From an uncultured Alphaproteobacteria bacterium (GTDB lineage Bacteria > Pseudomonadota > Alphaproteobacteria > Rhizobiales > Rhizobiaceae): a stretch of DNA of 64,000 bases. The translations under genes and the position numbers were made by a program. The stretch covers positions 574,013 through 638,012 of the forward strand of contig CAVWVG010000004.1 in assembly GCA_963758355.1 (NCBI GenBank), written 5' to 3'. How positions within the stretch are numbered: the stretch's first letter is position 1; every line of letters begins with the position of its first letter. The notes beneath the pieces are model-generated. The model was not told the DNA's origin. It made no database searches and saw only the letters and a program-made list of their open reading frames with translations. Of this stretch, positions 1-64,000 are shown piece by piece.

Positions 1-165
1 CTCGCTGTTGGTCTTGACCGCGTAGGCGGTCTTGCCAGGAAACAGGCCGATGAATTGGCGCGCATCGGCGGCGAGCACCTGCGGCCGGAAGCAATAGACC
101 GGATGGTCGGGCCGCAGCGCCAGGGCCGCTTCCTGGGCCGTCGCAAAGCGCTGCAATTCCGCCAT
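1..165 (-). CDS. Type III (fold-III) PLP-dependent decarboxylase, Orn/DAP/Arg decarboxylase family; only the N-terminal 55 codons, gene runs off the left edge
   Basis: My translation from ATG at 165-163: MAELQRFATAQEAALALRPDHPVYCFRPQVLAADARQFIGLFPGKTAYAVKTNSE. The YAVKxN segment matches the PLP-lysine motif of ornithine decarboxylase-type enzymes. Confidence 0.5.
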   Translation of the reverse strand, partial: MAELQRFATAQEAALALRPDHPVYCFRPQVLAADARQFIGLFPGKTAYAVKTNSE

Positions 166-260
166 TCCGACGCCTCTGCACTTCGATTCGTTCCCGCACC
201 ATAGGGCAATGTTGCGGAGAACTGAATCAGCGAACTGAATCGCCGAACTGTATCAGTAGC

Positions 261-1400
261 TCACCAGTAGACGCCGCCGCGGGTCATGCGAATGCGCGGT
301 CCGTCCTTCGGTGGGTTGAGCGATCGAAGGCAGGCAGTTTCGTCGGCGCCGTCGTCGAATATTGCAATCGGGCCGGGCCCGGCCCGCAACAGGCTGGCAT
401 AATCGGAATAGCGCTGTTCCTCGCCGCGGCGCCAGTTCGGCCGGATCGAAGGAACCGGCGAGCGCCGCCGTTGCGGCACGGAGCCGCCGGCCGGGACTGC
501 TTGCGACAATTCCGGTGGCAGGTCGGGTCGCTGCTTCAGCGCCATCAGGCGGTCAATGCGGTCCTGCGTGCGCGGATGGCTGCGCAACAGCGACGGATCG
601 GGAATGCGCCCGCCGGGCAACACCATGCCTTCCCAGCTGCGCCGCTGCGCCCTTTCGAGCTTGACCAGCGCCGAGGCGAGGCCGTCGGGATCGCCGGTCA
701 GCATCACCGCGCCGAGATCGGCATCGAATTCGCGGGTGCGCGATAGCGCCAGTTGCAGCATCGCGCCGATCGTCGGCGCCGCCAGCAGCAATCCGATGCC
801 GATCCACGGCAGGCCCGGTGCACCGCCGAACAGCACTGCCGGAAGGTTCAACACCAGCGCGATCATGCCGAAGGTCGACAGTGCCGAGGTAAATCGGCTG
901 ACCATGTCAGCGATGGCCATCACCCTGATATCCTGGTTGGCGATGTGGGAAATCTCATGCGCAAGCACGCCGGCGAATTCGCGCCGGCTGAGTGAACGCA
1001 ACAGTGCGTCGGTTAAACAGATCGCCGAATCCTCGCGCCGGCCAACGGCAAAAGCGTTGAGCAGGTTCGACGGCAGCACATGCAATACCGGCCGCGCCGA
1101 CAGTCCGGCGCGCTGGGCCAGTTCATCGAGGATCGCCTGGCCGGCGGAGAACTCGTCGCGCGCGACTGGCCGTGCCCGGTACATGCGCAGGACCATCTGC
1201 GGCGAGACCCGGCTCGCCAACACCAGGCTGACGCCGCCGAAGATGGCCGCAAAAAGCACGCCTTGCGGGCCCAGGAAGACATAGGCGCAGACGACGAACA
1301 AAGTGAGCGATCCGCCGACCAGAATCCAGGTGTGGATCAGGTTGATGAGGCTGCTACGCCTTTGCGTGAAGTAGTCGATCTGTGCCATCTTTGCCCGCAT
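261..1400 (-). CDS. M48 family zinc metallopeptidase (HtpX-like), membrane-bound
   Basis: 379-aa ORF with an HEISH (HExxH) motif inside hydrophobic segments. Alternative start at M5 (1388). Confidence 0.85.
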   Translation of the reverse strand: MRAKMAQIDYFTQRRSSLINLIHTWILVGGSLTLFVVCAYVFLGPQGVLFAAIFGGVSLVLASRVSPQMVLRMYRARPVARDEFSAGQAILDELAQRAGLSARPVLHVLPSNLLNAFAVGRREDSAICLTDALLRSLSRREFAGVLAHEISHIANQDIRVMAIADMVSRFTSALSTFGMIALVLNLPAVLFGGAPGLPWIGIGLLLAAPTIGAMLQLALSRTREFDADLGAVMLTGDPDGLASALVKLERAQRRSWEGMVLPGGRIPDPSLLRSHPRTQDRIDRLMALKQRPDLPPELSQAVPAGGSVPQRRRSPVPSIRPNWRRGEEQRYSDYASLLRAGPGPIAIFDDGADETACLRSLNPPKDGPRIRMTRGGVYW

Positions 1401-1537
1401 CCATGAAACGGCCTATCGGACCTTGCAAATATGGGGTCGGCCGGCGGTCACGGCAAACGGGGTTACTTCATCGGTTGCGGGACGCTAAAATGGCCAGTCT
1501 AGTGGATTCGTCCAGGCGCAACGCAAGCAGGAGCACC

Positions 1538-2554
1538 ATGCCCCGACCCGGAAAAATAGCCATCGTCGCGACCGGGCTGGTATTGGCGGCATGTCTCGGC
1601 GTCGGCGTCGTCGCGGCGGAGCGCACGGCCAAACAACTGTTCGCCGCCGTGGCCCTGCCCGCCGACCTCAAGACACAGTCGGTCGGTTTTTATTCGAAAG
1701 GCTGCATCGCCGGGGCAATGGCGATCCCGGTCGACGGGCCGGACTGGCAGGTTATGCGGCTGTCGCGCAATCGGCGCTGGGGCCATCCCGACCTGATCGG
1801 CGTCATCGAGGAACTGTCGCAAAAGGCGGCGCACGACGGCTGGAATGGCCTGATGATCGGCGACATGTCGCAGCCGCGCGGCGGGCCGATGCTGACCGGC
1901 CACGCCTCGCACCAGATCGGGCTCGACGCCGACATCTGGTTCATGCCGATGCCGGACAAACGGCTGACTTACGAGGAGCGCGAGCAGAAGAGCGCGATTT
2001 CAATGCTGAAGCCCGGCACTTTCTATGTCGACGACGACCGCTGGACGCCGGTTCACACCAAGCTGTTGCATGACGCGGCCTCGTTCCCCCAGGTCGAGCG
2101 CATCCTCGTCCATCCTGGCATCAAGAAGAAGCTGTGCGATACCGTGACCGGCGACCGCAAATGGCTGGCCAAGATCCGTCCGTATTACGGCCACAACTTT
2201 CATTTCCACATGCGCATCGGCTGCCCGAAGGGTTCGCCGGATTGCAAACCGCAAGCAGAAGTCGCCGCCGGCGACGGTTGCGACAAGTCGCTCGACTGGT
2301 GGTTCAACGTCGCCCTGCAGCCCAAGAAGCCGGGCAAGGCCGAAAAGCAGGTCAAGCCGCGCCCGATGATGCTAAGCGATCTGCCGCCGGCCTGCGCCAA
2401 GGTTCTTTCGGCCGACGCGGTCGAGGCGGACAAGGCGGAATATCGCACCAAGGAGACCGCCTTCAGCGCGCCGGAAATCGAAATTCCGCAATTCGACCCG
2501 CTGGCGATCCTGATGTCGAAGCCGATCGAGGGCCGAAAGCCGGTGAAACGATAG
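1538..2554 (+). CDS. mepA: Penicillin-insensitive murein endopeptidase MepA
   Basis: Contains [14 protein letters not shown] and [12 protein letters not shown] motifs typical of MepA. I chose ATG 1538 ([21 protein letters not shown], signal-like, GCAGGAG upstream) rather than the ORF-track start at 1382. Confidence 0.85.
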
Positions 2555-2569
2555 TATGCAGTTTTTCGG

Positions 2570-3250
2570 CTATTCGGCCGCCACCCCGGTGCCGGCCTTG
2601 GTGCCGATCGGGCAGGAGACGCCGGTGCCGCCAAGCCCGCAATAGCCGTTCGGGTTCTTGGCCAGATATTGCTGGTGGTAGTCCTCGGCGTAGTAAAATT
2701 GCGGCATCGGCAGGATTTCCGTGGTGATCTTGTCGCGGTATCCGGCCGCCGCCAGCGCCCGCTGGTAGGCGTCACGCGCGGCAATCGCCTCGCGCTCTTG
2801 CGCGGCATCCGCAAAATAGATGCCGGAGCGGTATTGTGTGCCGACATCGTTGCCCTGGCGCATGCCCTGGCTCGGATCGTGCGCCTCGAAGAAGACCTTG
2901 AGCAATTGGCCATAGCTCAGCTTCTTCGGGTCGAACACGACAAGTATGACCTCGTTGTGGCCGGTCAGGCCGGTGCAGACTTCCTGATAGGTTGGATTTT
3001 TGGTGGTGCCGCCGGCATAGCCGACAGCGGTGACGACGACGCCGTCGGTTTCCCAGAACTTGCGCTCGGCGCCCCAGAAACAGCCGAGCCCGAACAATGC
3101 CGTCTTCAGGCCGGGCGCAAACGGCGGGTGGAGCGATTTGCCGTTGACGAAATGCGTGCGCGCCGTGGCGATCGGTTCGTCGCGGCCCTTGATGGCATGC
3201 TTGGGGTCGGGCATTTTCAGCTTGTTGTTCAACATGTTGAGCAGGAACAT
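2570..3250 (-). CDS. msrA: Peptide-methionine (S)-S-oxide reductase MsrA
   Basis: GLGCFWGAE catalytic motif and full-length similarity to MsrA. Start is MFLLNMLNN at 3250; the longer track ORF (to 3616) is upstream read-through. Confidence 0.95.
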
Positions 3251-3273
3251 CGTCCCTCCCGGTGATCGGCGCG

Positions 3274-3651
3274 CTATTCGAAATTTTCCTGCCAGCGACG
3301 GCGACGCTGACGGGCAAGCAGTGCGAAGACGACGGCAGCAATGCCGAAGGCGGCCCAGGTCGGCGCTGTCAGGATCGTCGTGAATATGGGATCCCACAGG
3401 AAATTTGGCAAGTTGGCGGTCATGAACTCGCGAACACTTGTCAGTGACTTTTCGCTGATATGCAGCCAATCCAGCGACAGCGGCGTGAAAACGACGTGCG
3501 AATTGGCGATCGAACGGGTCATGTCGAGGACGGCGGCAACGAGCGCGATCGCCAGGCAGGTCAGGCTCAACAAACGGGAAAATGCCCTCAGCATTGCCGC
3601 GGTGCCGGATTTCCAATGAGGATACGTTGCGCCGGCCGCAGAAAGCTTCAA
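3274..3651 (-). CDS. Small hypothetical membrane protein
   Basis: ORF with two hydrophobic helices ([16 protein letters not shown]; [14 protein letters not shown]) ending in RRRRW. Possible start at M20 (3594). No family recognised. Confidence 0.4.
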
Positions 3652-3746
3652 CCGACCCTGGCGGTTTCCTATGGGAAAAGCTGGGCGGCGTAAAGGATGC
3701 CTGCCGATTCCTCCGGATACCTGCGGATTCCTTGCGGGTTGGCTGG

Positions 3747-3764
3747 CGCTTGCATGGCCCTCCT
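3747..3764. repeat. Left copy of the 18-bp direct repeat CGCTTGCATGGCCCTCCT flanking the IS
   Basis: Identical 18-mer at 3747-3764 and 5252-5269, immediately outside the IS inverted repeats. Confidence 0.8.
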
Positions 3765-5251
3765 GTCAGTAGCTTTTCAAGTTGTCCGGTTTTTGTAGCA
3801 CATCAGTTGTCCGCTTTGGGTTGACGGCGAATCCGGGCGAAAGCGGAATGACACCCGGGCCGTTGGCCGGTTCATGGAGCCGGCGGTGGGCCGCCGGCCC
3901 CGTGTCGAGACGCAGTCAAGGCTGGCCGCCGCGCGGTCGCCGGCACCGGCCGCGACGCCTCCAGGCCACGCCTTGACGGCGTCGAGCACGGGTGCAGCAT
4001 GGGCGAGATCGGCTCGCCGATCTCGCGGCCCTGTGCATCGTAGCGGCCGATGCGGCGCGGTCCGTGGAAGACGGCGAGGCTGCCGTCGGGATATTGCCGA
4101 ACCTTCACGCATGCCTTGACGAAGTGATGCCGGATCGGGCTTTGCGGCAGTTGCAGCCGCAGCCGCCCGAAGACGACGGTGTTGTCACGGCTCACCACGC
4201 GCTCCTCCTCCACGCACAGGATGTCGGTGAGCTGGGCAGGATCGGCCGCCACGAAGGCGCTCTCGGCAATCTCGGGGGGACTGGCGAAGCGGGCGTTGTG
4301 GGCCGGCAGGTAAACCTCGGCAATAAAGCGGTTGGCGGCCCCGATGTCGCCGATCCCGGCCAGCCTCAGTTCCTTCGGCAGCCGCTCCTGCAACGTGCCG
4401 AACATCCGTTCCGAGCGGCCGCGCGCCTCCGGCGAATAGGCCGGGATATGTTCGATGCCGAGCCGATCGAGCGCCCGGCCGACCTGGGTGAGGTGCTTCT
4501 TGTCCACCGCTTCGCCCGCCTTCGGCGTGAAGAAGTAGTGGCTGCCGCGATCGGTATAGAGGCTCGCCGGCAAGCCAACGGCCGAGAACGTCTCCAGCAG
4601 CGCTCGCAATGTCGAGGCCGTGCCTTCCTCCTCGACCAGAAACGCCGAATGGATCGTGCTCGTGGCATCGTCCATCGTCACGATCAGGTCGAGCTTCGGC
4701 TGGCCCGACAGCCAGTCGTGCCGGCTGCCATCCTGGTGCAGCATCATGCCTTCGCACGGCTTCCTCGGCCGCTTGCGCCGGTGCGCCCCGCGCCGTCTCG
4801 CCCGCTCCACCAGGCCGGCAGCGTGCAGCTGCGTCTTCGTCCAGGTGTAGCCCCAGGCGAAACCGTGGCCGCCCACCAGGTGCTCGTGAAAATGCTTCAC
4901 GTTCCAGCCCAGGTAGTCGTCCCGGTAAAGCTCCAGCATCCGGTCCCGATCGCGCTCTGGCGCCCGCCGCGGCGACGCCTTGCCAAGCCGGCGGTCGACA
5001 AGACCGCCAACCCCTTTTTCCTCGTAGCGGTCCCGGTAGCGCCGGAACTGGCGCTCCGACATCCCCAGCAACTCCCCAGCCTCCAACATCGACAACTCGC
5101 CGCCTTCCCAGCGGCTCAACACGTCCCGGAACTTCTGCATCCGGCGCTCCTGTAGCCACGCTGCCCGTCTCATCCCCAGCCTCCGTTCGCTGGAAATGAA
5201 ACCGGACAACTCGTGTGCTACCTAATCCGGACAACTCGTGTGCTTACGACA
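3765..5251. mobile_element. Insertion sequence, ISNCY/IS1202-group-like, about 1.49 kb
   Basis: Imperfect terminal inverted repeats: left 3781 GTTGTCCGGTTTTTGTAGCACATCAGTTGTCCGCT versus the reverse complement of 5201-5235, GTTGTCCGGATTAGGTAGCACACGAGTTGTCCGGT. Single DDE transposase gene, flanked by an 18-bp direct repeat. Confidence 0.8.
3872..5173 (-). CDS. ISNCY-family (IS1202-group-like) DDE transposase
   Basis: N-terminal HTH region (LGMSERQFRRYRDRYEEKGVGGLVDRRLGK) and an integrase-core-like region (LHQDGSRHDW...LYTDRGSHYF...AYSPEARGRSERMF). Start taken at MRRAAWLQ, inside the IR. Confidence 0.8.
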   Translation of the reverse strand: MRRAAWLQERRMQKFRDVLSRWEGGELSMLEAGELLGMSERQFRRYRDRYEEKGVGGLVDRRLGKASPRRAPERDRDRMLELYRDDYLGWNVKHFHEHLVGGHGFAWGYTWTKTQLHAAGLVERARRRGAHRRKRPRKPCEGMMLHQDGSRHDWLSGQPKLDLIVTMDDATSTIHSAFLVEEEGTASTLRALLETFSAVGLPASLYTDRGSHYFFTPKAGEAVDKKHLTQVGRALDRLGIEHIPAYSPEARGRSERMFGTLQERLPKELRLAGIGDIGAANRFIAEVYLPAHNARFASPPEIAESAFVAADPAQLTDILCVEEERVVSRDNTVVFGRLRLQLPQSPIRHHFVKACVKVRQYPDGSLAVFHGPRRIGRYDAQGREIGEPISPMLHPCSTPSRRGLEASRPVPATARRPALTASRHGAGGPPPAP

Positions 5252-5269
5252 CGCTTGCATGGCCCTCCT
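5252..5269. repeat. Right copy of the 18-bp direct repeat flanking the IS
   Basis: CGCTTGCATGGCCCTCCT, identical to 3747-3764. A partial third copy, CTTGCATGGCCC, follows immediately. Confidence 0.8.
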
Positions 5270-5331
5270 TGCATGGCCCGGGCGGATTCGTATAGTGCGC
5301 CGCCCTCGCCGACTTCGGCGACGGGCGATGC

Positions 5332-5421
5332 GGAGAGGTGGCCGAGCGGCTGAAGGCGCACGCTTGGAAAGCGTGTTTACGGGAAACCGTAACGAGGGTT
5401 CGAATCCCTCTCTCTCCGCCA
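5332..5421 (+). tRNA. tRNA-Ser (anticodon GGA), class II with long variable arm, encoded CCA
   Basis: Manual fold. Acceptor GGAGAGG/TCTCTCC, anticodon stem GCACGC/GCGTG with loop TTGGAAA, long variable arm TTTACGGGAAACCGTAA, T-arm GAGGGTTCGAATCCCTC, 3' GCCA. Confidence 0.9.
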
Positions 5422-5792
5422 GCGACCCCCACGACTTGTCTCCGACATCGCAGCCTCGTGCCAAGCGCGCGAAACAACGCGGTTATTTGCGCTCATTCCC
5501 GATCTGAATCGCCAAAAGCGCCGTCTTTCCGGCGACATTCGAGGCCTTTGTGGGCCGGGGTCTCCGCGCGTCTCAGAATAGGGTCGGTTTCACGAACAGG
5601 GAATTTTCTGCGATTTTGGCCAAATAACAGGGTGGCAGATCAGCTCGATCGACGAGCAGTGCAAAAATTCTACGGCAATTACAGCAGTTTAGTACGCCCG
5701 TCTGGCACTTTCCTGTTATTTGCCAAAACAGGCTGGGTGAATCGACTTAACAGGTGATTGTTTCACCCAAAACAGGCGTCGGTTGCCGAGCA
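5422..5792. repeat. Island left arm, copy 1 (non-coding, contains several AACAGG(G) motifs)
   Basis: By eye, mostly identical to 45743-46137: GCGACCCCCACGACTTGTCTCCGACATCGCAGCCTCGTGCCAAGCG...GGCCTTTGTGGGCCGGGGTCTC... Confidence 0.85.
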
Positions 5793-7406
5793 TCAGTTTG
5801 TTCGGCCATGTGCAGATGGGATGGGCGATGGCGCTCCAAAACGCCGTGCCTGTTCTGCCCATGAACCAGGGATTTCGGCTTCCATCAGGCGCGCTAGCGT
5901 AAGGCCCAGCGGTTGACGGCCTGAGAGAATGGCTTGCTGCAGGTTGGGCGCCAGGAAAGCGAGGCGGACGAGCCGACGGCGCCAGAGTGAGTCCGGCGCC
6001 GATCGCATAATGGGCATGCCGGACGGATCGGCTTCGACCATGGCGTGGGCGGTGCGCAAGGCCTTGATCAACGTCGGGTCCGGTCGCAATGCGGAATCCC
6101 TCCCGCAAACGACACTTGTGGGTCCGCCGCGGGTGCGAACGCAAATCGGCAGAGTCAGACGAAGCCGCCCTGGGTCTGCGTAATCGGGATCGGCCCGTTC
6201 CTCTTTTGTGAGCCGCCGGCGAATCGTGTCGAGGTGACGGATCGGCATCAGCATCTCGACATGGTCGACGTGGACCTCGATGCGGGATGGCAAGCTGAGC
6301 GGTTCACTCTGCCGGCCATTCGTCAATCGCTCCAACATCTCCGAGAGCCGAGCTTCGAAAGCCGCGGCCGCCACGCGCCGAACGTTGTCGTCGACATTCC
6401 CTGGTCTTGGGCGCCCTTGCTGGAGCGGAGCGGATACATAATAGCGATAAAGTTTTCCCGTCTTGCCGTAAGCTGTGGCGGGCGACATCGGTTCGCCCTC
6501 GGCATCAAAGATCCGGCCGGCCAAGGGTGCTCGTGCGACCCTGTTGCGGCTCTGCGCATGGCGGCGGACATTGGCATCGAGTTGTTGCTGGACCGCTTCG
6601 AACGTGTCCGTGCCGATGACGGCGGGATGCATGCCGGGATGGGCTTTATCCCTGTGAACGATCATGCCGAGATAGGTGCGATTGCGCAGCAGGTGAAACA
6701 GAGCCCCCCGGCTTAAGGGATGGCCTCCCAAAATCTTACCGATCTTCGTTACTCGCCGCTTGGAGCGAATGTCGCGCTCGTCGAGCCAGCGTTCCAGGGA
6801 GTGAACCGAGCGAAGTTCGAGATAGGTGCGAAAAATCATCCGCACGATCTCGGCCTCTGCCTCGTTGACGACCAGTGCGCGCGACCCATCCACCGCCGGG
6901 TCGTAGCCGAGCGGCAGCGTTCCGCCCATCCACATCCCCCTGGCCTTGGAAGCGGCGATCTTGTCGCGAATGCGTTCACCGGTCACTTCCCGTTCGAACT
7001 GGGCGAAGGACAGCAGGACGTTGAGCGTCAAGCGCCCCATGCTGCTGGTGGTATTGAAAGCCTGGGTGACACTGACGAAGCTCACTTGGTGGCGATCGAA
7101 CAGTTCGACCATCCGCGCAAAATCCGCCAGCGACCGCGTCAGGCGATCGATCTTGTAGACAACGACAATATCGATCTTTCCTGCTGCAATATCTGCCAGC
7201 ATACGCTGCAGCGCCGGTCGTTCCATCGACCCACCGGAGAATCCGCCATCGTCGTAACGATCCTTGACGGCGCGCCAGCCTTCGCTTGCCTGGCTCTTTA
7301 CGTAGGCGGCGCAGGCCTCATGCTGGGCATCGAGGCTATTGAACGCTTGGTCGAGCCCTTCCTCGGTGCTCTTGCGGGTGTAGAGCGCGCAACGCTTGGG
7401 CTTCAT
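5793..7406 (-). CDS. Large serine recombinase (resolvase/invertase catalytic domain plus recombinase and zinc-ribbon-type C-terminal region)
   Basis: MKPKRCALYTRKSTEEGLDQAFNSLDAQ...VVVYKIDRLTRSL...GRLTLNVLLSFAQFERE, the canonical serine-recombinase N-terminus. 537 aa from ATG 7406. The ATGA overlaps the upstream gene stop. Confidence 0.9.
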   Translation of the reverse strand: MKPKRCALYTRKSTEEGLDQAFNSLDAQHEACAAYVKSQASEGWRAVKDRYDDGGFSGGSMERPALQRMLADIAAGKIDIVVVYKIDRLTRSLADFARMVELFDRHQVSFVSVTQAFNTTSSMGRLTLNVLLSFAQFEREVTGERIRDKIAASKARGMWMGGTLPLGYDPAVDGSRALVVNEAEAEIVRMIFRTYLELRSVHSLERWLDERDIRSKRRVTKIGKILGGHPLSRGALFHLLRNRTYLGMIVHRDKAHPGMHPAVIGTDTFEAVQQQLDANVRRHAQSRNRVARAPLAGRIFDAEGEPMSPATAYGKTGKLYRYYVSAPLQQGRPRPGNVDDNVRRVAAAAFEARLSEMLERLTNGRQSEPLSLPSRIEVHVDHVEMLMPIRHLDTIRRRLTKEERADPDYADPGRLRLTLPICVRTRGGPTSVVCGRDSALRPDPTLIKALRTAHAMVEADPSGMPIMRSAPDSLWRRRLVRLAFLAPNLQQAILSGRQPLGLTLARLMEAEIPGSWAEQARRFGAPSPIPSAHGRTN

Positions 7407-7819
7407 TGGTCGTTTTCCCGCAGACCGAAGAAGCGCGGACCGTTCCAGCGGGTGCCGGCAATAGCGGTAGCGACCGCCGAAAGGCTCGAATAGACCCGCC
7501 CCTCCCAGCGGAACCCGTTGGCTTCGACGATGACCTCGACGGTCTTGCCGGCCCATCGGCGTCGCAATACCGCGCCGATTCCCAATTCCAGACCCTCGGC
7601 TCGAACCGGTCCGTTGCGGGCCAACTTGCGTCGCATATCCGGATCGAGGCCACCGAGAGCATCGGCTTGAATCCGCCAGGCGAGTGCGAGACGTAGCAGT
7701 GGCACCGATCGCAAGGCTGGCGGCGGGCCGTAACGCCGCCGCCAGACGTCCCGCAGGGCATCGAGGTCAAGGCCTTCAAGCGCCTCGACCTCGATGCCGG
7801 TAACGTAGCCGGATTTCAT
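7403..7819 (-). CDS. DUF2924 domain protein (recombinase-associated)
   Basis: LDLDALRDVWRRRYGPPPALRSVPLLRLALAWRIQ...GRVYSSLSAVATAIAGTRWNGPRFFGL is typical of DUF2924. 4-bp overlap with the recombinase start. Confidence 0.75.
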   Translation of the reverse strand: MKSGYVTGIEVEALEGLDLDALRDVWRRRYGPPPALRSVPLLRLALAWRIQADALGGLDPDMRRKLARNGPVRAEGLELGIGAVLRRRWAGKTVEVIVEANGFRWEGRVYSSLSAVATAIAGTRWNGPRFFGLRENDQ

Positions 7820-8109
7820 TCGGGCTTTGCCAGTGAATAGCGGCGTACGCCGTCGACCTTGCGCGAGCCGACGGCATGGCCCCGCTTCTTCAGCGCACCG
7901 GCAATGGCGCCGCGAACCGAATGCGGCTGCCAACCAGTCTCCTTAGCCAGTTCGGCAATCGTGGCGCCGCGAGGTTTGCGAAGCAATTCGACAAGCTGGT
8001 CCAGCTTCGTCTTTCGTGGACCACTTCCCGTGGCGGATCGCTTGGAACTATCAGCGCCCGACGCATTAACGAGCTTGGTATTCTTAGCCGCAATCAATGG
8101 CTTGGTCAT
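7816..8109 (-). CDS. DUF3489 domain protein (small winged-helix-like, recombinase-associated)
   Basis: KLDQLVELLRKPRGATIAELAKETGWQPHSVRGAIAGALKKRG is DUF3489-like. GAGGAG precedes the tandem ATGs at 8115/8109. Overlaps the DUF2924 start. Confidence 0.7.
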   Translation of the reverse strand: MTKPLIAAKNTKLVNASGADSSKRSATGSGPRKTKLDQLVELLRKPRGATIAELAKETGWQPHSVRGAIAGALKKRGHAVGSRKVDGVRRYSLAKPE

Positions 8110-8330
8110 ATCCATCTCCTCTTTAAGGCGGGGAAACTCCGCTGCTACCGAGGAGAGCCCGGCGCGGCCGGGCACGGGATCAACAACGCTCTGTTCTGGT
8201 CCGAAGTCCAGCGTTCAAAGAATTTTATATACGCAACATGAACGAACGCATGACTAGGGCGATCGATCCTGCAATGACCTGGAACCCCGGTGCCAGATCG
8301 CCAAGATCGCGCATAACGCCGTAATGCTGG

Positions 8331-8705
8331 TTACGTTGGCAACCCAAATTGGACGAGGAAGTTTTTGTGATCCTCACAATTGACCGGCAAGGTGTCGACT
8401 TGCTTCGCACCGAGAAAATCCGTCGACGTAATTTGCAACGACACTTGCACTTGGGTTCCACAAGCGATGATGCCCATATTCGCACCGGGAACCGCCTTCA
8501 CGTTCAGTATGGTTAGTAGCCTCGACTTGCCGGGTTCAACAATCGCGTTCTCGATCGTTCTAAGTTCCGCGACAGGCAGGTTCATGCCGCTAACTTTTGC
8601 ATCTCCCAATTGACCGCTGAGCGTCACGGCCGCCACCGTTCCGGGCCTCACGCCGGAATTTGAAACGAGGATGAGCAGCAGCGGCGCCTCGCTGATTTGG
8701 AGCAC
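8331..8705 (-). CDS. Hypothetical protein, possibly a fragment truncated by the adjacent IS3 scar
   Basis: 124-aa ORF in a visibly AT-richer stretch. No motif recognised. Its 5' end abuts the IS3 remnant. Confidence 0.3.
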   Translation of the reverse strand: MLQISEAPLLLILVSNSGVRPGTVAAVTLSGQLGDAKVSGMNLPVAELRTIENAIVEPGKSRLLTILNVKAVPGANMGIIACGTQVQVSLQITSTDFLGAKQVDTLPVNCEDHKNFLVQFGLPT

Positions 8706-8939
8706 TCAATGAGCCGGCGCGGGAACTGCCACGACAATGCTGTCGCCGAGAGCTTCTTTAACCTGCTCAAGCGGGAGCGGATACGGCGCCGGACCTACAA
8801 GACCCGCGCCGAGGCGCGCCAGGACGTGTTCGACTACATCGAGATGTTCTACAACCCGAAGCGCAAGCATATGAGAAACGGGATGCTGTCACCCGTCGAG
8901 TTCGAACGACAGCAGGAAATGAGAACCGAGGGCGTCTAG
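8697..8939 (+). pseudogene. IS3-family transposase (OrfB) C-terminal remnant
   Basis: SRRGNCHDNAVAESFFNLLKRERI...ARQDVFDYIEMFYNPKRKHMRNGMLSPVEFE is the end of the rve integrase core. No N-terminal part is present. Confidence 0.85.
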
Positions 8940-8981
8940 AAAACTCGGGGCTATTCATGGCCGTAAATTCAAACTGAGACA

Positions 8982-9239
8982 CTACCCTTTGCTCTGCTTG
9001 CTTTTTCCTCGGCGCCCCGGCAGGCTACGATCGCGGCGATTTTCAAATGCGTCCCGGCCAAGGCCCAGGCCTGTTCCCGCGCTCGTCTTCCCGGTTGAAC
9101 CGCCCAGATCGAAGCCAGATCGATCAACGGCGACGGGTTCGGGCGGGGGGACCGCTGCTTTGTCTTCGGGTTTGCGCTGATCGTGCTTACTTATGGGACT
9201 ATTTTTCGGGGCGGGCGCCTTAGGTTGTTTTTCAATCAT
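8982..9239 (-). CDS. Small Lys/Pro/Gly-rich hypothetical protein downstream of hpf
   Basis: ATG-started 85-aa ORF, co-directional with and 53 bp after the HPF gene. Low-complexity sequence, no family recognised. Confidence 0.3.
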   Translation of the reverse strand: MIEKQPKAPAPKNSPISKHDQRKPEDKAAVPPPEPVAVDRSGFDLGGSTGKTSAGTGLGLGRDAFENRRDRSLPGRRGKSKQSKG

Positions 9240-9292
9240 GATCTCGCTCTTCTTTGGCTCGTCAGTTTGCGTGTTTGACAGCAGGCGATCTC

Positions 9293-9640
9293 CTACTGAT
9301 CGCCGGTTCGTATGGTGTCAGAGCCCTTCAATTGACTGAGCCTGCCGAGGGTAGTCTCGAGTGCGCGCTGCAACTTCTTGGCGGCACCCGAATATGCTCG
9401 CTCAAGCGTGGCGGCATGATCGCTGACCACTTCCGGCTGTCGACCTTCCAGGCGCGCTTCGATAAGACAGCGCTTGTCAGATTCGCCAGACTTGTCCCCG
9501 GCTTCATCGCTGATGTGCACTTCAATACGGGTGATATGTTTACTGAAGCGGTCGAGACGGGCGCGGATCTCAGCCGAAACACGGGCGGACAGTTCTTCCC
9601 CGCCCTCTATGTTTTCGTCGGTATTGACCTGAATTCGCAC
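9293..9640 (-). CDS. HPF/RaiA-family ribosome-associated (hibernation) protein, short form
   Basis: RIQVNTDENIEGGEELSARVSAEIRARLDRFSKHITRIEVHISDE...RCLIEARLEGRQP. Start set at GTG 9640 (VRIQVN), preceded by AAGAGAG. The track start at 9661 is a TTG. Confidence 0.7.
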   Translation of the reverse strand: MRIQVNTDENIEGGEELSARVSAEIRARLDRFSKHITRIEVHISDEAGDKSGESDKRCLIEARLEGRQPEVVSDHAATLERAYSGAAKKLQRALETTLGRLSQLKGSDTIRTGDQ

Positions 9641-10151
9641 GACTGACTCTCTTTTCTCCAATCGTCGCCCACCGTGATGGATGATCGCCTGCCTGACCGG
9701 GACACCCCGTGCACGGACCTCAGGAAAAACCTATTCGTCGTCTTGCTCACAACGGTTCCGGCTTCTCAGGAGTTAGAGGCTCCGGCAATGCCGGCGCGGT
9801 TCAACCTCTGGCGTATGATCAATCCTCAGTTTACGCGGCATGGAACCAGCCATCTGTGCAATTTTGATCATCGCAATGGAGCGTGCTTCGGCAGGGTCGC
9901 TTCGATGTGCAGAGTGTGAACCGGCATCGACCGCTGACCCTAGGGTCGACTGCCATCAAGTGCATGAGTTTGCTGCAAATCACTGGGCGGGGGGTGTCAT
10001 CGGCGCCGATCGTGACCCCCATTCGTTTTCAATAATGCCTCTGTAAATCAAGGCCTCACGCTCAGATATCAAGGGGGCAACCTTGGGCGCCGATTCACAA
10101 TCATCGATCTCTTCACGCCGGCAGAATGCTGCAACTACTTTGCCAACGCAG

Positions 10152-10517
10152 TTACGATGCAACGTGATCGGATTCGGCCGATGACGTATTGACGGACGAA
10201 GGCGACCTGCTTGGCATTGAGTTCCAGGGTGCAAGCACAAGGTCGCGCCGGACGACAATACGGATCGGGAACCCCGGCCTGATTGTCAGCGTCGGCTGGA
10301 CGTCGAGCTGGCGGCGCACGATTTCGTCGCCGATGTCGGCGATCGTGCCCTGCGCGCGCTCGCGGATCGCCTTGGCGATTTTGCTCTCGCCGGACGAGCT
10401 GAGTTCGGCGCCGCTGCCGAGCAGGCATAAGGAAAGCGACTCAAAGAACGCGATCACATCATCGCGACGCGGCTTGCAGCGAATGGCAACTTCACCTTCA
10501 GAACTGACGCCGTGCAC
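10152..10517 (-). pseudogene. TrbI/VirB10 conjugal-transfer protein, C-terminal remnant
   Basis: ...TIADIGDEIVRRQLDVQPTLTIRPGFPIRIVVRRDLVLAPW matches the conserved TrbI/VirB10 C-terminus. The rest of the gene and its operon are absent. Confidence 0.6.
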
Positions 10518-10799
10518 CTGAAAGATGGGCGGATCGCTTGCGAGTGTTCAATCTGGCTCAGAACTTCTAGGCGGCGCGCCGCCTAATCTGTACCGATCCG
10601 GGCTTCCGCGATGCCCCCCGGATTGGAACCAATGCCCGCACAAAACGTTATTGGTGAGGATTCGCTCGAATTTATCGATCGGCGAGGCCGAACTCACTGC
10701 CCTCTGTGCCTGCCGCTGATTGATGACGGCGCCACCCATCAGGTTCTGGTGAGGCTCGGATGATCCGTTCCCGCAGATCGCAGCAAAGCGCATATTGAA

Positions 10800-12191
10800 A
10801 TGACCGCACCCCGTTCAGACGCGCTCGTTTTCTTCGGCGCCACGGGCGACTTGGCCTACAAGAAAATCTTTCCCGCACTGCAGGCGATGATCCGGCACGG
10901 CGATCTGGACATTCCGATCATCGGCATGGCCCGGGGCGGATGGACGCTGGACAGGCTGCGCGAACGCGCGCGCGCCAGTCTGGAGCAGAACGGCGGTGTC
11001 GATGCCGACGCGTTCGCCAAACTATCGGCGAAATTGAAGTATGTTGACGGGGATTATGCCGATCCTGCGGCCTACGAGCGGCTGAAACAGGCCTTGGACG
11101 GTGCCGCGCGGCCGCTGCATTATCTTGCGATACCTCCCAGCATGTTTGGCGCCGTGGTGCGTGGGCTGGCCAAGGCCGGCTGCGATCATGATGCACGCGT
11201 TGTTGTCGAGAAGCCTTTCGGCCGCGACCTCGCCTCGGCGCAGGCACTTAACCGCACGCTTCACGAGGTCTTCGTGGAATCGTCGGTGTTCCGGATCGAT
11301 CACTACCTGGGCAAGGAGGCGGTACAGAACCTGCTGTACTTCCGTTTTGCCAACACCTTCCTAGACCCGATCTGGAACCGGCACTATGTCGACAACGTGC
11401 AGATTACCATGGCCGAGAATTTCGGCGTACAGGGTCGTGGCGCTTTCTACGAAGAAGTCGGCGCGATCCGCGACGTGGTGCAGAACCACATGCTGCAGGT
11501 GATCGCGCTGCTGGCGATGGATGCGCCGATCGGACACGATCCGGAGTCGGTGCGTGTCGAAAAGCAGCGGCTGTTTCGCGCCATGCGGCCAATCGATCCG
11601 GCTTGCGTGGTGCGCGGTCAATTTCGCGGCTATCGAGACGAGAGCGGCGTTGCGGCAGATTCGCGGGTCGAGACCTTTGCCGCGCTCTGCCTGCGCATCG
11701 ACACCTGGCGCTGGGCCGGTGTGCCGTTCTACATCCGCGCTGGCAAGTTTCTGCCGGTCACCGTTACCGAAGTCATGGTGAATCTGAAGCGCCCGCCGCT
11801 GGCAATCTTTGACGAGATCAGCTCAGCGGCCTCGAACTATTTCCGCTTCCGGCTCAGCCCGGAGGTGGTGATCTCGGCGGGTGCGAGGGTCAAGCAGCAC
11901 GGTGAGGAAATGTGCGGCGAGCCGGTGGAGCTGATCGCACGCCATGAACCGCGCAGTGAACAATTGCCTTATGAGCGCCTGCTGCGCGATGCGATGCGCG
12001 GCGATCCGTCGCTGTTCACACGCGATGACAGTGTGGAAGCCGCGTGGCGGGTCATCGACCCGGCGCTTGGCACAGACAAACCGGTGCAGGAATACGAACA
12101 GGGCAGCTGGGGACCACCCGCTGCCGCTAACATCGTGGCCAGCGACAAAGGCTGGCACAATCCAAAACCCGAGGAGAAAGCGCCGTGCTGA
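10800..12191 (+). CDS. zwf: Glucose-6-phosphate 1-dehydrogenase
   Basis: [21 protein letters not shown]-binding motif and RIDHYLGKE active-site motif. Uninterrupted 463-aa ORF. Confidence 0.95.
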
Positions 12192-12249
12192 CGCCTGTCG
12201 TGAACGCAGATCGGAAGCGGACGCCAACACCAACCTTCCAGGAGCACCC

Positions 12250-13335
12250 ATGAAACCGACGCGGCAACTGCACGATCTCGGCCAGAGCCTGTGGCTGGAC
12301 AACATCACCCGAGAGTTGCTCGATAACGGAACCCTGCATCGCTACATCGAGGATTTCTCGATCACCGGCCTGACCTCGAACCCGACCATCTTTGAAGGGG
12401 CAATCGGCGCTGGTGGTGCCTACGATGCCGGCATCCGCGAGAAGGTGCGCACTGGAAAGTCCGGCGAAAGTCTGTTCATCGAATTGGCGCTGGAGGATCT
12501 CTGCCGCGCCGCCGATCTGCTCCGCCCGGCGTTCGACACCAGCCATCACATCGATGGCTGGGTTTCGATGGAAGTCTCACCGCTGCTGGCCAACGATACC
12601 CACGGCAGCATTGAGGCCGCCCGGCAAATTCACCGGCAGGCCGATCGGCCGAACCTGTTCGTGAAGACTCCGGGCACCCCGGGAGGCATTGCGGCGATCG
12701 AGGAATCGATTTTCGCCGGCGTACCGATCAACGTCACTCTACTGTTTTCGCGCGAGCAATATCTTTCCTCCGCCAATGCCTATATGCGCGGTATTGAGCG
12801 CCGCATCGCCGCCGGGCTCGATCCGCGGGTCGCCTCGGTTGCGTCGTTGTTCGTCAGCCGCTGGGACGTGGCGATCAAGGAGAAGGTGCCCGCGGAGCTT
12901 CGCAACAAACTCGGCATCGCGATCGGCGGGCGGACCTATCGTGCCTATCGCGAACTTCTGGCATCGCCACGCTGGCGCAGGCTTGCTGAAGCGGGCGCTT
13001 ATCAGCAGCGTCTGCTCTGGGCCAGCACCGGCACCAAGGATCCCGACGCGTCCGCCACGCTGTATGTCGAAGCGCTGGCCGCGCCGGACACCATCAACAC
13101 CGTTCCAGAAAAGACCTTGAAGGCCTTTGCCGAACATGGGGTACTCAAAGGCGCGATGTCCGTGGACGGCGGCGATGCCGAGGCCATGCTGGCGCGCTTT
13201 GCGCAGGCCGGCGTCCACATCGACACGCTGGCGAGCAAGCTGCAAAAGGATGGCGCGCAGTCCTTTGTAAAATCCTGGCAACAGCTGCTGCAGCGCATTG
13301 CCGAAAAGAGCGCCGCGCATGCCGGCGCTCTCTGA
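12250..13335 (+). CDS. tal: Transaldolase
   Basis: [24 protein letters not shown]...[15 protein letters not shown]; GGAG upstream of ATG 12250; intact 361 aa. Confidence 0.9.
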
Positions 13336-13355
13336 CGCAACCAACGAGTATCGTC

Positions 13356-15012
<1,657 letters not shown>

Positions 15013-15016
<4 letters not shown>

Positions 15017-16681
15017 GCTCCACGGTCAGCCCGCTCGCCGGCAAGCGGGCGCCTGTGTCGCTATTGGTCGATGTGCCCAAGCTGCTCGCCGCCTATCTCG
15101 ACTTGCGACCCGATCCCACGGTGCCGGCGCAGCGCGTCGCCTTCGGTACCTCCGGGCACCGCGGCAGCTCGTTCGAACGCAGCTTCAACGAGTGGCATGT
15201 GCTGGCGATCAGCCAGGCGATCTGCGACTACCGCAAAAGCAAGAGCATCGATGGCCCGCTGTACATCGGCATCGACACGCATGCACTGTCGCAGCCGGCG
15301 TTCGAGAGCGCGCTGGAGGTGCTGGCCGCCAACGGCGTGGAGACGATGATTGCGCCGCGCGGCGAATACACGCCGACGCCCGCGATCTCGCACGCAATCC
15401 TGGTCTATAACCGTGGCCGCACCTCGGGCCTGGCCGACGGTATCGTCATCACGCCTTCGCACAATCCGCCCGACAATGGCGGCTTCAAATACAATCCGCC
15501 GAACGGCGGTCCGGCCAATACCGACATCACCGGCTGGATCCAGAATCGCGCCAATCGCGCTGGTCGAAGGCGGTCTCAAAGAGGTGCGGCGCACACCATT
15601 CGCACAAGCGCGCCGCGCTGCCTCGACACGCACGAGCACGATTATCTCGACGCCTACGTTAGCGACCTCGGCAGCATGCATCGATCTCGATGCGATCCGC
15701 AGCGCTGGCATCCGCATGGGCGTCGATCCGCTCGGCGGCGCCGGCGTGCATTACTGGGCGCCGATCGCCGAGCGCTACAAGCTCGACCTGACCGTGGTCA
15801 GCGACGAAGTCGACCCGACGTTTGCGCTTCATGACGCTTGGACTGGGACGGCAAGATCCGCATGGACCCGTCGTCGTCCTACGCAATGCAGCGGCTGATC
15901 GGACTGAAGGATCGCTACGACGTCGCGTTCGCCTGCGATACCGACCACGACCGCCACGGCATCGTCGACGCGCAGCGCCGGGTTGCTGCCGCCGAACCAC
16001 TATCTGTCGCGTCGCGATCGACTATCTGTTCCGCAATCGCCCGCGCTGGGACGAGGAAGCGGCTGTCGGCAAGACCGTGGTCAGCAGCGCGCTGATCGAC
16101 CGCGTGACCGCCAAGCTCGGCCGCAGGCTCTACGAGGTGCCGGTCGGCTTCAAATGGTTCGTCGACGGCCTGCTCGACGGCGCGCTCTGGGCTTCGGTGG
16201 CGAGGAAAGCGCCGGAGCATCGCTTCAGCCGCATCGACGGGACCGTGTGGACGACCGACAAGGACGGCATCGTCCCGGCGTTGCTGTCGGCCGAGATCAC
16301 CGCACGCACAGGCCGCGATCCTGGCGAGCTTTACGCCGAGCTCACGCGCGAACTCGGCGAACCGGTTCGCCGACCGCGTCGAGGCGCCGGCCACCGCCGA
16401 GCAGAAGCGGAGGCTGGCGAAACTCTCGCCGCGGCAGGTGCGCATCACGCAACTGGCCGGCGAGAAGATCGAACAGCGTTCTCGACCGCGCGCCGGGCAA
16501 CGACGCGGCAATCGGCGGCATCAAGGTGATGGCGGCCAGCGGCTGGTTCGCCGCACGGCCCTCCGGCACCGAGGACATCTACAAGATCTATGCGGAGAGT
16601 TTTCGCGGCAAGGACCACCTCGCGCGCATCGTTCAGCGAGGCGCAGGATTCGTGGATCGCACATTGAAGACCAATGGATAG
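15013..16681 (+). pseudogene. pgm: Phosphoglucomutase (alpha-D-glucose phosphate-specific), multiple frameshifts
   Basis: MSSTVSPLAGK...GTSGHRGSS...GIVITPSHNPPDNGGFKYNPPNGGPA, then at least 5 frame changes. Fragments lie in the ORFs starting at 15350, 15838, 15822, 15983 and 16438, ending ...PSGTEDIYKIYAESFRGKDHLARIV. The ATGA overlaps the pgi stop. Confidence 0.85.
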
Positions 16682-16734
16682 CATCCCTCGCGCCCGATTG
16701 CGGGGCAGACGAACGCCAGACTTCAGGAGCGACC

Positions 16735-18823
16735 ATGTCCGACGAACTCGATCAACTCTGCATCAACACCGTGCGATTCCTGTCGGTAGACGCCGTGCAG
16801 AAGGCGAACAGCGGGTCATCCCGGGATGCCGCATGGGCGCGGCGCCGATGGCCTACGTGCTGTGGACGCGGCTGCTCAAGCACAATCCGCGCAATCCGAT
16901 CTGGTTCGATCGCGACCGCTTCGTGCTCTCGGCCGGGCACGGCTCGATGCTGCTTTACAGCCTGCTGCATCTGACCGGCTACGATCTGTCGCTGGACGAC
17001 ATCAAGCAGTTCCGCCAATGGGGCAGCAAGGCGCCCGGACATCCCGAGCGCGGCCAAACGCCGGGCGTGGAAACCACCACCGGGCCGCTTGGGCCAGGGC
17101 TTCGCCAATGCGGTCGGCATGGCGATCGCCGAAGCGCAGCTGGCGGCCCGATACAACCGGCCCGGAATTCGAGGTGATCGACCACGCAACCTACGTGATC
17201 GTCAGCGACGGCGACCTGATGGAAGGGGTCTGCCGCCGAAGCGGCCTCGCTGGCCGGGCATCTCAGGCTCGGCAAGCTGATCTGTCTGTACGACGACAAC
17301 CGCGTCACGCTGGCCGCCGGCACCGACATCACTTTCTCGGAGGATCGCGCGCGCCGCTTCGACAGCCTATGGCTGGCACACCGTGTCATGTTGCGGACGG
17401 CAACGACCTCGGCGCCATCGACGCCGCGCTGTCACGCCGCGCGCGCGGAAACCGCACGGCCCTCGCTGATCCTCGTGCGCACCCATATCGGCTACGGTTC
17501 GCCCAACAAGCACGACAGCTTCGAGGCGCACGGTTCGCCGCTGGGCGTGGACGAGGTGCGCCTGACCAAGCAGAACCTCGGCTGGCCGACCGAGCCGCCG
17601 TTTCTGATCCCGGAACCGGCGCTGATCACATTTTCGTGAGGCCGCTCGCGCGCGGCGCGCGCGATGAGGCCGCGTGGAACGACGCGCATGGCGGGCTACG
17701 CGCGAAGCATTCCCCGATCTGGCGGACGAGCTCGCGCAAGAGGCTGCGTGGCGAATTGCCGCGCGGGCTGGGACGCGGACATCCCGAGTTTTCCGCTGAC
17801 GCCAAGGGAATGGCCACGCGCGTCGCCTCGGGCAAGGTCATGAATGCGATGGCGCCACGAGTGCCGGCGCTGATCGGCGGGTCGGCCGACCTCGATCCGT
17901 CGACCTACACCGCGCTGAAGGGCCTCGGCGACTTCAATCCGCCAGCCAGGCAATGACCCGATACCCAAGGCTCCGAGCGGCGGTGGCTGGAGCTACGCCG
18001 GACGCAATCTGCATTTCGGCGTGCGCGAGCACGCGATGGGCGCGATCGTGAACGGATTGGCCGCGCACGGCGGACTCATTCCGTACGGCGCGACCTTCCT
18101 CATCTTCTCCGACTACATGCGCCCGCCGATCCGGCTGGCGGCGCTGATGGGCTTGCACGTCGTGCATGTGTTTACGCACGACAGCATCGCGCTCGGCGAG
18201 GACGGTCCCACCCACCAGCCGGTGGAGCAGACTCGCCGGCCTCCGCGCGATTCCGAACCTGACCGTGATCCGCCCAGGCGACGCCAACGAAACTGCGGTT
18301 GCGTGGCGGGTCGCGCTGGAGACGCGCGATCGTCCGGTAGCGCTGGTGCTGACCCGGCAGAGCGTGCCGACGCTCGATCGCACGCGATACGCCTCGGCCG
18401 ATGGCCTGCGCCGCGGCGCCTACGTGCTCAGCGATGCGCCCGACGGCACGCGCCGACGTTGATCCTGATCGCCAGCGGCTCCGAAGTCGGCCTGATCGTT
18501 GCCGCGGCGGAGCGCCTGTCACGGGCGAGGGCATCGCCGTGCGCTGCGTTTCGATGCCGAGCTGGGATCTGTTCGATGCCCTGCCGCAAGCCGATCGCGA
18601 CGCGGTGCTGCCGCCCTCGGTTCGCGCGCGTCTCGCGGTCGAAGCTGGCGTCGCGCAGGGCTGGCACCGTTACGTCGGCGACGGCGGCGACGTGATCGAG
18701 CATCGAGCGGTTCGGCGCCTCCGCGCCAGGCGAGACGTGTTGCTGCGCGAATACGGCTTCACCGTCGACATCATCTGCGCACGCGCCATGGCGCTAATCC
18801 CCTCAGACCAAGGCCGGCACTGA
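16735..18823 (+). pseudogene. tkt: Transketolase, many frameshifts
   Basis: [27 protein letters not shown] / [24 protein letters not shown]...[16 protein letters not shown] / [22 protein letters not shown] / ...DGDLMEGV... The conserved Tkt blocks are spread over all three forward frames (at least 6 shifts). Confidence 0.85.
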
Positions 18824-18828
18824 TTTTT

Positions 18829-19040
18829 CAAAATGAACTCTTTGAAGGCGCCGCTTCGCGCTGGCGCTCAGCCGGATGGACCGTGGCGGTGATCGGCCGC
18901 CTGCCTTTTGGAGGCACTTGCGCGCTGCGTGGCTGCGATCCAATAAAGGTGCTGGTCACCGCGGACTGAAGGCCGAGGGGATCAAAGCCACGATATTCGC
19001 GTACCCGACCGCGGCTTCCGATATCGGCCACATGATTTGA
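18829..19040 (+). pseudogene. Remnant of a pyridine nucleotide-disulfide oxidoreductase (N- and C-terminal scraps only)
   Basis: ...VAVIGRLPFGGTCALRGCDPIKVL (degenerate GGTCxxxGCxPSK redox site) followed by a C-terminal-like KATIFAYPTAASDIGHMI-stop. The middle of the gene is missing. Confidence 0.4.
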
Positions 19041-19090
19041 AACGCGCTGCGGATCAGCGGATGTACGAACCGGGATGATGACGCCCAAAC

Positions 19091-19768
19091 TCAGTGCCGC
19101 AAAAGTTGTTTCAGGTCATACTGCAACAGGTCGCCGATGCGCTCGATGCTGACATCGGCGGCGGGGAATTCTGCAAGAACCTTCGCGTCGTGCGCATAGT
19201 GGCCCTGGCGCACGAAGACGGTGGTGACGCGCGGTCCCCAACTTTTCTTGACCGAGGCCAGGATGCGTAATTTGTCCTCCACGAGAACATAGTGTTTGGC
19301 GGGAAGCTGTCGCGCGACATCGTCGAGTTCCTTTTCCTTGTGCAGATAGATCATGACCTTGCCGCTTGCTGCTTGAAACAGGCCGGAGCGGTCGATCTTG
19401 CGCGGCTGAAAGACCACATCGCCATCAGTGAGGATGGCCGCTGCCCCCCATTTCCCGACATGTTCGATGACCTTGAGCGCGTGCGGAAAGAGGCGGTCGG
19501 CGAAGGGATAATCGAGCAGGAAACGGCCAACGGCGAGAACAGCCGGATCGCGCGGGTACTTGACGCGATAGCGTTGCAGGGCGCCCAAGTAATCTGCGTA
19601 ACCGAGCTCAGTTCGCAGATCCTCGAAGATGCGCCAATAATGCTGCGCGCGGTTGATCCCCACTTCACTTTCGAGGTGGCTTTGGAGGTCTGCGATGACG
19701 CGGTCGTTGTCGAGCAACGTGTTGTCCACGTCGAACAAAAACGCGGTCGCTGGCCGGGAATTTCTCAT
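19091..19768 (-). CDS. HAD-superfamily hydrolase
   Basis: MRNSRPATAFLFDVDNTLLDND (DxDxT motif I). 225 aa from ATG 19768. Confidence 0.75.
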   Translation of the reverse strand: MRNSRPATAFLFDVDNTLLDNDRVIADLQSHLESEVGINRAQHYWRIFEDLRTELGYADYLGALQRYRVKYPRDPAVLAVGRFLLDYPFADRLFPHALKVIEHVGKWGAAAILTDGDVVFQPRKIDRSGLFQAASGKVMIYLHKEKELDDVARQLPAKHYVLVEDKLRILASVKKSWGPRVTTVFVRQGHYAHDAKVLAEFPAADVSIERIGDLLQYDLKQLLRH

Positions 19769-19790
19769 TCTTCTGTCGCCTTCCGAGCCG

Positions 19791-20810
19791 TCACTTGCCG
19801 TCTGATTTCTCAATATGTCCGCCGAACTCAAGCCGCATTGCGGACAACAGCTTTTCGGCAAAATCCGCCTCGCCGCGCGAGCTGAATCGCGAATAGAGTG
19901 CCGTGCTGAGCACAGGCGCCGGTACACCCTCATCGATGGCCGCTTTGATCGTCCACCGACCTTCGCCGGAATCCGATACTCGACCTTCGAACGTTGCGAG
20001 CGTCGGATCCTTGAGCAGGGCGTCGGCGGTCAAATCCAGCAACCACGAGGCAATCACGCTGCCGCGCCGCCAGACCTCCGCGATATCTCGCAGATTGAGA
20101 TCGAATTGGAATTCTTCGGGGTTGCGCAACGGGGTCGTTTCTGCATCGGCGGCCTGTTCGCCCTTGCCCACATTGGCGTGCTTCAGAATGTTCATGCCCT
20201 CGGCATAGGCCGTCATGAGGCCGTACTCGATGCCGTTGTGCACCATTTTGACAAAATGGCCGGCGCCGCTTGGCCCGCAGTGCAGATAGCCTTGTTCTGC
20301 TGTTCCACCAAGCTTTTCCCGCCCGGGCGTACGCGGGATATCGCCCACCCCGGGCGCCAACGTCTTGAATACAGGATCGAGGCGCTGGACCGCCTCGTTA
20401 GGGCCGCCGATCATCAGGCAGTAGCCGCGCTGCAGGCCCATTACGCCACCGCTCGTCCCACAATCGACGTAGTGAATCTGCTTGGACGCGAGTTCCTTCG
20501 CAATCCGGATGTCGTCGACGTAGTAGGAGTTGCCGCCGTCGATGAGGATGTCGCCGGGCTCGAGATGGGGCAGGATGTCGCCGATGAGTTGTTCCACAAA
20601 CGCCCCCGGGACCATCAACCAGATGGCCCGTGGCTGCTCCAGCTTCTTCACCATATCCGCAAGCGAGGACGCCCCAACGGCCTTTTCCTGCGTAAGCGCT
20701 TTCACCGCTTTGGACGATATGTCGAAAACCACGCATTGATGGCCGCCCTGGAGCAGTCGCCGCACCATGTTGGCGCCCATTCTTCCCAGACCGACCATTC
20801 CAATTTGCAT
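19791..20810 (-). CDS. gnd: 6-phosphogluconate dehydrogenase, decarboxylating (short Gnd-like form)
   Basis: [20 protein letters not shown] Rossmann N-terminus and the conserved [19 protein letters not shown] block. Intact, 339 aa. Confidence 0.9.
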
Positions 20811-20855
20811 GTTGTCTTCCTTTGCAGAACAGCGTGTTGGTGGGCAGCGTTCCGT

Positions 20856-22385
20856 TCACCATGCCAGCCAGCGTCTGGCCAGCGCTTTGAGCGTTGGCGT
20901 CAAGCGCGTGCGGGTATACGCATCGGCGGCCATTTTGATCGCCTCTGCCTGGGTCGGGTACGTGTGAACGACTTGCGCGAGGGCGCGAAGGCCGATGCCG
21001 GAGTTGATCGCAAGCGAGAGTCCGTTGATCATTTCCCCGGCATGGCGCGCGACCACGGTGGCACCGAGAATCCGATCGCTGCCCTGGCGAACGTGAATCT
21101 TGACGAAGCCTTCTTCCGCGCTGTCTGTTACTGCGCGATCGACGTCATGCATCAATATCGTGAACGTCCTAACCGGGATGCCTCGTTCCCGCGCTGCCCT
21201 AGCATAAAGCCCGACATGGGCGATCTCCGGGTCGGTATATGTGCACCGGGGTATCGCGAGCGCGCTCAGCCGCTTGCGGCCAAGGAATAGCGCGTTCCGC
21301 AAGGCGATGCGTGCAGAAGCATCTGCCGCATGCGTGAACTTATGCTCCAGACAGACATCGCCCGCCGCATAGACGCGCCGGTTGGTGGTTTGTAGGAAGT
21401 CGTTGACGACAATGCCCGTATCAGTGTTGTACGTGACCCCGGCGCTATTGAGGTTCAGCCCTTCGACATTGGGAGCGCGACCGATGCCGGTCAGGATTTC
21501 ATCGACCGAAACGCTGCTCTTGTTGTCGTCGCTGACCAGGTCGGCGACTTTCATTCCGCCTTCCGTCCGCACCGCGACGACCTTGGAGTTGAGATGGATT
21601 TCGACGCCGTCACGCGCCAACGCATCCGACAGGATCTGCGCGGCCTCGCGCTCTTCCTTTGGCAGGAACATCGGTTGGTCCTGGACGATGATGACTTCAG
21701 TTCCCAGCCGGCTGAAGGCCTGCGCCATTTCGCAGCCGAGCGGGCCGCCGCCGATGACCAGAAGACGCCGCGGACGCTCGTTCAGGTCAAAGACGCTTTC
21801 GTTCGTCAGACACCCCGCTTCAACAAGTCCCGGTATTGAAGGCATCTTCGGCCGCGCGCCGGTAGCAACGAGCGCTTTCCTGAAGTGCAGCGTCTTGTCG
21901 TCCACTTCGACAGCGCGGCGCCCTGCAAACCGCGCCTCCCCGAAATACATATCGACGCCGTCCGCGCTTATCCGTTGGGCGGAATCGATGCGGCTGATGT
22001 GTGTCTGGACGCGACGCATCCGTTGCATGACAGATCGGAAATCCACCTCGATGCCACCGGGTACCTTTGCGCCGAAGGTTTCGGCGGTGCGCATCTCGGC
22101 GTACAGGCGTGAGGTACGAATGATTGCCTTCGACGGCACGCAACCGACATTCAGGCAATCACCGCCAATAAGATGGCGCTCGATCAACGCGACTTTCGCG
22201 CCCAGTGCCGCCGCAGCACGCGCTGCGACGAGTTCCGCCGGACCCGCGCCGATGACGACGAAATTATACTCGCCCGTCGGTTCCGGATTGCTCCAGGCTG
22301 GCGGGTGAACATTGTCGACGAGCGCGCGATAGAAGCGATCATCGTGCTCCTCGGCAGGATCTTGCCGTGGGGATGCATTCGTCAT
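20856..22385 (-). CDS. FAD-dependent pyridine nucleotide-disulfide oxidoreductase (mercuric/glutathione reductase-like)
   Basis: VVIGAGPAE...GGDCLNVGCVPSK redox-active disulfide and a dimerisation-domain C-terminus. Start MTNASP at 22385 shares one base with the upstream stop (TAATG). Confidence 0.8.
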   Translation of the reverse strand: MTNASPRQDPAEEHDDRFYRALVDNVHPPAWSNPEPTGEYNFVVIGAGPAELVAARAAAALGAKVALIERHLIGGDCLNVGCVPSKAIIRTSRLYAEMRTAETFGAKVPGGIEVDFRSVMQRMRRVQTHISRIDSAQRISADGVDMYFGEARFAGRRAVEVDDKTLHFRKALVATGARPKMPSIPGLVEAGCLTNESVFDLNERPRRLLVIGGGPLGCEMAQAFSRLGTEVIIVQDQPMFLPKEEREAAQILSDALARDGVEIHLNSKVVAVRTEGGMKVADLVSDDNKSSVSVDEILTGIGRAPNVEGLNLNSAGVTYNTDTGIVVNDFLQTTNRRVYAAGDVCLEHKFTHAADASARIALRNALFLGRKRLSALAIPRCTYTDPEIAHVGLYARAARERGIPVRTFTILMHDVDRAVTDSAEEGFVKIHVRQGSDRILGATVVARHAGEMINGLSLAINSGIGLRALAQVVHTYPTQAEAIKMAADAYTRTRLTPTLKALARRWLAW

Positions 22386-23800
22386 TACAACCAACCGCCC
22401 TTGAATCCGGCGCTGCGTAGTCCACTCACGACATAGCGGCACTTGCGCATTAACTTCCAAATCAGCCGAGATCGATAATTCTCGATCATCAGGACAATCA
22501 GGCCTTGATCGAGTCCGAAATAGCCCTCGGCGACCCATCCCGAAGGATCAGTGCCAGCCAGTGTCGGATTGAATCCGGTCGGCAATTTGGCGTCGCGGAC
22601 AAGCTCGGGATATTGCGCGCAAAGATGACGCAGCGCAGGCAACGCGAGTTCGGGCACGAACGGCAGCGACGCCAGCGCGGCCCACGGAGAGATCGTTCCA
22701 TCATCGGGACCAAAGGGCACGCCACGCGCGGCATAGCCGAAGAAGCGGCGCACCCTGCCATCCATTTTCAGCGTTGGAGACGACGGCCCTTCGCCGGCGG
22801 TGATTCCCCAGCAGTTTTCGCCATAGCCCATGAATTCATGCGGATTGCGGCAGGCATATTCGCGCTGGACATAGGCCGCACGCCTGCTGTTTTCGAAATA
22901 GTCGCTGCGCTTTTCGCGCATGAAGCGATCCCTTATGCCTTCAAAATCGATCCAGGCATGGGAGAATTGGTGAATGAAGAGCGGACCGGCATAGAGAAAG
23001 TCGTAGTCGTAGATATTCTCCCACTGATAGGTCGCGGTCCAAGCTGAATAGCTGTTTGCCGGTAATGGATGTGTCGGCGATGCCAGGCCGAGAATGTAGA
23101 GGATCGTCCCCTCATCATAGCCATCCGAGCCATAGTTGAGGAATCCGCTGCCTGGTTTCCATCCCTGACGCACGGTCGGTCCGTTGTCGCATGACCATTG
23201 CCAGTCAACGCGGCGGTAGAGCGCATCGGCGAGCGCACGAATTTCATTTTCGGCCGGCGTGTCTTCGCTGAAATAGACACCCGCAAGCAATACTCCCGCT
23301 AGTAGCAACGTCGTGTCGATCAGCGACAGTTCCGACCGCCAGACGCGCTTGCCGGTCTGCATGTCGAGAAAGTGGTAAAAAAAGCCCTTGTGGCCGGTCG
23401 CGTCGGGCTGTTCGCCCTGTTCGCCGTTCCAGAAGAACCGCAGGGGAACGAGCGTGCGCGCCGCCGCATCCGCGCGCTCCATCCAGCCACGCTCCACGCC
23501 CACCGGATAACACGACAGCGCGAAGCCCATGACCGCGATGCTGCACGGCGAGCCAATGCGGCTGGTATCGGCCACCAGGCCGGTATCGGCATTATAGTGC
23601 TCCACGAAATAGCCGAACGCTGCGCGGTGGAACCGGTCGAGCAATTCTTCGTCCGATTGGTTAGGCGCCTTAACCACGATCACGCTCTCCAAATCGGAAG
23701 GTGACGGCCGCCACCGAGGGGCGGCAAATGACGTCAACGTAGAGCGCTCCATCCCGGAAGTCGAACTGGTGCGGTTCTGGTCCGCGGTTTGACACATCAT
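22385..23800 (-). CDS. Glucoamylase-family protein (PF10091/DUF3131-like, GH144-type beta-glucan hydrolase-like)
   Basis: GFFYHFLDMQTGKRVWRSELSLIDTTLLLAGVL...GWKPGSGFL...YDEGTILYILGLASPTHP...FIHQFSHAWIDF are blocks I recognise from this family. True start uncertain (M17 at 23752 is possible). Confidence 0.65.
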   Translation of the reverse strand: MMCQTADQNRTSSTSGMERSTLTSFAAPRWRPSPSDLESVIVVKAPNQSDEELLDRFHRAAFGYFVEHYNADTGLVADTSRIGSPCSIAVMGFALSCYPVGVERGWMERADAAARTLVPLRFFWNGEQGEQPDATGHKGFFYHFLDMQTGKRVWRSELSLIDTTLLLAGVLLAGVYFSEDTPAENEIRALADALYRRVDWQWSCDNGPTVRQGWKPGSGFLNYGSDGYDEGTILYILGLASPTHPLPANSYSAWTATYQWENIYDYDFLYAGPLFIHQFSHAWIDFEGIRDRFMREKRSDYFENSRRAAYVQREYACRNPHEFMGYGENCWGITAGEGPSSPTLKMDGRVRRFFGYAARGVPFGPDDGTISPWAALASLPFVPELALPALRHLCAQYPELVRDAKLPTGFNPTLAGTDPSGWVAEGYFGLDQGLIVLMIENYRSRLIWKLMRKCRYVVSGLRSAGFKGGWL

Positions 23801-23847
23801 GCAGTTGCGCTTCTACAATCCGAAACGCCGGCACTCGACGATCGGAT

Positions 23848-24189
23848 ATGCCCTATGGAGTTCGAACGGAGAGCCGGATTCGCTTAAGTCGGTGTCATCC
23901 AAACCGGATGCAGGCCAATGTCCACCATCTGTGCAGCCAGATTCCTTATTATCGGCTGCCACAGGTGTTACGGGATCACCCGCAGCTCTCTGCCGTCGGA
24001 CGGCTGACGCTGTTCCAGAGCCTTCGCTGTCTGCGTAAGGTCCTGTGGGATGAAGGCGAGCATAAGCTCGTTTCTTTTCGCGAGATGAAGTCTATCCCGT
24101 CGCCCGCATCGCACGCCGCCTTGGGAAACAGGCCTATCGCTCGACGACGCGTTCGACCAAGGCTCGCAGGCTCAGTCCCTGAACGATAA
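23848..24189 (+). pseudogene. Fatty-acid desaturase C-terminal fragment, preceded by a tiny IS3 transposase scrap at 23799-23850
   Basis: HHLCSQIPYYRLPQVLRDHPQL...LTLFQSLRCLRKVLWDE..KLVSFRE is the third His-box and tail of a membrane desaturase. The upstream FYNPKRRHSTIGY is an IS3 transposase tail. Confidence 0.5.
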
Positions 24190-24547
24190 TGGTAAAAAGA
24201 ACGACCGCATAGGTAGCGGCGAGGATTATGGATTTCTCGGCTACTTCCGGGAGCGAGAGCGCGAGGGCGACGGAGATGCCTCCGCGCAATCCGCCCCACG
24301 TCAGAACCGGGATCATGCCATTGAGCACCGTAGCCTGAAAGTCGATCTGCCGAATGACCCCAGCGAGGTCCTCGTAGAGGAGGACATCGGGGAAGGCGAG
24401 CTCGACCCCGATAAGCACGAGAGAGGCGCCGAGTCCCATGACGAGTAAGCCGATCGTGTGCGGCAGGCGGATGAAACGATGATTGATCCAACCAAACGCA
24501 GCCGTCAGGACCAGGAGGATGGCGACAAGATCGAAAGCCGACAGCAT
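24134..24547 (-). pseudogene. Cation:proton antiporter (CPA1/NhaP-type) with a large internal deletion
   Basis: 137 aa only. An N-terminal TM1-2-like part (MLSAFDLVAILLVLTAAFGWINHRFIRLPHTIGLLVMG) is joined directly to the last helices (IPVLTWGGLRGGISVALALSLP...VQGLSLRALVERV). Confidence 0.6.
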
Positions 24548-24553
24548 GGCGGA

Positions 24554-25477
24554 TTAAAACTCAATCTTTCGAACCGAGCGTTGCGCCTCGATGAAGATGC
24601 GCTTGATGTCGGGAAATCGCGTTTTGATCTGCAACTCCAGCGCAGAGACATTCTTCTCCACCTCGGCTGACGACAGCCGGTCGGAGAAATCCAGGCTGAC
24701 ATTTAGCAATATGTCATGTGGCCCGAAATGCATGGTCAGCAGTTCATTCACCCGGCGGACATCTGGCTCCCCCGTAATGATCCGCTCGATCTCGGAGACG
24801 ACCGCGCGACCCGCGCTCTCGCCTGTAAGCAGCCCTTCGCACTCGTAGGCTAAGTAGGCTGCGGTGACTGCCAGAATCCCGCCAATCATGAGCGAAGCGA
24901 CGCCGTCCAGCAGCGGCAGATCGAGAAGCTGGCTGAACAGGATGCCGATGAAGGCGACAATCAGGCCGAGCATGGCTGCGGTGTCCTCGAACAGGACGGT
25001 AAAGACAGTCGGATCCTTGCTGAGCCGCACCGCCTCGAAATAGCCGTGCTCACCTTTGGTCTTACGAAATTCTCGGAATGCCACCCACCAGGATACCGAC
25101 TCGAACGCCATTGCCAAGCCCAAGACTATGTAATTGATATGGGGGCTCATCACTGGATGAGGGTTCCGCAGCTTGTAGATCCCTTCGTAAAACGACACCC
25201 CTGCACCGACGCCGAAGATCAGGATCGCCACCACGAACGCCCAGAAGTAGAGCTCGATGCCGTAACCGAACGGGTGAAATTTATCGGCAGGCCGGGCAGC
25301 CCGTTTCATGCCGTAAAGCAGCAGTCCCTGGTTTCCAGTATCGACGAGCGAATGAATGGCCTCGCTCAGCATTGCCGAACTGCCGGTATAGGAGGCAGCA
25401 GCGAACTTGGTGACAGCGATCAAGACGTTGCCGGCGAGTGCCGCAAAGATAGCCTTGCGTGAACCTGAAACCGCCAT
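24554..25477 (-). CDS. Cation diffusion facilitator (CDF) family metal efflux transporter
   Basis: ALAGNVLIAVTKFAAASYTGSSAMLSEAIHSLVDTGNQ... six TM helices plus a cytoplasmic C-terminal domain, typical CDF layout. Intact, 307 aa. Confidence 0.85.
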   Translation of the reverse strand: MAVSGSRKAIFAALAGNVLIAVTKFAAASYTGSSAMLSEAIHSLVDTGNQGLLLYGMKRAARPADKFHPFGYGIELYFWAFVVAILIFGVGAGVSFYEGIYKLRNPHPVMSPHINYIVLGLAMAFESVSWWVAFREFRKTKGEHGYFEAVRLSKDPTVFTVLFEDTAAMLGLIVAFIGILFSQLLDLPLLDGVASLMIGGILAVTAAYLAYECEGLLTGESAGRAVVSEIERIITGEPDVRRVNELLTMHFGPHDILLNVSLDFSDRLSSAEVEKNVSALELQIKTRFPDIKRIFIEAQRSVRKIEF

Positions 25478-25608
25478 GCCGCGCTCACCTTACTGTTTTT
25501 CGTATGCGCGTGTGCCCCGTACGATTGCGGCGGAACCGCCCATCTTGGCCTGCGAGCGTGTGTTCTGATCCTAACGACGAAGCCGCCAATGAATATCCAA
25601 GTGTTACT

Positions 25609-26145
25609 TCAAATGAAGCGCCAAACGACCAAGGCCAAGAGAATCAAGATCAATGCCGCCGGAACGACAAAGATGGTGCCGGAATTTTGGCCGTATGAAC
25701 GTGGTGACCCAGGCGTGCGGGACGAATTGTCTGTCGCCGCCTTGATCGACGATGCTAGAATTGTCAGGCGGTCTTGAGCTGCCGTCGTCCGCTCGCTGCG
25801 TCGCGAGGGCTCTGTTGTAGGCTTCACTTCGCGCAGGGTCACTCTTGGGTGGCGAGGAGTTAGCAAGACGGGATCAAGCTCGACCGGGATGCCGGCTTCC
25901 TCCAGATGCGCCAGAACGTCGGAGATCTCCTCGATGCTCATGGCATTGACAGGCAGGGCTCGACGGATGTCATCGATGTCCACGCCGCCCCGCTGTCGGC
26001 CCATCTCCATCAAGCTTTCAACCGCTGTCGTTGAAATCACCGGCGTGCTTTCTGGGGAGCCCCAACTGATGCTCCGAGATGTTCGCCGCTCGATGGTGGG
26101 ACGCCCGGGTAGTGAATGATCATGCGGTAACAGGAAAGGCCGCAC
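25609..26145 (-). CDS. Sigma-70 region 1.1-like domain protein with a C-terminal membrane anchor
   Basis: GGVDIDDIRRALPVNAMSIEEISDVLAHLEEAGIPVE resembles RpoD region 1.1. The C-terminus IFVVPAALILILLALVVWRFI is a TM helix. Start uncertain. Confidence 0.45.
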   Translation of the reverse strand: MRPFLLPHDHSLPGRPTIERRTSRSISWGSPESTPVISTTAVESLMEMGRQRGGVDIDDIRRALPVNAMSIEEISDVLAHLEEAGIPVELDPVLLTPRHPRVTLREVKPTTEPSRRSERTTAAQDRLTILASSIKAATDNSSRTPGSPRSYGQNSGTIFVVPAALILILLALVVWRFI

Positions 26146-26384
26146 GACAGGATCTGGTAGGCTCGAACGCGTTGTGTAAACTGTATGCTAGCTCGAAAGT
26201 AAACCGATATCATTGAGGGGGGCTGGTATCCCAGCGTTTCTCTCGGCCGCGCGGCTTTCCAGCTTGTGGTACCGCCTACACACTAGTTTCTGGTTCTTGC
26301 CAGCCGCGATGTCAGGCGGTGCCGTCGCGCTGTCGTTCGTGCTGGTCCAGGTCGATGCCTGGCGTGATAACTGGGATTAGGTGC

Positions 26385-27302
26385 ATGAAAGACCCTTATG
26401 AGACCCTCGGCGTCAATCGATCTGCGACCGATAAGGAGATCAAGGACGCCTTCAAGAAACTGGCACGCAAATTCCATCCCGACTTGCATCCGGACGACAA
26501 GGAGGCGGAGGCAAAGTTCAAGGACATATCGGCGGCCAACGACCTGCTCAAAGACACGGAGAAGCGCCGGAGGTTCGATGCGGGTGAGATCGATGCCAGC
26601 GGAGCTGAGCACCCGCGGGAGCGGTTCTATCGCGACTTCGCCGATGGTCCGGCCTATGCCTCGCACGCTACGCAGGATGGCTTTGCCAGCAACGAAGAAC
26701 TGGAAGCGTTTCTGTCGCGGGCGTTCGCAAGCGGTGGACATCGGTCGCAGGGCACGTTTCGCGCACGTGGCGCGGACGTAAGCTATGTGCTCCCGGTTGA
26801 CTTCCTGGCCGTTGCAAACGGCGCCGTGCGAACGATCACACTGCCAGAGGGCAAAACCCTGCAGGTGACGATCCCCGAAGGTGCCGAGGATCGGCAGACG
26901 TTGCGACTAAAAGGACAGGGCATGCCAGGCTTCGGCGGCGCACCGCCGGGCGATGCCTATGTCGAGATTCATGTCGAGCCGCATCGGTTCTTTCATCGCA
27001 AGGACAACAATATTCATGTCGAGGTTCCCGTCACCTTGAAGGAGGCGGTGCTGGGCGCGCGGATCGAAGTGCCGACCATCGGCGGGCCCGTGGCGGTGAC
27101 GGTCCCGAAAGGGTCGAATACCGGAACCACACTGCGACTGCGCGACCGAGGCATCCGCAACCGCAAGTCCGGACAACGCGGACATCAAATGATCAACCTG
27201 AAAGTCGTTCTGCCTGCCGCCGAAGAGCCCGAGCTGGTCGCTTTTCTGGAGACGTGGCGGCCGAGAACTCAGCAAGACCCGCGCAAGGAGATGTTGCCAT
27301 GA
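26385..27302 (+). CDS. cbpA: DnaJ-class co-chaperone, CbpA-like (J domain plus C-terminal substrate-binding domains, no Zn finger)
   Basis: MKDPYETLGVNRSATDKEIKDAFKKLARKFHPDLHPDD (HPD motif). C-terminal DnaJ_C-like repeats. Start ATG 26385. Confidence 0.85.
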   Translation: MKDPYETLGVNRSATDKEIKDAFKKLARKFHPDLHPDDKEAEAKFKDISAANDLLKDTEKRRRFDAGEIDASGAEHPRERFYRDFADGPAYASHATQDGFASNEELEAFLSRAFASGGHRSQGTFRARGADVSYVLPVDFLAVANGAVRTITLPEGKTLQVTIPEGAEDRQTLRLKGQGMPGFGGAPPGDAYVEIHVEPHRFFHRKDNNIHVEVPVTLKEAVLGARIEVPTIGGPVAVTVPKGSNTGTTLRLRDRGIRNRKSGQRGHQMINLKVVLPAAEEPELVAFLETWRPRTQQDPRKEMLP

Positions 27303-27631
27303 TGCGTGTCGATGAACTTGTTGAGGCAATATCTTCCTTGCAACGCAGCGATCTTGAAGCCTGGATCCGTGAGGAGCTGGTCGTGCCGCGGCAGGAAGCC
27401 GAAACGCCACTTTTCACGGATATGGAATGCGCGCGGGTCCGGCTGATCTGCACGCTGCATTACGAGCTTGAGATTGATCCGGAGACTCTGCCAGTGGTGT
27501 TGTCGCTGATCGATCAGCTGTATGACGCCCGGCAGAAATTGTTGTCACTAAGCGCTGCCGTTACCGCGCAGGACAAGTCAGTTCAGGCGGCGATCATCGC
27601 TGCTGTGGGCAGTGATAGGCGACGCCTATAA
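27299..27631 (+). CDS. cbpM: Chaperone-modulator CbpM-like (MerR-type HTH)
   Basis: ATGA overlap with the cbpA stop. MMRVDELVEAISSLQRSDLEAWIREELV...MECARVRLICTLHYELEIDPETLPVVLSLIDQL is typical CbpM. Confidence 0.7.
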   Translation: MMRVDELVEAISSLQRSDLEAWIREELVVPRQEAETPLFTDMECARVRLICTLHYELEIDPETLPVVLSLIDQLYDARQKLLSLSAAVTAQDKSVQAAIIAAVGSDRRRL

Positions 27632-27870
27632 TGTGAGCACTTTCACTCCGGCGTCGAAGGGACCCGAAATGCTCGCTAACACCTTGCAGATCGGCACGAC
27701 CTATGTGCCACACGATGATCGTCGATGAAGGCGATCATGGCCTGAACCGGCAGTCGAGCTCCGCCGTCGCAAAATAAGCGCTTGCCTTGCGCAGTATCTT
27801 GAGAGGGCGCCGGGCGTGGTTTTCCGGACTCTGAATCGGAACCCAAGCGCAACAACCAAGGAGGATCTCA

Positions 27871-28248
27871 ATGTTCAAAATTATCGAAGGCTTGCCGCAG
27901 GACGTGCTGGCGATCGAAGCCTCAGGCAAGGTCACGCATGACGATTATCGCAACACACTTATTCCCAAGGCCGAAACGATGATCGCCAGGGGACCGATCA
28001 AAATGCTCTATGTCATCGGGAAGGATTTCGCGGGCTTTGAGTTTGAAGCGCTTTGGGATGACGGTGCGTTCGGGCTTAGCCACTGGCACGATTTCAGCCA
28101 CATCGCCGTGGTAACCGATCATGCCTGGATGCGCGCCATGGTCAGCATGTTTAAGCCTTTCTTTCACGGCAATGTCCGGCTGTTCGGACTCGCCGAACTC
28201 CCAGCAGCGAAAAACTGGATCGCAAGTGCAAAAGACGTCGCTTCATGA
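27871..28248 (+). CDS. STAS/SEC14-like (SpoIIAA-like, DUF3478-type) domain protein
   Basis: MFKIIEGLPQDVLAIEASGKVTHDDY...WDDGAFGLSHWHDFSHIAVVTD; strong AAGGAGGA SD. Confidence 0.7.
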   Translation: MFKIIEGLPQDVLAIEASGKVTHDDYRNTLIPKAETMIARGPIKMLYVIGKDFAGFEFEALWDDGAFGLSHWHDFSHIAVVTDHAWMRAMVSMFKPFFHGNVRLFGLAELPAAKNWIASAKDVAS

Positions 28249-28641
28249 TGGTATTTTAACCATCACGGCGCCTGTTGGTGCCGAAATCGCGAATTGTTAA
28301 AAAGACCCGTGCCCGGCGAGCACATAGGGCTGTTCATGGGTGCGCACACCCTGAAAGAGGATTGGCCATTGATTGCCCGCTGGATCACCGCCGAATGGTG
28401 GGCCAGCAGCAACAACGACCGCAGTTCATGCCGAAGACAAAGTGGACGCCGACGGACACGCGTTTTCGAAAGCCTCGCCGTTAGATTCAAACTTTCCGGA
28501 ACGACTCATGGCGAGCAATATTTCTGCGGTCGCTGTGCCTCGGATTTCATGCGTTGCGCGCTAATTTGCCGTCGTTTCCGTCCGATTGGCCCATGTTGCC
28601 GGCAATCGGCGTCCCCTTCGCGCAGCCGCATCATTGCATCT

Positions 28642-31013
28642 TCAACTAAGGCTGCGCCATTCCCAATTTCGAATTTCCGGTAAATCTTGACCGTGCTTAT
28701 TGATGTATTGCTTGTGCTCGATGAGCTTATCCTTGAGCAGCTGCTTCAGATAGATGCCCTTGTCGCTGGTTTGCGGCACGCGGTCGACAACGTCCATCAC
28801 CAAATGGAAGCGATCCAGATCGTTCATGACCGCCATGTCGAAAGGTGTGGTAATCGTGCCCTCTTCCTTGTAGCCGCGGACGTGAATGTTGCGGTGGTTC
28901 GTGCGCCGGTAGGTCAGCCGATGGATCAGCCACGGATAAGCATGGAAGGCGAAAATGACGGCTTGTCCTTGGTGAAAAGCTCGTCGAAATCCGTGTCGCT
29001 CAAGCCGTGCGGATGCTCTCTTTGGGGTTGTAGTTTCATAAGGTCGACGACGTTGACCACCCGGATTTTCAGGTCAGGCAAGATGCTCACGCAGGATGGT
29101 GACGGCGGCGAGCGTCTCCAGAGTCGGCACATCGCCACAACACGCCATGACCACGTCGGGTGCAACGCCCTGGTCGTTGCTGGCCCATGGCCAGATGCCG
29201 ATACCCTCGGTGCAGTGCTTGACGGCCGCGTCCATAGTCAGCCACTGCGGCGCGGGGTGCTTGCCCGCAATCACAACATTGACGTAATGACGGCTGCGCA
29301 GGCAATGGTCCATAACCGACAGCAGACAATTGGCATCCGGCGGAAGGTACACACGCACGATCTCGGCCTTCTTGTTCACGACGTGATCGATGAACCCGGG
29401 ATCCTGGTGCGTGAAACCATTGTGGTCCTGACGCCAGACATGGGAGGCCAGCAGATAGTTTAAGCGAGGCGATTTTCCGCCGCCACGGCAGCTGCGCCGT
29501 GACCTTCAGCCATTTGGCATGCTGGTTGAACATCGAATCGACGATGTGGATGAATGCCTCATAGCAATTGAACAAGCCGTGTCGGCCGGTAAGCAGATAG
29601 CCCTCAAGCCAGCCTTCGCATTGGTGTTCGCTGAGCACTTCCATCACGCGCCCCTGGGGCGCGAGGAATTCATCGTTTGGCACTGTCGCGGCGTCCCATT
29701 GGCGTTCGGTCGCGTCAAAGAGCGCTTCCAGGCCATTGGAGAGCGTCTCGTCAGGCCCGAAGACCCGAAAATTCCGCCGCTCATCGTTCAGCTTAATCAC
29801 ATCGCGAAGAAACCGCCCCAGCACATGCGTGTCGCCGATACCCCGCACCCCCGGCGCAGGAGACGTCGACCCCATAGTCACGGAAATCCGGCATCCGCAA
29901 ATCACGGAGGAGCATGCCCCCGTTGGCATGGGGATTGGCGCCCATGCGTCGCTCACCCTTGGGCGCAAGTTCGGCCAGATCGGGTTTCAGGCGTCCTTGC
30001 TCGTCGAATAGTTCCTCCGGGCGGTAGCTCCTGAGCCAGTCTTCCAACAATTTGAGATGTTCGGGATGCGTCGCCGGATCGGAGAGTGGCACCTGGTGGG
30101 CGCGAAATGTGCCCTCGATCTGCAGGCCGTCGACCATTTTCGGTCCGGTCCAGCCCTTGGGCGACTTGAGAACAATCATCGGCCAGCGCGGCCGCGCAGT
30201 TTTGCCTCGGTCGCGGGCGCCCCGCTGAATTTTCTTGATCTGCTCCACAGCCGCATCGAGCGTCGTGGCCATGGCCTCATGCATCCATGCGGGATTGTCC
30301 CCCTCGACGAAGTAGGGCGTCCAACCATAGCCCCTTAGCAACTGCTCCAGTTCCTCATGAGTGATACGCGCAAGGACAGTCGGGTTGGAAATCTTGTAGC
30401 CGTTGAGATGCAGGATCGGCAGCACCGCGCCGTCGGTCGCCGGATCGAGGAACTTGTTCGAATGCCACGCGGTGGCCAGCGGGCCTGTCTCCGCCTCGCC
30501 ATCGCCGATGACACAGGCAACGACGAGATCGGGATTGTCGAACACGGCACCGAAGGCATGGCTGAGCGAATAGCCCAGCTCTCCGCCTTCATGAATCGAA
30601 CCCGGGCACTGCGGCGATGCGTGGCTTGGAATTCCTCCGGGAAACGAAAACTGAATGAAAAGCTTCCGAAGCCCGGTTTCGTCCTGGCTGATATCGGGAT
30701 AGATTTCGCTATAGGTGCCTTCGAGATAGGTGTTGCTCACGACAGCCGGGCCGCCATGTCCAGGACCAGCAACGTAGATCATATCCAGGTCGTATTTCTT
30801 GATGATCCGGTTCAGATGCACGTAGACGAAGTTCTGCCCAGGTGTCGTCCCCCAATGCCCCAGCAACATGTGTTTCACATCACCGAGCGCCAACGGCCGC
30901 TTCAGCAACGGATTGTCGTAGAGATAGATCTGGCCGACCGACAGGTAATTGGCCGCCCGCCAATAGGCATCCATCTTCTGCAACAGGTCCGACGTCAGTG
31001 TGCTGGTTTCCAT
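28642..31013 (-). pseudogene. xfp: Phosphoketolase (xylulose-5-P/fructose-6-P), at least 4 frameshifts
   Basis: N-terminal 400 aa intact (METSTL...[15 protein letters not shown]...[10 protein letters not shown]...[12 protein letters not shown]). Continuation is found in the ORFs 29087-29968, 29074-29379, 28926-29165 and 28642-28836 in different frames. Confidence 0.85.
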
Positions 31014-31241
31014 GGCCTAGGTCTTTCGATTTGAGACGAGATTGAGGACGCGGATGACCGATTTTGCGATCATGATTTCTTGGTCCGTGCCGATGATCCG
31101 CACGCTTACGTGCCTTGAATCCGGAGAACATAGAGGTATTTTATTTGTGTTGCGCTTTCATCGAGCTCGATTCTAAGAAATTCAACCCTTCGCAGCTTTT
31201 CGAGCACGGATAGCGGGTGCGTTTTCTCCGATGCCGCCGGC

Positions 31242-31598
31242 ATGTCGATCTCGTCCGTCTGCGCGAACGCGCCTGGATTGTCGCCTCTCATTCTGCGGCT
31301 TGACCCGGCCTTCGGTTGGCTGGTCGCGTTGGCGGTACCACTTGTGCTGTTCGCACGCCTGCTTGCCGTCGCCATTCCGGTGCTCTCCTTGAATGTGAGC
31401 CATGTCTTCATGCCGGGTACAATTCCGGTTCTGACATGGGGAGGATTGCGCGGCGGCATTTCCATCGCCCTCGCTCTTTCGGTTCCCGAGGTTCCCGAAA
31501 AGTCTGTCATCCTGACGGCAACATATGCGCTCGTTCTCGTCACCGTCGTCGTTCAGGGATTGAGTTTGCGAGCTGTTGTCGAGCGCGTCGTCCGATAA
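31242..31598 (+). pseudogene. Cation:proton antiporter (CPA1) 3'-terminal fragment, paralogous and inverted relative to 24134-24312
   Basis: ...IPVLTWGGLRGGISIALALSVPEVPEKSVILTATYALVLVTVVVQGLSLRAVVERVVR. Closely similar at the amino-acid level (by eye) to the tail of the 24134-24547 remnant, on the opposite strand. Confidence 0.6.
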
Positions 31599-31680
31599 CA
31601 GGCGGCATCGCTCGAGAAGGCGGCGTGGGTCACTTTCCACGCTTCGGCGGCTTGACCTATGCGCGACTTGCCGACCGAAT

Positions 31681-32574
31681 CTACCGCACGCCGACCAGCT
31701 CCTCAAAGCCCGCGATCACGTCGAACAGTTCCTCATCGATGCCGCTCTGGCGCAAACGGTGGAATGTCCCGTTGAGGTCCTCCAGAAGTTCGTCGATATT
31801 CTTGTCGGCACGTTGCATCGCGGCGAGGCGGCTCGCGTTCTCGCTCGCCAGAGATTCGGCGCATGCCTGAAAGAGCGAGACGAAGAGATGCTCGCGGATG
31901 AGCCCGCGCAAGGTCGTGACGCTGTCGCCCATGATCTCGGGCAGGTTCTTCGTCGGCCAAGGGAAATTCGGCCAGCTTGCGGCGCCAGTTTTCGTCCAGA
32001 GGGAGCAGTCGTTGACTGACAGGCGCGTAACCCGTGTCGGATGTGGGGCGGTTGTGGAAGAGGTGGAGTTCGATGCCTTCAGCTTGGGTATCGTGCGTCT
32101 CGATTTCAACCAGAATCCGCCCGACCAGCGGGGCGATGGCCTTGACCGAAATCGGCACGGTGAAGAGCCCCATCAGCGGCACTGCGGCGTCCGCCAAGCG
32201 CGCATGGACGCGCTCACCAACCGCCCAGACCTGGTGTTTGCCGGGCAGGTTCGCGAGGGCCTTGATAGCATGTTCGGCGACCACCTCGTTGAATTGGCCA
32301 ACCAGTCCCTGATCGGAACCGAATACAATGATGCCTGTCGTTCGCCGATCAGCCCGTCCTGCGCGTTCTGCCATTGATGCCACCGGCGCGGTTTTCGCGA
32401 AGGCACACGCTCAAGCCCAACTCCACGGTCCGATAGTAGTCGGCCAACGCGCGCACGGACTCTCTCGTATTGTCCGATGCTCGAAGCGGCTAGCGCTTTC
32501 ATCGTGCGGACGACGGATTGGAGTTCCCCTGCGCTGTCGATTTTTCGGCGCAAAATCGCCGTGGTCTCGCTCAT
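31681..32574 (-). pseudogene. atpG: N-type ATPase gamma subunit, at least 2 frameshifts
   Basis: MSETTAILRRKIDSAGELQSVVRTMKALAASSIGQYE, then pieces in two other frames (..GIIVFGSDQGLVGQFNE..; ..ASENASRLAAMQRADKNIDELLEDL..). The ATGA overlaps the atpA stop. Confidence 0.8.
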
Positions 32575-34245
32575 GCCTTTTCCCTGGGTTCAGCCTTTGG
32601 CTTCGCCTCCGGTTGGGTCCCGGGCGTGGGATCGGGTTCACGCTTTTGCGGGATTCCTGCCAATGGTTTGGGTTGACCCTCGCTCGCCGGTTGCGCTTCC
32701 GCTTTGGAGTCCGGTTTGGGAAAGAACGCTTCAAGCGCTCGCCGGGCGATCTCGACGATGGCTTTGCGGTCGTCATCGCTCAACTTGTCCGCGGTAGCCA
32801 ATCGCTCCGCTATTTCTGCCGGGATCGTTGACGCAGCCTCTTGTACGGCGTGCTCGGCCTCCGTCATGCGGTCAATCGGCACCGGGTCGAAGAGTTGCGC
32901 CGTCAACGCCAGCAGCACGGCGATTTGCGCGGGCACGGACACCGGCGCGAGTTCCGACTGCTTCAGGCAGGCGCGGATTCGCCGTCCATGGTCGATGATT
33001 TTGCGGGTATCTTCGTCGACGACGGGCGCCAAACCGGGCAAAGGTCTCGAGTTCCTCGAATTGCGCGTAGGCGAGCTTGAGGTCTCCCGCCACAGCCCGG
33101 TAAGCCGCCCGTTGTGCCTTGCCGCCGACGCGTGAAACGGATTTGCCGACATCGATCGCGGGCAACACGCCGAGTTCGAACAAGGACGGCGATAGGTAAA
33201 TCTGTCCATCGGTAATCGAAATCAGGTTCGTCGGAATGTAGGCGGAAATATTCTGCGCTTCAGTCTCGATGATGGGCAGGGCGGTCAGCGATCCGCCCCC
33301 GCGTTCCTTGTTCAGATGCGTCGCGCGTTCCAGCAGACGCGAATGGATATAAAAGATGTCGCCGGGGAAGGCTTCACGACCGGGTGGTCGGCGGAGCAGC
33401 AGCGAAATCTCGCGATAGGCGCGAGCGTGATGCGTCAGGTCGTCGTAGACAATGAGCACGTCGCGACCCGCTTCCATGAAATGCTCGGCGATACTGGTTG
33501 CGGCGTAAGGAGCGATGTAGGTAAGGCCCGGCGGATCGTTGCCCTCGGTCACAACGATCACGGTGTATTCCAGCGCGCCGTTCTCGCGCAGGACGGCAAC
33601 GGTCTTCGCAACCGCGGAAGCACGCTGGCCAATGGCGCAATAGACGCACACGACATCCTGGCCGCGCTGGTTGAGGATGGCGTCGATCGCAATGGCGGTC
33701 TTGCCCGTTTGCCGGTCGCCCAGGATCAATTCACGCTGGCCGCGCCCAATGGGAATGAGCGCATCGACGACCGTAAGGCCGGTCTGGAGTGGCACGGTGA
33801 CCGGCGCGCGGTCCATGATGGGCGGCGCGGGGCGCTCGATGGGCAGGCGCTCGGTGGTGGCGATCGCCCCATTGCCGTCAAGTGGCCGACCGAGCGGGTC
33901 GATGACGCGCCCCAGCAGGCCATCGCCAACGGCTACATCCATGACCCGGCCAGTGCGCCGGACTTCATCGCCCGCATGCAAATGCCAGTATTCGCCGAGC
34001 AGCACGACGCCGATTTCGTCCTCGTCGACGTTGAACGCGATGCCGAATACGCCGCCGGGAAACTCGAGGAGTTCCTCGAAGCCTGCGTTGGGAAGGCCGG
34101 CGATCCTGGCGATGCCGGTCGAAACGTTCGTGATCGTGCCGACCTCGCGCGGGGTCAGTTCCGGCGTGAAAGCTCCACGCCCCCGGCTTAGCCCGTCGAA
34201 CGCGCGGTCGAGTACGTGCTGCAGGCTTTCGGGCGCGGTACTCAT
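32571..34245 (-). pseudogene. atpA: N-type ATPase alpha subunit, one frameshift near 33020
   Basis: Walker [12 protein letters not shown]. Reading is intact to ...[11 protein letters not shown], then continues as [21 protein letters not shown]... in the 32571-33209 frame. Confidence 0.85.
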
Positions 34246-34299
34246 CGGCCCGCCGTTTCGGGTTGCGACTTGGTTTTCGCCGCTCGTGCTGCCTTGGCT

Positions 34300-35163
34300 T
34301 CACGTTTGGCCTTGGTTTTGAGAACTGGCCTGGTTCGCCTTTTGGGGGCGTGTCCGGGCGCGTGCTTGCTCCCCAGGTGCGGGTTCGACTTTTGCCATGG
34401 GTTTGTCTTTCTCTTTCACCAGTTCGCCGATGCTATTTTCGAGCGACGAAAGGTAATCGGCGATGCTCCACGCCAACTTTTGTCCACTGGTGCTGAGTTC
34501 GATCCCGGCGATAAGGTCAGGCGCGGTCTCGAACTTTAGCTGGATGTCAGCTGAAAACGTCTCGTTGATCGCTTTCTGTATCGCCGCTCGCTGGTCCTGA
34601 GGCAGGTCAATCGCGCAGCGCACGATCGCTGGAGCGGACGTCTTCTTGAGAGCCTCGCCCAGCTTGGCTTTCGCGGGGGCATCCATATCCCGCAGGCGGC
34701 GGGTGAAAACTTCGCCGATCCGTTCCTCGAGACTGGTCGTCGCGAGATCCGCCAACGCCTTTCGCGCGACGGCGAATACCTCTTGCTGGACGAGCCGGCT
34801 GACGGATTGATCCAGGTTTCGGGCATCGCTTTCCAGCGCTTCGCGGCGCTTGGCGCTCAGCGCGTCGGCAGCCTTTCGCACTTCGTCAAGAAGCCGCTCG
34901 CGTTCCGCCTTGGCCTCGTGCTTTGCCTTGGTGAGCAGAGCGGCGCGCGCTCGATCGAACGCGTCGCTCTTCGCCTGGAGAGCGTCACGCTCGGCCTTTG
35001 CTTCCGCCTTTCTCCTGTCAGCATCGGCAAGCTCCGCGGCGATCCGCTGCTCCCGCGCGTCGATGGCGCCAAGGATCGGTTTGTACAAAAAGCGCTTCAG
35101 CAACCAGACCAGGATCAGGAAGTTGAGCGCCTGTGCAACGACGGTGAACCAGTCGATGAGCAT
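34300..35163 (-). CDS. atpF: N-type ATPase subunit b (long form)
   Basis: N-terminal TM (MLIDWFTVVAQALNFLILVWLL) followed by a long charged coiled-coil. Position matches the atpDCQRBEFAG order. Confidence 0.8.
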   Translation of the reverse strand: MLIDWFTVVAQALNFLILVWLLKRFLYKPILGAIDAREQRIAAELADADRRKAEAKAERDALQAKSDAFDRARAALLTKAKHEAKAERERLLDEVRKAADALSAKRREALESDARNLDQSVSRLVQQEVFAVARKALADLATTSLEERIGEVFTRRLRDMDAPAKAKLGEALKKTSAPAIVRCAIDLPQDQRAAIQKAINETFSADIQLKFETAPDLIAGIELSTSGQKLAWSIADYLSSLENSIGELVKEKDKPMAKVEPAPGEQARARTRPQKANQASSQNQGQT

Positions 35164-35166
35164 TCA

Positions 35167-35448
35167 CTACTTTCCCGCACTCTGGGCGATGACATAGTTC
35201 CAGTAAGGATTGGCGAAAATTAGAATCATGGAGACTACGAAGCAGTAGATGGCCGTGGACTCGATCATCGCCAGACCGACAAACAGGGTTCGGGTGATGG
35301 TGGCGGAGGCGTCGGGCTGCTGCGCCAGGGAAGTGAGCGCGGTCGCGACAGCCCTGCCTTCCGCCAGCGCTGGTCCCATTGTACCAAAGCCCGTTGTGAT
35401 GCCGGCAGTGACGATAGATACCAGCGCGATGAGGGTTATGTTGTCCAT
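35167..35448 (-). CDS. atpE: N-type ATPase subunit c
   Basis: Two-helix hairpin with GPALAEGRAV in helix 1 and GLAMIESTAIY in helix 2 (ion-binding E/S/T/Y set). Confidence 0.9.
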   Translation of the reverse strand: MDNITLIALVSIVTAGITTGFGTMGPALAEGRAVATALTSLAQQPDASATITRTLFVGLAMIESTAIYCFVVSMILIFANPYWNYVIAQSAGK

Positions 35449-35476
35449 GGTTGGTCCTTCATCGGTTTCGGTACTT

Positions 35477-36166
35477 TCAAGCGTCAGGCGATGGACTGGC
35501 TCTGACCGTGCGTGTGGCGGCCGCGATGTAAACCGCAGCCAAGATGCTGAAAATGTACGCCTGCACCATGCCGGTGAGCAGACCGAGTGCGGTCATCACG
35601 ATCGGAAAGATGAAGGGCGTTATGGTGAGCAGAATGCCGACGATCATTGCCCCGCTCATCATGTTGCCGAAAAGGCGGACGGCCAAGGCCAGGGTGCGGG
35701 AGAGTTCGCTGATGATGTTGAACGGGAGCATGATGAAAGTCGGCTGGACGTAAGACTTGAGGTAGCCGCCCAAGCCCTGCTCCTCGATCCCGAACAGCGG
35801 CACGGCCACAAACACCGAGAGCGCCAACGCCACGGTGGTCGATAGCGAGGCGGTTGGCGGCTCATAGCCCGGGATGATGGTGCACAAGGCGGCCGCGGCG
35901 ACGAACAGGAAGAGGGTGCCGAGAAAGCCGAGATACTTCTCAGGGTGACGCAGGCCGACATCTGCAATTTGCTTTTCGATCGAGGTGACGACGATTTCCA
36001 GCAGGTTCTGCCAGCGGGAGCGGTCCAGGCCGGTGGAGAGTTTGCGCGTGATCGCAATGGAACCGAAGACCAGCACGAACATCAGTCCCCATGTGAAGAC
36101 GATCGTGCCGTTGAGTTTGAGAAACCCGCTCTGCCAGAAGATCATCTGATCGGGACTAAGGCGCAT
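35477..36166 (-). CDS. atpB: N-type ATPase subunit a
   Basis: 229 aa, polytopic. Conserved stator arginine region LSRTLALAVRLFGNMMSG. Confidence 0.9.
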   Translation of the reverse strand: MRLSPDQMIFWQSGFLKLNGTIVFTWGLMFVLVFGSIAITRKLSTGLDRSRWQNLLEIVVTSIEKQIADVGLRHPEKYLGFLGTLFLFVAAAALCTIIPGYEPPTASLSTTVALALSVFVAVPLFGIEEQGLGGYLKSYVQPTFIMLPFNIISELSRTLALAVRLFGNMMSGAMIVGILLTITPFIFPIVMTALGLLTGMVQAYIFSILAAVYIAAATRTVRASPSPDA

Positions 36167-36462
36167 GGCCGGCTTCCTGGGTTCGGCGGAGCTGTCGTCC
36201 TCTTATCGACCGCGTCAGCCGCGTCACGATCAGTTGCGCCATGACAAATCCGACGAGACATGGGAGCAGCCGCTGCCAGTCACCGTTGGCGACAGCATAG
36301 AATCCGACGAGAACGAGGCCGGTCCGCAGCAGCATGCTGCCGAAGAACCAAAACGCCGGCCGCTTGGACGAAATGCCCTTGCCAACCGTCCACCAAAGGC
36401 CGCCGAAGAAGATCGCGCCGAGTAGCCCTCCCGCCGCCCACGCGAATGCCAGGGTCAGCAGT

Positions 36463-36470
<8 letters not shown>
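36156..36470 (-). CDS. atpR: N-ATPase AtpR subunit
   Basis: Small 3-TM protein ([29 protein letters not shown]) at the AtpR position. Overlaps both neighbours. Confidence 0.7.
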
Positions 36471-39726
<3,256 letters not shown>

Positions 39727-39776
39727 CGCGGTGAGGATTCCCGTTCCCTTGAGTTCTGCCTTCTGGAAGACGAAGA

Positions 39777-40727
39777 TCAATGCAAATCCTCGCTTAGACG
39801 GAATTCGACTTTCGAATTGCCCGCCTCGATCTTTGTCCCGGCGTCACCGCGAACGATTGCCGCAGCGTCCTCGAGGCGGCCGATGGCGGCCGTTCCGCCG
39901 GTGGCTGCGACGAAGCGTTTCGCCGCCTCGATCTTGGGACGCATCGAACCCGACGCGAATTGATCGGCCGTCAGCGCGGCCGCACCCACGCTCTTTATTC
40001 GCCGCGCGTCCGGAGTGCCAAAGTCGAGATAGACGGCGTCCACGTCGGTCAGGAGCAGGAGCATATCGGCGCCAAGTTTTTCCGCGAGGAGGGAACTCGC
40101 CCGATCCTTATCGATGACAGCTTCGATTCCGATGAGGCTGCCGTCGTCGCGGGAAACGACCGGAACGCCGCCGCCGCCACTGCAAATGACGATGACGCCG
40201 CGCTCGACGAGAAGCGAGATGACCCGTATTTCAAGGATTTCGAGGGGAGCGGGCGAAGCGACTACGCGGCGCCATTTGTCGCCGTCGCGCGCGACCTTCC
40301 ACCCCCGGTCGCCGGCGAGCTCGCGCGCGGTCGATTCGTCGTAGACTGGGCCAATCGGCTTTGTCGGCGTGCCGAAGGCGGGATCGTTGGCGTCGACCCG
40401 GACCTGAGTCAGCAATGTGGCGATCGGCGTCTGGCTAGGCAGGCAGTTATCGAGTTCCTGTTCGATCAGATAGCCGATCATGCCTTCGCTCTCCGCGCCC
40501 AGGATATCCAGCGGATAGGCGCCATCTCTTGGTCCCGCTGCGGCCTGGAGGGCAATAAGACCCACCTGCGGTCCATTGCCGTGCGTGACGACGATCCGGT
40601 GGCCGGCGCCGACCAATTCGCCGAGCGACTTCGCCGCTCGGCGAACGTTCGCTCGTTGCGTCTCCGCCGTCATCGGCTCGCCCCGCTTCAGAAGCGCGTT
40701 TCCGCCGAGGGCGACGACGAGAAGCAT
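39777..40727 (-). CDS. arcC: Carbamate kinase
   Basis: MLLVVALGGNALLKRGE...VVTHGNGPQVG...GGGGVPV. 316 aa from ATG 40727. Confidence 0.9.
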   Translation of the reverse strand: MLLVVALGGNALLKRGEPMTAETQRANVRRAAKSLGELVGAGHRIVVTHGNGPQVGLIALQAAAGPRDGAYPLDILGAESEGMIGYLIEQELDNCLPSQTPIATLLTQVRVDANDPAFGTPTKPIGPVYDESTARELAGDRGWKVARDGDKWRRVVASPAPLEILEIRVISLLVERGVIVICSGGGGVPVVSRDDGSLIGIEAVIDKDRASSLLAEKLGADMLLLLTDVDAVYLDFGTPDARRIKSVGAAALTADQFASGSMRPKIEAAKRFVAATGGTAAIGRLEDAAAIVRGDAGTKIEAGNSKVEFRLSEDLH

Positions 40728-40732
40728 GGCGA

Positions 40733-41734
40733 TCAGCCGGCGATCGTGGCGACGAGGATCGCCTTGATGGTGTGCATGCGGTTCTCCGCCTGGTCGAACA
40801 CGATCGAGGCGGCGGACTCGAACACCTCGTCCGTGACTTCCATGCAATCGATCCCGAAACGCTTTGCGATATCGGCGCCGACCTCGGTGTCGGTGTTGTG
40901 GAATGCCGGCAGGCAATGCATGAACTTGGCGTAGGGGTTGCCGGTCGCCGCCATAGCCTCGCGCGTAACGCGGTAGGGCGTCAGGTCGCTGATGCGCTTC
41001 GGCCACGCCGCCTCGTCCTCGCCCATCGACAGCCAGACGTCCGTGTAGACGAAGTCGGCTCCTTTGACCGCCTCGTCAACGCGTTCGGTCACGGTCAGGC
41101 GCCCGCCTGTGTCTTTGGCAAGCTTCTCGAAATGGTCGGTGAATGCCTTATCGGGCCAGAGGTCGCGGGGCGACGCGATGCGCATATCGATGCCGACCTT
41201 GGCGGCTCCGATCGCCAGCGAGAGGCACACGTTATCGCGCCCGTCGCCCATGAAGGTGACGGCCAGATCGGACAGATGCTTGTGGGTGAATTCGCGCATC
41301 GTCATGAAGTCGGCAAGCGTCTGGGTCGGGTGGGTCTGGTCGGTAAGCCCGTTATAAACCGGCACCCCCGCATTCGCGGCGAGCTCCTCGGCAATCTTCT
41401 GGCCGAATCCCCGGTATTCGATCGCGTCATACATACGGCCGAGCACGCGAGCGGTGTCCTTCATCGATTCCTTGTGGCCGATGTGGCTGCCGCTCGGGCC
41501 GAGAAAGGTGACGTGCGCTCCCTGGTCGTAGGCGGCGACCTCGAAGCCGGTTCGAGTGCGGGTCGAATCTTTTTCGAAGATCAAGGCGATGTTACGGCGC
41601 GACAATCGCGGCTGCTCGGTACCGGCGTTTTTCGCCGCCTTGAGCTCGACTGAAAGCTGGAGAAGGAAGCGGATTTCGGCAGGGGAAAAGTCGTCGAGCG
41701 TCAGAACGCTGCGGCCTCGGAGATTGATCGGCAT
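40733..41734 (-). CDS. arcB: Ornithine carbamoyltransferase (catabolic context)
   Basis: FEKDSTRTR carbamoyl-phosphate motif and HCLPAFH ornithine-binding motif. Intact, 333 aa. Confidence 0.9.
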
Positions 41735-41754
41735 AAGTCCACGTCCTTCGGGTC

Positions 41755-42999
41755 TCAGATGGGATCGCGCGCGATGGGACAGGACATGCAGTGGCTGCCG
41801 CCGCGGCCGCGTCCGAGTTCGGATCCCTCGATGGTGATGACTTCAACCCCGGCTCGGCGCAGCAGCGTATTGGTGTAGACGTTACGGTCGTAGCCGATGA
41901 CGACGCCGGGCTCGATGGCGAGAAGATTGTTGCCGTCATCCCATTGCTCGCGTTCGGCCTCGTAGCTGTTGCCGCCGGTAGCGATGACGCGCATCCGGTC
42001 GAGGTCCGAGCGCCTCCTGAACCACTTCGAGGAAGGGTTTGTTCTCAGGCGTGATCTCAACCCCCGAGACCCCGGCACCCGGACGCAGCGAAAAAGCACG
42101 AATGCGTTCGACGACTGGCGGATAGACGGTGACGAGATCGCGATTGCAGAAGGTGAAGATGGTGTCGAGATGCATGAATGAACGGTCACGCGGCATGAGC
42201 GCAGCGATGACGCGTGCAACACTACCCTTTGCGAACAGGCGCGCCGCCAGCGAAGCCACGGCCTGCGGTGTCGTGCGCTCACCCATCCCGATGAGGACGA
42301 CACCGTTCTCGACGGGCATGACATCTCCGCCCTCAAGCGTAGCTATGCCGGTAGATCCGTCCGAACCGTCCCACCAGGTTTCGAATCCGGCGTCGCGGAA
42401 ACGCGGGTGAAAACGATAGACCGCGGCGACATTGGCCGCCTCCGGACGCCGGGCCGGCCAGTACATCGGATTGACCGTGACCCCGCCGTGGACCCAGCAC
42501 GAACTGTCGCGGGTGAAGAGCTGGTTGGGTAGCGGCGGCAGCACGAAATCCTGCGGCTCCATAGTCCGGCCGACAAGACTCCGTGGGCAGCGAATGGCAA
42601 CTCGGCGCGGGCGATGCCGCCGATCATGAAGCGGCCAAGCTCGATCGCCGGCATCTCGTCGAGCCAACCGCGCATCTCACCGACCATGTCCTCGCCAACG
42701 GCCGCGGCGCTGATCCGTCGGTCGAGAAGCCATTTTCGCGCTTCTTGAAGGGCGAGCGTTTCGCCGAGCAGAGTGCCGAAATCGAAGACAGCGACGCCGC
42801 GCTCGCGCAGCGCGTCGACGAACATGTCATGTTCCTGGCGTGCCTTCTTCACCCACAGCACGTCGTCGAAGAGCAACGCTTTGCAATTGTCCGGGGTCAG
42901 TCGCTGAAGACTAAGGTCAGGACGGTGAACCACCACTTCCCGGAGTTGGCCGACTTCGGAATAGGTGCCGAGCCGCGTCTTGGCTGCTGGCGCGTTCAT
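41755..42999 (-). pseudogene. arcA: Arginine deiminase, two frameshifts (about 42580 and about 42000)
   Basis: MNAPAAKTRLGTYSEVGQLREVVVHRPD... / ...LPNQLFTRDSSCWVHGGVTVNPM... / ...[32 protein letters not shown]...[12 protein letters not shown], in three frames. Confidence 0.85.
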
Positions 43000-44462
43000 A
43001 GCGGGCTGATGCTCCCGTTCCAGATCAGATAGGCCGCGGTCAGACCGGCAATGACAAGTGCGATGGCGATTAGCACCTCAATGGTCGTAAATGTCTTCTC
43101 GCCGTGCTCGCGACGGGCGATGACGTAGATGATGATGCCCGGCGCGTAGAGCATCGCCGCCATGAACAGATAGGTGGGGCCGGCGGCATAGACGAGCCAG
43201 ACGCCGTAAACAGTAGCGACGCCGCCGGCGACGAGATCGCGCGTCCGGCTCTCTCTGTCGCGATAGGCTTCGCCGGTTAATGCGAGTTTGGCCGCGTAGG
43301 CACCCGAGAAGACGTAGGGAACCAGAATTGCGGTGGAGGCTATGTAGAACAGCGCCTGATAAGTGCTGTTGGCGAAGAGCGCGACGATCAAGAAGATCTG
43401 CACCAGCCCGTTGGTGATCCACAGCGAGGTAGCGGGGGCGCCCTGCTTATTTTCGCCGCCAAAGAAGCGCGGCAACGTCCCATCGCGGGCGGCGACGTGG
43501 GGCACCTCGGCGGCGAGCATTGTCCAGGCGAGGAAAGCGCCAAGCACGGACACGACTAGCGCAATGTTGATCAGGATCGCGCCCCACGGACCGACCACAT
43601 GCTCAAGGACGCCGGCCATTGAAGGGTTCTTTAGGGCGGCAAGCTCCGGCTGGGTCATGACGCCGAGTGCGAGCAGGGAGACCAGAGCATACAGCGCGAG
43701 ACAGGTGAGAAAGCCGGCCATCGTCGCCAGGCCGATATCCCTGCGGCGAGCGGCACGGGCTGAAACGACACTGGCGCCTTCAATGCCGATGAATACCCAC
43801 AGCGTGACCAGCATGGTGCTCTTGACCTGGCTCATTACCGAGCCAAGCTTGACGTTGCCGGCACCGCTGAAGTCGAGGGAGAAGATGTCGATCTTGAAAG
43901 CAACCACCACGATGGCGATGAAAAGAACGATCGGCGCAATCTTGGCGATGGTTGTTATCAGATTGACGAAGGCGGCCTGACGCACACCCGAGAGGATCAG
44001 CGCGTGGATGAGCCAAAGCACGACCGAAGCGCCGAGGATCGCCTGCCAGGTATTGCCTTCGCCGAATGAGGGAAAGAAATACGAGAGCGCGCTGAACATG
44101 ACGACAGCGTACGAGACGTTGCCGATCCAGGCGGAGAGCCAATACCCCCAGGCGCTGTTGAAGCCGATGAAGGGCCCGAAACCGGCCTTTGCGTAAGCAT
44201 ATGGGCCGGCATCAAGCGCCGGCTTCCTTGTCGCGAGACCCTGATAGACGAAAGCCAGCGCCAAAATCCCGATGCCGCTTATTCCCCAACCGATGATGAT
44301 AGCCAGCGGCCCTGCGCCGTTCGCCATGTTCTGCGGGAGGCTGAACACGCCCGACCCGATCATCGATCCGATGACGACTGCGGTTAGCGCGCCAACACCG
44401 AGTTTTCGCGACGCGCCCGACGCCGCGCCAGTACGGCTTTTGTCGACAACCGAGGTGGTCAT
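42996..44462 (-). CDS. arcD: Arginine:ornithine antiporter (APA family)
   Basis: 488 aa, about 12-13 TM helices, N-terminus LGVGALTAVVIGSMIGSGVFSLPQNMA is typical of ArcD. The ATGA overlaps arcA. Confidence 0.85.
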   Translation of the reverse strand: MTTSVVDKSRTGAASGASRKLGVGALTAVVIGSMIGSGVFSLPQNMANGAGPLAIIIGWGISGIGILALAFVYQGLATRKPALDAGPYAYAKAGFGPFIGFNSAWGYWLSAWIGNVSYAVVMFSALSYFFPSFGEGNTWQAILGASVVLWLIHALILSGVRQAAFVNLITTIAKIAPIVLFIAIVVVAFKIDIFSLDFSGAGNVKLGSVMSQVKSTMLVTLWVFIGIEGASVVSARAARRRDIGLATMAGFLTCLALYALVSLLALGVMTQPELAALKNPSMAGVLEHVVGPWGAILINIALVVSVLGAFLAWTMLAAEVPHVAARDGTLPRFFGGENKQGAPATSLWITNGLVQIFLIVALFANSTYQALFYIASTAILVPYVFSGAYAAKLALTGEAYRDRESRTRDLVAGGVATVYGVWLVYAAGPTYLFMAAMLYAPGIIIYVIARREHGEKTFTTIEVLIAIALVIAGLTAAYLIWNGSISPL

Positions 44463-44555
44463 GGTTTCATACTATCTGACCTCGTCCAGTGGGAGCCGTC
44501 TGATGTCGCTAGAAATTTTCCAGCATAACCTTAGGAAACGGCAGGCAACGGATCA

Positions 44556-44569
44556 TTGATACAAGTCAA
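44556..44569. promoter_or_regulatory. FNR/FixK/Anr-type box TTGATACAAGTCAA upstream of arcD
   Basis: Matches TTGAT-N4-(A/G)TCAA. Lies 94-107 bp upstream of the arcD ATG, in an otherwise gene-free leader. Confidence 0.55.
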
Positions 44570-45691
44570 GCATCGAACATCGATGATTACCGCTTCTGGA
44601 CGACCGGGAAGCTTCCAGCATCAGAATAGCGGATTGATGTTTCGGTCTCTGTGCAAAATTGATCACCAGAAGACCTCGAACGCGATTTAGCTTAGCCGAC
44701 TTCCAGAAGTGTTTGGTTGGCATCTTACCCCTACGGTTTGCGTCCGTACGGCACGCTTCCCGACTGGCGGGACTGGCAGAGGTTTCGGACGGTAGCTCAT
44801 TCGCGGAACCCGCACCGGGATTGCGGCGGTTCACACTTGGGCACGCGCTTGATTCCGCACCGTGGCGCATTCAGAATCGGGAATCCACAGGTCCGCTCTG
44901 ACTGGACGAACCACCGTTTCTGGTATCCCACGAAAGCTCAGCGAACGGCCAAATAGCGGCGCGAAGCGGGGCTACAGGACCTGGAGCGCGCCGGAAGGAA
45001 CATGACGCCGTCCTCGACGCGCTGGCGGATGTGCTGAACTGGGTGTGAACGCCTCGCGCGCGTGCGGGCGCACGCGCGCGAGGGCTTTCCCGGAGCGAAG
45101 TGCATTTACGGCGCGTCAATCCGGGAAAACGCGCCGCCGGTGCCCAAGGAAGCCCGTAGAACTCGATTTGCGTCAATTGCCGGAAAATGGGGTCGTTTTT
45201 GTAAGCAATACGCGCCAGTAGCGTGCGCCCAATCGATTCCCGGGGCAGTTGGCGCCGATACCGGTGGCCTTGTCGCTGGCGGCATCCCAAGATGCCTTTC
45301 ACTATTTGTCCGTCAATCGGGCTTTCGCCGCGGCGGCCAACGCCTTTGCCATGATCTCCTCGATTGCCTCCCGCTCGGTCTGGATAGTGGCATGCGGGTT
45401 GACCGCGGGCGGCGCAGGCGGTGCGGTCCGCGGCTCGGCCGGGGCGAAGCCGTTCTGCCAGGCCGAAAACAACTGTGCAATCAACGGACGCTTACCCCTG
45501 ATCAAATGATCAAATTCGCAGTTCCCAGTTCCCTGTTAGCTGCCTTGATTTCCCTGCTTTGCAGAACAAATTCCCTGTTAATTCGTTTAGGGAAATTGCT
45601 CGAAATCTCTTATGAATTCAGTGTCTTGTCGCACTGCGAACGCCCGAATTTGATCCGGAATCCATGAATTTCCCTGTATTTTCCCGCAAAA

Positions 45692-45742
45692 CAGGGAATT
45701 TCGCACCAGAGACGAGTTTGCTAAAGACTGCCAGCACCGCCA
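45692..45742. repeat. Island right-end repeat, copy 1 (putative recombinase half-site)
   Basis: CAGGGAATTTCGCACCAGAGACGAGTTTGCTAAAGACTGCCAGCACCGCCA versus 59582-59630 CAGGGAACGGTACCGGAGACTTGTTCGCTAAGGACTGCCAGCACCGCCA. Confidence 0.8.
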
Positions 45743-46137
45743 GCGACCCCCACGACTTGTCTCCGACATCGCAGCCTCGTGCCAAGCGACCGAAACAACG
45801 CGGTTATTTGCGCTCATTCCCGATCTGAATCGCCCAAAACGCCGGCTTTCGAGCGACATTCGAGGCCTTTGTGGGCCGGGGTCTCTGCGCGTCATGGTCT
45901 AGGGTCGGTTTCATCAGGAACAGGGAATATTCAGTGATTTTGGCCAGGTAACAGGGAGACTGCTCAGTTCAATCGACGACAACTGCAAAATTCAATCGCA
46001 ATTACAGCAGCTTAGTAGGTCCATTCGGCACCTTCCTGTTATTTGCCAAAACAGGGTGCAGTGTCGGCAAAAACAGGCTGGGTGAATCGACCTAACAGGC
46101 GACTGGTTCGCCGAATACAGGTGTCGTTTGCCGAATA
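45743..46137. repeat. Island left arm, copy 2
   Basis: Alignable by eye along its whole length with 5422-5792. Has small indels, e.g. an extra GTGCAGTGTCGGCAAAAACAGG. Confidence 0.85.
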
Positions 46138-47391
46138 TCAGCTTGTTCGGCCGCGTCCAGATCGGATGGGAGATGGCGCTCCGAAACGCCGCGCCTGTTC
46201 TGCCCATGAACCGGGGATTTCGGCTTCCATCAAACGCGCGAGCGTGAGGCCCGGCGGCTGACGACCTCCGAGAATGGCCTGCTGCAGGTCGGGCGCCAGG
46301 AAAGCGAGGCGAACGAGCCGACGGCGCCGGAGTGTGTCCGGCGCCGATCGGAGACCGGGCATGCCAGAGCGATCAATTTCAGCCATGGCGTGGGCGGTGC
46401 GCAAGGCCTTGATCAACGTCGGGTCAGGGCGAGACGCGGATTCGACCCCGCCCGTCACATGCGTGCGCCCGCCGCGCGTGTGCATGGAGATCGGCAGCAT
46501 CAGACGAAGCTGACCTGGGTCTGCGTGATCGGGCTCGGCCTTCTCTCCATTCGCTAGTTGCCGCCGGATCGCGTTGAGATGACGGATCGGCATCAGGATC
46601 TCGACATGGTCGGCGTGGGCTTCGACGCGCGATGGCAAACTGAGCGGCTCGCTCTGCCGGCTATTCGTCAATCGCCGGAGGATTTCCGAGAGCCGACTTT
46701 CGAGCGCTGCGGCCGGCACGCGCCGAACGATGTTGTCGCCACTCCCTGATCTTCGGCGCCCTTGCTGCAGGGGAGCGGACACATAATAGCGATAGAGTTT
46801 TCCTGCCTTGCCGTATGCTGAGGCTGGCGACATCGGTTCACCGTCGGCATCGAATATCCGGCCGGCCAAAGGTGCTCGTGCGACCTTGTTCCGGCTCTGC
46901 GCATGACGACGAACATTGGCATCGAGTTGTTGCTGGGCCGCGTCGAAGACTTCGGGGTCGATGATGGCAGGATGCATGCCGGGATGGGCCTTGTACCTGT
47001 GAACGATCATGCCGAGATAGGTGCGATTGCGCAGCAGGTGGAACAGGGCACCCCGGCTGAAGGGCATGCCTCCCAGGACCCTTCCCTTTTTCGTTACCCG
47101 CCGCTTCGAGCGGATACCGCGCTCGTCCAGCCAACGTTCCAGCGCGTGAACCGAGCGAAGTTCGAGATAGGCGCGGAAGATTGTCCGTACGGTCTCGGCC
47201 TCTTCCTCATTGACGACGAGTGCACGCAATCCGTCCGTCGGCGGGTCGTAGCCGAGCGGCAGCATTCCACCCATCCACATCCCTCTGGCCTTGGAAGCGG
47301 CGATCTTGTCGCGAATGCGTTCGCCGGTAACCGCGAGAACCCGGTCTTTAGCGATGGCGGCTTGAATTTCCTGGGGGCTCATTTTTGGCAT
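46138..47391 (-). pseudogene. Large serine recombinase lacking the N-terminal catalytic domain
   Basis: From VTGERIRDKIAASKARGMWMGG onward it is collinear with and highly similar to the 5793-7406 protein. The first roughly 170 aa, including the catalytic serine region, are replaced by the unrelated MPKMSPQEIQAAIAKDRVLA. Confidence 0.85.
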
Positions 47392-47465
47392 GTCGCCAGC
47401 CTACCACGGGCACGCCGACAAGGTATCAATGTGGGCCGGGGTTGAACCCAGCCGGATGGCCTGCT

Positions 47466-47610
47466 GCCGGCATTTCGGACACGAGGTTAAGCTAATATAG
47501 CTCGTTCCTCGAACTCCACGGGGCTCAGATAGCCCAGCGTCGAGTGGCGGCGCCTCTAATTGTAGAAGCGTTCGATGTAGTCGAACACATCCGCCCTGGC
47601 GTCCCTCGTC
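47466..47610 (-). pseudogene. IS3-family transposase 3' remnant with an internal stop
   Basis: My translation: TRDARADVFDYIERFYN*RRRHSTLGYLSPVEFEERAILA*. It begins abruptly at 47610, directly abutting the stop of the lipoprotein gene. Confidence 0.75.
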
Positions 47611-49347
47611 CTAGAGATCGGGTCGAACGGTAGCCGACAACGTGCCTTCTGCAAGTGCCCAAAGGTGGATTGCGTCGTCAGCAATCCAGATGTCCTTTGG
47701 GGTAAGTCTGGAAATAGTCCCGTTTAACTCGAGTTCAACACTTTTTTGCTGGAAGTTAGTCACCCCCGTTTTAACCTCCTGCAATGGCCCGGCGTAGTGA
47801 AACCTCAGCTTGTCTTCGATTATCTGCTCGAGCGAGCGCCCGTCGAACCAGGCAGCAGTCTTGAGCAAAACGCGCGTGGAATCGCCATCAAACCTTACGT
47901 CGGCGACACGAACTTCCTGCGCATCGAGATCAAGATAGGGTCGAGCCGTTAGATAGACGCTTCCCTCCACCCCCAGGGAGGGGCGCGTCGCAAAGGTTAG
48001 CCCGATGACTATACGCTGCCCGCTCTGATAAAACTCTACCTCGCTGACGGTCAGCGGCGCCGCCGGATATCTTTCGTCGAGGAACTTCACAATTTCCGCA
48101 TGAGCAAGGTTACTAGCAGGCTTGAGTTCTACCTTACCTTCGACTGATAGCGAAAAGCTGCTCGCGATGTCATTTGCAAGCACGATGGGTAGCGTTTCCT
48201 GGCCAGCAGGAGGCTTGGAGCCGAAGACGATTGCAGGCCGGGCTGCAACGCGCAACGCTAGGGCGAGCTTGTTGTCTTGGGCTTGGCCGCTGCCGACAAA
48301 CTGCGAGAGCGCAACCTGCTCGACATGCGTGGCAATCCATAAGTCAGATCCCATGGCGATTGGTTGCGCCGCGAGCTTCGAGATCTCGGCTACCCTGTCG
48401 GAGAACTGAAGCTTATCGCCAATCCCCTGCTTGAGTTGCTTGTTGACGATAGAAAGAAGGGCCGTTTCGACGGCTTTACTCAATATTTCTTTCTGAATGT
48501 AGAGCGAAATGTCGAAGAGCCCGGCATCCAGCAGTTCCACGGCGCCGGGCAGGCAGATCTTTTTGATGTCCAAACCAAATTCCTTTGCTTTAACATTGAT
48601 GGCCGGGGACGGCAGGATTTCGGTTCCAACGACTGCCGTAACGTGTGTGGTCACGTCACAGGCCAGAGCGCCCTTCACCGTCACATCAGCTCCAAGAAGT
48701 CCCTGCTTGACGTCTACCGAAACCTCTACCCGTAGATCTCCCGCGACCTTAATGTCGCTGCCTTGCGCGTCGATGTCGACAGATGTCAGGAAAACCTTGT
48801 GATTGATCCAGATCGTGGTCGGAGAAAGCTTCTCTTTCAGCTCGATGAACGGCTGTATCTCCGATTGAACTACCTCTTTGACCTCAGGCCAACATTCGGT
48901 AGCGTCCTTGAGGCAAGGCACGTAAACGGTTTCCACGATCGTCTCGAAACACTTGCCCGGCTTGTGAAAAATATTCGTGATGCAATTCTTGGCTACATTT
49001 TTCACAATGTTCTGAGGGCATTGCGCAGCGACCTGTTTGGTCAGGCAGCCGGCAGCCTTGAAAGGAGTAACGACCCTGTCGACGACCATGTCCTTCACAG
49101 ATTTTTCTTCGACCAGCAACTTCGCGTTGATCTCTCCGCTGCGGCCGGCGGTCAGCGGAGTTGATTGATATTTTGCCATCATGTTGGCTTCGACGTCGGC
49201 TGTGTTTACCGAGATGTCGACCCCGATGTTCGACTGAGGGATGGATACCGTGCGCTGGCTGTCGTTGTCTCGCGGAGGCGCCTCAGCGTTCCAATCGTCG
49301 CACCCTGCAAGTGTTAGTGTCACCAAAAGTAATAGCAGATATTTCAT
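47611..49347 (-). CDS. Large Cys-containing lipoprotein of unknown function
   Basis: MKYLLLLLVTLTLAGC lipobox, GGGGGA SD before ATG 49347, 578 aa. N-terminal third has a Cys cluster (CLTKQVAAQCPQNIVKNVAKNCITNIFHKPGKCFETIVETVYVPCLKDATEC). AT-richer than its surroundings. Confidence 0.75.
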   Translation of the reverse strand: MKYLLLLLVTLTLAGCDDWNAEAPPRDNDSQRTVSIPQSNIGVDISVNTADVEANMMAKYQSTPLTAGRSGEINAKLLVEEKSVKDMVVDRVVTPFKAAGCLTKQVAAQCPQNIVKNVAKNCITNIFHKPGKCFETIVETVYVPCLKDATECWPEVKEVVQSEIQPFIELKEKLSPTTIWINHKVFLTSVDIDAQGSDIKVAGDLRVEVSVDVKQGLLGADVTVKGALACDVTTHVTAVVGTEILPSPAINVKAKEFGLDIKKICLPGAVELLDAGLFDISLYIQKEILSKAVETALLSIVNKQLKQGIGDKLQFSDRVAEISKLAAQPIAMGSDLWIATHVEQVALSQFVGSGQAQDNKLALALRVAARPAIVFGSKPPAGQETLPIVLANDIASSFSLSVEGKVELKPASNLAHAEIVKFLDERYPAAPLTVSEVEFYQSGQRIVIGLTFATRPSLGVEGSVYLTARPYLDLDAQEVRVADVRFDGDSTRVLLKTAAWFDGRSLEQIIEDKLRFHYAGPLQEVKTGVTNFQQKSVELELNGTISRLTPKDIWIADDAIHLWALAEGTLSATVRPDL

Positions 49348-49424
49348 GTACTGATCCCCCACGATCTAGTCTTGTCTGTGACGTGCTCCCCGATTTGCGG
49401 AGGCAAACCAAACAACTGAGAGGT

Positions 49425-49453
49425 GGGGGCGGAGTGTTGGTTGTTCCGCCCCC
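49425..49453 (-). terminator. Strong hairpin after the second peptide gene (terminator or attenuator)
   Basis: GGGGGCGGA-N11-TCCGCCCCC, a perfect 9-bp GC stem. On the coding (minus) strand it is followed by ACCTCTCAGTTGTTTGGTTTG (moderately U-rich). Confidence 0.55.
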
Positions 49454-49490
49454 TGTTGTCCGGTCAACGGCTGGTTAGGCCGTCAGTTCT

Positions 49491-49637
49491 TCAGCAAGCG
49501 GCGAGACAGATCGACCGGGCCGGTTCGGGGAGCCGGTTGCAAAGTATCTCGCAGAGTCCCGAAGGGGTAACCCCGCCGGAGATCTTAGTTGGCGTCGCCG
49601 TCCGCTGAACGGCGCTGGCCTGAGTTGGCATTTTCAT
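49491..49637 (-). CDS. Cys-rich precursor-like peptide B (48 aa)
   Basis: MKMPTQASAVQRTATPTKISGGVTPSGLCEILCNRLPEPARSICLAAC. GAGAGGA SD 7 nt before ATG 49637. Its leader is paralogous to that of peptide A. Confidence 0.6.
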   Translation of the reverse strand: MKMPTQASAVQRTATPTKISGGVTPSGLCEILCNRLPEPARSICLAAC

Positions 49638-49730
49638 CTTGGAGTCCTCTCTGATCTGCTGGCCCGGGACGCACAGCAATGAAGTGTCTGCACCTACGTC
49701 CGCCCCCGCAGCGGTGTGCAGCCCGTTGTT

Positions 49731-49946
49731 TCAGAAGCAATCGATGCAGCCGGACGCGCCAATTCCTGCGAGGCACTCAACGCAGGCTGTCCCCAAGGAT
49801 CCGACGCAGACGGCGCCGCAGGCTATGATCGCGGTTCCGCACGCGATCTTCTTCAAGACATTGCAGCCTGATGGCTCTATTGAGTCTTCGTCCGGAGCCT
49901 GACTTGCATTTCGGAGTACGGGCAGAGCTTGAACGGGCATCATCAT
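49731..49946 (-). CDS. Cys-rich precursor-like peptide A (71 aa)
   Basis: Verified codon by codon: MMMPVQALPVLRNASQAPDEDSIEPSGCNVLKKIACGTAIIACGAVCVGSLGTACVECLAGIGASGCIDCF. AAGGAGAG SD. Starts 79 bp after the protease gene. Confidence 0.65.
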   Translation of the reverse strand: MMMPVQALPVLRNASQAPDEDSIEPSGCNVLKKIACGTAIIACGAVCVGSLGTACVECLAGIGASGCIDCF

Positions 49947-50024
49947 TACAGTCTCTCCTTGTTGAAGCTGGATCGGAATGCGGCCAGCAGTTGGTGATCA
50001 TCAGAAATCGAAGCGAATTCGGGC

Positions 50025-51937
50025 TTACACGCGCTTGGTCCAGCTCCGGACCGTTCCAACGGTGACCGGAATTACCTCGCTAACATCGATGGTGAACCGA
50101 AACACACGGTTCGCCATGTTCATGTTGTTCGGTTGGAAGAACGACAATTCGACGTCATAGCATTCGGAGTTGATCCTGCAGATCGGACTCTTCTTGACCT
50201 CGATGGTGTCGAGCTCGAGCTGATGCTGCGTGGAGACCCGCACGACGTCGACAATCTGAACCGCGTTCGTGGCAGAGTAATTCAGCGCGCGATCCTCGCC
50301 GGTGATCCCGAGATTGCGCAGATCGTAATAAATTCGATTGAGGAAGTTACCGAGCCCGCCGGCGAGCGCGTCGAAGCTCTTTTGAGCCTCGGCTGCCTTC
50401 GGACGCGGACCGAGCACATGGCTGACAAGAGCCGGCGTCGCCCAGCTGAACATGCCGCGCATAGAAGGCACGATCACCGGGACCACCTGGCCCGACTGTA
50501 GTCGCACGCTGCCGCCGATCACACCCGGAACCGAGATCAACTCCACACCGTCGGTCAATTGCCCTTTCAACAGGCTCACTATCCGCCCATAGCCCGCAGA
50601 TGCGAATGGTCCGACAGGCTGAATGGCGTAGATCGGGGTGACATCGACATTCAGCGTCCAGATCACGGACCCTGCTTCAGATGGATTTGCATCCAAATAG
50701 GAAAGCAGCTGCTCAGGAATTGGGGATTGTTGATCCCGACCGGCATGGCCTGGGTGAACGAGTTGCGACGCGCTTCAGATCCGAAGTCGTACCCAAGTTT
50801 CCCGAGCGCGTAGACGAACGGCAGTTTCTGCGCAACCTTCTCGCCCCCGCACCCGCAGCCGGATTTCTTTTCGCCACCTCCGCAACCACAACCGCCATCG
50901 GACGGAGTGAGGTCGGACATCGCGATGCCGGATATCTCCGCGGGACCGCTCGGCATCGGACTTCCGGTGCCGCCGTCTCCTTTGATTTCAGATGCGGTAA
51001 AACCGGCTTCGCTCATTGAATGATTTTCAACTTCGCTCATGCTCATAACTCCCTTCTGGATGTGATCAATGGCACCCTGGACGTTGATTCGGCCTGCGAG
51101 TATTCTCGAGCACTCCTCAACGCCAGACGGAATGCAGGGAATTGCGGAATGCAGCAGCGCTTCGCCGACCGCGCGCGGATCCGGCGACCGTCCAACCTTG
51201 ATCTGACTGCTTAGTAGAAGTGCGGCGAGCCCGGACACCAGCGGGGTCGCAAAGCTCGTTCCGCTCTTTCGCGCCATGCCGCCTTGCAAGGCAGCGCCCA
51301 GTATGTCGGATCCTGGCGCGAGGATGCCCTGATTGCGATACGTCGAGCCGTAGTTGCTGGACGGCAGCGGTTGACACTTGTCGTCCATGGCGCCGACGGC
51401 CAGCACAGAAGCGACGGCTGCGGGAATGTGCAGACACTCGCAGCCGTCGTTGCCGGCGGCCGCGACGATCAGGACATTCTGCCTAATGCAGCTATCGATC
51501 GCCTGTGCCAGTATCGGATGCGGTTCCCCGGACTTTGCTAGCTGGCCGCCGCTGATATTTATGACGTGTGCGCCGTTCTCGACCGCGAGCAGAATGGCGC
51601 GCGCCAAGTCGAGTTGCGAACATTTCAGGCTGTCGTCGCCGAAAACCGGGACGATCAAACCACCACAGAATGGCGCAATGCCCTCTATCGAACTGCCTAG
51701 CTGCCCAAAAATCAGGCTGGCAACGTGGGTCCCGTGCTCCGTGGCGCCGCCGTCGGCCGAAGTTACGCTGGCAACCGTTTTCAACGGCGTCAAACGAGCG
51801 CCGCGAAAGCAATCATGCGTGAGGTCCACGGGACCATCGAGCACGGCAATCGTAACGTTCGGATCGCCGCCTCCGAGCGCAATCAGAACATCCTGACGAA
51901 ATACTGCAGCCGTTCTGCCAACCATTACACTCTCCAT
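50025..51937 (-). pseudogene. PatA/PatG-family (cyanobactin-type) S8 subtilase with C-terminal PatA/G DUF. One -1 frameshift as assembled; may be intact in reality
   Basis: Catalytic triad contexts VLDGPVDLTHDCF / EHGTHVASLIFGQ / SGTSFATPLVSGLAALLLS. Linker contains GGCGCGGGEKKSGCGCGG. DUF signature is FVYALGKLGYDFGSEARRNSF ... (frame change at the GGGG run 50722-50725) ... QLLSYLDANPSEAGSVIWTLNVDVTPIYAIQP. Likely start at M5 (51925), behind GGAGAG. Confidence 0.8.
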
Positions 51938-51970
51938 CGCCGCACGCAGAGCAACGCGCCAGCCATGCCT

Positions 51971-52234
51971 TCATCTGCTTTTGCAAACTATCCAGCAAAC
52001 CGCTTCGCACTGGGGCCCAGCGCCTCTGCGCCGGCATTCTCGGATACAGCGAGAGCAGGACGAGACGGATGCCGGCCTCTCGGCTCGCATTGGCGTCATG
52101 CGCGCCGCCGGCTTGATGATCGGCTGGAGGTCGGCTGCCATCGCAGATAACGGCAGCAGCACGCCAGCCCCGCTGACGCCGGTAGCCCACAACGCAAGCG
52201 CAATCATGAAAATCCGTTTTCGAAACACGAGCAT
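51971..52234 (-). CDS. Small secreted Cys-rich protein (87 aa precursor)
   Basis: Sec-type signal MLVFRKRIFMIALALWATGVSGAGVLLPLSAMA|ADL. The C-terminus SSCSRCIRECRRRGAGPQCEAVCWIVCKSR has six Cys. GAGG SD. Sits immediately upstream of the protease gene. Confidence 0.5.
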   Translation of the reverse strand: MLVFRKRIFMIALALWATGVSGAGVLLPLSAMAADLQPIIKPAARMTPMRAERPASVSSCSRCIRECRRRGAGPQCEAVCWIVCKSR

Positions 52235-52244
52235 GATCCTGCCT

Positions 52245-52478
52245 CTATTCCGCGCCGGATGTCCGGCCTATCTGTCGACCGCCAACGCTGCCCGGGAATC
52301 GGGAAACGAACGTTGCCTCGACGCCCCCGGCGACGACATCCTGACGTTCTGATAGCGCTTGCTGTCGGTCTGTTGGTGCGGCTGGCCGGGCGCGAGATTG
52401 ACAACCTTTGCGCACGCCCGAGTGGGGGCCCGCGCTCATCGCGCAAACTGCCCATCCGAGCACAACAAGTCTGTTCAT
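52245..52478 (-). CDS. Small hypothetical protein with a signal-like N-terminus (77 aa)
   Basis: MNRLVVLGWAVCAMSAGPHSG...; AGGGA before the ATG; first ORF of the minus-strand cluster. No family recognised. Confidence 0.25.
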   Translation of the reverse strand: MNRLVVLGWAVCAMSAGPHSGVRKGCQSRARPAAPTDRQQALSERQDVVAGGVEATFVSRFPGSVGGRQIGRTSGAE

Positions 52479-52637
52479 GCGGTATCCCTAGTTGCGAGCG
52501 CCGATGAATTTCGGTTGGGCACACCATTCCGCGGCGACGTTCGCAATTTGCGAACAAAGGGTTCAGGTCATGAGAAAAAAACGTGATCGAGTTGTGAAAA
52601 CTGGTATGTTCGCTTTGGGCGGGAGGACGAAATAAGT

Positions 52638-54410
52638 GTGATGGCCGCGGTTAAGCAGTTCACGATGGGTCTATTCGGGCCCTTTCGACTTCTGAAACCC
52701 GGGGGTGAGCGCATAGAGATCCCCAGCAAAAAAGGAGTTGCGGTGGTTGCAATGCTCGCCATGGCAAAGGACGGCGAGCGCGCACGCGGTTGGCTGCAGG
52801 AAAAGCTATGGGGACAGCGGCAGCAAGCCGAAGCGCGCGGAAGCCTGCGTCGCGAACTTTCGAACCTTCGAAAACTGCTCAACCAAGACAGTGCAGCGCT
52901 TCTCGTTTGCGAACACGACCGCGTTCAGCTCGACCTCAAGCTGATCAACATCGATGCACGGAGCAGCCGCGATCACCCGCTGGCCTGCGAGTTTCTTGAA
53001 GGCTTGGACATTCCGGGCGAAGATGGATTCGAAGACTGGTTGCGAGACCAACGGGCTGCTCTGGCCCTGGAAGTGCGGCCTGCGGCGGTGATGCCAGGCA
53101 AGAAACCCGGTGATTCCAGAGAGATCGTTTCGTCGCTGCCAAGCCACATCGTCGATACAACAGAGCCGCCAGCCGGCTTTGACGGTAACCCGGCGCTCGC
53201 CGTCATGCCGTTCTCTAACGCGACTGGCGAAAGCGAACATAACTATCTCGCGGAAGGCATCAGCGAGGAAATTATCGATCGTCTGTCGCGGATCCGCTGG
53301 CTGCCTGTTATCGCGCGCAGCATGAGTTTCTCATTGTCCGATGTTTCCAACAGAAGAATCGTCAGCAAGAATTTGGGAGCGAAATATCTTCTCGAGGGCC
53401 GTCTGCGCCGCGAGCAAACAGGATATGGGATCGCCGCCAGCTTGATCGACGGGCCGAGCGGCCACACCCTGATGTCGCAGCGATTTGCCATAGACTCCCT
53501 GATTTCGCGGAATTCGTTTGAAGAATTCATGACCGAACTTGTCGCTCATCTCGAAGCACGGATCGATCACACCGAACAGGTCTGGACGCGCAGCAAGCGC
53601 CGGGACAGCCTCACCGTGAAGGACCTGATCTGGCGCGGCCGCTGGCACCTCAACAGACTGACCCGGGCCGACGCCAAGATAGCGCAGAAACTCTTTGCCG
53701 AAGCTCGCGCGCTCGATCCAGATTCGTCGGAGGCCCTCATCCAATCGACGTTTGCATTGGGCTGGGCAATCTGGGCCGGCCGCCAGCCGACCGAACGCAT
53801 AGCTGAAATGAAAAAGCTGGCCCAGGATGCGATCTACGCGGACCGGGACGACGGCCGCGGCTATATGCTGGCCGGTATCGCGGAGATGTGGCTGCGTCAT
53901 CCGATAGCCGCCAGAAGACTGTTGCAACAGGCGATCGAACTCAACCCGAGCCTTGCACTGGCAAGGGCGCATCTTGGTGGGAGCTGCAACCTTTCGGGCG
54001 AGCCAAGCGAGGCTATTTCGCATCTCAAGGCCGCACTGCGCCTCAGCTCAAATGACTCGCATACCTTTTATTCGCTTGCGGAACTGGCGCTTGCGTTCTG
54101 CATGCTCGGATTGTGGGATGAGGCGATCGAGCACGCCGATCACTCTCTCGCCCGCCGCCCGGCGTATTGGTACGCCCACGTCATCAAGATCAACGCCATG
54201 GCCAGGAAGGGCGAACTTTCCGCTGCGCGCCGTGCGCTGGACGAATTGCTGTCGGTGAAGCCGAATTTTTCACGGCGATACGTTGAATGGCTTCCGTTCG
54301 TGGACCGAACCTGGATCGGTCATTTCATGGCGGGCCTGAACATGGTCCCGGGCTACAGCATTGATCTTCCACCAGGAGACGATCAGGAGTTCCCCAGGGA
54401 GTTGAACTGA
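52638..54410 (+). CDS. SARP/BTAD-like winged-helix transcriptional regulator with a TolB-N-like middle and a TPR C-terminus
   Basis: LFGPFRLLKPGGERIEIPSKKGVAVVAMLAMA...RGWLQEKLWG...ARGSLRRELSNLRKLL (BTAD pattern). NPALAVMPFSNATGESEHNYLAEGISEEIIDRLSRI. TPR-like C-terminal repeats. Confidence 0.75.
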   Translation: MMAAVKQFTMGLFGPFRLLKPGGERIEIPSKKGVAVVAMLAMAKDGERARGWLQEKLWGQRQQAEARGSLRRELSNLRKLLNQDSAALLVCEHDRVQLDLKLINIDARSSRDHPLACEFLEGLDIPGEDGFEDWLRDQRAALALEVRPAAVMPGKKPGDSREIVSSLPSHIVDTTEPPAGFDGNPALAVMPFSNATGESEHNYLAEGISEEIIDRLSRIRWLPVIARSMSFSLSDVSNRRIVSKNLGAKYLLEGRLRREQTGYGIAASLIDGPSGHTLMSQRFAIDSLISRNSFEEFMTELVAHLEARIDHTEQVWTRSKRRDSLTVKDLIWRGRWHLNRLTRADAKIAQKLFAEARALDPDSSEALIQSTFALGWAIWAGRQPTERIAEMKKLAQDAIYADRDDGRGYMLAGIAEMWLRHPIAARRLLQQAIELNPSLALARAHLGGSCNLSGEPSEAISHLKAALRLSSNDSHTFYSLAELALAFCMLGLWDEAIEHADHSLARRPAYWYAHVIKINAMARKGELSAARRALDELLSVKPNFSRRYVEWLPFVDRTWIGHFMAGLNMVPGYSIDLPPGDDQEFPRELN

Positions 54411-54446
54411 CGTTCATTTCAATACGATTTTCTTGATGAGGCAGCC

Positions 54447-57400
54447 ATGTTGACGCTGAAATATTACGCCGCGATCAAAGGAGCTCAGCACAAGACAGAA
54501 GCCGACCCGCCCGACGCTATCCTGCCTTTCGACTTCGACAAACTCGGAGCAGATAGCTGGCGCCGACGCGCATTTATCTGGCTGACCGGCTGGCTGTTTC
54601 CTGTAGTGCTCGCGTTGTTTCGTGCGATCTGGCCCAATCCGAAATTCTGGCGTCTCATTATCGTGACGCGCGCCACCGACGTTCGCGACGTCCTGATGAG
54701 GACTGCCGACTTCGAGGTGCCCTATCGTCTCGAGATGACCGAACTCGCCGGAGGAGAAAAATTCGTTCTGGGCATGGAAGGCTCCGGTCACGACCAACAG
54801 AACCAACACATTCGAACCGTTATGCCGGCCAGCGACGCCCAGGTGGTCATCGACTTGAGTCATCGATTTGCGAACGCCCTGATCAGAACGTCAGGCGGCC
54901 GCATCGACGTGATGAAGGACTTCATCACTCGGATCGCCACCGAAACCTGTGCCGCCTATTTCGGACTACAGCTGGAAGATCCCGACGCTTTTGCAGAATG
55001 GACGATGTCGATCTCTGCTCTGCTGTTCGCCGATCCCTTCGGCGACGCCGCCACGCGGGAGTTGGCTCTGAATGGCGCGGCTCGTGTGCGCGCCGTCATA
55101 GACCATTCGATCGCGAATGCGGCAAGTCTGCCGCCAAACACCGTCCTTGGCCGGTTGATCGGTCTCAAGGCAACGGACCAGACTCTAACGGACAAGAAGA
55201 TCGGCGCCATCCTGGTCGGATTGGCAACCGGATTTATTCCGACGAATACGCTCGCCGCCGGAAAGATTTTGCAGGAACTGCTACGCCGTCCGAAACTCCT
55301 GCGCGATGCCATCGGCAAAGCACGTAACGCCAGCCGGATTGACGGCGAAAATCGAATGACTGGCAGAAACGAGAACCCTGACAAGCAGGCGCTTCAGGCA
55401 ATCCTTCTTGAGGCTGCGCGCGTTAACCCCGCTCTAGCCCCCGGACAATGGCGCTACGCCAGACAGGACGCTGTCATCGCGCCCGACACCTGGCGACAGC
55501 GAAAGGTACCGAAGGGCTCGGTGCTGATGGTCGCGACCATGTCGGCATTGCGGGAAAAGTCTAACGGCGCCAAACCCGATACGGACCTTATGTTCGGCGA
55601 CGGCATCCACGCATGTCTGGGCAAGTACATCGCGATGGCCCAGATCACCGAAGTGTTTACTATCCTGCTTTCACAAATCAATCTGCGCTTCAGCGAGGAT
55701 ACCTGGGGCAGCCGCATCAGATGGGTTGGCCCGTTCCCCCGCCGGCTCGACATGACGTTTGATCCGGCTGTCTCGCCCAGCACCCAAGCCATGATCACGA
55801 TCTGCGCCCCCCTTGTCGTCGGCGAGGGAGAGGACCCTGCCAAGAAGGCGCAGGACATTCAGAGGAAGATTGCGGAGCTGAAAAATCCGGCGAACGCCCA
55901 GATGCGGGAGACGTTCGACAAGACCGGCATCGTCCACTTCGCTTCGCTCTCGCTGGTCGAGGCAGGCGATGCCAAGAGCCCGGCGCCGCATCTGCTGTTT
56001 GAACTGAATGTCGATGGTTCCGGCGAAACGGCGTTTCAGCTAATCGCCAATGCAGATATCGAAGTGGCCGATGGCAAACTCCATTCGATATTCCGGAACA
56101 CGCTCAAGAGCAACGCAGGCCTTGCCGATATCCTCAGCAGCTACGTCCTCGAATTGAAAACCCGTCCGTGGGGCCCGATCGGCCTTAACTTTAACGGTAC
56201 GCCGGAGTTTTCCGTTCCCGACATTGCGATGCAGGAATTGCTGTCGAAATTCGCCAAGCAGACCCTTAATTTCTATATGAGTTTTCACTCCGGTTTCGGT
56301 AATCGCGCAATGGAGGCGCTGAAGTTCATCCGCATATTCTTACGCAATCCCTCCGCATACCAAGCCGTTCTAAAGGACCCCAGATACGATAGTGCGGAAT
56401 TGCGGGAGATGATCGATGTGGCACCAAAACTAGTGGATTACCTTATCGTTCCAAGCAGGCGGCAGCTCAAAATCTCTGCCTGGAAGGATTGCAGCCGTAA
56501 GGAGGCGATTTTCAAGTTCGTGCAGACTTGGAATTTCTGGTGCTTCGCCCTCCCTGTGATCATGGTCGCTTTTCTGTTTGGACTCGCGATCTTCTTCGCG
56601 ACGGCGACGTCAGCGATCATTTTGCTTGGCCTTGCGGGCCGAATCACGCTCGCCGTCATCGGCGGTCCCGCGATGGTGCTGATTTTGCTGGCACTTGTCG
56701 TCACTGTTTTCGTGGCCTTGCTTCGACACCACGAGATCCGCGACATTCCGGACGATCAGAATCCGAATCTCGAGCATGTCCGCGAGATCAGCGGCATCGA
56801 AAACGCGCCCGGGTTCGCGCAAAATCATTTTATGGCCGTTACAGAATTGAAGGGCGGATGGTTCAGGAAGGTGACGCTTGCGTTGTCCCTGTGGGGCATC
56901 AAGCAAATGGTGCTGTTTCTATTCCGCCCCGGCTTCGTCCTCAACATGGGGACCATTCATTACGCGAAATGGTTTCGAATACCGGGTCGCGACAAATTGA
57001 TCTTCCAGGCCAACTACGACGGTAGCTGGGAAAGCTACCTGGAGGATTTCATTATGAAGGCCCACCAGGGCCAGACCGCAGCCTGGGGCAACGGCGTCGG
57101 CTTTCCCCGCACCAGTTACCTGATTAATAACGGCGCCCAGGATGGCGACCGATTTAAGCGCTGGGTACGCCGCCAACAGGTCATCGCGCACTTCTGGTAC
57201 AGCCGCTTTCCCCACCTAACGGCTGATCAGATCCGCAACAACGCGCTGATCCATGACGGACTGGCGCGGGCGGCGACCGGCTCGGCCGCTCGCGCCTGGC
57301 TCGACTGCTTTAGCTCTATCCCTCGCCCGGACTACGCCATCGAGAGCGATGAGGTTCAGTCACTGGTGTTCCGGGGCCAGCGGTCACTGCCTTGCTCGAT

Positions 57401-59036
57401 CTGCGCCCTGATCCATTTGCCCGGTACCAAGCAAGCTCGCATCAAATGGCTTGAAAAACTCGAATATGGCAGCGCGTCGCGGCATGGTAGCATCCAACTG
57501 CGGGAACGGGACAAATCCTGCGAAATCACATTTGGTGACCATCCCTCTAACGGCGAGCGCGAGCGGAACCATGCCACGTTCGTCGCCTTTAGCGCGGCCG
57601 GACTGCACAAGCTCGGCCTCGCCGATCCGACCAAGCAGGACGGACTGGGTACGTTTCCCAACACGTTCAATCTCGGGATGGCCAACCGCGGCCGCAGCCT
57701 TGGCGATTTCGGAGAGACCGCGTCGGCTGAGTGGCGCTGGACAGACGCGGCCATTAAAATAGGTGGCCCCGCGGCCGTCGATGCCGTGCTGCTGATATGC
57801 GCCGGTAGTTCCGAAGCGTGCAGGGAGGCTCTCGGCAAGCATCTCGAATTGCTCGGGCCTGGCGCCTTGGCTCATGAGATCCCGACCCAGCCCCCGACCC
57901 AGATCCTAGGCTACGATGACGAAGGGCGCGCCGTCATCAAGACGCTACCCGACGAGACCAGCAAAACCGGTCGCCGTCCGGTCGCTGGCTATGCCAAGGC
58001 AAGCACAACGGCTAAGATCGATCCCGTCGAATACGAGCATTTCGGGTTTCGCGACGGCATTTCCCAGCCGGTGATCCGGGGAACCCAGCGGTTCTCGAAA
58101 GGTGCCCGCAAGCGCGACATTGTTGAGCCCGGCGAATTCATTCTCGGATACCGCAACAATCAGGGATACTATCCGCCGACCGCGACCGTACGTGCTGAAT
58201 CGGATTCGAAGCTGCATCTTCCGATCGTGCTTGCCGATGTTCCAAGCCGATTCCCCTCGTATGGAGGGGGCAATGCCGCCGCGCGCGATTTCGGCCGAAA
58301 TGGAAGCTTCCTCGTCATCCGGCAACTTGAGCAGAATGTCGAAGGATTCAAGGATTTCGTCGAGGCAAAGGCCTCGGAGCTGCGGCGCGAGTATGAAGGC
58401 CTTACCGAAGCTGCGGGCGCGCCCATCACCGCGCAATGGGTCGCCGCTAAGATGTTGGGTCGGTGGCCTGACGGCGCGCCGCTGGTCGACCGTCCCAGCG
58501 CGAACAGTGGTGGCTATCTACAAAAGCACGAACAAAGCGATAACAACTTTACCTTTGGTGCAGACGATCCACAGGGCCTGCTTTGTCCATTTGGCGCCCA
58601 CATTCGCCGTGCCAACCCGCGCGACAGCATGCAGCCGGACGATCCCTCACAGCAGCCGATCACCAATCGCCATCGGCTCCTGCGGCGTGGCAGAACTTAC
58701 GAATACGAGCCCAAGAAAGACGGCAGGATCGAAAAGGGCCTGTTGTTCATCTGCCTCTGCGCCGATCTGGATCGGCAGTACGAATTCGTCCAACAAACCT
58801 GGATTCAATCGCCTTCATTTCACGGCCTGAAAGACGAGCCCGACCCGATGGTGGCTTGCCCGGACCCCGGCAAATCCCGCGTCTTTACAATTCCAACACC
58901 GGCGGGACCGGTCAGGATACGCAACATGAAGACCTTTGTGACCGTCCGCGCAGGCGGCTACTTCTTCCTGCCGAGCCGTTCGGCCATCCGGTATCTGGTG
59001 GACATCAACCAGGCTGAGCACACGCTACGAACATGA
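54447..59036 (+). CDS. 1529-aa fusion: N-terminal cytochrome P450, two middle regions of unknown function on either side of a 3-TM cluster, and a C-terminal DyP-type peroxidase
   Basis: P450: ExxR (LEAARVNP) and heme-thiolate loop FGDGIHACLGKYIA (about 55593-55634). TM cluster FWCFALPVIMVAFLFGLAIFFATATSAIILLGLAGRITLAVIGGPAMVLILLALVVTVFVALL (about 56535-56720). DyP: EHFGFRDGISQPVIRG (GxxDG, about 58035) and PFGAHIRRANPRD (proximal His, about 58590). One uninterrupted ORF; GAGG SD. Confidence 0.85.
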   Translation: MLTLKYYAAIKGAQHKTEADPPDAILPFDFDKLGADSWRRRAFIWLTGWLFPVVLALFRAIWPNPKFWRLIIVTRATDVRDVLMRTADFEVPYRLEMTELAGGEKFVLGMEGSGHDQQNQHIRTVMPASDAQVVIDLSHRFANALIRTSGGRIDVMKDFITRIATETCAAYFGLQLEDPDAFAEWTMSISALLFADPFGDAATRELALNGAARVRAVIDHSIANAASLPPNTVLGRLIGLKATDQTLTDKKIGAILVGLATGFIPTNTLAAGKILQELLRRPKLLRDAIGKARNASRIDGENRMTGRNENPDKQALQAILLEAARVNPALAPGQWRYARQDAVIAPDTWRQRKVPKGSVLMVATMSALREKSNGAKPDTDLMFGDGIHACLGKYIAMAQITEVFTILLSQINLRFSEDTWGSRIRWVGPFPRRLDMTFDPAVSPSTQAMITICAPLVVGEGEDPAKKAQDIQRKIAELKNPANAQMRETFDKTGIVHFASLSLVEAGDAKSPAPHLLFELNVDGSGETAFQLIANADIEVADGKLHSIFRNTLKSNAGLADILSSYVLELKTRPWGPIGLNFNGTPEFSVPDIAMQELLSKFAKQTLNFYMSFHSGFGNRAMEALKFIRIFLRNPSAYQAVLKDPRYDSAELREMIDVAPKLVDYLIVPSRRQLKISAWKDCSRKEAIFKFVQTWNFWCFALPVIMVAFLFGLAIFFATATSAIILLGLAGRITLAVIGGPAMVLILLALVVTVFVALLRHHEIRDIPDDQNPNLEHVREISGIENAPGFAQNHFMAVTELKGGWFRKVTLALSLWGIKQMVLFLFRPGFVLNMGTIHYAKWFRIPGRDKLIFQANYDGSWESYLEDFIMKAHQGQTAAWGNGVGFPRTSYLINNGAQDGDRFKRWVRRQQVIAHFWYSRFPHLTADQIRNNALIHDGLARAATGSAARAWLDCFSSIPRPDYAIESDEVQSLVFRGQRSLPCSICALIHLPGTKQARIKWLEKLEYGSASRHGSIQLRERDKSCEITFGDHPSNGERERNHATFVAFSAAGLHKLGLADPTKQDGLGTFPNTFNLGMANRGRSLGDFGETASAEWRWTDAAIKIGGPAAVDAVLLICAGSSEACREALGKHLELLGPGALAHEIPTQPPTQILGYDDEGRAVIKTLPDETSKTGRRPVAGYAKASTTAKIDPVEYEHFGFRDGISQPVIRGTQRFSKGARKRDIVEPGEFILGYRNNQGYYPPTATVRAESDSKLHLPIVLADVPSRFPSYGGGNAAARDFGRNGSFLVIRQLEQNVEGFKDFVEAKASELRREYEGLTEAAGAPITAQWVAAKMLGRWPDGAPLVDRPSANSGGYLQKHEQSDNNFTFGADDPQGLLCPFGAHIRRANPRDSMQPDDPSQQPITNRHRLLRRGRTYEYEPKKDGRIEKGLLFICLCADLDRQYEFVQQTWIQSPSFHGLKDEPDPMVACPDPGKSRVFTIPTPAGPVRIRNMKTFVTVRAGGYFFLPSRSAIRYLVDINQAEHTLRT

Positions 59037-59362
59037 TCGATTTAATAAATTCCTCAAATCGGGCTTGCCTCGCCTCGACTGTTACAGCGTCAGATCATCC
59101 CAATTCCGGTTCTGGGCATGACCCAAGGCAAGGTTGGATTCGGTCCCGCGCCATCAGTCTTGCTCGGGTTCCCTTCCGACTCCATACACGGGGCGGGAAC
59201 CGCTTTTTGGCGAACCGGCGCCAGCTTCGCATGTGCGCAAAACGACAACGTGCTACAGCGAAACGACAATTGCCAATCGTTTAACGCAGATGCCATCCCG
59301 CATAGGCACAATTACCAACCATTCTGCGCCAATCCGATCCCGCGTTTCGACAATTCGGTCGC

Positions 59363-59410
59363 ATAATGATAGCCCGATCCCGGATAATGGCACTTCCATC
59401 CCAGATAATG
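59363..59410. repeat. Three ATAATG motifs phased exactly 21 bp apart in the right arm of island 2
   Basis: ATAATG at 59363, 59384 and 59405. The last two sit in a longer repeat, ATCCC(G/A)GATAATG. Confidence 0.5.
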
Positions 59411-59581
59411 AAAATGCCAATTCCTTGATCGCGAGGGCATATGCCTGAAATTGCGGGATGATTCCCTGTTCGACGGCGCAGGGAATTGAGAGCCAACCGA
59501 TTGATATTACATAGTTATTGTCGATGAGGTCGGATTGAAAACGCCGAAATCGCCAGTTTTCGCTGTTTTTTCACTGTTTAT

Positions 59582-59630
59582 CAGGGAACGGTACCGGAGA
59601 CTTGTTCGCTAAGGACTGCCAGCACCGCCA
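59582..59630. repeat. Island right-end repeat, copy 2
   Basis: See 45692-45742. Followed by the unrelated sequence CCACGCAGATTGTCC (presumed original tRNA-Ser flank). Confidence 0.8.
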
Positions 59631-59911
59631 CCACGCAGATTGTCCGGCCCGGAGACATGGGTAACAGTTTGTACCTAGGACATGGATGACAATCTCGTGC
59701 CGAAACGCTGGCGCGGTCGCCACGCGTCCTGGACCAGGGCCGGGTTCATCGCTAGCAGCGAAATTATTTGCCTAGTGGGCTTCCGCTGGCACCGCGGCAG
59801 CCGAGCCCGCCCAAAACTGGTTTCGTATATCAGAATTTTCTAATATAACTGGTGGAACGCTGCGACGACACTGGGCGGGAGGGCAGCGGTTCATTTTGTC
59901 AGGAGGATGCC

Positions 59912-60988
59912 TTGCGATTGCGCGTGCTGGATTTCGGCTTCGTTTCCGCGTTGCGCAGCCAGGCGGTATATCATGGCGTCGCGCACACGATCACGCCGGA
60001 TTCCGATCCGGTGCTGACGCTGGTCAACCCCGATACGCCCTATGTCTGCGTCGGCGTGCACCAGGAGGTCGCCGCCGAAGTCGACGAAGCTTTTTGCAAC
60101 GCCAACGGCTTGCCCATCATCCGCCGGCATGTCGGCGGTGGTGCGGTCTATCTCGACCGCAACCAGATGTTTTTCCACTTCATGTATCCGCGGCAAAAGG
60201 CCCCTGAATTTGCCGTCAACCTCTATCCGCGGTTCATCGAGCCGGCCGTACGCACTTACCGCGAACTGGGCGTCGCCGCCGAATACCGGCCGGTGAACGA
60301 TATCCAGGTCGCCGGCCGCAAGATCGGCGGCACCGGGGCAGCCTCGATCGACGAGGCGACTGTCATGGTCGGCAGCTTCATGTTCGACTTCGATACCGCC
60401 ACGATGGCGAAATGCCTGAAGGTTCCTTCGGAAAAATTCCGCGACAAGCTGAAGACGACGCTCGACGACTACATGACGACGATGACGCGCGAATTGTCGA
60501 AACTGCCATCCCGCGAGGCGGTGAAGGACATGTTTCTGCGCCATTGCGCCGACGTCCTTGGCGTCGAGCCGGTGGCAAGCGAACCGACGCAGGCCGAACT
60601 GGCGGCGATCGCGGCCGAGGAGAGGGCGCTGAGCGATCCGGCATGGACCTACCGGAAGGGCAAGGTCCGCGACAAACTCGGCGTCAAGATTTCGGAAGCC
60701 GTGCATCTGAGCGAGGCGATGCACAAGGCACGCGGCGGTCTGATCCGCACCAGCCTGCTGGCGCGCGACGGAAGGATCGAAAACTTGATGCTTTCCGGAG
60801 ATTTTACCTGTCTGCCGGAGGAGGGGGTCGATCGTCTGGCAACTGCCTTGTCCGGCGCCGAACTGCAGCACGACGCATTGACCGGGAAGGTCGCCGGCGA
60901 AATGAAGCGGCTGAAGCTCGACATGCCGGCGGTCGAGCCCGCCGATATCGCCACCGCGATCATGGCCGCGACGGCAGCGAGGAATTGA
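59912..60988 (+). CDS. Lipoate-protein ligase family protein (biotin/lipoate A/B ligase domain), sHdr-associated type
   Basis: LRVLDFGFVSALRSQAVYHGVA...RRHVGGGAVYLD...VAGRKIGGTGAASI. Start placed at TTG 59912 after AGGAGG (uncertain). Confidence 0.75.
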   Translation: MRLRVLDFGFVSALRSQAVYHGVAHTITPDSDPVLTLVNPDTPYVCVGVHQEVAAEVDEAFCNANGLPIIRRHVGGGAVYLDRNQMFFHFMYPRQKAPEFAVNLYPRFIEPAVRTYRELGVAAEYRPVNDIQVAGRKIGGTGAASIDEATVMVGSFMFDFDTATMAKCLKVPSEKFRDKLKTTLDDYMTTMTRELSKLPSREAVKDMFLRHCADVLGVEPVASEPTQAELAAIAAEERALSDPAWTYRKGKVRDKLGVKISEAVHLSEAMHKARGGLIRTSLLARDGRIENLMLSGDFTCLPEEGVDRLATALSGAELQHDALTGKVAGEMKRLKLDMPAVEPADIATAIMAATAARN

Positions 60989-61028
60989 GCCCGGCAGGTC
61001 AGAGACGGCGTTCGGGGCGGGTGCCGCG

Positions 61029-61730
61029 ATGAAGACGCTTTGCGTCGTGCAGCACATCGAGGCGGAATATCTCGGCTACCTCGAGGATCATCTGGAAAGC
61101 CGCTCGATCCGCTTCCGCTATGTGCGGCCTTTCACCCCCAGCGGAAAACTGCCGCAGAAAATCGAAGAATTCGACGGATTGGTTCTGCTCGGCGCCGGAC
61201 CTTTCGGCATCGTCAGTGGCTCGCTGTTGCCGAGCCTCGGTCCGGAACTGAGGCTGGCGAAGAGTTTTCTCGATGGCGGCAAATCCGTTGTCGGCATCGG
61301 TCTCGGCGCGGTTCTTCTGGCGGTTGCTGCCGGAGGAGGGGCGGCCGAAATGCCGCTTCGCTTCGAGGTCGGAACGGCGCGGCGAGAACAGGCCGATGCG
61401 CTGGGCGGCACATTGCCCGAAACCTTCCCGTATGCCGCCTATCTGCGCGACGCCGCGGTATTGCCGGCCAGCGCGCGGGTGCTGGCGAGCTCGCAAGGCA
61501 GTGACCCGCTGATTTTTTCGCTGGGCGAAAACGCGCTGGGGTTTATCGGCCATCCCGGCTTCAAGGCCGCGATGGCCGAAGACATCATCATGGAATCCGC
61601 GGAAACACCGGCGGAAACAGCCGAATCCCTCGCGAAACTGCGCGAAAGCCAACCGGGCATCACGGAAGCGCTCAGCAGCATGATGGTCGGCATCGTGCGC
61701 CAATGCGGCTGGATGTCTGCAGATAGCTGA
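61029..61730 (+). CDS. Class I glutamine amidotransferase-like protein
   Basis: MKTLCVVQHIEAEYLGYLEDHLESRSIRFRYVRPF...FDGLVLLGAGPFG...VVGIGLGAVLLA, a GATase1-like fold pattern. Confidence 0.6.
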   Translation: MKTLCVVQHIEAEYLGYLEDHLESRSIRFRYVRPFTPSGKLPQKIEEFDGLVLLGAGPFGIVSGSLLPSLGPELRLAKSFLDGGKSVVGIGLGAVLLAVAAGGGAAEMPLRFEVGTARREQADALGGTLPETFPYAAYLRDAAVLPASARVLASSQGSDPLIFSLGENALGFIGHPGFKAAMAEDIIMESAETPAETAESLAKLRESQPGITEALSSMMVGIVRQCGWMSADS

Positions 61731-61871
61731 TGCGCCACCGGCATGGCCGGAAACAAAGATTCAGAATTTTCTGGATTCCCGGAAAAAGTTATTATATTAG
61801 CACTTGCGCAAGTATGCATGAGCGCCGTTCGCGCGGTCATGCGACGGCGTTCGACGGAGGAGGAGTGCGGC

Positions 61872-62252
61872 ATGGCGAGCAAGCTCGTCATCATCATGGT
61901 CAACACCGATCCCCGCAACGGCGAGGAGTTGGGCGCGCCCTTCTTCCAGGCGACGGTTGCCGCGGCGATGGACTACGAGGTCGAGGTGATCTGCACTGCG
62001 ACTTCCGGCCAGCTCATGAAAAAGGGCGTCGCCGAGAAATTGGTGGTCAAGCCCGGCTCGCCGAAAACCGTCTACGATTTCATCAAGGATGCGCATGAGG
62101 CCGGCGTCAAATTCTATTGCTGCTCGCCCAATCTCGATCTGTTCGACATGACCGCCGAAGATCTGATTCCGGAATGCGAAGGCATTGTCGGCGGCGCCAA
62201 GGTGATCGAATCCGTGATGGAGGACGATAACGCGAAGGTGTTGACCTACTGA
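61872..62252 (+). CDS. DsrE/DsrF-like sulfur-relay family protein
   Basis: MASKLVIIMVNTDPRNGEELGAPFFQATVAAAMDYEVEVICTATSGQLM...FYCCSPNL. GGAGGAG SD before ATG 61872. Confidence 0.7.
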   Translation: MASKLVIIMVNTDPRNGEELGAPFFQATVAAAMDYEVEVICTATSGQLMKKGVAEKLVVKPGSPKTVYDFIKDAHEAGVKFYCCSPNLDLFDMTAEDLIPECEGIVGGAKVIESVMEDDNAKVLTY

Positions 62253-62270
62253 GGAGAGGCCAGGACGAAG

Positions 62271-63014
62271 ATGGCGCAAGCGGCTGTAGCGGCCAGCGAC
62301 CCGATCTCGGCGGAACCGCCGGTCCCGCGCGAAAAACTCGAGGAGATTTTCTCCGACATCAAGTCGCACATGCTGTTCGATCACGAACTGCATGGCTGCC
62401 TGAACTGCGGCATCTGCACCGCCACCTGCCCATCGGCGCATTACTACGATTATTCGCCGCGCGAGATCGTCCAGTTGCTGTGGACGGAAAATCTCGAGGG
62501 CATCTACGACACCATGCAGGAGAAAATCTGGGCTTGCGCCCAGTGCTACACCTGCGCGGCTCGCTGCCCGTTCGAGAATTCGCCGGGTGGTCTTGTGATG
62601 ATCATGCGCGAGGTCGCCATCAAGCACGGCATGCAGTCGGCCAAGGACGTGCTGCGGCCGTTCTCGCGCGTGCTGCTCAAGGTGATTTCGACCGGCAACC
62701 AGCTGGCGCCGAACATGATCACCAAGGAAGCGTTCCCCGACTGGGGGCCGAATGTCAGCAAGGTCGACGCGCCTCTGAACATCCTGCGCAAGGCGATCCC
62801 GGTCCCGACCATGCACACGATGGACACCGCCTGGGTCGTCAACCTCAAGACCTCGGTCGAACTTTACACGATCTGGGAAGCAACCGGCGTGCTCGATCAG
62901 CTCGAGACCGTCGACGAGAACCTGTTCGACGTCGTCACCGACGTGATGGACGAAAAGCGCGAGGAATACCAGGAATGGCTCGAAGCGCAGGAAGAAGCCG
63001 AGAAGGCGGACTAG
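62271..63014 (+). CDS. hdrC: Heterodisulfide reductase subunit C-like 4Fe-4S protein
   Basis: CLNCGICTATCPS and CAQCYTCAARCPF ferredoxin-type cluster motifs. Followed by the hdrB-like gene. Confidence 0.8.
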   Translation: MAQAAVAASDPISAEPPVPREKLEEIFSDIKSHMLFDHELHGCLNCGICTATCPSAHYYDYSPREIVQLLWTENLEGIYDTMQEKIWACAQCYTCAARCPFENSPGGLVMIMREVAIKHGMQSAKDVLRPFSRVLLKVISTGNQLAPNMITKEAFPDWGPNVSKVDAPLNILRKAIPVPTMHTMDTAWVVNLKTSVELYTIWEATGVLDQLETVDENLFDVVTDVMDEKREEYQEWLEAQEEAEKAD

Positions 63015-63049
63015 CCGGGAGCGGCAAGCCCGAACCGAGGGAGGCCGAT

Positions 63050-64000
63050 GTGGAAAGCAGCAAGGGCGACAAGCCGATATATTCCGGCTTTGGCGATGAG
63101 TGGAAGCCGTCGAACCTATCTCCGGCGCAGGCGCGGCGCGCCACCGACTGGGTCGAGGCGAGGATCGACCGCCGTTCGATGCTGACCGGCAAAAAGCGCG
63201 TCGAGGATATCCGCGATGCGATGTGGCAATTGGAAAAGGACGGCGAAATCGTCGTCCACCGCATCGACGAGCGTCATAAGCCGGTGATCGCCCGCACGCT
63301 CTACGGCTGGGAAAAGAAGATCCCAACCAACAATCTCTGGCACCACAAATCCTGCGGTCAGTGCGGCAACATCCCCGGATATCCGTCCTCGGTGATGTGG
63401 CTGATGAACCAGCTCGCCACGAGCTATCTCGACGAGACCGACCAGACCTCCTGCACCGCCTGGAACTATCACGGCTCCGGCATCGGCAACGTCGTCAGCC
63501 TCGCCGCCGTGTTCCTGCGCAATTTCCACCAGGCCTATGTTTCGGCCAAGTCGCAGGGCCTCGATATTGGCACCTATTTCCCGCTCGTCCACTGCGGCAC
63601 GTCGTTCGGCAACTACAAGGAAATGCGCATCTTCCTGATGCACTCGGCCGAACTGCGCGCCGAGGTCAAGAAGATCCTCGGCAAGCTCGGCCGCCTGGTC
63701 GACGGCAAGCTGCTGATCCCGGAGGAGATCGTCCACTATTCCGAGTGGCTGCATGTCATGCGCGACAAGATCCGCGAGCGCCAGGTCATCGACGTCAGCA
63801 GCGTGCGCGCCACAATCCATCCGGCCTGCCACGTCTACAAGATGGTGCCCGAGGACGTGATCTATGACGAAACGGTCCTGAACGGCGATCGTGTTGCCGT
63901 TTCCACCGGCCTGATGCAGACGCTCGGCGCCCAGGTCATCGACTATTCGACCTGGTACGATTGCTGCGGTTTCGGCTTCCGCCACATCATCGGCGAGCGC
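63050..64000 (+). CDS. hdrB: Heterodisulfide reductase subunit B-like (CCG-domain) protein, 5' part; continues past the right edge
   Basis: Not in the ORF track (no stop in the window). My translation from GTG 63050 (GGGAGG SD) runs 317 codons with no stop: VESSKGDKPIYSG...HHKSCGQCGNIPGYP...TSCTAWNYHGSG...HPACHVYKMVP...WYDCCGFGFRHIIGER (CCG motif). Confidence 0.75.
   Translation, partial: MESSKGDKPIYSGFGDEWKPSNLSPAQARRATDWVEARIDRRSMLTGKKRVEDIRDAMWQLEKDGEIVVHRIDERHKPVIARTLYGWEKKIPTNNLWHHKSCGQCGNIPGYPSSVMWLMNQLATSYLDETDQTSCTAWNYHGSGIGNVVSLAAVFLRNFHQAYVSAKSQGLDIGTYFPLVHCGTSFGNYKEMRIFLMHSAELRAEVKKILGKLGRLVDGKLLIPEEIVHYSEWLHVMRDKIRERQVIDVSSVRATIHPACHVYKMVPEDVIYDETVLNGDRVAVSTGLMQTLGAQVIDYSTWYDCCGFGFRHIIGER

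Follow-up and report, generated by a model that had tools for sequence, protein, structure and literature searches.

Two related islands of 40 kb and 14 kb lie head to tail directly 3' of a tRNA-Ser gene in the window, by which we mean the whole 64,000-nucleotide stretch of DNA analysed here. It is highly likely that they belong to one element family, mobilised by a large serine recombinase that targets the 3' end of chromosomal tRNA genes. A sequence-only reading had proposed a serine recombinase as the integrating enzyme, and comparison with relatives indicates that it is very probably the enzyme responsible: its clade adjoins tRNA 3' ends, the arms of the recombination sites are conserved and the ORFs scanned across the 54 kb yielded no tyrosine integrase. 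These ends are an unusual target for the large serine recombinase family. The same reading had gone further and held that they are not serine recombinase targets, a generalisation contradicted by precedents at the Dehalococcoides ssrA gene (PMC3146451) and, according to a table entry, at a Mesorhizobium tRNA-Met gene (PMC8627217).

The tRNA-Ser(GGA) gene (5332-5421, forward strand) was identified by ARAGORN and Rfam (RF00005, 56 bits) and is intact, including its CCA. Island 1 extends over 5422-45742 and island 2 over 45743-59630. By direct reading, ...CTCTCTCCGCCA meets GCGACCCCCACGACTTGTCTCC at the left junction (5421/5422), ...GACTGCCAGCACCGCCA meets GCGACCCCC... at the middle junction (45742/45743) and ...GACTGCCAGCACCGCCA meets CCACGCAGATTGTCC at the right junction (59630/59631). 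The same 22-nt left arm opens both islands and the same 17-nt right arm closes both. The former is present in exactly two copies and shuffled sequences (n=100, up to 3 mismatches) gave 0 matches; the latter is also present in exactly two copies, with an extra 3-mismatch match at 15314 and a shuffle mean of 0.28. The repeated island ends far exceed chance expectation, and junction reading and shuffles together bear out the repeated arms at tRNA-Ser where they had been placed. Left-arm homology between the islands extends over about 630 bp, at 93% identity for 5416-5592 versus 45737-45913, then at 85% and 87%, and the 46 nt right after the junction are the same in both islands without a mismatch.

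The sole block common to the tRNA end and the right ends of the islands is CCGCCA (-6 to -1; at the tRNA end 5416-5421, forward strand, tRNA nt 71-76). An earlier statement to this effect holds, apart from a lone shared C at -8; at -7 the tRNA end has T and the island ends have A. Downstream, the P' core half-site of island 1, GCGACCCCCACGACTTGTCTCC (5422-5443, forward strand; second exact copy at 45743), is followed by the left arm, which runs from the core site to the recombinase stop codon (5444-5792, forward strand) and carries six AACAGG/CCTGTT motifs at 5595, 5626, 5712-, 5727, 5749 and 5771. Island 2 likewise has six, in its P' core and left arm (45743-46137, forward strand). The two left arms form the two densest 400-bp clusters of this motif in the window, and in 75 relatives its density in the left arm is 7.2 per kb versus a background of 0.54 per kb. 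Island 1 closes with a P arm of 34 nt, GAGACGAGTTTGCTAAAGACTGCCAGCACCGCCA (45709-45742, forward strand), and island 2 with its own, GAGACTTGTTCGCTAAGGACTGCCAGCACCGCCA (59597-59630, forward strand), which is the P half of attR. Beyond it lies the presumed B' half of attB, CCACGCAGATTGTCCGGCCCGGAGAC (59631-59656, forward strand), where TTGTC stands 5 nt nearer the junction than in P' (a 5-nt gap in the MAFFT alignment of this single example). The three sites had been described as attL, a hybrid attR/L and attR; the two outer assignments stand, but the middle site joins P of island 1 to P' of island 2, two P-type halves, and is attP-like.

The P and P' arms form a dyad, already noticed in the sequence-only reading, that is real but weak. 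It consists of GAGAC (-34 to -30) and GTCTC (+17 to +21), with 45 nt between them and 55 nt from outer end to outer end, and is centred on the left edge of CCGCCA: the axis passes through base -7, just before the block and not inside it as had been thought. A profile-based axis scan peaked at -7.0 (11.3), but shallowly, with 10.1 at -13.5 and about 9.8 at both -6.5 and -5.5, and the axis at about -7 matches no dinucleotide common to attP and attB. The crossover must fall within CCGCCA. We infer that it occurs at tRNA nt 71-72 (CC) and that the element contributes G73-CCA, which would account for identity starting exactly at -6. The mere 6 bp that attP and attB have in common fit a serine rather than a tyrosine recombinase.

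The intact recombinase of island 1 (5793-7406, reverse strand, 537 aa) matches the Pfam Resolvase (2.6e-39) and Recombinase (7.8e-14) domains and carries its catalytic Ser in a YTRKST motif. Its sequence matches in the PDB are the TP901-1, Bxb1, SPbeta and PhiC31 integrases. The best Foldseek matches of its AF2 model (pLDDT 80) are full-length serine integrases (Bxb1, SPbeta, PhiC31, LI), over about 400-466 aligned columns against full-length cryo-EM structures. With both domains present and a predicted fold matching that of serine integrases, the protein looks functional. It departs from the studied serine integrases in that its zinc-ribbon region has zero cysteines and zero Pfam matches and its AF2 model has no long coiled coil. 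CcrB is the top named NCBIfam model, at 139 bits, far under the equivalog cut-off of 900, and assignment as a Ccr protein is ruled out. The integration operon is led by a gene for a DUF3489 protein (7816-8112 within ORF 7816-8175, reverse strand, Pfam 3.3e-24), followed by that of a DUF2924 protein (7403-7822 within ORF 7403-7933, reverse strand, Pfam 3.3e-37), which overlaps the recombinase start by 4 nt, as in a single operon, and whose product weakly matches a MerR/CarH-like HTH (E about 0.02). Of 73 relatives, 71 have DUF2924 encoded upstream of the recombinase and 62 have DUF3489; a role is presumed for both proteins, as for the AACAGG arrays. Island 2 retains a recombinase remnant (46138-47391, reverse strand) with the Recombinase domain only, which shares 80% identity with the intact enzyme's residues 141-537. 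Pfam and this identity confirm the earlier description of a complete 537-aa enzyme with its two partners in island 1 and a copy lacking the catalytic domain in island 2. Directly upstream, a C-terminal fragment of an IS3-family transposase with an internal stop (47500-47615, reverse strand, from translation) adjoins the truncation point and forms an inverted repeat with 8822-8864.

Recombinase relatives number 464 among GTDB species representatives, and 72 of their loci were usable. In 47 of the 72, the recombinase gene and a tRNA gene are arranged tail to tail, the tRNA being 140-416 bp past the recombinase stop (Ser 32, Val 5, Arg 4, Gln 3, Cys 2, Met 1), and in a further 7 the tRNA is 1-6 kb away; of the 18 loci devoid of a tRNA, 10 or more carry either a P arm or the 3' fragment of a tRNA at the expected spot. 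The P' motif NNNACCCCC-N7-GTCTC directly follows CCA in the closest relatives, its type shifts with recombinase divergence, and related left-arm motifs are also found 3' of tRNA-Gln and tRNA-Arg genes. The left arm could have been ordinary sequence downstream of tRNA-Ser; this is refuted by the presence of its motif beside the recombinase gene in every related locus examined. P arms with the same 34-nt architecture, of the pattern GAGAC..GTTCG.AT..CTG.CAGCAC.GCCA, recur in four other loci (L024, L042, L060, L074), and their position -5 varies with the target tRNA in relatives, being C for Ser and A for Gln; it is A in L074, whose scaffold also carries L080, a locus next to tRNA-Gln. The P arm is also found in at least 120 metagenome contigs, against a rough chance estimate of a few, with C 97, A 23 and T 1 times at position -5 among the 121 metagenomic arms listed. 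On this comparative evidence, the clade appears to be a widespread, barely described alphaproteobacterial island group targeting tRNA 3' ends.

In the mechanism that we propose, the P arm of attP would read GAGAC-N2-GTTCG.AT-N4-CTG.CAGCAC, then the target tRNA's last five bases, and would mimic the T-loop and acceptor end of the tRNA; the P' arm would be the motif found after CCA in the closest relatives. The attB site would run from the tRNA T-arm through the acceptor end to about 20 bp beyond the gene. Recombination within the six shared bases, presumably catalysed by the island 1 recombinase, would leave the tRNA intact at attL, whose B arm would be the T-arm, acceptor 3' strand and CCA of tRNA-Ser; some 370 bp would separate attL from the recombinase operon, and the P arm would come to lie at the far end of the island, in attR. 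Two related elements would then have come together head to tail, producing the attP-like middle junction.

Such stacking appears to be habitual in these islands, as about a quarter of the metagenomic right arms listed abut the left arm of another element (a P'-type start right after the P arm in 32 of 121, versus 1.9 expected). The route to it is where an alternative carries some weight. The recombinase may have made the first tRNA integration only, the tandem coming from a non-standard event: either a RecA-dependent Campbell insertion, in which a circular second element enters via roughly 2 kb common to both, spanning left arm and recombinase gene, or a non-canonical reaction with attL or attR acting as a pseudo-attB. 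We regard this as possible, though somewhat improbable. A P-P' middle junction is the outcome of either route, and serine integrases reportedly recombine attP with attB, or attL with attR given a directionality factor, but no other pairings (PMC3783163). The islands do have a recombinase gene and about 630 bp at 85-93% identity in common for a homologous crossover, and the P arm resembles the tRNA 3' half, so that attR could pass as attB. Against this stand the frequency of P-P' junctions among the arms listed and their joining of different arm subtypes, for example ACCC-type with AGTC-type, which makes long homology unlikely; nor does any stretch of near-100% identity mark a recent homologous crossover here, save the 46-nt core.

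This pairing rule also bears on mobility. It had been suggested that the recombinase could mobilise island 1, island 2 or the composite in trans; by this rule the 54-kb composite alone, flanked by an attL/attR pair, is a standard excision substrate, and either island alone would need a non-canonical pairing, the middle site being attP-like. Excision of the composite would give a circle joining P of island 2 to P' of island 1 (P2-P'1) and a repaired site with tRNA-Ser followed by CCACGCAG; an empty site, a circular junction and an excision product were looked for and none was found. Island 2 would later have undergone an IS3-associated deletion that removed the recombinase catalytic domain and accessory genes, and would now be a non-autonomous passenger with core half-sites still perfect.

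That both islands are now immobile fossils, their sites relics on which the intact recombinase ORF is inactive, is unlikely, although part of their content points that way. Island 1 cargo (8176-45708; Pfam, Rfam) includes an IS3 fragment, HPF, a TrbI fragment, an N-ATPase operon, the arginine deiminase pathway, pentose-phosphate and phosphoketolase genes and an Rfam ALIL pseudoknot. At least seven of its genes are fragmented, several of them into two or three ORFs, which may reflect either an immobile fossil or indel errors in assembly; the truncated island 2 recombinase and the IS and TrbI fragments also point to decay. The three-gene integration operon is nonetheless intact, and the core half-sites are identical between the islands (22/22 and 17/17; 46 nt versus a background of 85-93%), suggesting continued constraint. 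Present-day mobility of the elements is plausible. Island 2 cargo (47611-59036) comprises a DUF4403 protein, a TPR protein, a PatG-like S8 subtilase in two ORFs and a 1529-aa protein with P450-like and DyP-peroxidase regions.

Integration by a since-lost tyrosine integrase, with the serine recombinase a resolvase or invertase in another role, is very improbable and contradicted by the comparative data: tRNA 3' ends are the classic targets of tyrosine integrases (PMC4383910) and tyrosine-type islands share mixed arrays at the same tRNAs in four relatives (L009, L019, L062, L322), but those islands leave tRNA fragments of 17-30 nt versus just 6 bp in the 54 kb studied here, no tyrosine integrase turned up in the ORFs scanned there and the recombinase-tRNA spacing and orientation, fixed in 47 of 72 relatives, go beyond coincidence.

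The nearest parallel is provided by the Dehalococcoides ssrA islands, whose DsiB serine recombinase has about 540 aa (McMurdie et al. 2011; PMC3146451). There too, attL lies where a tRNA-like gene has its 3' end and is adjoined by a serine recombinase on the reverse strand. The islands form tandem stacks, each closed by a conserved motif and then a repeat of the gene 3' end, and some without an integration module were read as cis-mobilizable passengers. The Dehalococcoides islands differ in their target (the gene of tmRNA rather than of a true tRNA), repeat (20 bp, the insertion being in the T-loop, versus 6 bp at the acceptor end), partners (DsiA, a small serine recombinase, and RecF-like, ParB-like and Mom-like proteins, versus DUF2924 and DUF3489) and host (Chloroflexi, not Alphaproteobacteria), and AACAGG-type arm arrays are not described for them. 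SCC/SCCmec elements (CcrAB/CcrC), as far as the sources used cover them, similarly employ large serine recombinases, sit at the 3' end of a housekeeping gene and form composite or tandem arrays that include passengers without their own recombinase, but target the protein gene rlmH through two recombinases acting jointly, in Firmicutes.

Phage serine integrases (PhiC31, Bxb1, A118/LI, SPbeta, TP901-1) resemble the present enzyme in their catalytic and Recombinase domains, in their matching fold and in att sites that are short and differ largely between attP and attB. Unlike them, it has no zinc ligands, Pfam zinc-ribbon match or evident long coiled coil, and is accompanied by a conserved co-transcribed DUF3489-DUF2924 pair, repeat arrays beside the core site, a tRNA gene target and frequent P-P' junctions that are not predicted by the canonical pairing rule. 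Phage WO has integration sites of other kinds. This alphaproteobacterial mobile element pairs a large serine recombinase gene with a DUF2924 gene, a likeness of gene pairing alone, as it is a prophage for which the relevant part of the paper states no tRNA target (PMC11376236). Also alphaproteobacterial is the Mesorhizobium element that Colombi et al. (2021; PMC8627217, Table S7) list at 'tRNA-Met (b)' together with a serine recombinase. The record places it by the 3' end of a tRNA and gives a short, 13-nt att repeat; the element is likened by description, from a table row that gives no site anatomy, family survey or tandem. Finally, the accretion/cis-mobilizable model of ICESt1/ICESt3 (Pavlovic et al. 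2004, as cited in PMC3146451) features, like island 2 beside island 1, a recombinase-less att-bounded island in tandem with an autonomous relative, but it involves tyrosine recombinases, with a common core kept in attL and attR, the serine equivalents of its reactions being non-canonical.

The window, part of a 757-kb contig, contains one tRNA gene, tRNA-Ser(GGA) at 5332-5421 on the plus strand, on which ARAGORN and Rfam agree, and it is followed head to tail by two islands of 40,321 bp (island 1, 5422-45742) and 13,888 bp (island 2, 45743-59630) forming a composite of 54,209 bp. Read directly, the left junction between 5421 and 5422 consists of ...CTCTCTCCGCCA then GCGACCCCCACGACTTGTCTCC, the middle junction between 45742 and 45743 of ...GACTGCCAGCACCGCCA then GCGACCCCC..., and the right junction between 59630 and 59631 of ...GACTGCCAGCACCGCCA then CCACGCAGATTGTCC, in exact agreement with the sequence-only reading. 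The 22-nt left arm (P', the arm next to the tRNA on the recombinase side) occurs in exactly two copies in the window, with zero matches in shuffled sequence at up to three mismatches, and the 17-nt right arm (P, at the far end) also occurs exactly twice, with no additional internal copies. These arm repeats are far above chance. The homology between the left arms extends over ~630 bp at 93%, 85% and 87% identity and reaches the 3' end of the recombinase gene. The two P' arms coincide in their first 46 nt and the two P arms in their last 17 nt, so a short read spanning a circle junction would look like the middle junction of the chromosome; bases that tell the copies apart lie from -19 outward on the left and from +47 outward on the right. 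Rfam, run over the whole window, reports nothing besides the tRNA and an ALIL pseudoknot of IS3 type; neither arm corresponds to a known RNA family, and no tRNA fragment is found at 45.7 or 59.6 kb, where the right arms are not recognised as such. The core interpretation proposed earlier, serine-recombinase islands at tRNA-Ser with an attL, a junction site and an attR, is upheld.

Island 1 encodes the serine recombinase (537 aa, 5793-7406, minus strand), composed of Resolvase and Recombinase domains. Its catalytic domain matches Pfam PF00239 (2.6e-39) and the TP901-1 integrase catalytic domain (1.7e-26), and carries a YTRKST motif with Ser13 that is invariant in 30 homologs. PF07508 follows (7.8e-14), and Foldseek relates this part to the C-terminal region of LI integrase (4kis, 6dnw; E 2e-9 to 7e-10). 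The best structural matches are the Bxb1, SPbeta, PhiC31 and LI integrases, with full-length alignments of ~400-466 columns. No PF13408 zinc ribbon is matched at E ≤0.01: in the pLDDT-80 model, residues 298-346, in the place of the zinc ribbon, comprise a beta-ribbon at 298-325 with zero cysteines and only short helices after it, and the model has no long coiled coil. The cysteine-less 298-346 sequence is common to nearly all of the 30 aligned homologs. Among named models CcrB scores best, at 139.5 bits over the N-terminal 250 residues only, and this identity was rejected since the NCBIfam equivalog cut-off is 900. The DUF2924 gene overlaps the recombinase gene by 4 nt and is itself preceded by the DUF3489 gene; the DUF2924 protein gives a weak MerR/CarH-like HTH match (E ~0.02). 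As had been described from the sequence, the island 2 copy of the recombinase (46138-47391) has lost the catalytic domain. It is 80% identical to residues 141-537. Immediately upstream of the truncation point is a C-terminal fragment of an IS3-family transposase, which has an internal stop and forms an inverted repeat with 8822-8864.

Two other accounts of this arrangement, one that takes the arm for ordinary DNA beyond the tRNA-Ser gene and one that invokes coincidence, are both excluded by tRNA adjacency across the recombinase family. One scan of GTDB species representatives returned 464 relatives, with a best identity of 67%, and at least 120 protein clusters show ≥62% identity. Among the best 80 of the 464, all named hosts are Alphaproteobacteria except two short MAG contigs labelled otherwise. 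These 80 loci were surveyed with ARAGORN and tblastn, and 72 were usable, having at least 600 bp past the recombinase stop. A tRNA gene stands tail to tail with the recombinase gene, 140-416 bp off, in 47 of the 72 (Ser-GGA 19, Ser-CGA 6, Ser-GCT 4, Ser-TGA 3, Val 5, Arg 4, Gln 3, Cys 2, Met 1), and a tRNA is 1-6 kb distant in a further seven. At least 10 of the 18 tRNA-less loci have something else at the expected place: the right arm of another element (loci L024, L030, L042, L060 and L074; in variant form L015 and L061) or 17-30 nt of a displaced tRNA 3' end (L019, L038 and L062), a fragment of the same kind being present in L009, one of the seven loci with a distant tRNA. Displaced fragments of this length are the signature of a tyrosine-type insertion that came later. 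Of 73 relatives, 71 encode DUF2924 upstream of the recombinase and 62 encode DUF3489 there.

Some individual loci depart from this layout. L009, L019, L038, L062 and L322 are mixed arrays at the tRNA genes that the family uses, in which a tyrosine-type island lies between the tRNA and the serine-recombinase island, with the displaced fragment before the P' arm; L322 had been considered as a recombinase-less tandem array and was dropped as a clean example since its tRNA-proximal island has a P4-type tyrosine integrase. Two loci hold very small derivatives. In L219, tRNA-Ser(TGA) is followed by a 3.2-kb element with a truncated recombinase and then by a right arm. L292 has its right arm only ~640 bp past tRNA-Ser(GGA), nearly the whole element being deleted.

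According to the Islander paper, no serine recombinase is known to use tRNA genes as targets (PMC4383910), and a review of IMEs describes serine-recombinase IMEs as inserting within genes. Precedents exist nonetheless, and the novelty first attributed to the window was overstated. Islands at the tmRNA gene of Dehalococcoides carry a 540-aa serine recombinase on the reverse strand beside attL; they occur in tandem with a conserved motif before each repeat, and module-less islands were read as cis-mobilizable (McMurdie et al. 2011, PMC3146451). The window resembles these ssrA islands in its reverse-strand recombinase at attL and in its stacked islands with a repeat of the gene 3' end, and differs in its target (tRNA-Ser), in its partner proteins (DUF2924/DUF3489 instead of DsiA) and in the length of the repeat (6 bp instead of 20 bp). 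A tRNA-Met site of Mesorhizobium is also listed with a serine recombinase (Colombi et al. 2021, PMC8627217). In phage WO, a DUF2924 gene is placed beside the large serine recombinase gene (PMC11376236). Unlike tyrosine islands of the Islander type, whose displaced fragment is typically at least 15 nt, the window has a repeat of only 6 nt, and Pfam yields no Phage_integrase match among all large ORFs and ten gap ORFs of the 54 kb. No description of the recombinase clade, its arms or its accessory arrays was found in the literature searched, the TIGER survey being outside its scope.

Counting from the junction, with the last base of the tRNA CCA or of the P arm as -1, attP and attB are identical only from -6 to -1 (6 bp). 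Identity stops at -7 in the Ser type (P ...CAC followed by CGCCA, tRNA ...CTC followed by CGCCA) and in the Gln type too (P ...CAC followed by AGCCA, tRNA ...CCC followed by AGCCA). At -5, the metagenomic arms listed have C in 97 cases, A in 23 and T in 1. The simplest reading would place the crossover dinucleotide at -6/-5, tRNA nucleotides 71-72, as CC for Ser and CA for Gln. To the right of this crossover, the discriminator base and CCA would have to match because the element supplies them to the tRNA upon integration; to the left, no match would be needed.

The reconstructable dyad attP proposed from the sequence alone fared less well. The GAGAC/GTCTC pair exists, but the symmetry is weak and its axis falls on base -7, where attP and attB differ, outside the shared CCGCCA. 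A profile axis scan scored 11.3 at -7.0, 9.8 at -6.5 and -5.5, and also 10.1 at -13.5, a shallow optimum. For want of a sharp optimum the strict dyad model was set aside and the dyad is not relied on to place the crossover, with which it is compatible within 1-2 bp, short of proof. In the presumed chromosomal right half of attB (B'), TTGTC is 5 nt nearer the junction than in P' in a single example. A similar offset is known for serine integrase sites from structural studies.

Both arms are conserved, over ~22 bp for P' and ~34 bp for P. Right after CCA, the P' consensus of the closest relatives is cCCACCCCC-N7-GTCTC(t/c), GCGACCCCCACGACTTGTCTCC being the window version; more distant recombinases have variant types, either ACCCC with TGTCTC immediately after it or NNNAGTC. 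The P arm is GAGACGAGTTTGCTAAAGACTGCCAGCACCGCCA in island 1 and GAGACTTGTTCGCTAAGGACTGCCAGCACCGCCA in island 2, and among the relatives GAGACGAGTTCGCATTAAACTGACAGCACAGCCA in L074, GAGACCGGTTCGAATTCGTCTGGCAGCACCGCCA in L042, GAGACTGGTTCGCATTGGTCTGACAGCACCGCCA in L060 and GAGAAAAGTAGCGATGCGACTGACAGCACCGCCA in L024. Scanning metagenomes with the pattern GAGAMNNGT-N10-CTGNCAGCACNGCCA recovered at least 120 contigs with a P arm against a rough estimate of ~4 by chance, and the sequence beyond these arms is highly diverse, as expected for the chromosomal flanks of many hosts. Positions -27 to -20, left free in the pattern, show conservation too: GTTCGCAT is present in 23 and GTTCGAAT in 20 of the metagenomic arms listed. 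The latter is the tRNA T-loop sequence, and in the P arm it stands 3 bp farther from the end than it does in an authentic tRNA. A T-arm-like hairpin was considered for the right arm and rejected: GACGA/TCGTC pairs in some variants, and the commonest (…TAGACTG) cannot pair. The right arm would rather be a protein-binding DNA motif than an RNA structure. In viral contigs, the 16-nt right-arm core was found in 120 stretches (121 matches), one with either flanking motif and none with both; these matches are attributed to chance, the islands not being represented there and the 16-nt pattern being too short.

The region between the recombinase stop and the core is also marked by repeats. Across the relatives, AACAGG/CCTGTT reaches 7.2 per kb there against 0.54 per kb elsewhere in the same loci, a 13-fold enrichment, and the closest 25 relatives mostly have 4-10 copies each. 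The densest clusters of the window are the two left arms, with six copies each (5595-5776 and 45919-46099), and a few more lie in the right arms (45532-45695 and 59465). In the reconstructed attP, the repeats of the right arm run opposite to those of the left arm. Arm repeats of the AACAGG kind are not known from the serine-integrase sites that have been studied. A proposed role for the accessory proteins DUF2924 and DUF3489 is to bind these arrays and to shape or regulate recombination.

The middle junction is composed of two P-type halves and constitutes an attP-like site in the chromosome. According to PMC3783163, serine integrases recombine only attP with attB, or attL with attR in the presence of a directionality factor. 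Under that rule, the 54-kb composite alone has a standard excision pair at its ends, so that the earlier proposal of free mobilisation in trans of island 1, island 2 or the composite went too far; accretion or separate excision of an island would need attP x attL, attP x attR, or homologous recombination in the shared arm. The same junction is frequent in the family: among the metagenomic right arms listed, 32 of 121 run into a P'-type start where 1.9 are expected, and a recombinase gene lies 305-868 bp to the right in six of these contigs. Single scaffolds of Novosphingobium, Sedimentitalea and Paracoccus carry tandem pairs with two recombinase genes. Together, the excess and these pairs indicate that stacking is a habit of the family and not purely accidental. 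The half-sites of island 2 are identical to those of island 1 (P' 22/22, P 17/17), and its recombinase is devoid of residues 1-140. Against a background of 85-93% identity, the perfect match between the core half-sites is consistent with a single enzyme still recognising both islands, and it supports, without proving, a role of island 2 as potential passenger. With functional-looking att half-sites and no active recombinase of its own, island 2 is a putative cis-mobilizable element.

A tentative and rather doubtful synthesis is that of an alphaproteobacterial recombinase clade specialised on tRNA 3' ends, which would combine a cysteine-less ribbon, partners that are always DUF2924 and usually DUF3489, a tRNA-mimicking right arm, a crossover at nucleotides 71-72, array-bound accessory proteins and relaxed pairing. 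The right arm of attP would imitate the tRNA T-loop and acceptor end, and after crossover in acceptor-stem nucleotides 71-72 the element would rebuild the discriminator base and CCA. Bound by accessory proteins, the AACAGG arrays that flank the core on either side would form an architecture that relaxes the attP x attB rule, allowing attL or attR to accept more elements; this would explain why about one quarter of the right ends abut another element.

Transfer RNA genes are usually seen as targets of tyrosine integrases. The clade described here, with 464 GTDB loci and at least 120 metagenomic right ends, does appear to target them, namely tRNA-Ser along with at least five further species of tRNA, and such islands may consequently be under-counted in Alphaproteobacteria. 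Imitation of the tRNA end would provide a simple account of target switching by a one-base change, and the abundance of P|P' junctions makes the pairing rules of serine integrases a testable issue. Enzymes inserting beside conserved tRNA ends without disruption could serve as integration tools for Alphaproteobacteria. This family-level picture is of more interest than the window's own pair of apparently decaying islands.

Both islands are ordinary carriers of metabolic cargo, apparently in decay. The cargo of island 1 (9293-45302) includes HPF, zwf-tal-pgi-pgm-tkt, gnd, glucoamylase, phosphoketolase, an N-ATPase operon with AtpR, and arcA/B/C with a permease, and is suggestive of metabolism under stress or low oxygen. 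At least seven of its genes (pgi, pgm, tkt, xfp, atpA, arcA and others) are broken up into two or three ORFs, which may reflect real decay or else assembly indels; the flanking genes look intact. Mobile-element remnants in island 1 comprise an IS3-family rve fragment (8697-8939, plus strand), a C-terminal fragment of the type IV secretion protein TrbI (10152-10517, minus strand) and the ALIL pseudoknot, an IS3 frameshift signal (27665-27780, minus strand). The cargo of island 2 (47611-59036) encodes a DUF4403 protein, a PatG-like S8 subtilase in two ORFs, a TPR protein of 590 aa and a 1529-aa fusion of a P450-like N-terminal part to a C-terminal DyP-peroxidase part, and may be a peptide-modification cluster. 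PADLOC, applied to this cargo and the accessory genes, returned a generic subtilase match only.

An empty site was sought through homologs of the lipoate-protein ligase of the right flank (89%, 81% and 78% identity, with 10-kb flanks): none has a tRNA upstream, no attB was recovered, and synteny breaks ~100 bp before the gene. The same flank and homolog comparisons contained no circle junction, and exact-protein look-ups of the flank genes gave a 1.6-kb contig only, or nothing. On the left, a transposase gene (HTH and rve, 445 aa, minus strand, 3872-5255) ends ~120 bp upstream of tRNA-Ser, and its presence there breaks the left-flank synteny needed for the empty-site search; CCGGACAACTCGTGTGCT occurs twice at ~5203-5245 and is probably an IS end. 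The right flank (59852-64000) comprises the lipoate-protein ligase gene and then DsrE and Hdr-like (sHdr-type) sulfur-oxidation genes, as in five related contigs (L081-L085), and the closest named homologs of these genes come from Hyphomicrobiales MAGs.

What the first reader, a model, noticed from the sequence alone, without database searches (positions are those of the whole stretch)
49491..52478. Orphan PatA/PatG-type protease operon with Cys-rich peptides outside a cyanobactin context
Seen in sequence: one minus-strand cluster reads, in order:
- a 77-aa ORF;
- an 87-aa secreted 6-Cys protein;
- an S8 subtilase whose catalytic contexts and C-terminal FVYALGxLGYDFGSEARRxSF...IWTLNVDVTPIYAI domain match the PatA/PatG cyanobactin maturation proteases;
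- two short Cys-rich peptide genes with strong SDs;
- a hairpin;
- a Cys-rich lipoprotein.

Established knowledge: in cyanobactin pathways PatA/PatG act together with a YcaO heterocyclase (PatD) on PatE-type precursors.

What is unusual here:
- No YcaO/heterocyclase, prenyltransferase, oxidase domain, ABC exporter or C-terminal AYDG-type macrocyclisation signal is visible anywhere in the island.
- The host looks like a high-GC alphaproteobacterium.
- The candidate cores (44 and 22 aa, 8 and 4 Cys) are far longer than cyanobactin cores.

Inference: this is either a new leader-protease-dependent, disulfide-rich or otherwise modified peptide (bacteriocin/RiPP-like) system, or the stump of a larger cluster cut by the IS3 event at 47610.
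Basis: partly seen in the sequence, partly recalled or inferred. Interest (0 to 1): 0.85.

Follow-up and report, generated by a model that had tools for sequence, protein, structure and literature searches.

The report
PatA-type protease with cysteine-rich peptide genes
This is one copy, with a broken protease gene, of a widespread but undescribed bacterial gene module in which a cyanobactin-type leader protease sits next to short genes for cysteine-rich peptides it probably releases, with none of the other cyanobactin enzymes.

Summary
On the minus strand lie an 87-aa signal-peptide/6-Cys protein, an S8 protease with the PatA/PatG C-terminal domain, two short Cys-rich peptide genes and a hairpin. 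The protease is split by loss of one G at 50720/50721.

The protease is PatA-type (336 bits to PatA structures, 159 to PatG macrocyclases). Repaired, it scores 682 bits on TIGR03895 (cutoff 421).

Both peptides have a 26-aa leader. It starts with the box M-x-M-P-x-Q-x-x-x-V-x-R, shared with PatB and PatE, and ends in (I/V)-x-P-S, which matches the published PatA cleavage site. The cores (45 aa/8 Cys, 22 aa/4 Cys) run to the stop codon.

The module is not an orphan and not an IS-cut stump. In 40 of 43 non-canonical loci from several phyla the protease is followed by such peptides, and nothing else is conserved. No YcaO is present in the 64 kb.

The 77-aa ORF and the DUF4403 lipoprotein do not belong. 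I found no curated family and no paper covering these peptides.

Most likely the protease removes the leader and releases linear, disulfide-stapled peptides, possibly antimicrobial. Export, activity and extra modifications are unknown.

The parts
51971..52234 (-). 87-aa protein: Sec-type signal peptide (…LSAMA|ADLQ) followed by a C-terminal 6-Cys domain with spacing C-x2-C-x3-C-x8-C-x3-C-x3-C. Within the Afipia/Bradyrhizobium clade it is the first gene of the operon.
   Evidence: Conserved in L001 (71%), L081-83 (59%) and L084 (40%), always directly upstream of the protease. It has the same Cys spacing as, and weak similarity to (E 0.005), leader-type peptides placed after the protease in Mesorhizobium-type loci.
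50025..51937 (-). PatA-type S8 leader protease with a Cys/Gly-rich linker and the C-terminal PatG_D/PatG_C domain. The frame is broken by a 1-nt deletion (a G) between 50721 and 50720. The upstream ORF therefore ends at 50663 and keeps only the catalytic domain, the linker and about 26 residues of the C-terminal domain.
   Evidence: The repaired protein scores 682 bits on TIGR03895 (cutoff 421.05). It scores 336 bits to PatA structures 4h6v/3zxx, against 159 bits to PatG macrocyclase 4aks. D34, H68 and S228 are invariant in the alignment.
49731..49946 (-). Precursor peptide A, 71 aa. The leader is residues 1-26 (MMMPVQALPVLRNASQAPDEDSIEPS, 49869-49946). The core is 45 aa with 8 Cys (GCNVLKK…GCIDCF, 49734-49868) and ends at the stop codon.
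   Evidence: 65 homologue clusters, nearly all 71 aa, with all 8 Cys invariant. 105 clusters at 50% identity. Differences from L081 are biased to the third codon position. The AlphaFold2 model is helix 30-49 / helix 53-64, with core pLDDT about 83.
49638..49730 (-). 93-nt spacer between the two peptide genes. It is more conserved than the flanking coding DNA and carries the palindrome CTGCA-N25-TGCAG and the Shine-Dalgarno site of peptide B.
   Evidence: About 95% identical to L081. It is also largely conserved in B. ontarionense, where it directly follows the protease gene. It shows no significant RNA fold (z = 0.34).
49491..49637 (-). Precursor peptide B, 48 aa. The leader is residues 1-26 (MKMPTQASAVQRTATPTKISGGVTPS). 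The core is 22 aa (GLCEILCNRLPEPARSICLAAC) with Cys spacing C-x3-C-x10-C-x3-C and ends at the stop codon.
   Evidence: Conserved in L081-83 and L084 but not called by gene finders there. Codon-position bias 1/2/11. Related 6-Cys cores (…ALPEPARSLCLLACDNTVC) occur in many loci.
49406..49465 (-). Hairpin that marks the operon end, probably a terminator. The G+C stem GGGGGCGGA/UCCGCCCCC lies at 49425-49453.
   Evidence: Minimum free energy -38.5 kcal/mol, z = -3.69, 0 of 200 shuffles as stable. Similarity to L081-83 stops at 49421.
52638..54410 (+). Divergently transcribed regulator with TPR repeats and an N-terminal region similar to HilA/CadC-type regulators. It is linked only within this clade and may be the operon's activator.
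   Evidence: It is syntenic in L001 and L081-83 and absent from other clades. Streptomyces versions of the module have a divergent BTAD regulator.

Best explanation
The operon is a minimal, cyanobactin-related module of one leader protease plus its precursor peptides. It encodes a cytoplasmic PatA-type subtilase and two ribosomal precursor peptides.

Each precursor has a 26-residue leader. The leader begins with the box M-x-(L/M)-P-x-Q-x-x-(P/A)-V-x-R and ends with a PatA-type site, (I/V)-x-P-S.

Inferred steps:
1. The protease cuts after that Ser. This frees a 45-aa 8-Cys peptide and a 22-aa 4-Cys peptide whose C-termini are the natural translation ends.
2. There is therefore no macrocyclisation, and with no YcaO present, no heterocyclisation.
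3. The cores fold as helical hairpins held by disulfides and act outside the cytoplasm, most plausibly as antimicrobial or membrane-active peptides.

In this clade a third, related 6-Cys core is delivered by a Sec signal peptide instead of a PatA-type leader.

Shown here: the protease type, the leader and cleavage motifs, conservation of the genes, and the absence of other cyanobactin genes. Inferred: the cleavage itself, the disulfides, export and biological activity.

In this genome the protease gene carries a 1-nt deletion. At best only the catalytic domain is made. The PatA and PatG catalytic domains are reported to be active in isolation (PMC4259220).
For: 1. Protease identity. S8 plus PatG_D/PatG_C. 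About 60% identity and 336 bits to PatA/PagA crystal structures, against 159 bits to PatG/PagG macrocyclases.

2. Substrate motifs. PatA-like enzymes cleave after G(L/V)E(A/P)S (PMC10885120). The window peptides read SIEPS|GC and GVTPS|GLC. In 62 unique peptides from related loci, P5 is G in 31, P4 is V/I/L in 60 and P2 is P/A in 55, with the first Cys mostly 1-3 residues after the site.

3. N-terminal box. It aligns in register with PatB (hhalign 87% probability, E 4e-6) and with PatE (P 4.7e-4).

4. Synteny. 40 of 43 non-canonical loci have at least one leader-box ORF directly downstream of the protease. These loci come from Alpha-, Beta- and Gammaproteobacteria, Acidobacteria, Planctomycetes and some Cyanobacteria. 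In 38 of the 43 the peptides are Cys-rich. No other flanking gene is conserved across them. Two Streptomyces plasmids show the same layout.

5. Real genes. The peptide A family has 65 clusters, nearly all 71 aa, with invariant Cys, and both peptides show third-position substitution bias.

6. Disulfides and extracytoplasmic action.
- 59 of 62 predicted cores have an even number of Cys.
- AlphaFold2 predicts a two-helix hairpin.
- The same 8-Cys core occurs at the C-terminus of signal-peptide proteins (P0263, P0286).
- The 87-aa paralogue carries a Sec signal.
- A sister system's core is a recognisable defensin that starts exactly at its predicted cleavage site.

7. Not a stump. There is no YcaO, second protease or methyltransferase in the 64 kb, and similarity to relatives ends at the hairpin.
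Against: - No experiment shows cleavage, disulfides, export or activity.
- The protease is frameshifted here, so the local copy may be dead. A second split gene (arginine deiminase) leaves open either a sequencing error or gene decay.
- No transporter or thiol oxidoreductase is conserved nearby, so how a cytoplasmically cleaved peptide becomes oxidised and leaves the cell is unexplained.
- The cleavage-site statistics used a search pattern that fixed P1 and restricted P2 and P4.
- The neighbour-joining tree is midpoint-rooted.
- The PatG C-terminal domain did not bind PatE in vitro (PMC4259220), so what reads the N-terminal box is unknown.
- A P450/DyP-like giant protein is syntenic in this clade and could add modifications.
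Confidence: 0.7

Rival explanations
1. The peptides are true RiPPs that receive further modifications, such as cross-links or oxidations. The enzymes would be encoded elsewhere, or in this clade by the syntenic 1529-aa P450-like/transmembrane/DyP-peroxidase protein. PatA-type cleavage would then be only the last step.
For: The giant protein (54447-59036) and the regulator are syntenic with the operon in L081-83 at 75-78% nucleotide identity. It has weak P450 and DyP matches. P450s are known to modify RiPPs (own knowledge).
Against: The giant protein is absent from all other clades that carry the protease-plus-peptide module, including B. ontarionense. The cores are strongly conserved folded-domain-like sequences with even Cys counts.
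Confidence: 0.15
2. The released Cys-rich peptides stay in the cytoplasm in reduced form and bind metals, acting as metallothionein- or chalkophore-like peptides rather than secreted disulfide peptides.
For: The protease has no signal peptide, and no exporter is conserved nearby. The cores have paired CxxC and CxxxC motifs.
Against: The peptide A core is very hydrophobic. It is also found fused behind signal peptides. The related 6-Cys core in this operon has a Sec signal. A sister system makes a defensin. No metal-resistance or metal-uptake genes are conserved nearby.
Confidence: 0.08
3. The locus is a remnant of a full cyanobactin cluster whose heterocyclase, macrocyclase and other genes were lost through the nearby IS3/recombinase event.
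For: An IS3 transposase fragment and a serine recombinase lie at 46138-47684. The protease is frameshifted.
Against: Similarity to relatives ends at the hairpin (about 49421), 1.8 kb before the IS fragment. Relatives with an intact protease have the same minimal gene set. The peptides lack the LAELSEE and AYDG-type elements and end at the stop codon. Canonical PatA forms a separate clade. No YcaO is present in the window.
Confidence: 0.03
4. In this particular genome the module is a decaying pseudogene cluster with no current function. This is compatible with the family-level explanation.
For: A 1-nt deletion truncates the protease before its C-terminal domain. A public gene call of 420 aa (P0016) is 100% identical to the upstream part. 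The setting is a mobile element.
Against: Both peptide genes, the 87-aa gene and the catalytic domain are intact. PatA and PatG catalytic domains are reported active in isolation (PMC4259220). A second frameshifted gene in the window could mean assembly errors.
Confidence: 0.35

Closest known systems
Cyanobactin pathways (PatA protease acting on the PatE precursor; pat, tru, ten and acy clusters)
   Same: The protease is about 60% identical to the PatA catalytic domain and has the same C-terminal domain. The precursors share the N-terminal LPxQxxPVxR box and a G(L/V)x(A/P)S-type site upstream of the core.
   Different: There is no PatG macrocyclase, PatD YcaO, PatF, PatB or PatC. The leader lacks LAELSEE. 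There is no C-terminal AYDG-type signal and only one core per precursor. The cores are 20-74 aa, conserved rather than hypervariable, and Cys-rich with even Cys counts. The hosts are mostly non-cyanobacterial.
PatB/AcyB/McaB family (TIGR04220): small proteins of unknown function encoded directly after patA
   Same: Same genomic position directly downstream of the protease gene. Same N-terminal box starting at Met1 (hhalign 87% probability, E 4e-6).
   Different: PatB has a conserved …HGANYNDP… body, no (I/V)xPS site and no Cys-rich core. The window peptides do not hit TIGR04220.
S8 leader peptidases of class I lanthipeptides (NisP, ElxP)
   Same: A subtilase removes an N-terminal leader at a short recognition motif (PMC10885120).
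   Different: They belong to a different S8 subfamily, lack the PatG-type C-terminal domain, and act on lanthionine-modified substrates. No LanB or LanC is present here.
Disulfide-rich bacterial antimicrobial peptides made with Sec signal peptides (bacterial cis-defensins, actifensins)
   Same: Small gene-encoded peptides with 4-8 Cys. Bacterial cis-defensins have so far been catalogued through signal-peptide filters (PMC11561630). The 87-aa protein in this operon uses a Sec signal.
   Different: Peptides A and B have a non-Sec leader with a dedicated cytoplasmic protease. Their cores are helical hairpins with no match to defensins or any solved structure.

Membership tests
PatA/PatG family cyanobactin maturation protease (TIGR03895) | Whole-protein HMM score above the curated cutoff (421.05 bits) | tested here: met
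   The sequence repaired with one inserted codon position scores 682 bits. Each ORF as it stands is below the cutoff (366.1 and 303.8 bits).
PatA/PatG family cyanobactin maturation protease (TIGR03895) | S8 catalytic triad Asp/His/Ser | tested here: met
   D34 (AVLDGPVD), H68 (HGTHVAS) and S228 (GTSFATP) are invariant among 16 aligned homologues. Peptidase_S8 E 3e-33.
PatA/PatG family cyanobactin maturation protease (TIGR03895) | C-terminal domain of unknown function (PF18047 PatG_D plus PF18065 PatG_C) | tested here: met
   PatG_C E 1.3e-36, with PatG_D split across the two ORFs. 221 bits to the PatG DUF structure 4uvq. The domain is out of frame with the catalytic domain in this genome.
PatA/PatG family cyanobactin maturation protease (TIGR03895) | Uninterrupted reading frame | tested here: not met
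   One G is missing between 50721 and 50720 compared with L081 and L001.
PatA subtype (N-terminal leader protease) versus PatG subtype (macrocyclase) | Closer to PatA/PagA than to the PatG/PagG macrocyclase domain | tested here: met
   336/335/333 bits to 4h6v, 3zxx and 4h6w, against 159 bits to 4h6x and 4aks.
Cyanobactin biosynthetic gene cluster | Second protease (PatG-type) for C-terminal cleavage and macrocyclisation | tested here: not met
   tblastn with a canonical PatG-type protein finds only the single protease locus in the 64 kb.
Cyanobactin biosynthetic gene cluster | PatE-type precursor (TIGR03678 or PF19155; LAELSEE element; C-terminal AYDG-type signal) | tested here: not met
   No hit at E <= 1 in NCBIfam or Pfam, while a canonical PatE control scores E 1.5e-20. 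The cores end at the stop codon. Only the N-terminal box and the site before the core are shared.
Cyanobactin biosynthetic gene cluster | PatB and PatC small proteins | tested here: not met
   No TIGR04220 hit for the window peptides, while a PatB control scores E 3e-40. PatC was not searched for separately.
Cyanobactin biosynthetic gene cluster | YcaO cyclodehydratase (PatD), which is optional in the class | tested here: not met
   A canonical PatD (control: TIGR03604, 274 bits) has no tblastn match in the window.
Cyanobactin biosynthetic gene cluster | Product chemistry (N-C macrocycle, azol(in)es, prenylation) | not testable with these tools
   Needs mass spectrometry or NMR of the product.
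Helical-hairpin peptides with CX3C-Xn-CX3C disulfide staples (alpha-hairpinin-like; resemblance from own knowledge) | Two CX3C motifs on antiparallel helices | tested here: inconclusive
   The peptide B core reads C-x3-C-x10-C-x3-C, but its structure was not modelled. Peptide A is modelled as a two-helix hairpin at pLDDT about 83, with no Foldseek match in the PDB.

The most novel reading that the evidence does not exclude
The module of PatA-type protease, C-terminal DUF and a leader box on the peptides is an old, phylum-spanning maturation system for disulfide-rich mini-proteins, and the cyanobactin pathway is a derived cyanobacterial offshoot of it.

On this reading:
- PatB, unexplained since the pat cluster was described, is a relic or regulatory member of the same tagged-peptide class.
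- The DUF, or the protease together with the DUF, reads the N-terminal box.
- The conserved (I/V)xPS-DCGCG linker is a built-in pseudo-substrate, autoprocessing site or CXC-type folding aid.
- A split sister system (separate S8 protease and DUF protein, with PGFTAE-type leaders) matures the same 8-Cys core and also bacterial CS-alpha/beta defensins.
Probability: 0.3. Interest if true: 0.85.

Novelty: new variant of a known kind. Interest (0 to 1): 0.68.

Why it matters
If cleavage and folding are confirmed, several things follow.

- Thousands of 'cyanobactin' protease hits outside cyanobacteria would gain a concrete substrate class. There are 3620 homologues at E <= 1e-20, a count that includes canonical ones. 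Genome-mining tools currently flag such hits without naming a product.
- Several new families of gene-encoded, disulfide-rich peptides would be defined, from soil and plant-associated bacteria such as Bradyrhizobium, Mesorhizobium and Janthinobacterium. These could be tested as antimicrobials or competition factors.
- A simple two-gene system would be available for producing leader-tagged Cys-rich peptides.
- There would be a testable entry point into two old open points of cyanobactin biology: what PatB does and what the PatA/PatG C-terminal domain does.
- Many of these peptide genes are missed by annotation.

Tried and rejected
1. The 77-aa ORF as a gene. Rejected: no conservation even in the closest relative.

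2. The DUF4403 lipoprotein as a cluster member. Rejected: not syntenic in any relative.

3. The IS-truncated cyanobactin cluster. Rejected.

4. Curated families for the peptides. NCBIfam and Pfam give nothing at E <= 1, with PatB and PatE controls positive.

5. Literature. Ten full-text searches, including literal core and leader strings, found no description. The only mention is one sentence noting an uncharacterised 'cyanobactin peptidase' in Roseomonas oryzae (PMC8776678). Subscription-only papers were not searchable.

6. Fold comparison of the peptide A model. Foldseek against the PDB gave no match. The profile against PDB sequences gave only an insignificant hit to acanthaporin (E 0.58).

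7. Structured RNA in the conserved spacer between the peptide genes. No fold signal (z = 0.34).

8. Sigma-70 promoter scan of the operon. No sites.

9. Wider family of the 87-aa protein. The word-indexed search found only one homologue.

10. Proteobacterial plasmids. No proteobacterial plasmid in PLSDB carries the protease. The hits were cyanobacterial and Streptomyces plasmids.

11. 'The protease linker mimics the substrate site.' This holds in the proteobacterial clade and in the split sister system but is less clear in Streptomyces. It is kept only as an idea.


Full report
**What is in the sequence**

On the minus strand of 49.4-52.3 kb the ORF table and the sequence show, in order:
- an 87-aa protein (51971-52234);
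- a subtilase split into two overlapping ORFs (50663-51937 and 50025-50696);
- a 71-aa ORF (49731-49946);
- a 48-aa ORF (49491-49637, counted from its ATG);
- a strong hairpin (49425-49453; -38.5 kcal/mol, z = -3.7).

Pfam assigns Peptidase_S8 and the start of PatG_D to the first protease ORF. It assigns the rest of PatG_D plus PatG_C (E 1e-36) to the second. NCBIfam TIGR03895 matches both halves (366 and 304 bits).

Alignment with close relatives shows that one G is missing between 50721 and 50720: CCCCA-ATT here against CC(C/T)CAGATT in L081 and L001. Restoring it gives a 637-aa protein that scores 682 bits, above the 421-bit cutoff. A public 420-aa gene call identical to the upstream part exists (P0016), so the frameshift is in the deposited assembly. 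Another gene in the window, arginine deiminase, is also split. I cannot tell assembly error from decay.

**What kind of protease it is**

Against solved structures, the catalytic domain scores 336/335/333 bits, at about 60% identity, to the PatA and PagA N-terminal cyanobactin proteases. It scores only 159 bits to the PatG/PagG macrocyclase domains. The C-terminal part scores 221 bits to the PatG DUF structure. It is therefore a PatA-type leader protease. It has no signal peptide.

**The peptides**

Both short ORFs have good Shine-Dalgarno sites.

Against the 86%-identical metagenomic relative L081, differences by codon position are 3/4/16 for peptide A and 1/2/11 for peptide B, with 13 synonymous to 7 non-synonymous and 9 to 4 changed codons.

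Peptide A has 65 homologue clusters in the 5.8-billion-protein collection. Nearly all are 71 aa, all are unnamed, and none has a Pfam domain. The family comprises 105 clusters at 50% identity.

The peptide A alignment shows three zones:
- a conserved N-terminal box, M-x-(L/M)-P-x-Q-x-x-x-V-x-R;
- a variable spacer;
- a conserved (V/I)-x-P-S-(G/D), followed by a core in which all eight Cys are invariant.

Both window leaders are exactly 26 residues long and end in SIEPS and GVTPS. PatA-like enzymes are reported to cut after G(L/V)E(A/P)S (PMC10885120).

The cores run to the stop codon: 45 aa with 8 Cys and 22 aa with 4 Cys. There is therefore no C-terminal recognition element that a macrocyclase could use.

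**Is the pairing conserved?**

A scan of one genome per species returned 80 loci. More came from exact-protein look-ups and plasmid records.

In a neighbour-joining tree of the proteases, the canonical cyanobactin PatA proteins form one nested clade. These are the ones with PatB, PatE and PatD nearby. The remaining 43 loci, counting the window, lack those genes.

In 40 of these 43 the protease is followed directly by one to five short ORFs with the same N-terminal box. In 38 the peptides are Cys-rich. Two of the three exceptions are contigs that end within 200 nt of the protease. The third has a variant box.

The hosts include Afipia, Bradyrhizobium, Mesorhizobium, Phenylobacterium, Janthinobacterium, Undibacterium, an Alteromonadaceae MAG, Bryobacteraceae, Planctomycetaceae and some cyanobacteria (Calothrix, Okeania, Gloeocapsa). 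Streptomyces plasmids show the same layout.

No other flanking gene is conserved across the family.

Recurrent core families:
- the 8-Cys GC…GCIDC(F/V) type (peptide A);
- DCCGAG(R/K)CC…CVPNIGQC;
- GIAC..C…TVC, of which peptide B is a 4-Cys relative;
- a 6-Cys type with spacing C-x2-C-x3-C-x8-C-x3-C-x3-C.

Among 62 unique peptides with a recognisable site, 59 have an even number of Cys in the core. P5 is Gly in half of them. The search pattern fixed P1 and restricted P2 and P4.

**Relation to known cyanobactin parts**

The N-terminal box aligns in register with PatE leaders (hhalign P 4.7e-4). It aligns more strongly with the first 17 residues of PatB (87% probability, E 4e-6).

PatB is the small protein of unknown function encoded directly after patA in canonical clusters. 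PatB is reported as non-essential with unknown role (PMC4663559 and PMC4259220).

The window peptides hit no curated family at E <= 1, while PatB and PatE controls do. No YcaO, second protease or methyltransferase homologue exists in the 64 kb.

**Boundaries of the unit**

Nucleotide similarity to L081-83 runs from 59015 to 49421 and stops just past the hairpin.
- The DUF4403 lipoprotein (47611-49362) and the IS3/recombinase remnants (46138-47684) are outside the unit, so the IS did not truncate it.
- The 77-aa ORF lies in a stretch that does not align with L001 and has no protein match there. It is not a gene.
- The 87-aa protein is conserved directly upstream of the protease in the Afipia/Bradyrhizobium clade.
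- Its 6-Cys domain has the spacing of, and weak similarity to, leader-type peptides found after the protease in other genera. Here the same kind of core is sent through Sec.
- A divergent regulator with TPR repeats and a 1529-aa protein with weak P450 and DyP matches are syntenic only within this clade.

**How it most likely works**

Shown:
- a PatA-type protease;
- adjacent conserved precursor genes carrying a PatA-type site and a PatB/PatE-type N-terminal box;
- no other cyanobactin enzymes.

Inferred:
- The protease cuts after the Ser of (I/V)-x-P-S and releases linear peptides.
- The peptides form disulfide-stapled helical hairpins. AlphaFold2 models peptide A as helix 30-49, a turn, then helix 53-64, with core pLDDT about 83. 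Cys counts are even. Peptide B has CX3C-X10-CX3C spacing.
- The peptides act outside the cytoplasm. The same 8-Cys core is found behind signal peptides, and the 87-aa paralogue carries a Sec signal.

A hint at function comes from a sister system met while tracing the peptide A core:
- About a third of its homologues carry a different leader, M..LPGFTAExSL…(V/I)VPQ|GC.
- They sit after a stand-alone homologue of the PatA/PatG DUF, which is preceded by a separate S8 protease.
- One core in that system is a clear CS-alpha/beta defensin (E 1.2e-8 to BmKDfsin3; plectasin 2.8e-4).
- The alignment begins at residue 1 of the mature defensins, exactly at the predicted cleavage site.

An antimicrobial role for the family is thus plausible but unproven for peptides A and B. 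Export and oxidation are unexplained, because no transporter or Dsb gene is conserved.

**Status in this genome**

The frameshift removes the DUF from the catalytic domain. The PatA and PatG catalytic domains are reported active in isolation (PMC4259220), so processing may persist. The locus may equally be inactive.

**Novelty**

Ten full-text searches, including literal peptide strings, found no description of these peptides or of PatA-only modules. The only mention is a one-line remark on an uncharacterised 'cyanobactin peptidase' in Roseomonas oryzae. A survey of bacterial defensins selected only signal-peptide precursors (PMC11561630). Subscription-only literature could not be searched.

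I rate this a new variant of a known kind: a known protease family and a known logic (leader removal) applied to undescribed, conserved, Cys-rich products, without the rest of the cyanobactin machinery.

Noticed in passing
L025, L034-L080 (canonical cyanobactin loci), ORF directly after patA, e.g. L046 10173-10385: PatB/AcyB/McaB proteins (TIGR04220, function unknown) start with M(R/K)LP(K/L)(Q/L)S(P/A)PVKRP. This is the same N-terminal box as the PatE leader and the Cys-rich peptides, and PatB occupies the same position after the protease gene. hhalign of PatB against the peptide A family gives 87% probability, E 4e-6.
   Followed up: partly
L089-L102 (metagenome contigs), e.g. L098 675-2938 and L092 3-1510: A sister system: a separate ~300-aa S8 protease, a small LPGF(I/V)(T/A)DE…PCGGC ORF and a stand-alone ~270-310-aa homologue of the PatA/PatG DUF. 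These are followed by peptides with the leader M..LPGFTAExSL…(V/I)VPQ| and Cys-rich cores. The cores include the peptide A 8-Cys core and a CS-alpha/beta defensin (GFGCPDDYPCHQHC…; PDB 5xa6 E 1.2e-8). No paper in the library holds these leader strings.
   Followed up: partly
window 50800-50900 (protease linker: …SDLTPSDGGCGCGGGEKKSGCGCGG…); same region in L001-L045: In the non-canonical clade the linker just before the DUF reads (I/V)xPS(D/G/E)CGCG(C)GG…CGCGG. This is a copy of the substrate cleavage motif followed by CXC repeats. Most canonical PatA linkers read …ASQAPSEL… instead. It may be an autoprocessing site, a pseudo-substrate or a redox motif. None of this was tested.
   Followed up: partly
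L087 2319-6448 and L088 3950-8493 (Streptomyces linear plasmids): A divergent BTAD regulator, then an 860-920-aa PatA-like S8 protein with the DUF, then arrays of three to six short ORFs with (L/M)PxQxPP(V/I)xR…GVEA(D/A) leaders. Most cores are short and amphipathic with no Cys (e.g. ANLFDIIKSLF).
   Followed up: partly
window 49638-49730: The spacer upstream of peptide B is more conserved than the neighbouring coding DNA: about 95% identical to L081 and largely invariant in B. ontarionense. It contains the palindrome CTGCA-N25-TGCAG and has no significant RNA fold. It may be an operator or internal promoter.
   Followed up: partly
window 54447-59036 (+): A 1529-aa protein with a weak N-terminal P450 match, a hydrophobic middle and weak C-terminal DyP-peroxidase matches. 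It is co-oriented with the TPR-repeat regulator and syntenic with the protease operon in L081-83, but absent from other clades.
   Followed up: partly
window 41936-42999 (-): The arginine deiminase gene is split into overlapping ORFs (Pfam ADI positions 2-75 and 104-298). This is a second frameshift within 10 kb of the protease one, so either the assembly is indel-prone or the region is decaying.
   Followed up: no
window 46138-47684; L081 12318-14423: A serine-recombinase gene and IS3 transposase fragments lie downstream of the module in the window. In the closest relatives a relaxase/DUF3363 gene follows instead. The module seems to travel on mobile elements.
   Followed up: no
L084 12025-12174 (B. 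ontarionense CP088156); L081-83 peptide B; L085 6906-7169 (Gloeocapsa PCC 7428 plasmid): Leader-box peptide genes are often not annotated. Peptide B was not called in any relative; an opposite-strand ORF was called instead. A 12-Cys peptide after the Gloeocapsa protease is absent from the plasmid gene table.
   Followed up: partly
window 52289-52490: About 200 nt between the regulator and the 87-aa gene do not align with the close relative L001, which has about 86 nt there. The mechanical 77-aa ORF lies in this stretch.
   Followed up: partly

Follow-up and report, generated by a model that had tools for sequence, protein, structure and literature searches.

A membrane-tethered P450-DyP peroxidase fusion of DyP subclass V4 with a two-repeat middle module

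The open reading frame at 54447-59036 (+ strand) of the window, i.e. of the whole 64-kb stretch of DNA analysed here, is a genuine intact gene. It encodes a giant protein, tethered to the membrane, in which two different heme enzymes, a cytochrome P450 and a DyP-type peroxidase, are fused, and which belongs to DyP subclass V4. This architecture was defined as subclass V4, and termed "unexplored", in PMC9719856 (Biochem Biophys Rep 2022;33:101401), which offers on V4 only a domain cartoon and DyP active-site logos and already proposes both H2O2-scavenging and Ppo-like ideas. The novelty suggested in an earlier note on this DNA is therefore partial: the architecture had been catalogued in 2022, but no characterised P450-DyP fusion, and no biochemical characterisation of any family member, was found in the literature searched. 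What we add is (i) two conserved repeats, (ii) split-gene forms, (iii) a proline in place of the I-helix acid, (iv) a conserved regulator and (v) evidence from structure prediction that both heme domains lie on one side of the membrane, most likely the cytoplasmic one, a point left open in PMC9719856 ("unclear whether ... same or opposite sides").

Gene, domains and family

The frame begins with an ATG, 8 nt downstream of a Shine-Dalgarno GAGG, and continues without internal stop to give a 1529-aa product, just as the earlier note had read it; every P450 and DyP motif quoted there was recovered at its given position. The domain order is P450, repeat A, two-helix transmembrane (TM) hairpin, repeat B and class V DyP, and the features are as follows.

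52638..54410, + strand: regulator gene upstream of the fusion, encoding 590 aa; N-terminal winged helix of SARP/OmpR type, unassigned middle region, C-terminal TPR repeats
54447..59036, + strand: P450/repeat A/TM hairpin/repeat B/DyP fusion ORF; 1529 codons, stop codon within the span
54447..54611, + strand: N-terminal leader, residues 1-55; includes hydrophobic stretch 43-61
54612..55781, + strand: cytochrome P450 domain, about residues 56-445, from split-gene relatives and PDB and NCBIfam P450 matches
55218..55250, + strand: I-helix motif GLATGFIPTNT, residues 258-268; Pro265 at the conserved-acid position, Thr266 kept
55410..55421, + strand: K-helix ExxR, E322-A-A-R325 (EAAR); E322 in 190/194 and R325 in 192/194 domains
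55593..55622, + strand: heme-thiolate loop FGDGIHACLG, residues 383-392; Cys390 is the proposed axial ligand
55782..56516, + strand: repeat A ("mid1" of the alpha+beta module), residues 446-690; includes GIVHFASL...LLFELNVDG
56529..56723, + strand: two-helix TM hairpin, about residues 695-720 and 729-759, from family hydropathy and AF2
56739..57401, + strand: repeat B ("mid2" of the alpha+beta module), residues 765-985; includes GTIHYAKWF...LIFQANYDGSWESYLEDF and DGDRFKRWVRRQQ
57402..59033, + strand: class V (C/D-type) DyP peroxidase domain, about residues 986-1529, from PDB, Pfam and TIGR01413
58044..58058, + strand: GXXDG motif G1200-F-R-D1203-G1204 with the distal catalytic Asp; D1203 and G1204 each in 242/244 domains
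58593..58622, + strand: proximal His motif GAHIRRANPR, residues 1383-1392; H1385, R1387, R1388 and R1392 each in 244/244
58668..58694, + strand: RHRLLRRGR segment with distal Arg R1413; R1413 and R1416 each in 244/244

Homologues of the fusion number 276, more than 100 of them full-length with 44-75% identity and predominantly alphaproteobacterial, and relatives are encoded in 116 genomic stretches from GTDB species genomes. Column counts refer to 194 P450 and 244 DyP domains, the hydropathy survey to 110 homologues and the neighbourhood clustering to 79 loci.

The N-terminal domain is a P450, as had been claimed, despite a Pfam p450 match that is sub-threshold (17.5 bits against a gathering score of 22.8) and limited to the Cys loop (residues 371-416): NCBIfam P450 models match residues 72-288 (E 3e-11), PDB P450s align across residues 72-443 and most homologues have a precomputed PF00067 match. 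The closest PDB P450s are of the bacterial class I (P450revI-like 3wvs and CYP113A1), with E-values of only 1e-7 to 1e-6, and the Cys loop follows the pattern canonical for that class, FGxGxHxCxG, with G384, H388, C390 and G392 present in each of the 194 domains. At the other end, a full DyP domain is supported by TIGR01413 (E 8e-23; 81 bits, below the cutoff of 100.5), by Pfam (DyP_N at 1038-1130, Dyp_perox_C at 1407-1454) and by PDB matches led by the class V enzymes 8re3 (1e-40) and 7anv (2e-29), followed by fungal DyPs, DyP2 and AnaPX; residues 1150-1192, in gap-majority alignment columns, are a lineage-specific insertion. Class V DyPs from D. radiodurans (8re2/8re3), fungi (2d3q/4au9), Amycolatopsis (DyP2, 4g2c) and AnaPX (5c2i) match residues 1273-1520 with E 1e-40 to 1e-15 and share the GXXDG Asp, the proximal His and the distal Arg, which we place at R1413 from the usual DyP His-to-Arg spacing. 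Those enzymes are soluble, stand-alone proteins of 440-490 aa, whereas the present DyP makes up the last third of a polyprotein anchored in the membrane. In architecture the protein is identical to subclass V4 of PMC9719856, sharing the N-terminal P450, the TM region and the C-terminal class V DyP, whose distal Asp and Arg and proximal His are conserved. Strong purifying selection acts on the catalytic residues of both heme domains, in support of the earlier reading of a single membrane-anchored chain with two heme domains.

The middle module and membrane topology

The two middle regions had been called unassignable, and we agree: residues 456-985 have no sequence match in Pfam, NCBIfam or the PDB. 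A profile of these residues retrieves 2025 cluster representatives at 50% identity. The internal duplication hinted at earlier was recovered with a diverse alignment, in which repeats A and B pair over 99 columns (hhalign P = 1.3e-4), but not with a shallow one (E 0.22); the former comparison shows the repeats to be diverged copies of one alpha+beta unit. In repeat A, which forms the N-terminus of separate long-DyP proteins, H497 and D523 are near-invariant. Repeat B holds the most conserved stretch of the whole protein in the conservation profile, and E785, N793, H794, Y864, E866, D867, K904, R905 and R908 are almost invariant across a diverse set of representatives.

The AF2 model of residues 456-985 (pLDDT 92.2, mostly >90 in repeat A; pTM 0.88) has two long helices between the repeats, and two strong hydrophobic segments (medians 2.26 and 2.54) occur family-wide. 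The TM cluster described between the middle regions is thus present, with two helices rather than "about three". The N-terminal TM segment, on the other hand, is not a conserved anchor, since stretch 43-61 reaches a TM-like maximum hydropathy of at least 1.6 in just 11% of the 110 homologues. In the model the repeats and hairpin form one body, which puts both heme domains on the same side of the membrane. That side is most likely the cytoplasm, because no signal peptide is evident, on reading, in the N-termini of the separate-gene P450s and because the charges around the hairpin (K+R counts of 2.7 and 3.1 on its N- and C-terminal flanks, against 1.2 in its loop) obey the positive-inside rule.

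A Foldseek search with the repeat module returned nothing at E < 1e-3, the top matches being ABM-like proteins at TM about 0.3. The best of these ABM/dimeric alpha+beta-barrel proteins were Abx(+)O (9ltx), WhiE-ORFI (9lmn) and LmHde (4kia), with probabilities of 0.97, 0.92 and 0.38. Both ABM barrels and the module are composed of two homologous beta-hairpin-plus-helix units, but E is 0.08 or worse, TM is 0.15-0.36 and sequence similarity is absent, and the module, unlike ABM proteins, has a TM hairpin inserted between its halves. The model therefore points weakly to an ABM-like fold, as a lead and not as membership.

Split-gene relatives and the I-helix

The natural split point of the fusion lies at residues 440-446. 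In loci L077, L079 and L080, the gene for a P450 (query residues 56-438) immediately precedes that for a protein of 944-961 aa (query 446-1518); in split-gene relatives the P450 portion alone makes up a separate protein of 376-413 aa. For long DyPs lacking a P450, a separate P450 gene was found directly upstream in 10/10 loci with upstream DNA (these three and L083, L085, L087, L090, L091, L092 and L093). P450 and long DyP are thus obligate partners, either fused or in adjacent genes.

The I-helix acid expected before the threonine is missing, as had been noted: 186/194 P450 domains, that of this protein among them, have Pro265, and 189/194 have Thr266. When split-gene P450s are aligned, G-F-I-P-T pairs with G-A-I-D-T, and all four of those included (L077, L079, L080 and L083) retain the canonical G-A-I-D-T-T. 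Fused P450s carry Pro at the acid position and the four aligned split-gene P450s keep Asp-Thr. The system as a whole is thus not marked by loss of the acid, at least these four loci could have a P450 driven by O2 and electrons, and the case for a peroxide mechanism drawn from the I-helix is weakened. CYP152 peroxygenases and CYP74 allene oxide synthase/hydroperoxide lyase also lack the canonical acid-alcohol pair and need no reductase. The CYP152 pair is Arg-Pro and that of the present P450 is Pro-Thr; the CYP74 Cys loop has an insertion, while the loop here has canonical spacing. CYP152 and CYP74 structures were absent from the PDB matches of the P450 domain.

Genomic neighbourhood and possible function

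The sole conserved neighbour in the 79 loci is a SARP-type wHTH/TPR regulator, with an orthologue immediately 5' of the P450-DyP gene, in the same orientation, in 65 of them (median gap -40 bp). In the window, 36 bp separate its end from the P450-DyP start, which makes co-transcription of the two genes probable. It has Pfam TPR matches at residues 408-545 and NCBIfam matches to HilA/EilA (E 9e-8) and CadC (8e-4), and the family profile of its N-terminus matches EmbR (2fez, 2.6e-4) and AfsR (8hvr, 3.7e-4). The order of OmpR-type winged helix and TPR is that of the SARP-family proteins EmbR and AfsR with their TPR/BTAD parts, though at E of only about 3e-4, and related loci put a class III cyclase domain in place of the wHTH. 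This exchange of the N-terminal output domain for a cyclase-like one is seen in Henriciella and Halioglobus, among others. In L085, L087, L090 and L091 the place of the regulator is taken by Guanylate_cyc-AAA(-TPR) sensors, and Crp-type regulators lie near the P450-DyP relatives in L085, L087 and L090. The earlier statement that no redox partner is encoded nearby holds among the ORFs scanned with Pfam (a subset of those at 44.5-64 kb), and no ferredoxin or reductase neighbour recurs in the 79 loci. A 4Fe-4S dicluster protein at 62271-63014 was considered as a partner and rejected, since it adjoins DsrE and lipoate ligase in a different, sHdr-like gene set.

Our preferred but tentative reading is that the V4 protein is an enzyme with two hemes, anchored in the inner membrane by its hairpin, that may use peroxide to oxidise a lipophilic substrate in two steps. 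Fungal Ppo/linoleate diol synthases and oomycete CYP5619 likewise combine a peroxidase-type heme domain (a heme peroxidase/dioxygenase) and a partner-independent P450 in one chain, and their two-step lipid chemistry serves as the working analogy. The peroxidase of these fusions is N-terminal and of the animal-heme-peroxidase/cyclooxygenase fold, whereas the present one is C-terminal and of the unrelated DyP (ferredoxin-like) fold, and Ppo proteins lack both the TM hairpin and the repeat module; the resemblance would be convergent at most. The analogy is also loose because no DyP is known to produce hydroperoxides. An alternative that we consider unlikely is a plain scavenger, in which both hemes use up H2O2 or lipid hydroperoxides at the surface of the membrane, protecting its lipids or respiratory complexes, with no specific product. 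H2O2 can react with both P450s and DyPs, the protein is membrane-anchored, its conserved surroundings include no biosynthetic genes and PMC9719856 suggests scavenging for V4. Yet two heme chemistries and a strongly conserved extra module of 500 aa seem costly for scavenging alone, the pairing of P450 and long DyP in all 10 split loci points to coupled chemistry, the dedicated regulators are of the SARP/TPR or cyclase-sensor kind and not peroxide sensors of the OxyR/PerR/OhrR type, and the closest solved DyP, that of D. radiodurans, is reported in PMC10820274 to be inactive at physiological pH.

About equally improbable is a conventional O2/NAD(P)H class I P450, served by a ferredoxin and reductase from elsewhere, whose hydroxylated (phenolic) product is oxidised or coupled by the DyP, the fusion channelling the intermediate. 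Bacterial P450s are frequently served by partners encoded in trans, and such genes could lie outside the 64-kb window; the canonical Cys loop and the Asp-Thr of the four split-gene P450s also fit, but the prevalence of Pro265, present here too, and the lack of any recurrent ferredoxin or reductase speak against it. Action on the neighbouring Cys-rich peptides, as suggested earlier, would make the protein a tailoring enzyme of a RiPP pathway. In its favour, the opposite strand of the window encodes, 0.7-5 kb upstream, a protease of the PatA/PatG family (TIGR03895, E 4e-109 and 7e-87) as well as small Cys-rich ORFs. An S8/PatG-like protease is near the P450-DyP gene in 8/79 loci, and the R. palustris loci L001/L002 also have a called Peptidase_S8 gene upstream. 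Most loci lack the protease, however, comparable Cys-rich ORFs were not found beside it in other loci, the protease gene of the window is split by a frameshift and the conserved unit comprises only the regulator and the P450-DyP gene, so that we regard this role as very improbable. We give as little credence to a non-oxidative role as heme-based sensor or EfeB "deferrochelatase"-type heme/iron handler: signalling proteins always adjoin the gene and some homologues were named "deferrochelatase/peroxidase EfeB" by JGI, but the DyP is of class V and not of the EfeB-type class I (matches to EfeB reach only 1e-4 to 1e-6), a Tat signal is not evident, EfeU/EfeO neighbours are absent and the full peroxidase set of Asp, Arg and His is invariant or nearly so.

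Under the peroxide-driven reading, a specific signal would act through the SARP-wHTH/TPR protein to switch expression on. The repeat module and hairpin would provide a membrane-facing entry or binding site, and the two hemes may act one after the other on a single lipophilic substrate that partitions into the membrane. The oxidant in the fused clade would be peroxide (H2O2 or an organic hydroperoxide) rather than NAD(P)H and a redox partner, because Pro replaces the O2-activating acid and no reductase or ferredoxin neighbour is conserved; by analogy, a peroxide-shunt or hydroperoxide mechanism is plausible for these V4 proteins.

Two heme domains in one chain

The P450-DyP gene of the window (54447-59036, + strand) comprises 1529 codons from an ATG start, is preceded 8 nt upstream by a GAGG Shine-Dalgarno sequence and runs without interruption. 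The earlier note had described a single unbroken reading frame; no internal break was found, and with more than 100 full-length homologues the gene is neither a one-off nor an assembly artefact. The motifs that it had claimed were each found where it had placed them, and they are conserved as follows.

Diagnostic motifs of the two heme domains and their occurrence in the family alignment
Residues 383-392 (FGDGIHACLG): Cys-ligand loop FxxGxxxCxG of the P450; G384, H388, C390 and G392 each in 194/194 P450 domains
Residues E322-A-A-R325: K-helix ExxR of the P450; E322 in 190/194 and R325 in 192/194
Residues 1200-1204 (GFRDG): GXXDG motif of the DyP with the distal Asp; D1203 in 242/244
Residues H1385 and R1413: proximal His and distal Arg of the DyP; each in 244/244

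Residues R1387, R1388 and R1416 of the DyP domain are likewise each present in 244/244. Catalytic residues this close to invariance in both domains argue that P450 and DyP are selected, across the family, as working heme enzymes.

Pfam p450 (PF00067) gave the window protein 17.5 bits against a cutoff of 22.8 and covered the Cys loop only; most homologues carry a precomputed PF00067 match, the NCBIfam P450 model matched residues 72-288 (3e-11), and PDB P450s, many of them bacterial, aligned with residues 72-443, albeit weakly (1e-7 and worse). For the DyP, Pfam Dyp_perox_C passed its cutoff (22.4 versus 20), DyP_N fell below (22.2 versus 27.5) and TIGR01413 matched residues 1197-1512 at 8e-23 with 81.3 bits, below its cutoff of 100.5. 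Among PDB sequences the domain is closer to class V (C/D-type: 8re3, 1e-40; ancestral D-type 7anv, 2e-29) than to class I (EfeB/YcdB, just 1e-4 to 1e-6) or class P; fungal DyPs matched at 1e-19 to 1e-22, and DyP2 and AnaPX also matched. Self-sufficient P450s of the CYP102 and CYP116B types carry a fused FMN/FAD or Fe-S reductase domain; the window protein, in contrast, has no Pfam or NCBIfam match to a flavin or Fe-S domain, and its residues 456-985 include only 4 cysteines.

Of 276 relatives retrieved by a protein search, more than 100 are full length (about 1460-1600 aa) and 44-75% identical. They occur in Bradyrhizobium, Rhodopseudomonas, Afipia, Reyranella, Vineibacter, Caulobacteraceae and Ramlibacter, and carry no annotation beyond 'cytochrome P450' or 'Dyp-type peroxidase family'. 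When one genome per GTDB species was scanned, 116 stretches proved to encode a relative; 79 loci were retained, nearly all spanning query residues 1-1520 and mostly from Alphaproteobacteria. Bacteria of soil and water commonly have the system (Bradyrhizobium, Rhodopseudomonas, Sphingomonas, Reyranella, Hyphomonadaceae and metagenome contigs).

A 2022 survey, 'Unexpected diversity of dye-decolorizing peroxidases' (PMC9719856), splits DyPs into subclasses and counts V4 among the 'unexplored' ones. The window protein fits V4 in having an N-terminal P450, a TM region and a C-terminal DyP in one chain. In the literature searched, this bioinformatic description is the one paper to bring up the combination, and there were no experiments on a P450-DyP fusion. 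The statement in the earlier note that no characterised fusion was known therefore stands for the literature searched, but the architecture is not new: the window protein is a further member of a catalogued, uncharacterised kind, not the discovery of a new one.

The family varies in length. Reyranella and relatives (L043, L048, L049, L053, L056, P0060, P0065 and P0118) encode longer fusions of 1600-2014 aa; at best, about 52% of the query aligns locally with them, and they must therefore contain a large insertion or an additional region. A Sphingomonas fusion (L020) has about 250 additional N-terminal residues. Lineage-specific insertions in the window protein lie at residues 296-310, 1009-1023 and 1150-1192 (57894-58022), all in gap-majority columns of a 110-sequence family alignment; the largest, 43 aa and rich in Lys, Thr and Gly, separates the two halves of the DyP domain.

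Separate genes and the I-helix of the P450

At three loci (L077, L079 and L080) a gene for a P450 of 376-413 aa, corresponding to query residues 56-438, immediately precedes one for a 944-961 aa protein corresponding to residues 446-1518; each pair either abuts or shares 4 bp. These split genes define a natural domain boundary at residues 440-446, which offers natural limits for separate domain constructs. A P450 gene also lies directly before a P450-less long DyP at L083/L084, L085/L086, L087, L090, L091, L092 and L093, so that an adjacent upstream P450 is found at 10/10 split loci with usable upstream DNA (L088, with 80 nt upstream, was left out). To be fused in one lineage and neighbours in others is a classic sign of proteins that work together, and the gene arrangement shows P450 and long DyP to be obligate partners.

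The earlier note had remarked that the I-helix lacks an acid before the Thr, and this is borne out across the fused form. An acid-alcohol pair (D/E-T) for O2 activation is typical of P450s, albeit not universal. The window sequence G262-F-I-P265-T266 aligns with a canonical G-A-I-D-T-T in split-gene P450s; Pro occupies the acid position in 186/194 P450 domains, and Asp in 4, namely the split-gene L077, L079, L080 and L083. That these four retain Asp-Thr tempers any inference that the P450 cannot activate O2. Loss of the acid is, judging from the alignment, a trait of the fused form and not of the whole P450-DyP system. In CYP152 peroxygenases Arg-Pro replaces the acid-alcohol pair, whereas the window P450 has Ile-Pro-Thr and no Arg; no CYP152 structure that would point to relatedness with P450BSbeta or OleT was among its PDB matches.

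The duplicated middle module and its membrane hairpin

Residues 456-985, between the two heme domains, have no match in Pfam, NCBIfam or PDB sequences; a profile match to a GPCR (E 1.4) is spurious and driven by the TM segments. An AlphaFold2 model from a 15-sequence alignment had a mean pLDDT of 56, and the Foldseek matches to it are meaningless. With 75 diverse sequences the model became confident (pLDDT 92.2, pTM 0.88) and comprises two long helices (about 695-720 and 729-765) between two alpha+beta halves. Hydropathy agrees: 110 homologues show two strong hydrophobic segments (median 19-residue hydropathy 2.26 and 2.54). The earlier note had placed about three TM helices between the middle regions and another at the N-terminus. 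The hydrophobic cluster is thus real, but it consists of two conserved helices, and the N-terminal stretch reaches 1.6 in only 11% of homologues.

The halves flanking this hairpin are predicted to pack as one body and hence to share one side of the membrane, in which case the P450 and the DyP must do so too. Counts of Lys plus Arg average 2.7 and 3.1 over the 20 residues that flank the hairpin versus 1.2 in its loop, and no signal peptide is evident in the N-termini, as read, of separately encoded P450s and long DyPs. From these two observations we infer that the common side of both hemes is the cytoplasm. For V4, PMC9719856 called it unclear whether both domains share one membrane side, a question to which the same-side arrangement speaks by prediction only.

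A loose pattern common to the two halves (repeats A and B; IVHFASL...LLFELNVDGS versus TIHYAKW...LIFQANYDGSWE) had been taken as a hint of internal duplication. In hhalign the halves were not significantly similar with a shallow family alignment (E 0.22) but were so with the diverse one (P = 1.3e-4, 99 colinear columns), the match reaching as far as GLNFNGTPEFSVPDI versus HFWYSRFPHLTADQI; the AlphaFold2 secondary structure has the same beta-hairpin-plus-helix at both sites. The duplication hint has thus hardened. Another hhalign match from these comparisons (8.5e-4) was discarded as just an 11-residue overlap of sub-alignments, and neither half resembled the DyP halves or the P450 in hhalign. 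Foldseek with the module model gave no significant match; the best hits are ABM/ferredoxin-like (9ltx, probability 0.97 and TM 0.34, then 9lmn, 3fez, 3fj2 and 4kia), but their E values start at 0.08 and their TM scores do not exceed 0.36. An ABM, or dimeric alpha+beta barrel, consists of two ferredoxin-like beta-alpha-beta units, and the module of two homologous halves with a weak Foldseek likeness to them; the result fits, without proving, a two-unit alpha+beta barrel.

Repeat B contains the part of the protein that ranks highest in the conservation profile. Scored over sequences just 30-50% identical, the near-invariant polar residues are H497, D523, E763, E785, N793, H794, H838, Y864, E866, D867, K904, R905 and R908, which point to a candidate catalytic or cofactor/substrate-binding site in the module; H497, D523, E785, N793, H794 and H838 are offered as mutation targets. 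The profile of residues 456-985 retrieved 2025 cluster representatives at 50% identity (E <= 1e-3), 919 of them at E <= 1e-30. Architectures were counted among the best 150 of the 2025: the 139 newly returned (P0121-P0259) include 76 with P450, A, B and DyP and 49 of about 910-1120 aa with A, B and DyP but no P450. Apparent module-only proteins (such as 538-aa P0121 and 623-aa P0226) were traced by tblastn to metagenome contigs on which a fused or long gene is frameshifted, and a third architecture was rejected on the few such matches examined.

Regulation, neighbourhood and possible function

Neighbours were clustered across the 79 loci, with ORF calling that is crude in high-GC DNA; clusters c3, c7, c13, c33 and c55 resemble Arg/Ala-rich antisense ORFs and seem to be artefacts of that calling. 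The sole conserved neighbour, at 65 loci, is a protein of ~600 aa encoded directly upstream on the same strand (median gap -40 bp).

Genes near P450-DyP in the window
49491-49679 (-): small ORF flanking the PatG-like protease
49731-49946 (-): small ORF flanking the PatG-like protease
51971-52234 (-): small ORF flanking the PatG-like protease
52638-54410 (+): regulator, C-terminal TPR repeats, HilA/CadC-like similarity
59852-60988 (+): lipoate-protein ligase
61743-62252 (+): DsrE-family protein
62271-63014 (+): 4Fe-4S dicluster protein

The N-terminus of the regulator matches the winged-helix DNA-binding domains of EmbR and AfsR (about 3e-4). At this position Henriciella, Halioglobus and some further loci encode a protein that begins with a class III cyclase-like motif; at L039, L041, L044, L059, L067, L072 and L075 the upstream sensor retains its TPR part, with a class III nucleotidyl-cyclase domain in place of the winged helix. 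Within the split-gene clade, the P450 of L085, L087, L090 and L091 follows a Guanylate_cyc-AAA_16(-TPR) protein some 1000 aa long, and a Crp-type cNMP-binding regulator is nearby in L085, L087 and L090.

Cyclase-AAA_16(-TPR) sensor genes of the split-gene clade
L085: 3349-6480
L087: 3519-6554
L090: 1552-4677
L091: 697-3732

A conserved sensor part with interchangeable output domains indicates a dedicated signal-transduction protein, so that a specific cue probably induces the enzyme. Since S8/caspase-like proteases and TPR proteins occur as neighbours, a defence role was considered; PADLOC matched neither P450-DyP nor the regulator to a known defence system.

Other neighbours are local. Overlapping ORFs at 50663-51937 and 50025-50696 (together 50025-51937, - strand) both match the PatA/PatG cyanobactin-maturation protease model TIGR03895, covering model positions 1-245 and 380-605, and look like one gene split by a frameshift or sequencing error near 50696, with a Gly/Cys-rich linker (GGCGCGGGEKKSGCGCGG) between the halves. 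The small ORFs encode a Cys-rich 71-aa product ending ...CVGSLGTACVECLAGIGASGCIDCF, a Cys-containing one of about 48-62 aa and one of 87 aa that starts like a signal peptide and is Cys-rich at its C-terminus; all three may be RiPP precursors. The region 44000-60000 has a G+C of 0.556-0.604 and its flanks one of 0.62-0.64. It holds a serine-recombinase-type gene (Pfam Recombinase; 46138-47391, -) and a DUF4403 lipoprotein gene (47611-49362); P450-DyP, the regulator, the protease/peptide genes and the lipoprotein gene may sit on a horizontally acquired island. The lipoate ligase, DsrE and 4Fe-4S genes (59852-63014) together recall sHdr/LbpA sulfur-oxidation clusters, and the 4Fe-4S protein, the one Fe-S protein that the scanned ORFs near the P450 encode, probably has nothing to do with it. 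Two Sphingomonas loci, L020 (6678-8084, -) and L021 (6677-8371, -), carry a divergent gene for a stand-alone DyP paralogue immediately upstream of the regulator/P450-DyP pair; this paralogue has 468-564 aa and shares 27% identity with the DyP part. The divergent gene upstream of the regulator in two Nitratireductor MAGs and Sphingomonas naasensis encodes a 500-564 aa protein (neighbour cluster c59; L060:6171-7673, L064:6329-8023 and L071:6397-7995, all -) with weak PF03098 likeness (E 9e-4, below threshold). Were it truly a heme dioxygenase, an oxylipin-type pathway would suit it; with just 3 loci, a sub-threshold Pfam score and no PDB match, it was rejected as support for one.

What the earlier note had seen is confirmed apart from small corrections, and its reading of the protein holds in part. 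Gene order and alignments establish an obligate P450-DyP pair, a duplicated hairpin-bearing module and a dedicated regulator, and the model adds two hemes predicted on one membrane side. We tentatively favour, with slightly less than even confidence, a two-heme enzyme in which the module and hairpin would present a lipophilic substrate from the membrane, P450 and DyP would act on it in sequence and, in the fused clade, the oxidant would be peroxide rather than O2 plus electrons. PMC9719856 offers for V4 either H2O2 scavenging or Ppo-like two-step synthesis. Ppo/linoleate diol synthase fusions differ in having an N-terminal PF03098 domain and a C-terminal P450; the window protein has a DyP, in reversed order, and no Pfam match to An_peroxidase (PF03098). 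Simple scavenging of peroxide is one of the two main rivals, and unlikely.

A conventional partner-dependent P450 that feeds a phenol to the DyP would suit the split-gene Asp-Thr pairs; no ferredoxin, reductase or biosynthetic gene recurs near P450-DyP in the 79 loci, as the note had seen for redox partners in the island, and we hold this reading, the other main rival, unlikely. Peptide tailoring, which the earlier note had entertained for the Cys-rich products next door, is very improbable and the link was dropped as unsupported: in the neighbour clustering the protease recurs in only 8/79 loci (R. palustris L001/L002 also have a called Peptidase_S8 gene upstream), and no comparable peptides were found in the other protease-bearing loci. 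Hardly any weight falls to a non-enzymatic role. A wider form of the favoured two-heme reading is itself rather speculative: P450 and long DyP would be a widespread bacterial system (at least 2,000 clusters at 50% identity), fused or an obligate gene pair, whose duplicated alpha+beta module, undescribed until now and divided by the membrane hairpin, takes a membrane lipid or isoprenoid through two peroxide-dependent steps to a signalling or protective metabolite under SARP/TPR or cAMP (cyclase plus Crp) control.

The family joins two heme chemistries, each of biocatalytic interest, in a very large and strongly conserved protein, and a reductase-free natural P450 wired to a DyP would, if true, interest enzymologists and engineers. 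The signal that induces the dedicated regulator could reveal the physiological role of P450-DyP, and the two-step lipid reading, if true, would make it a bacterial DyP-based counterpart of fungal Ppo and of coral and plant oxylipin synthases.
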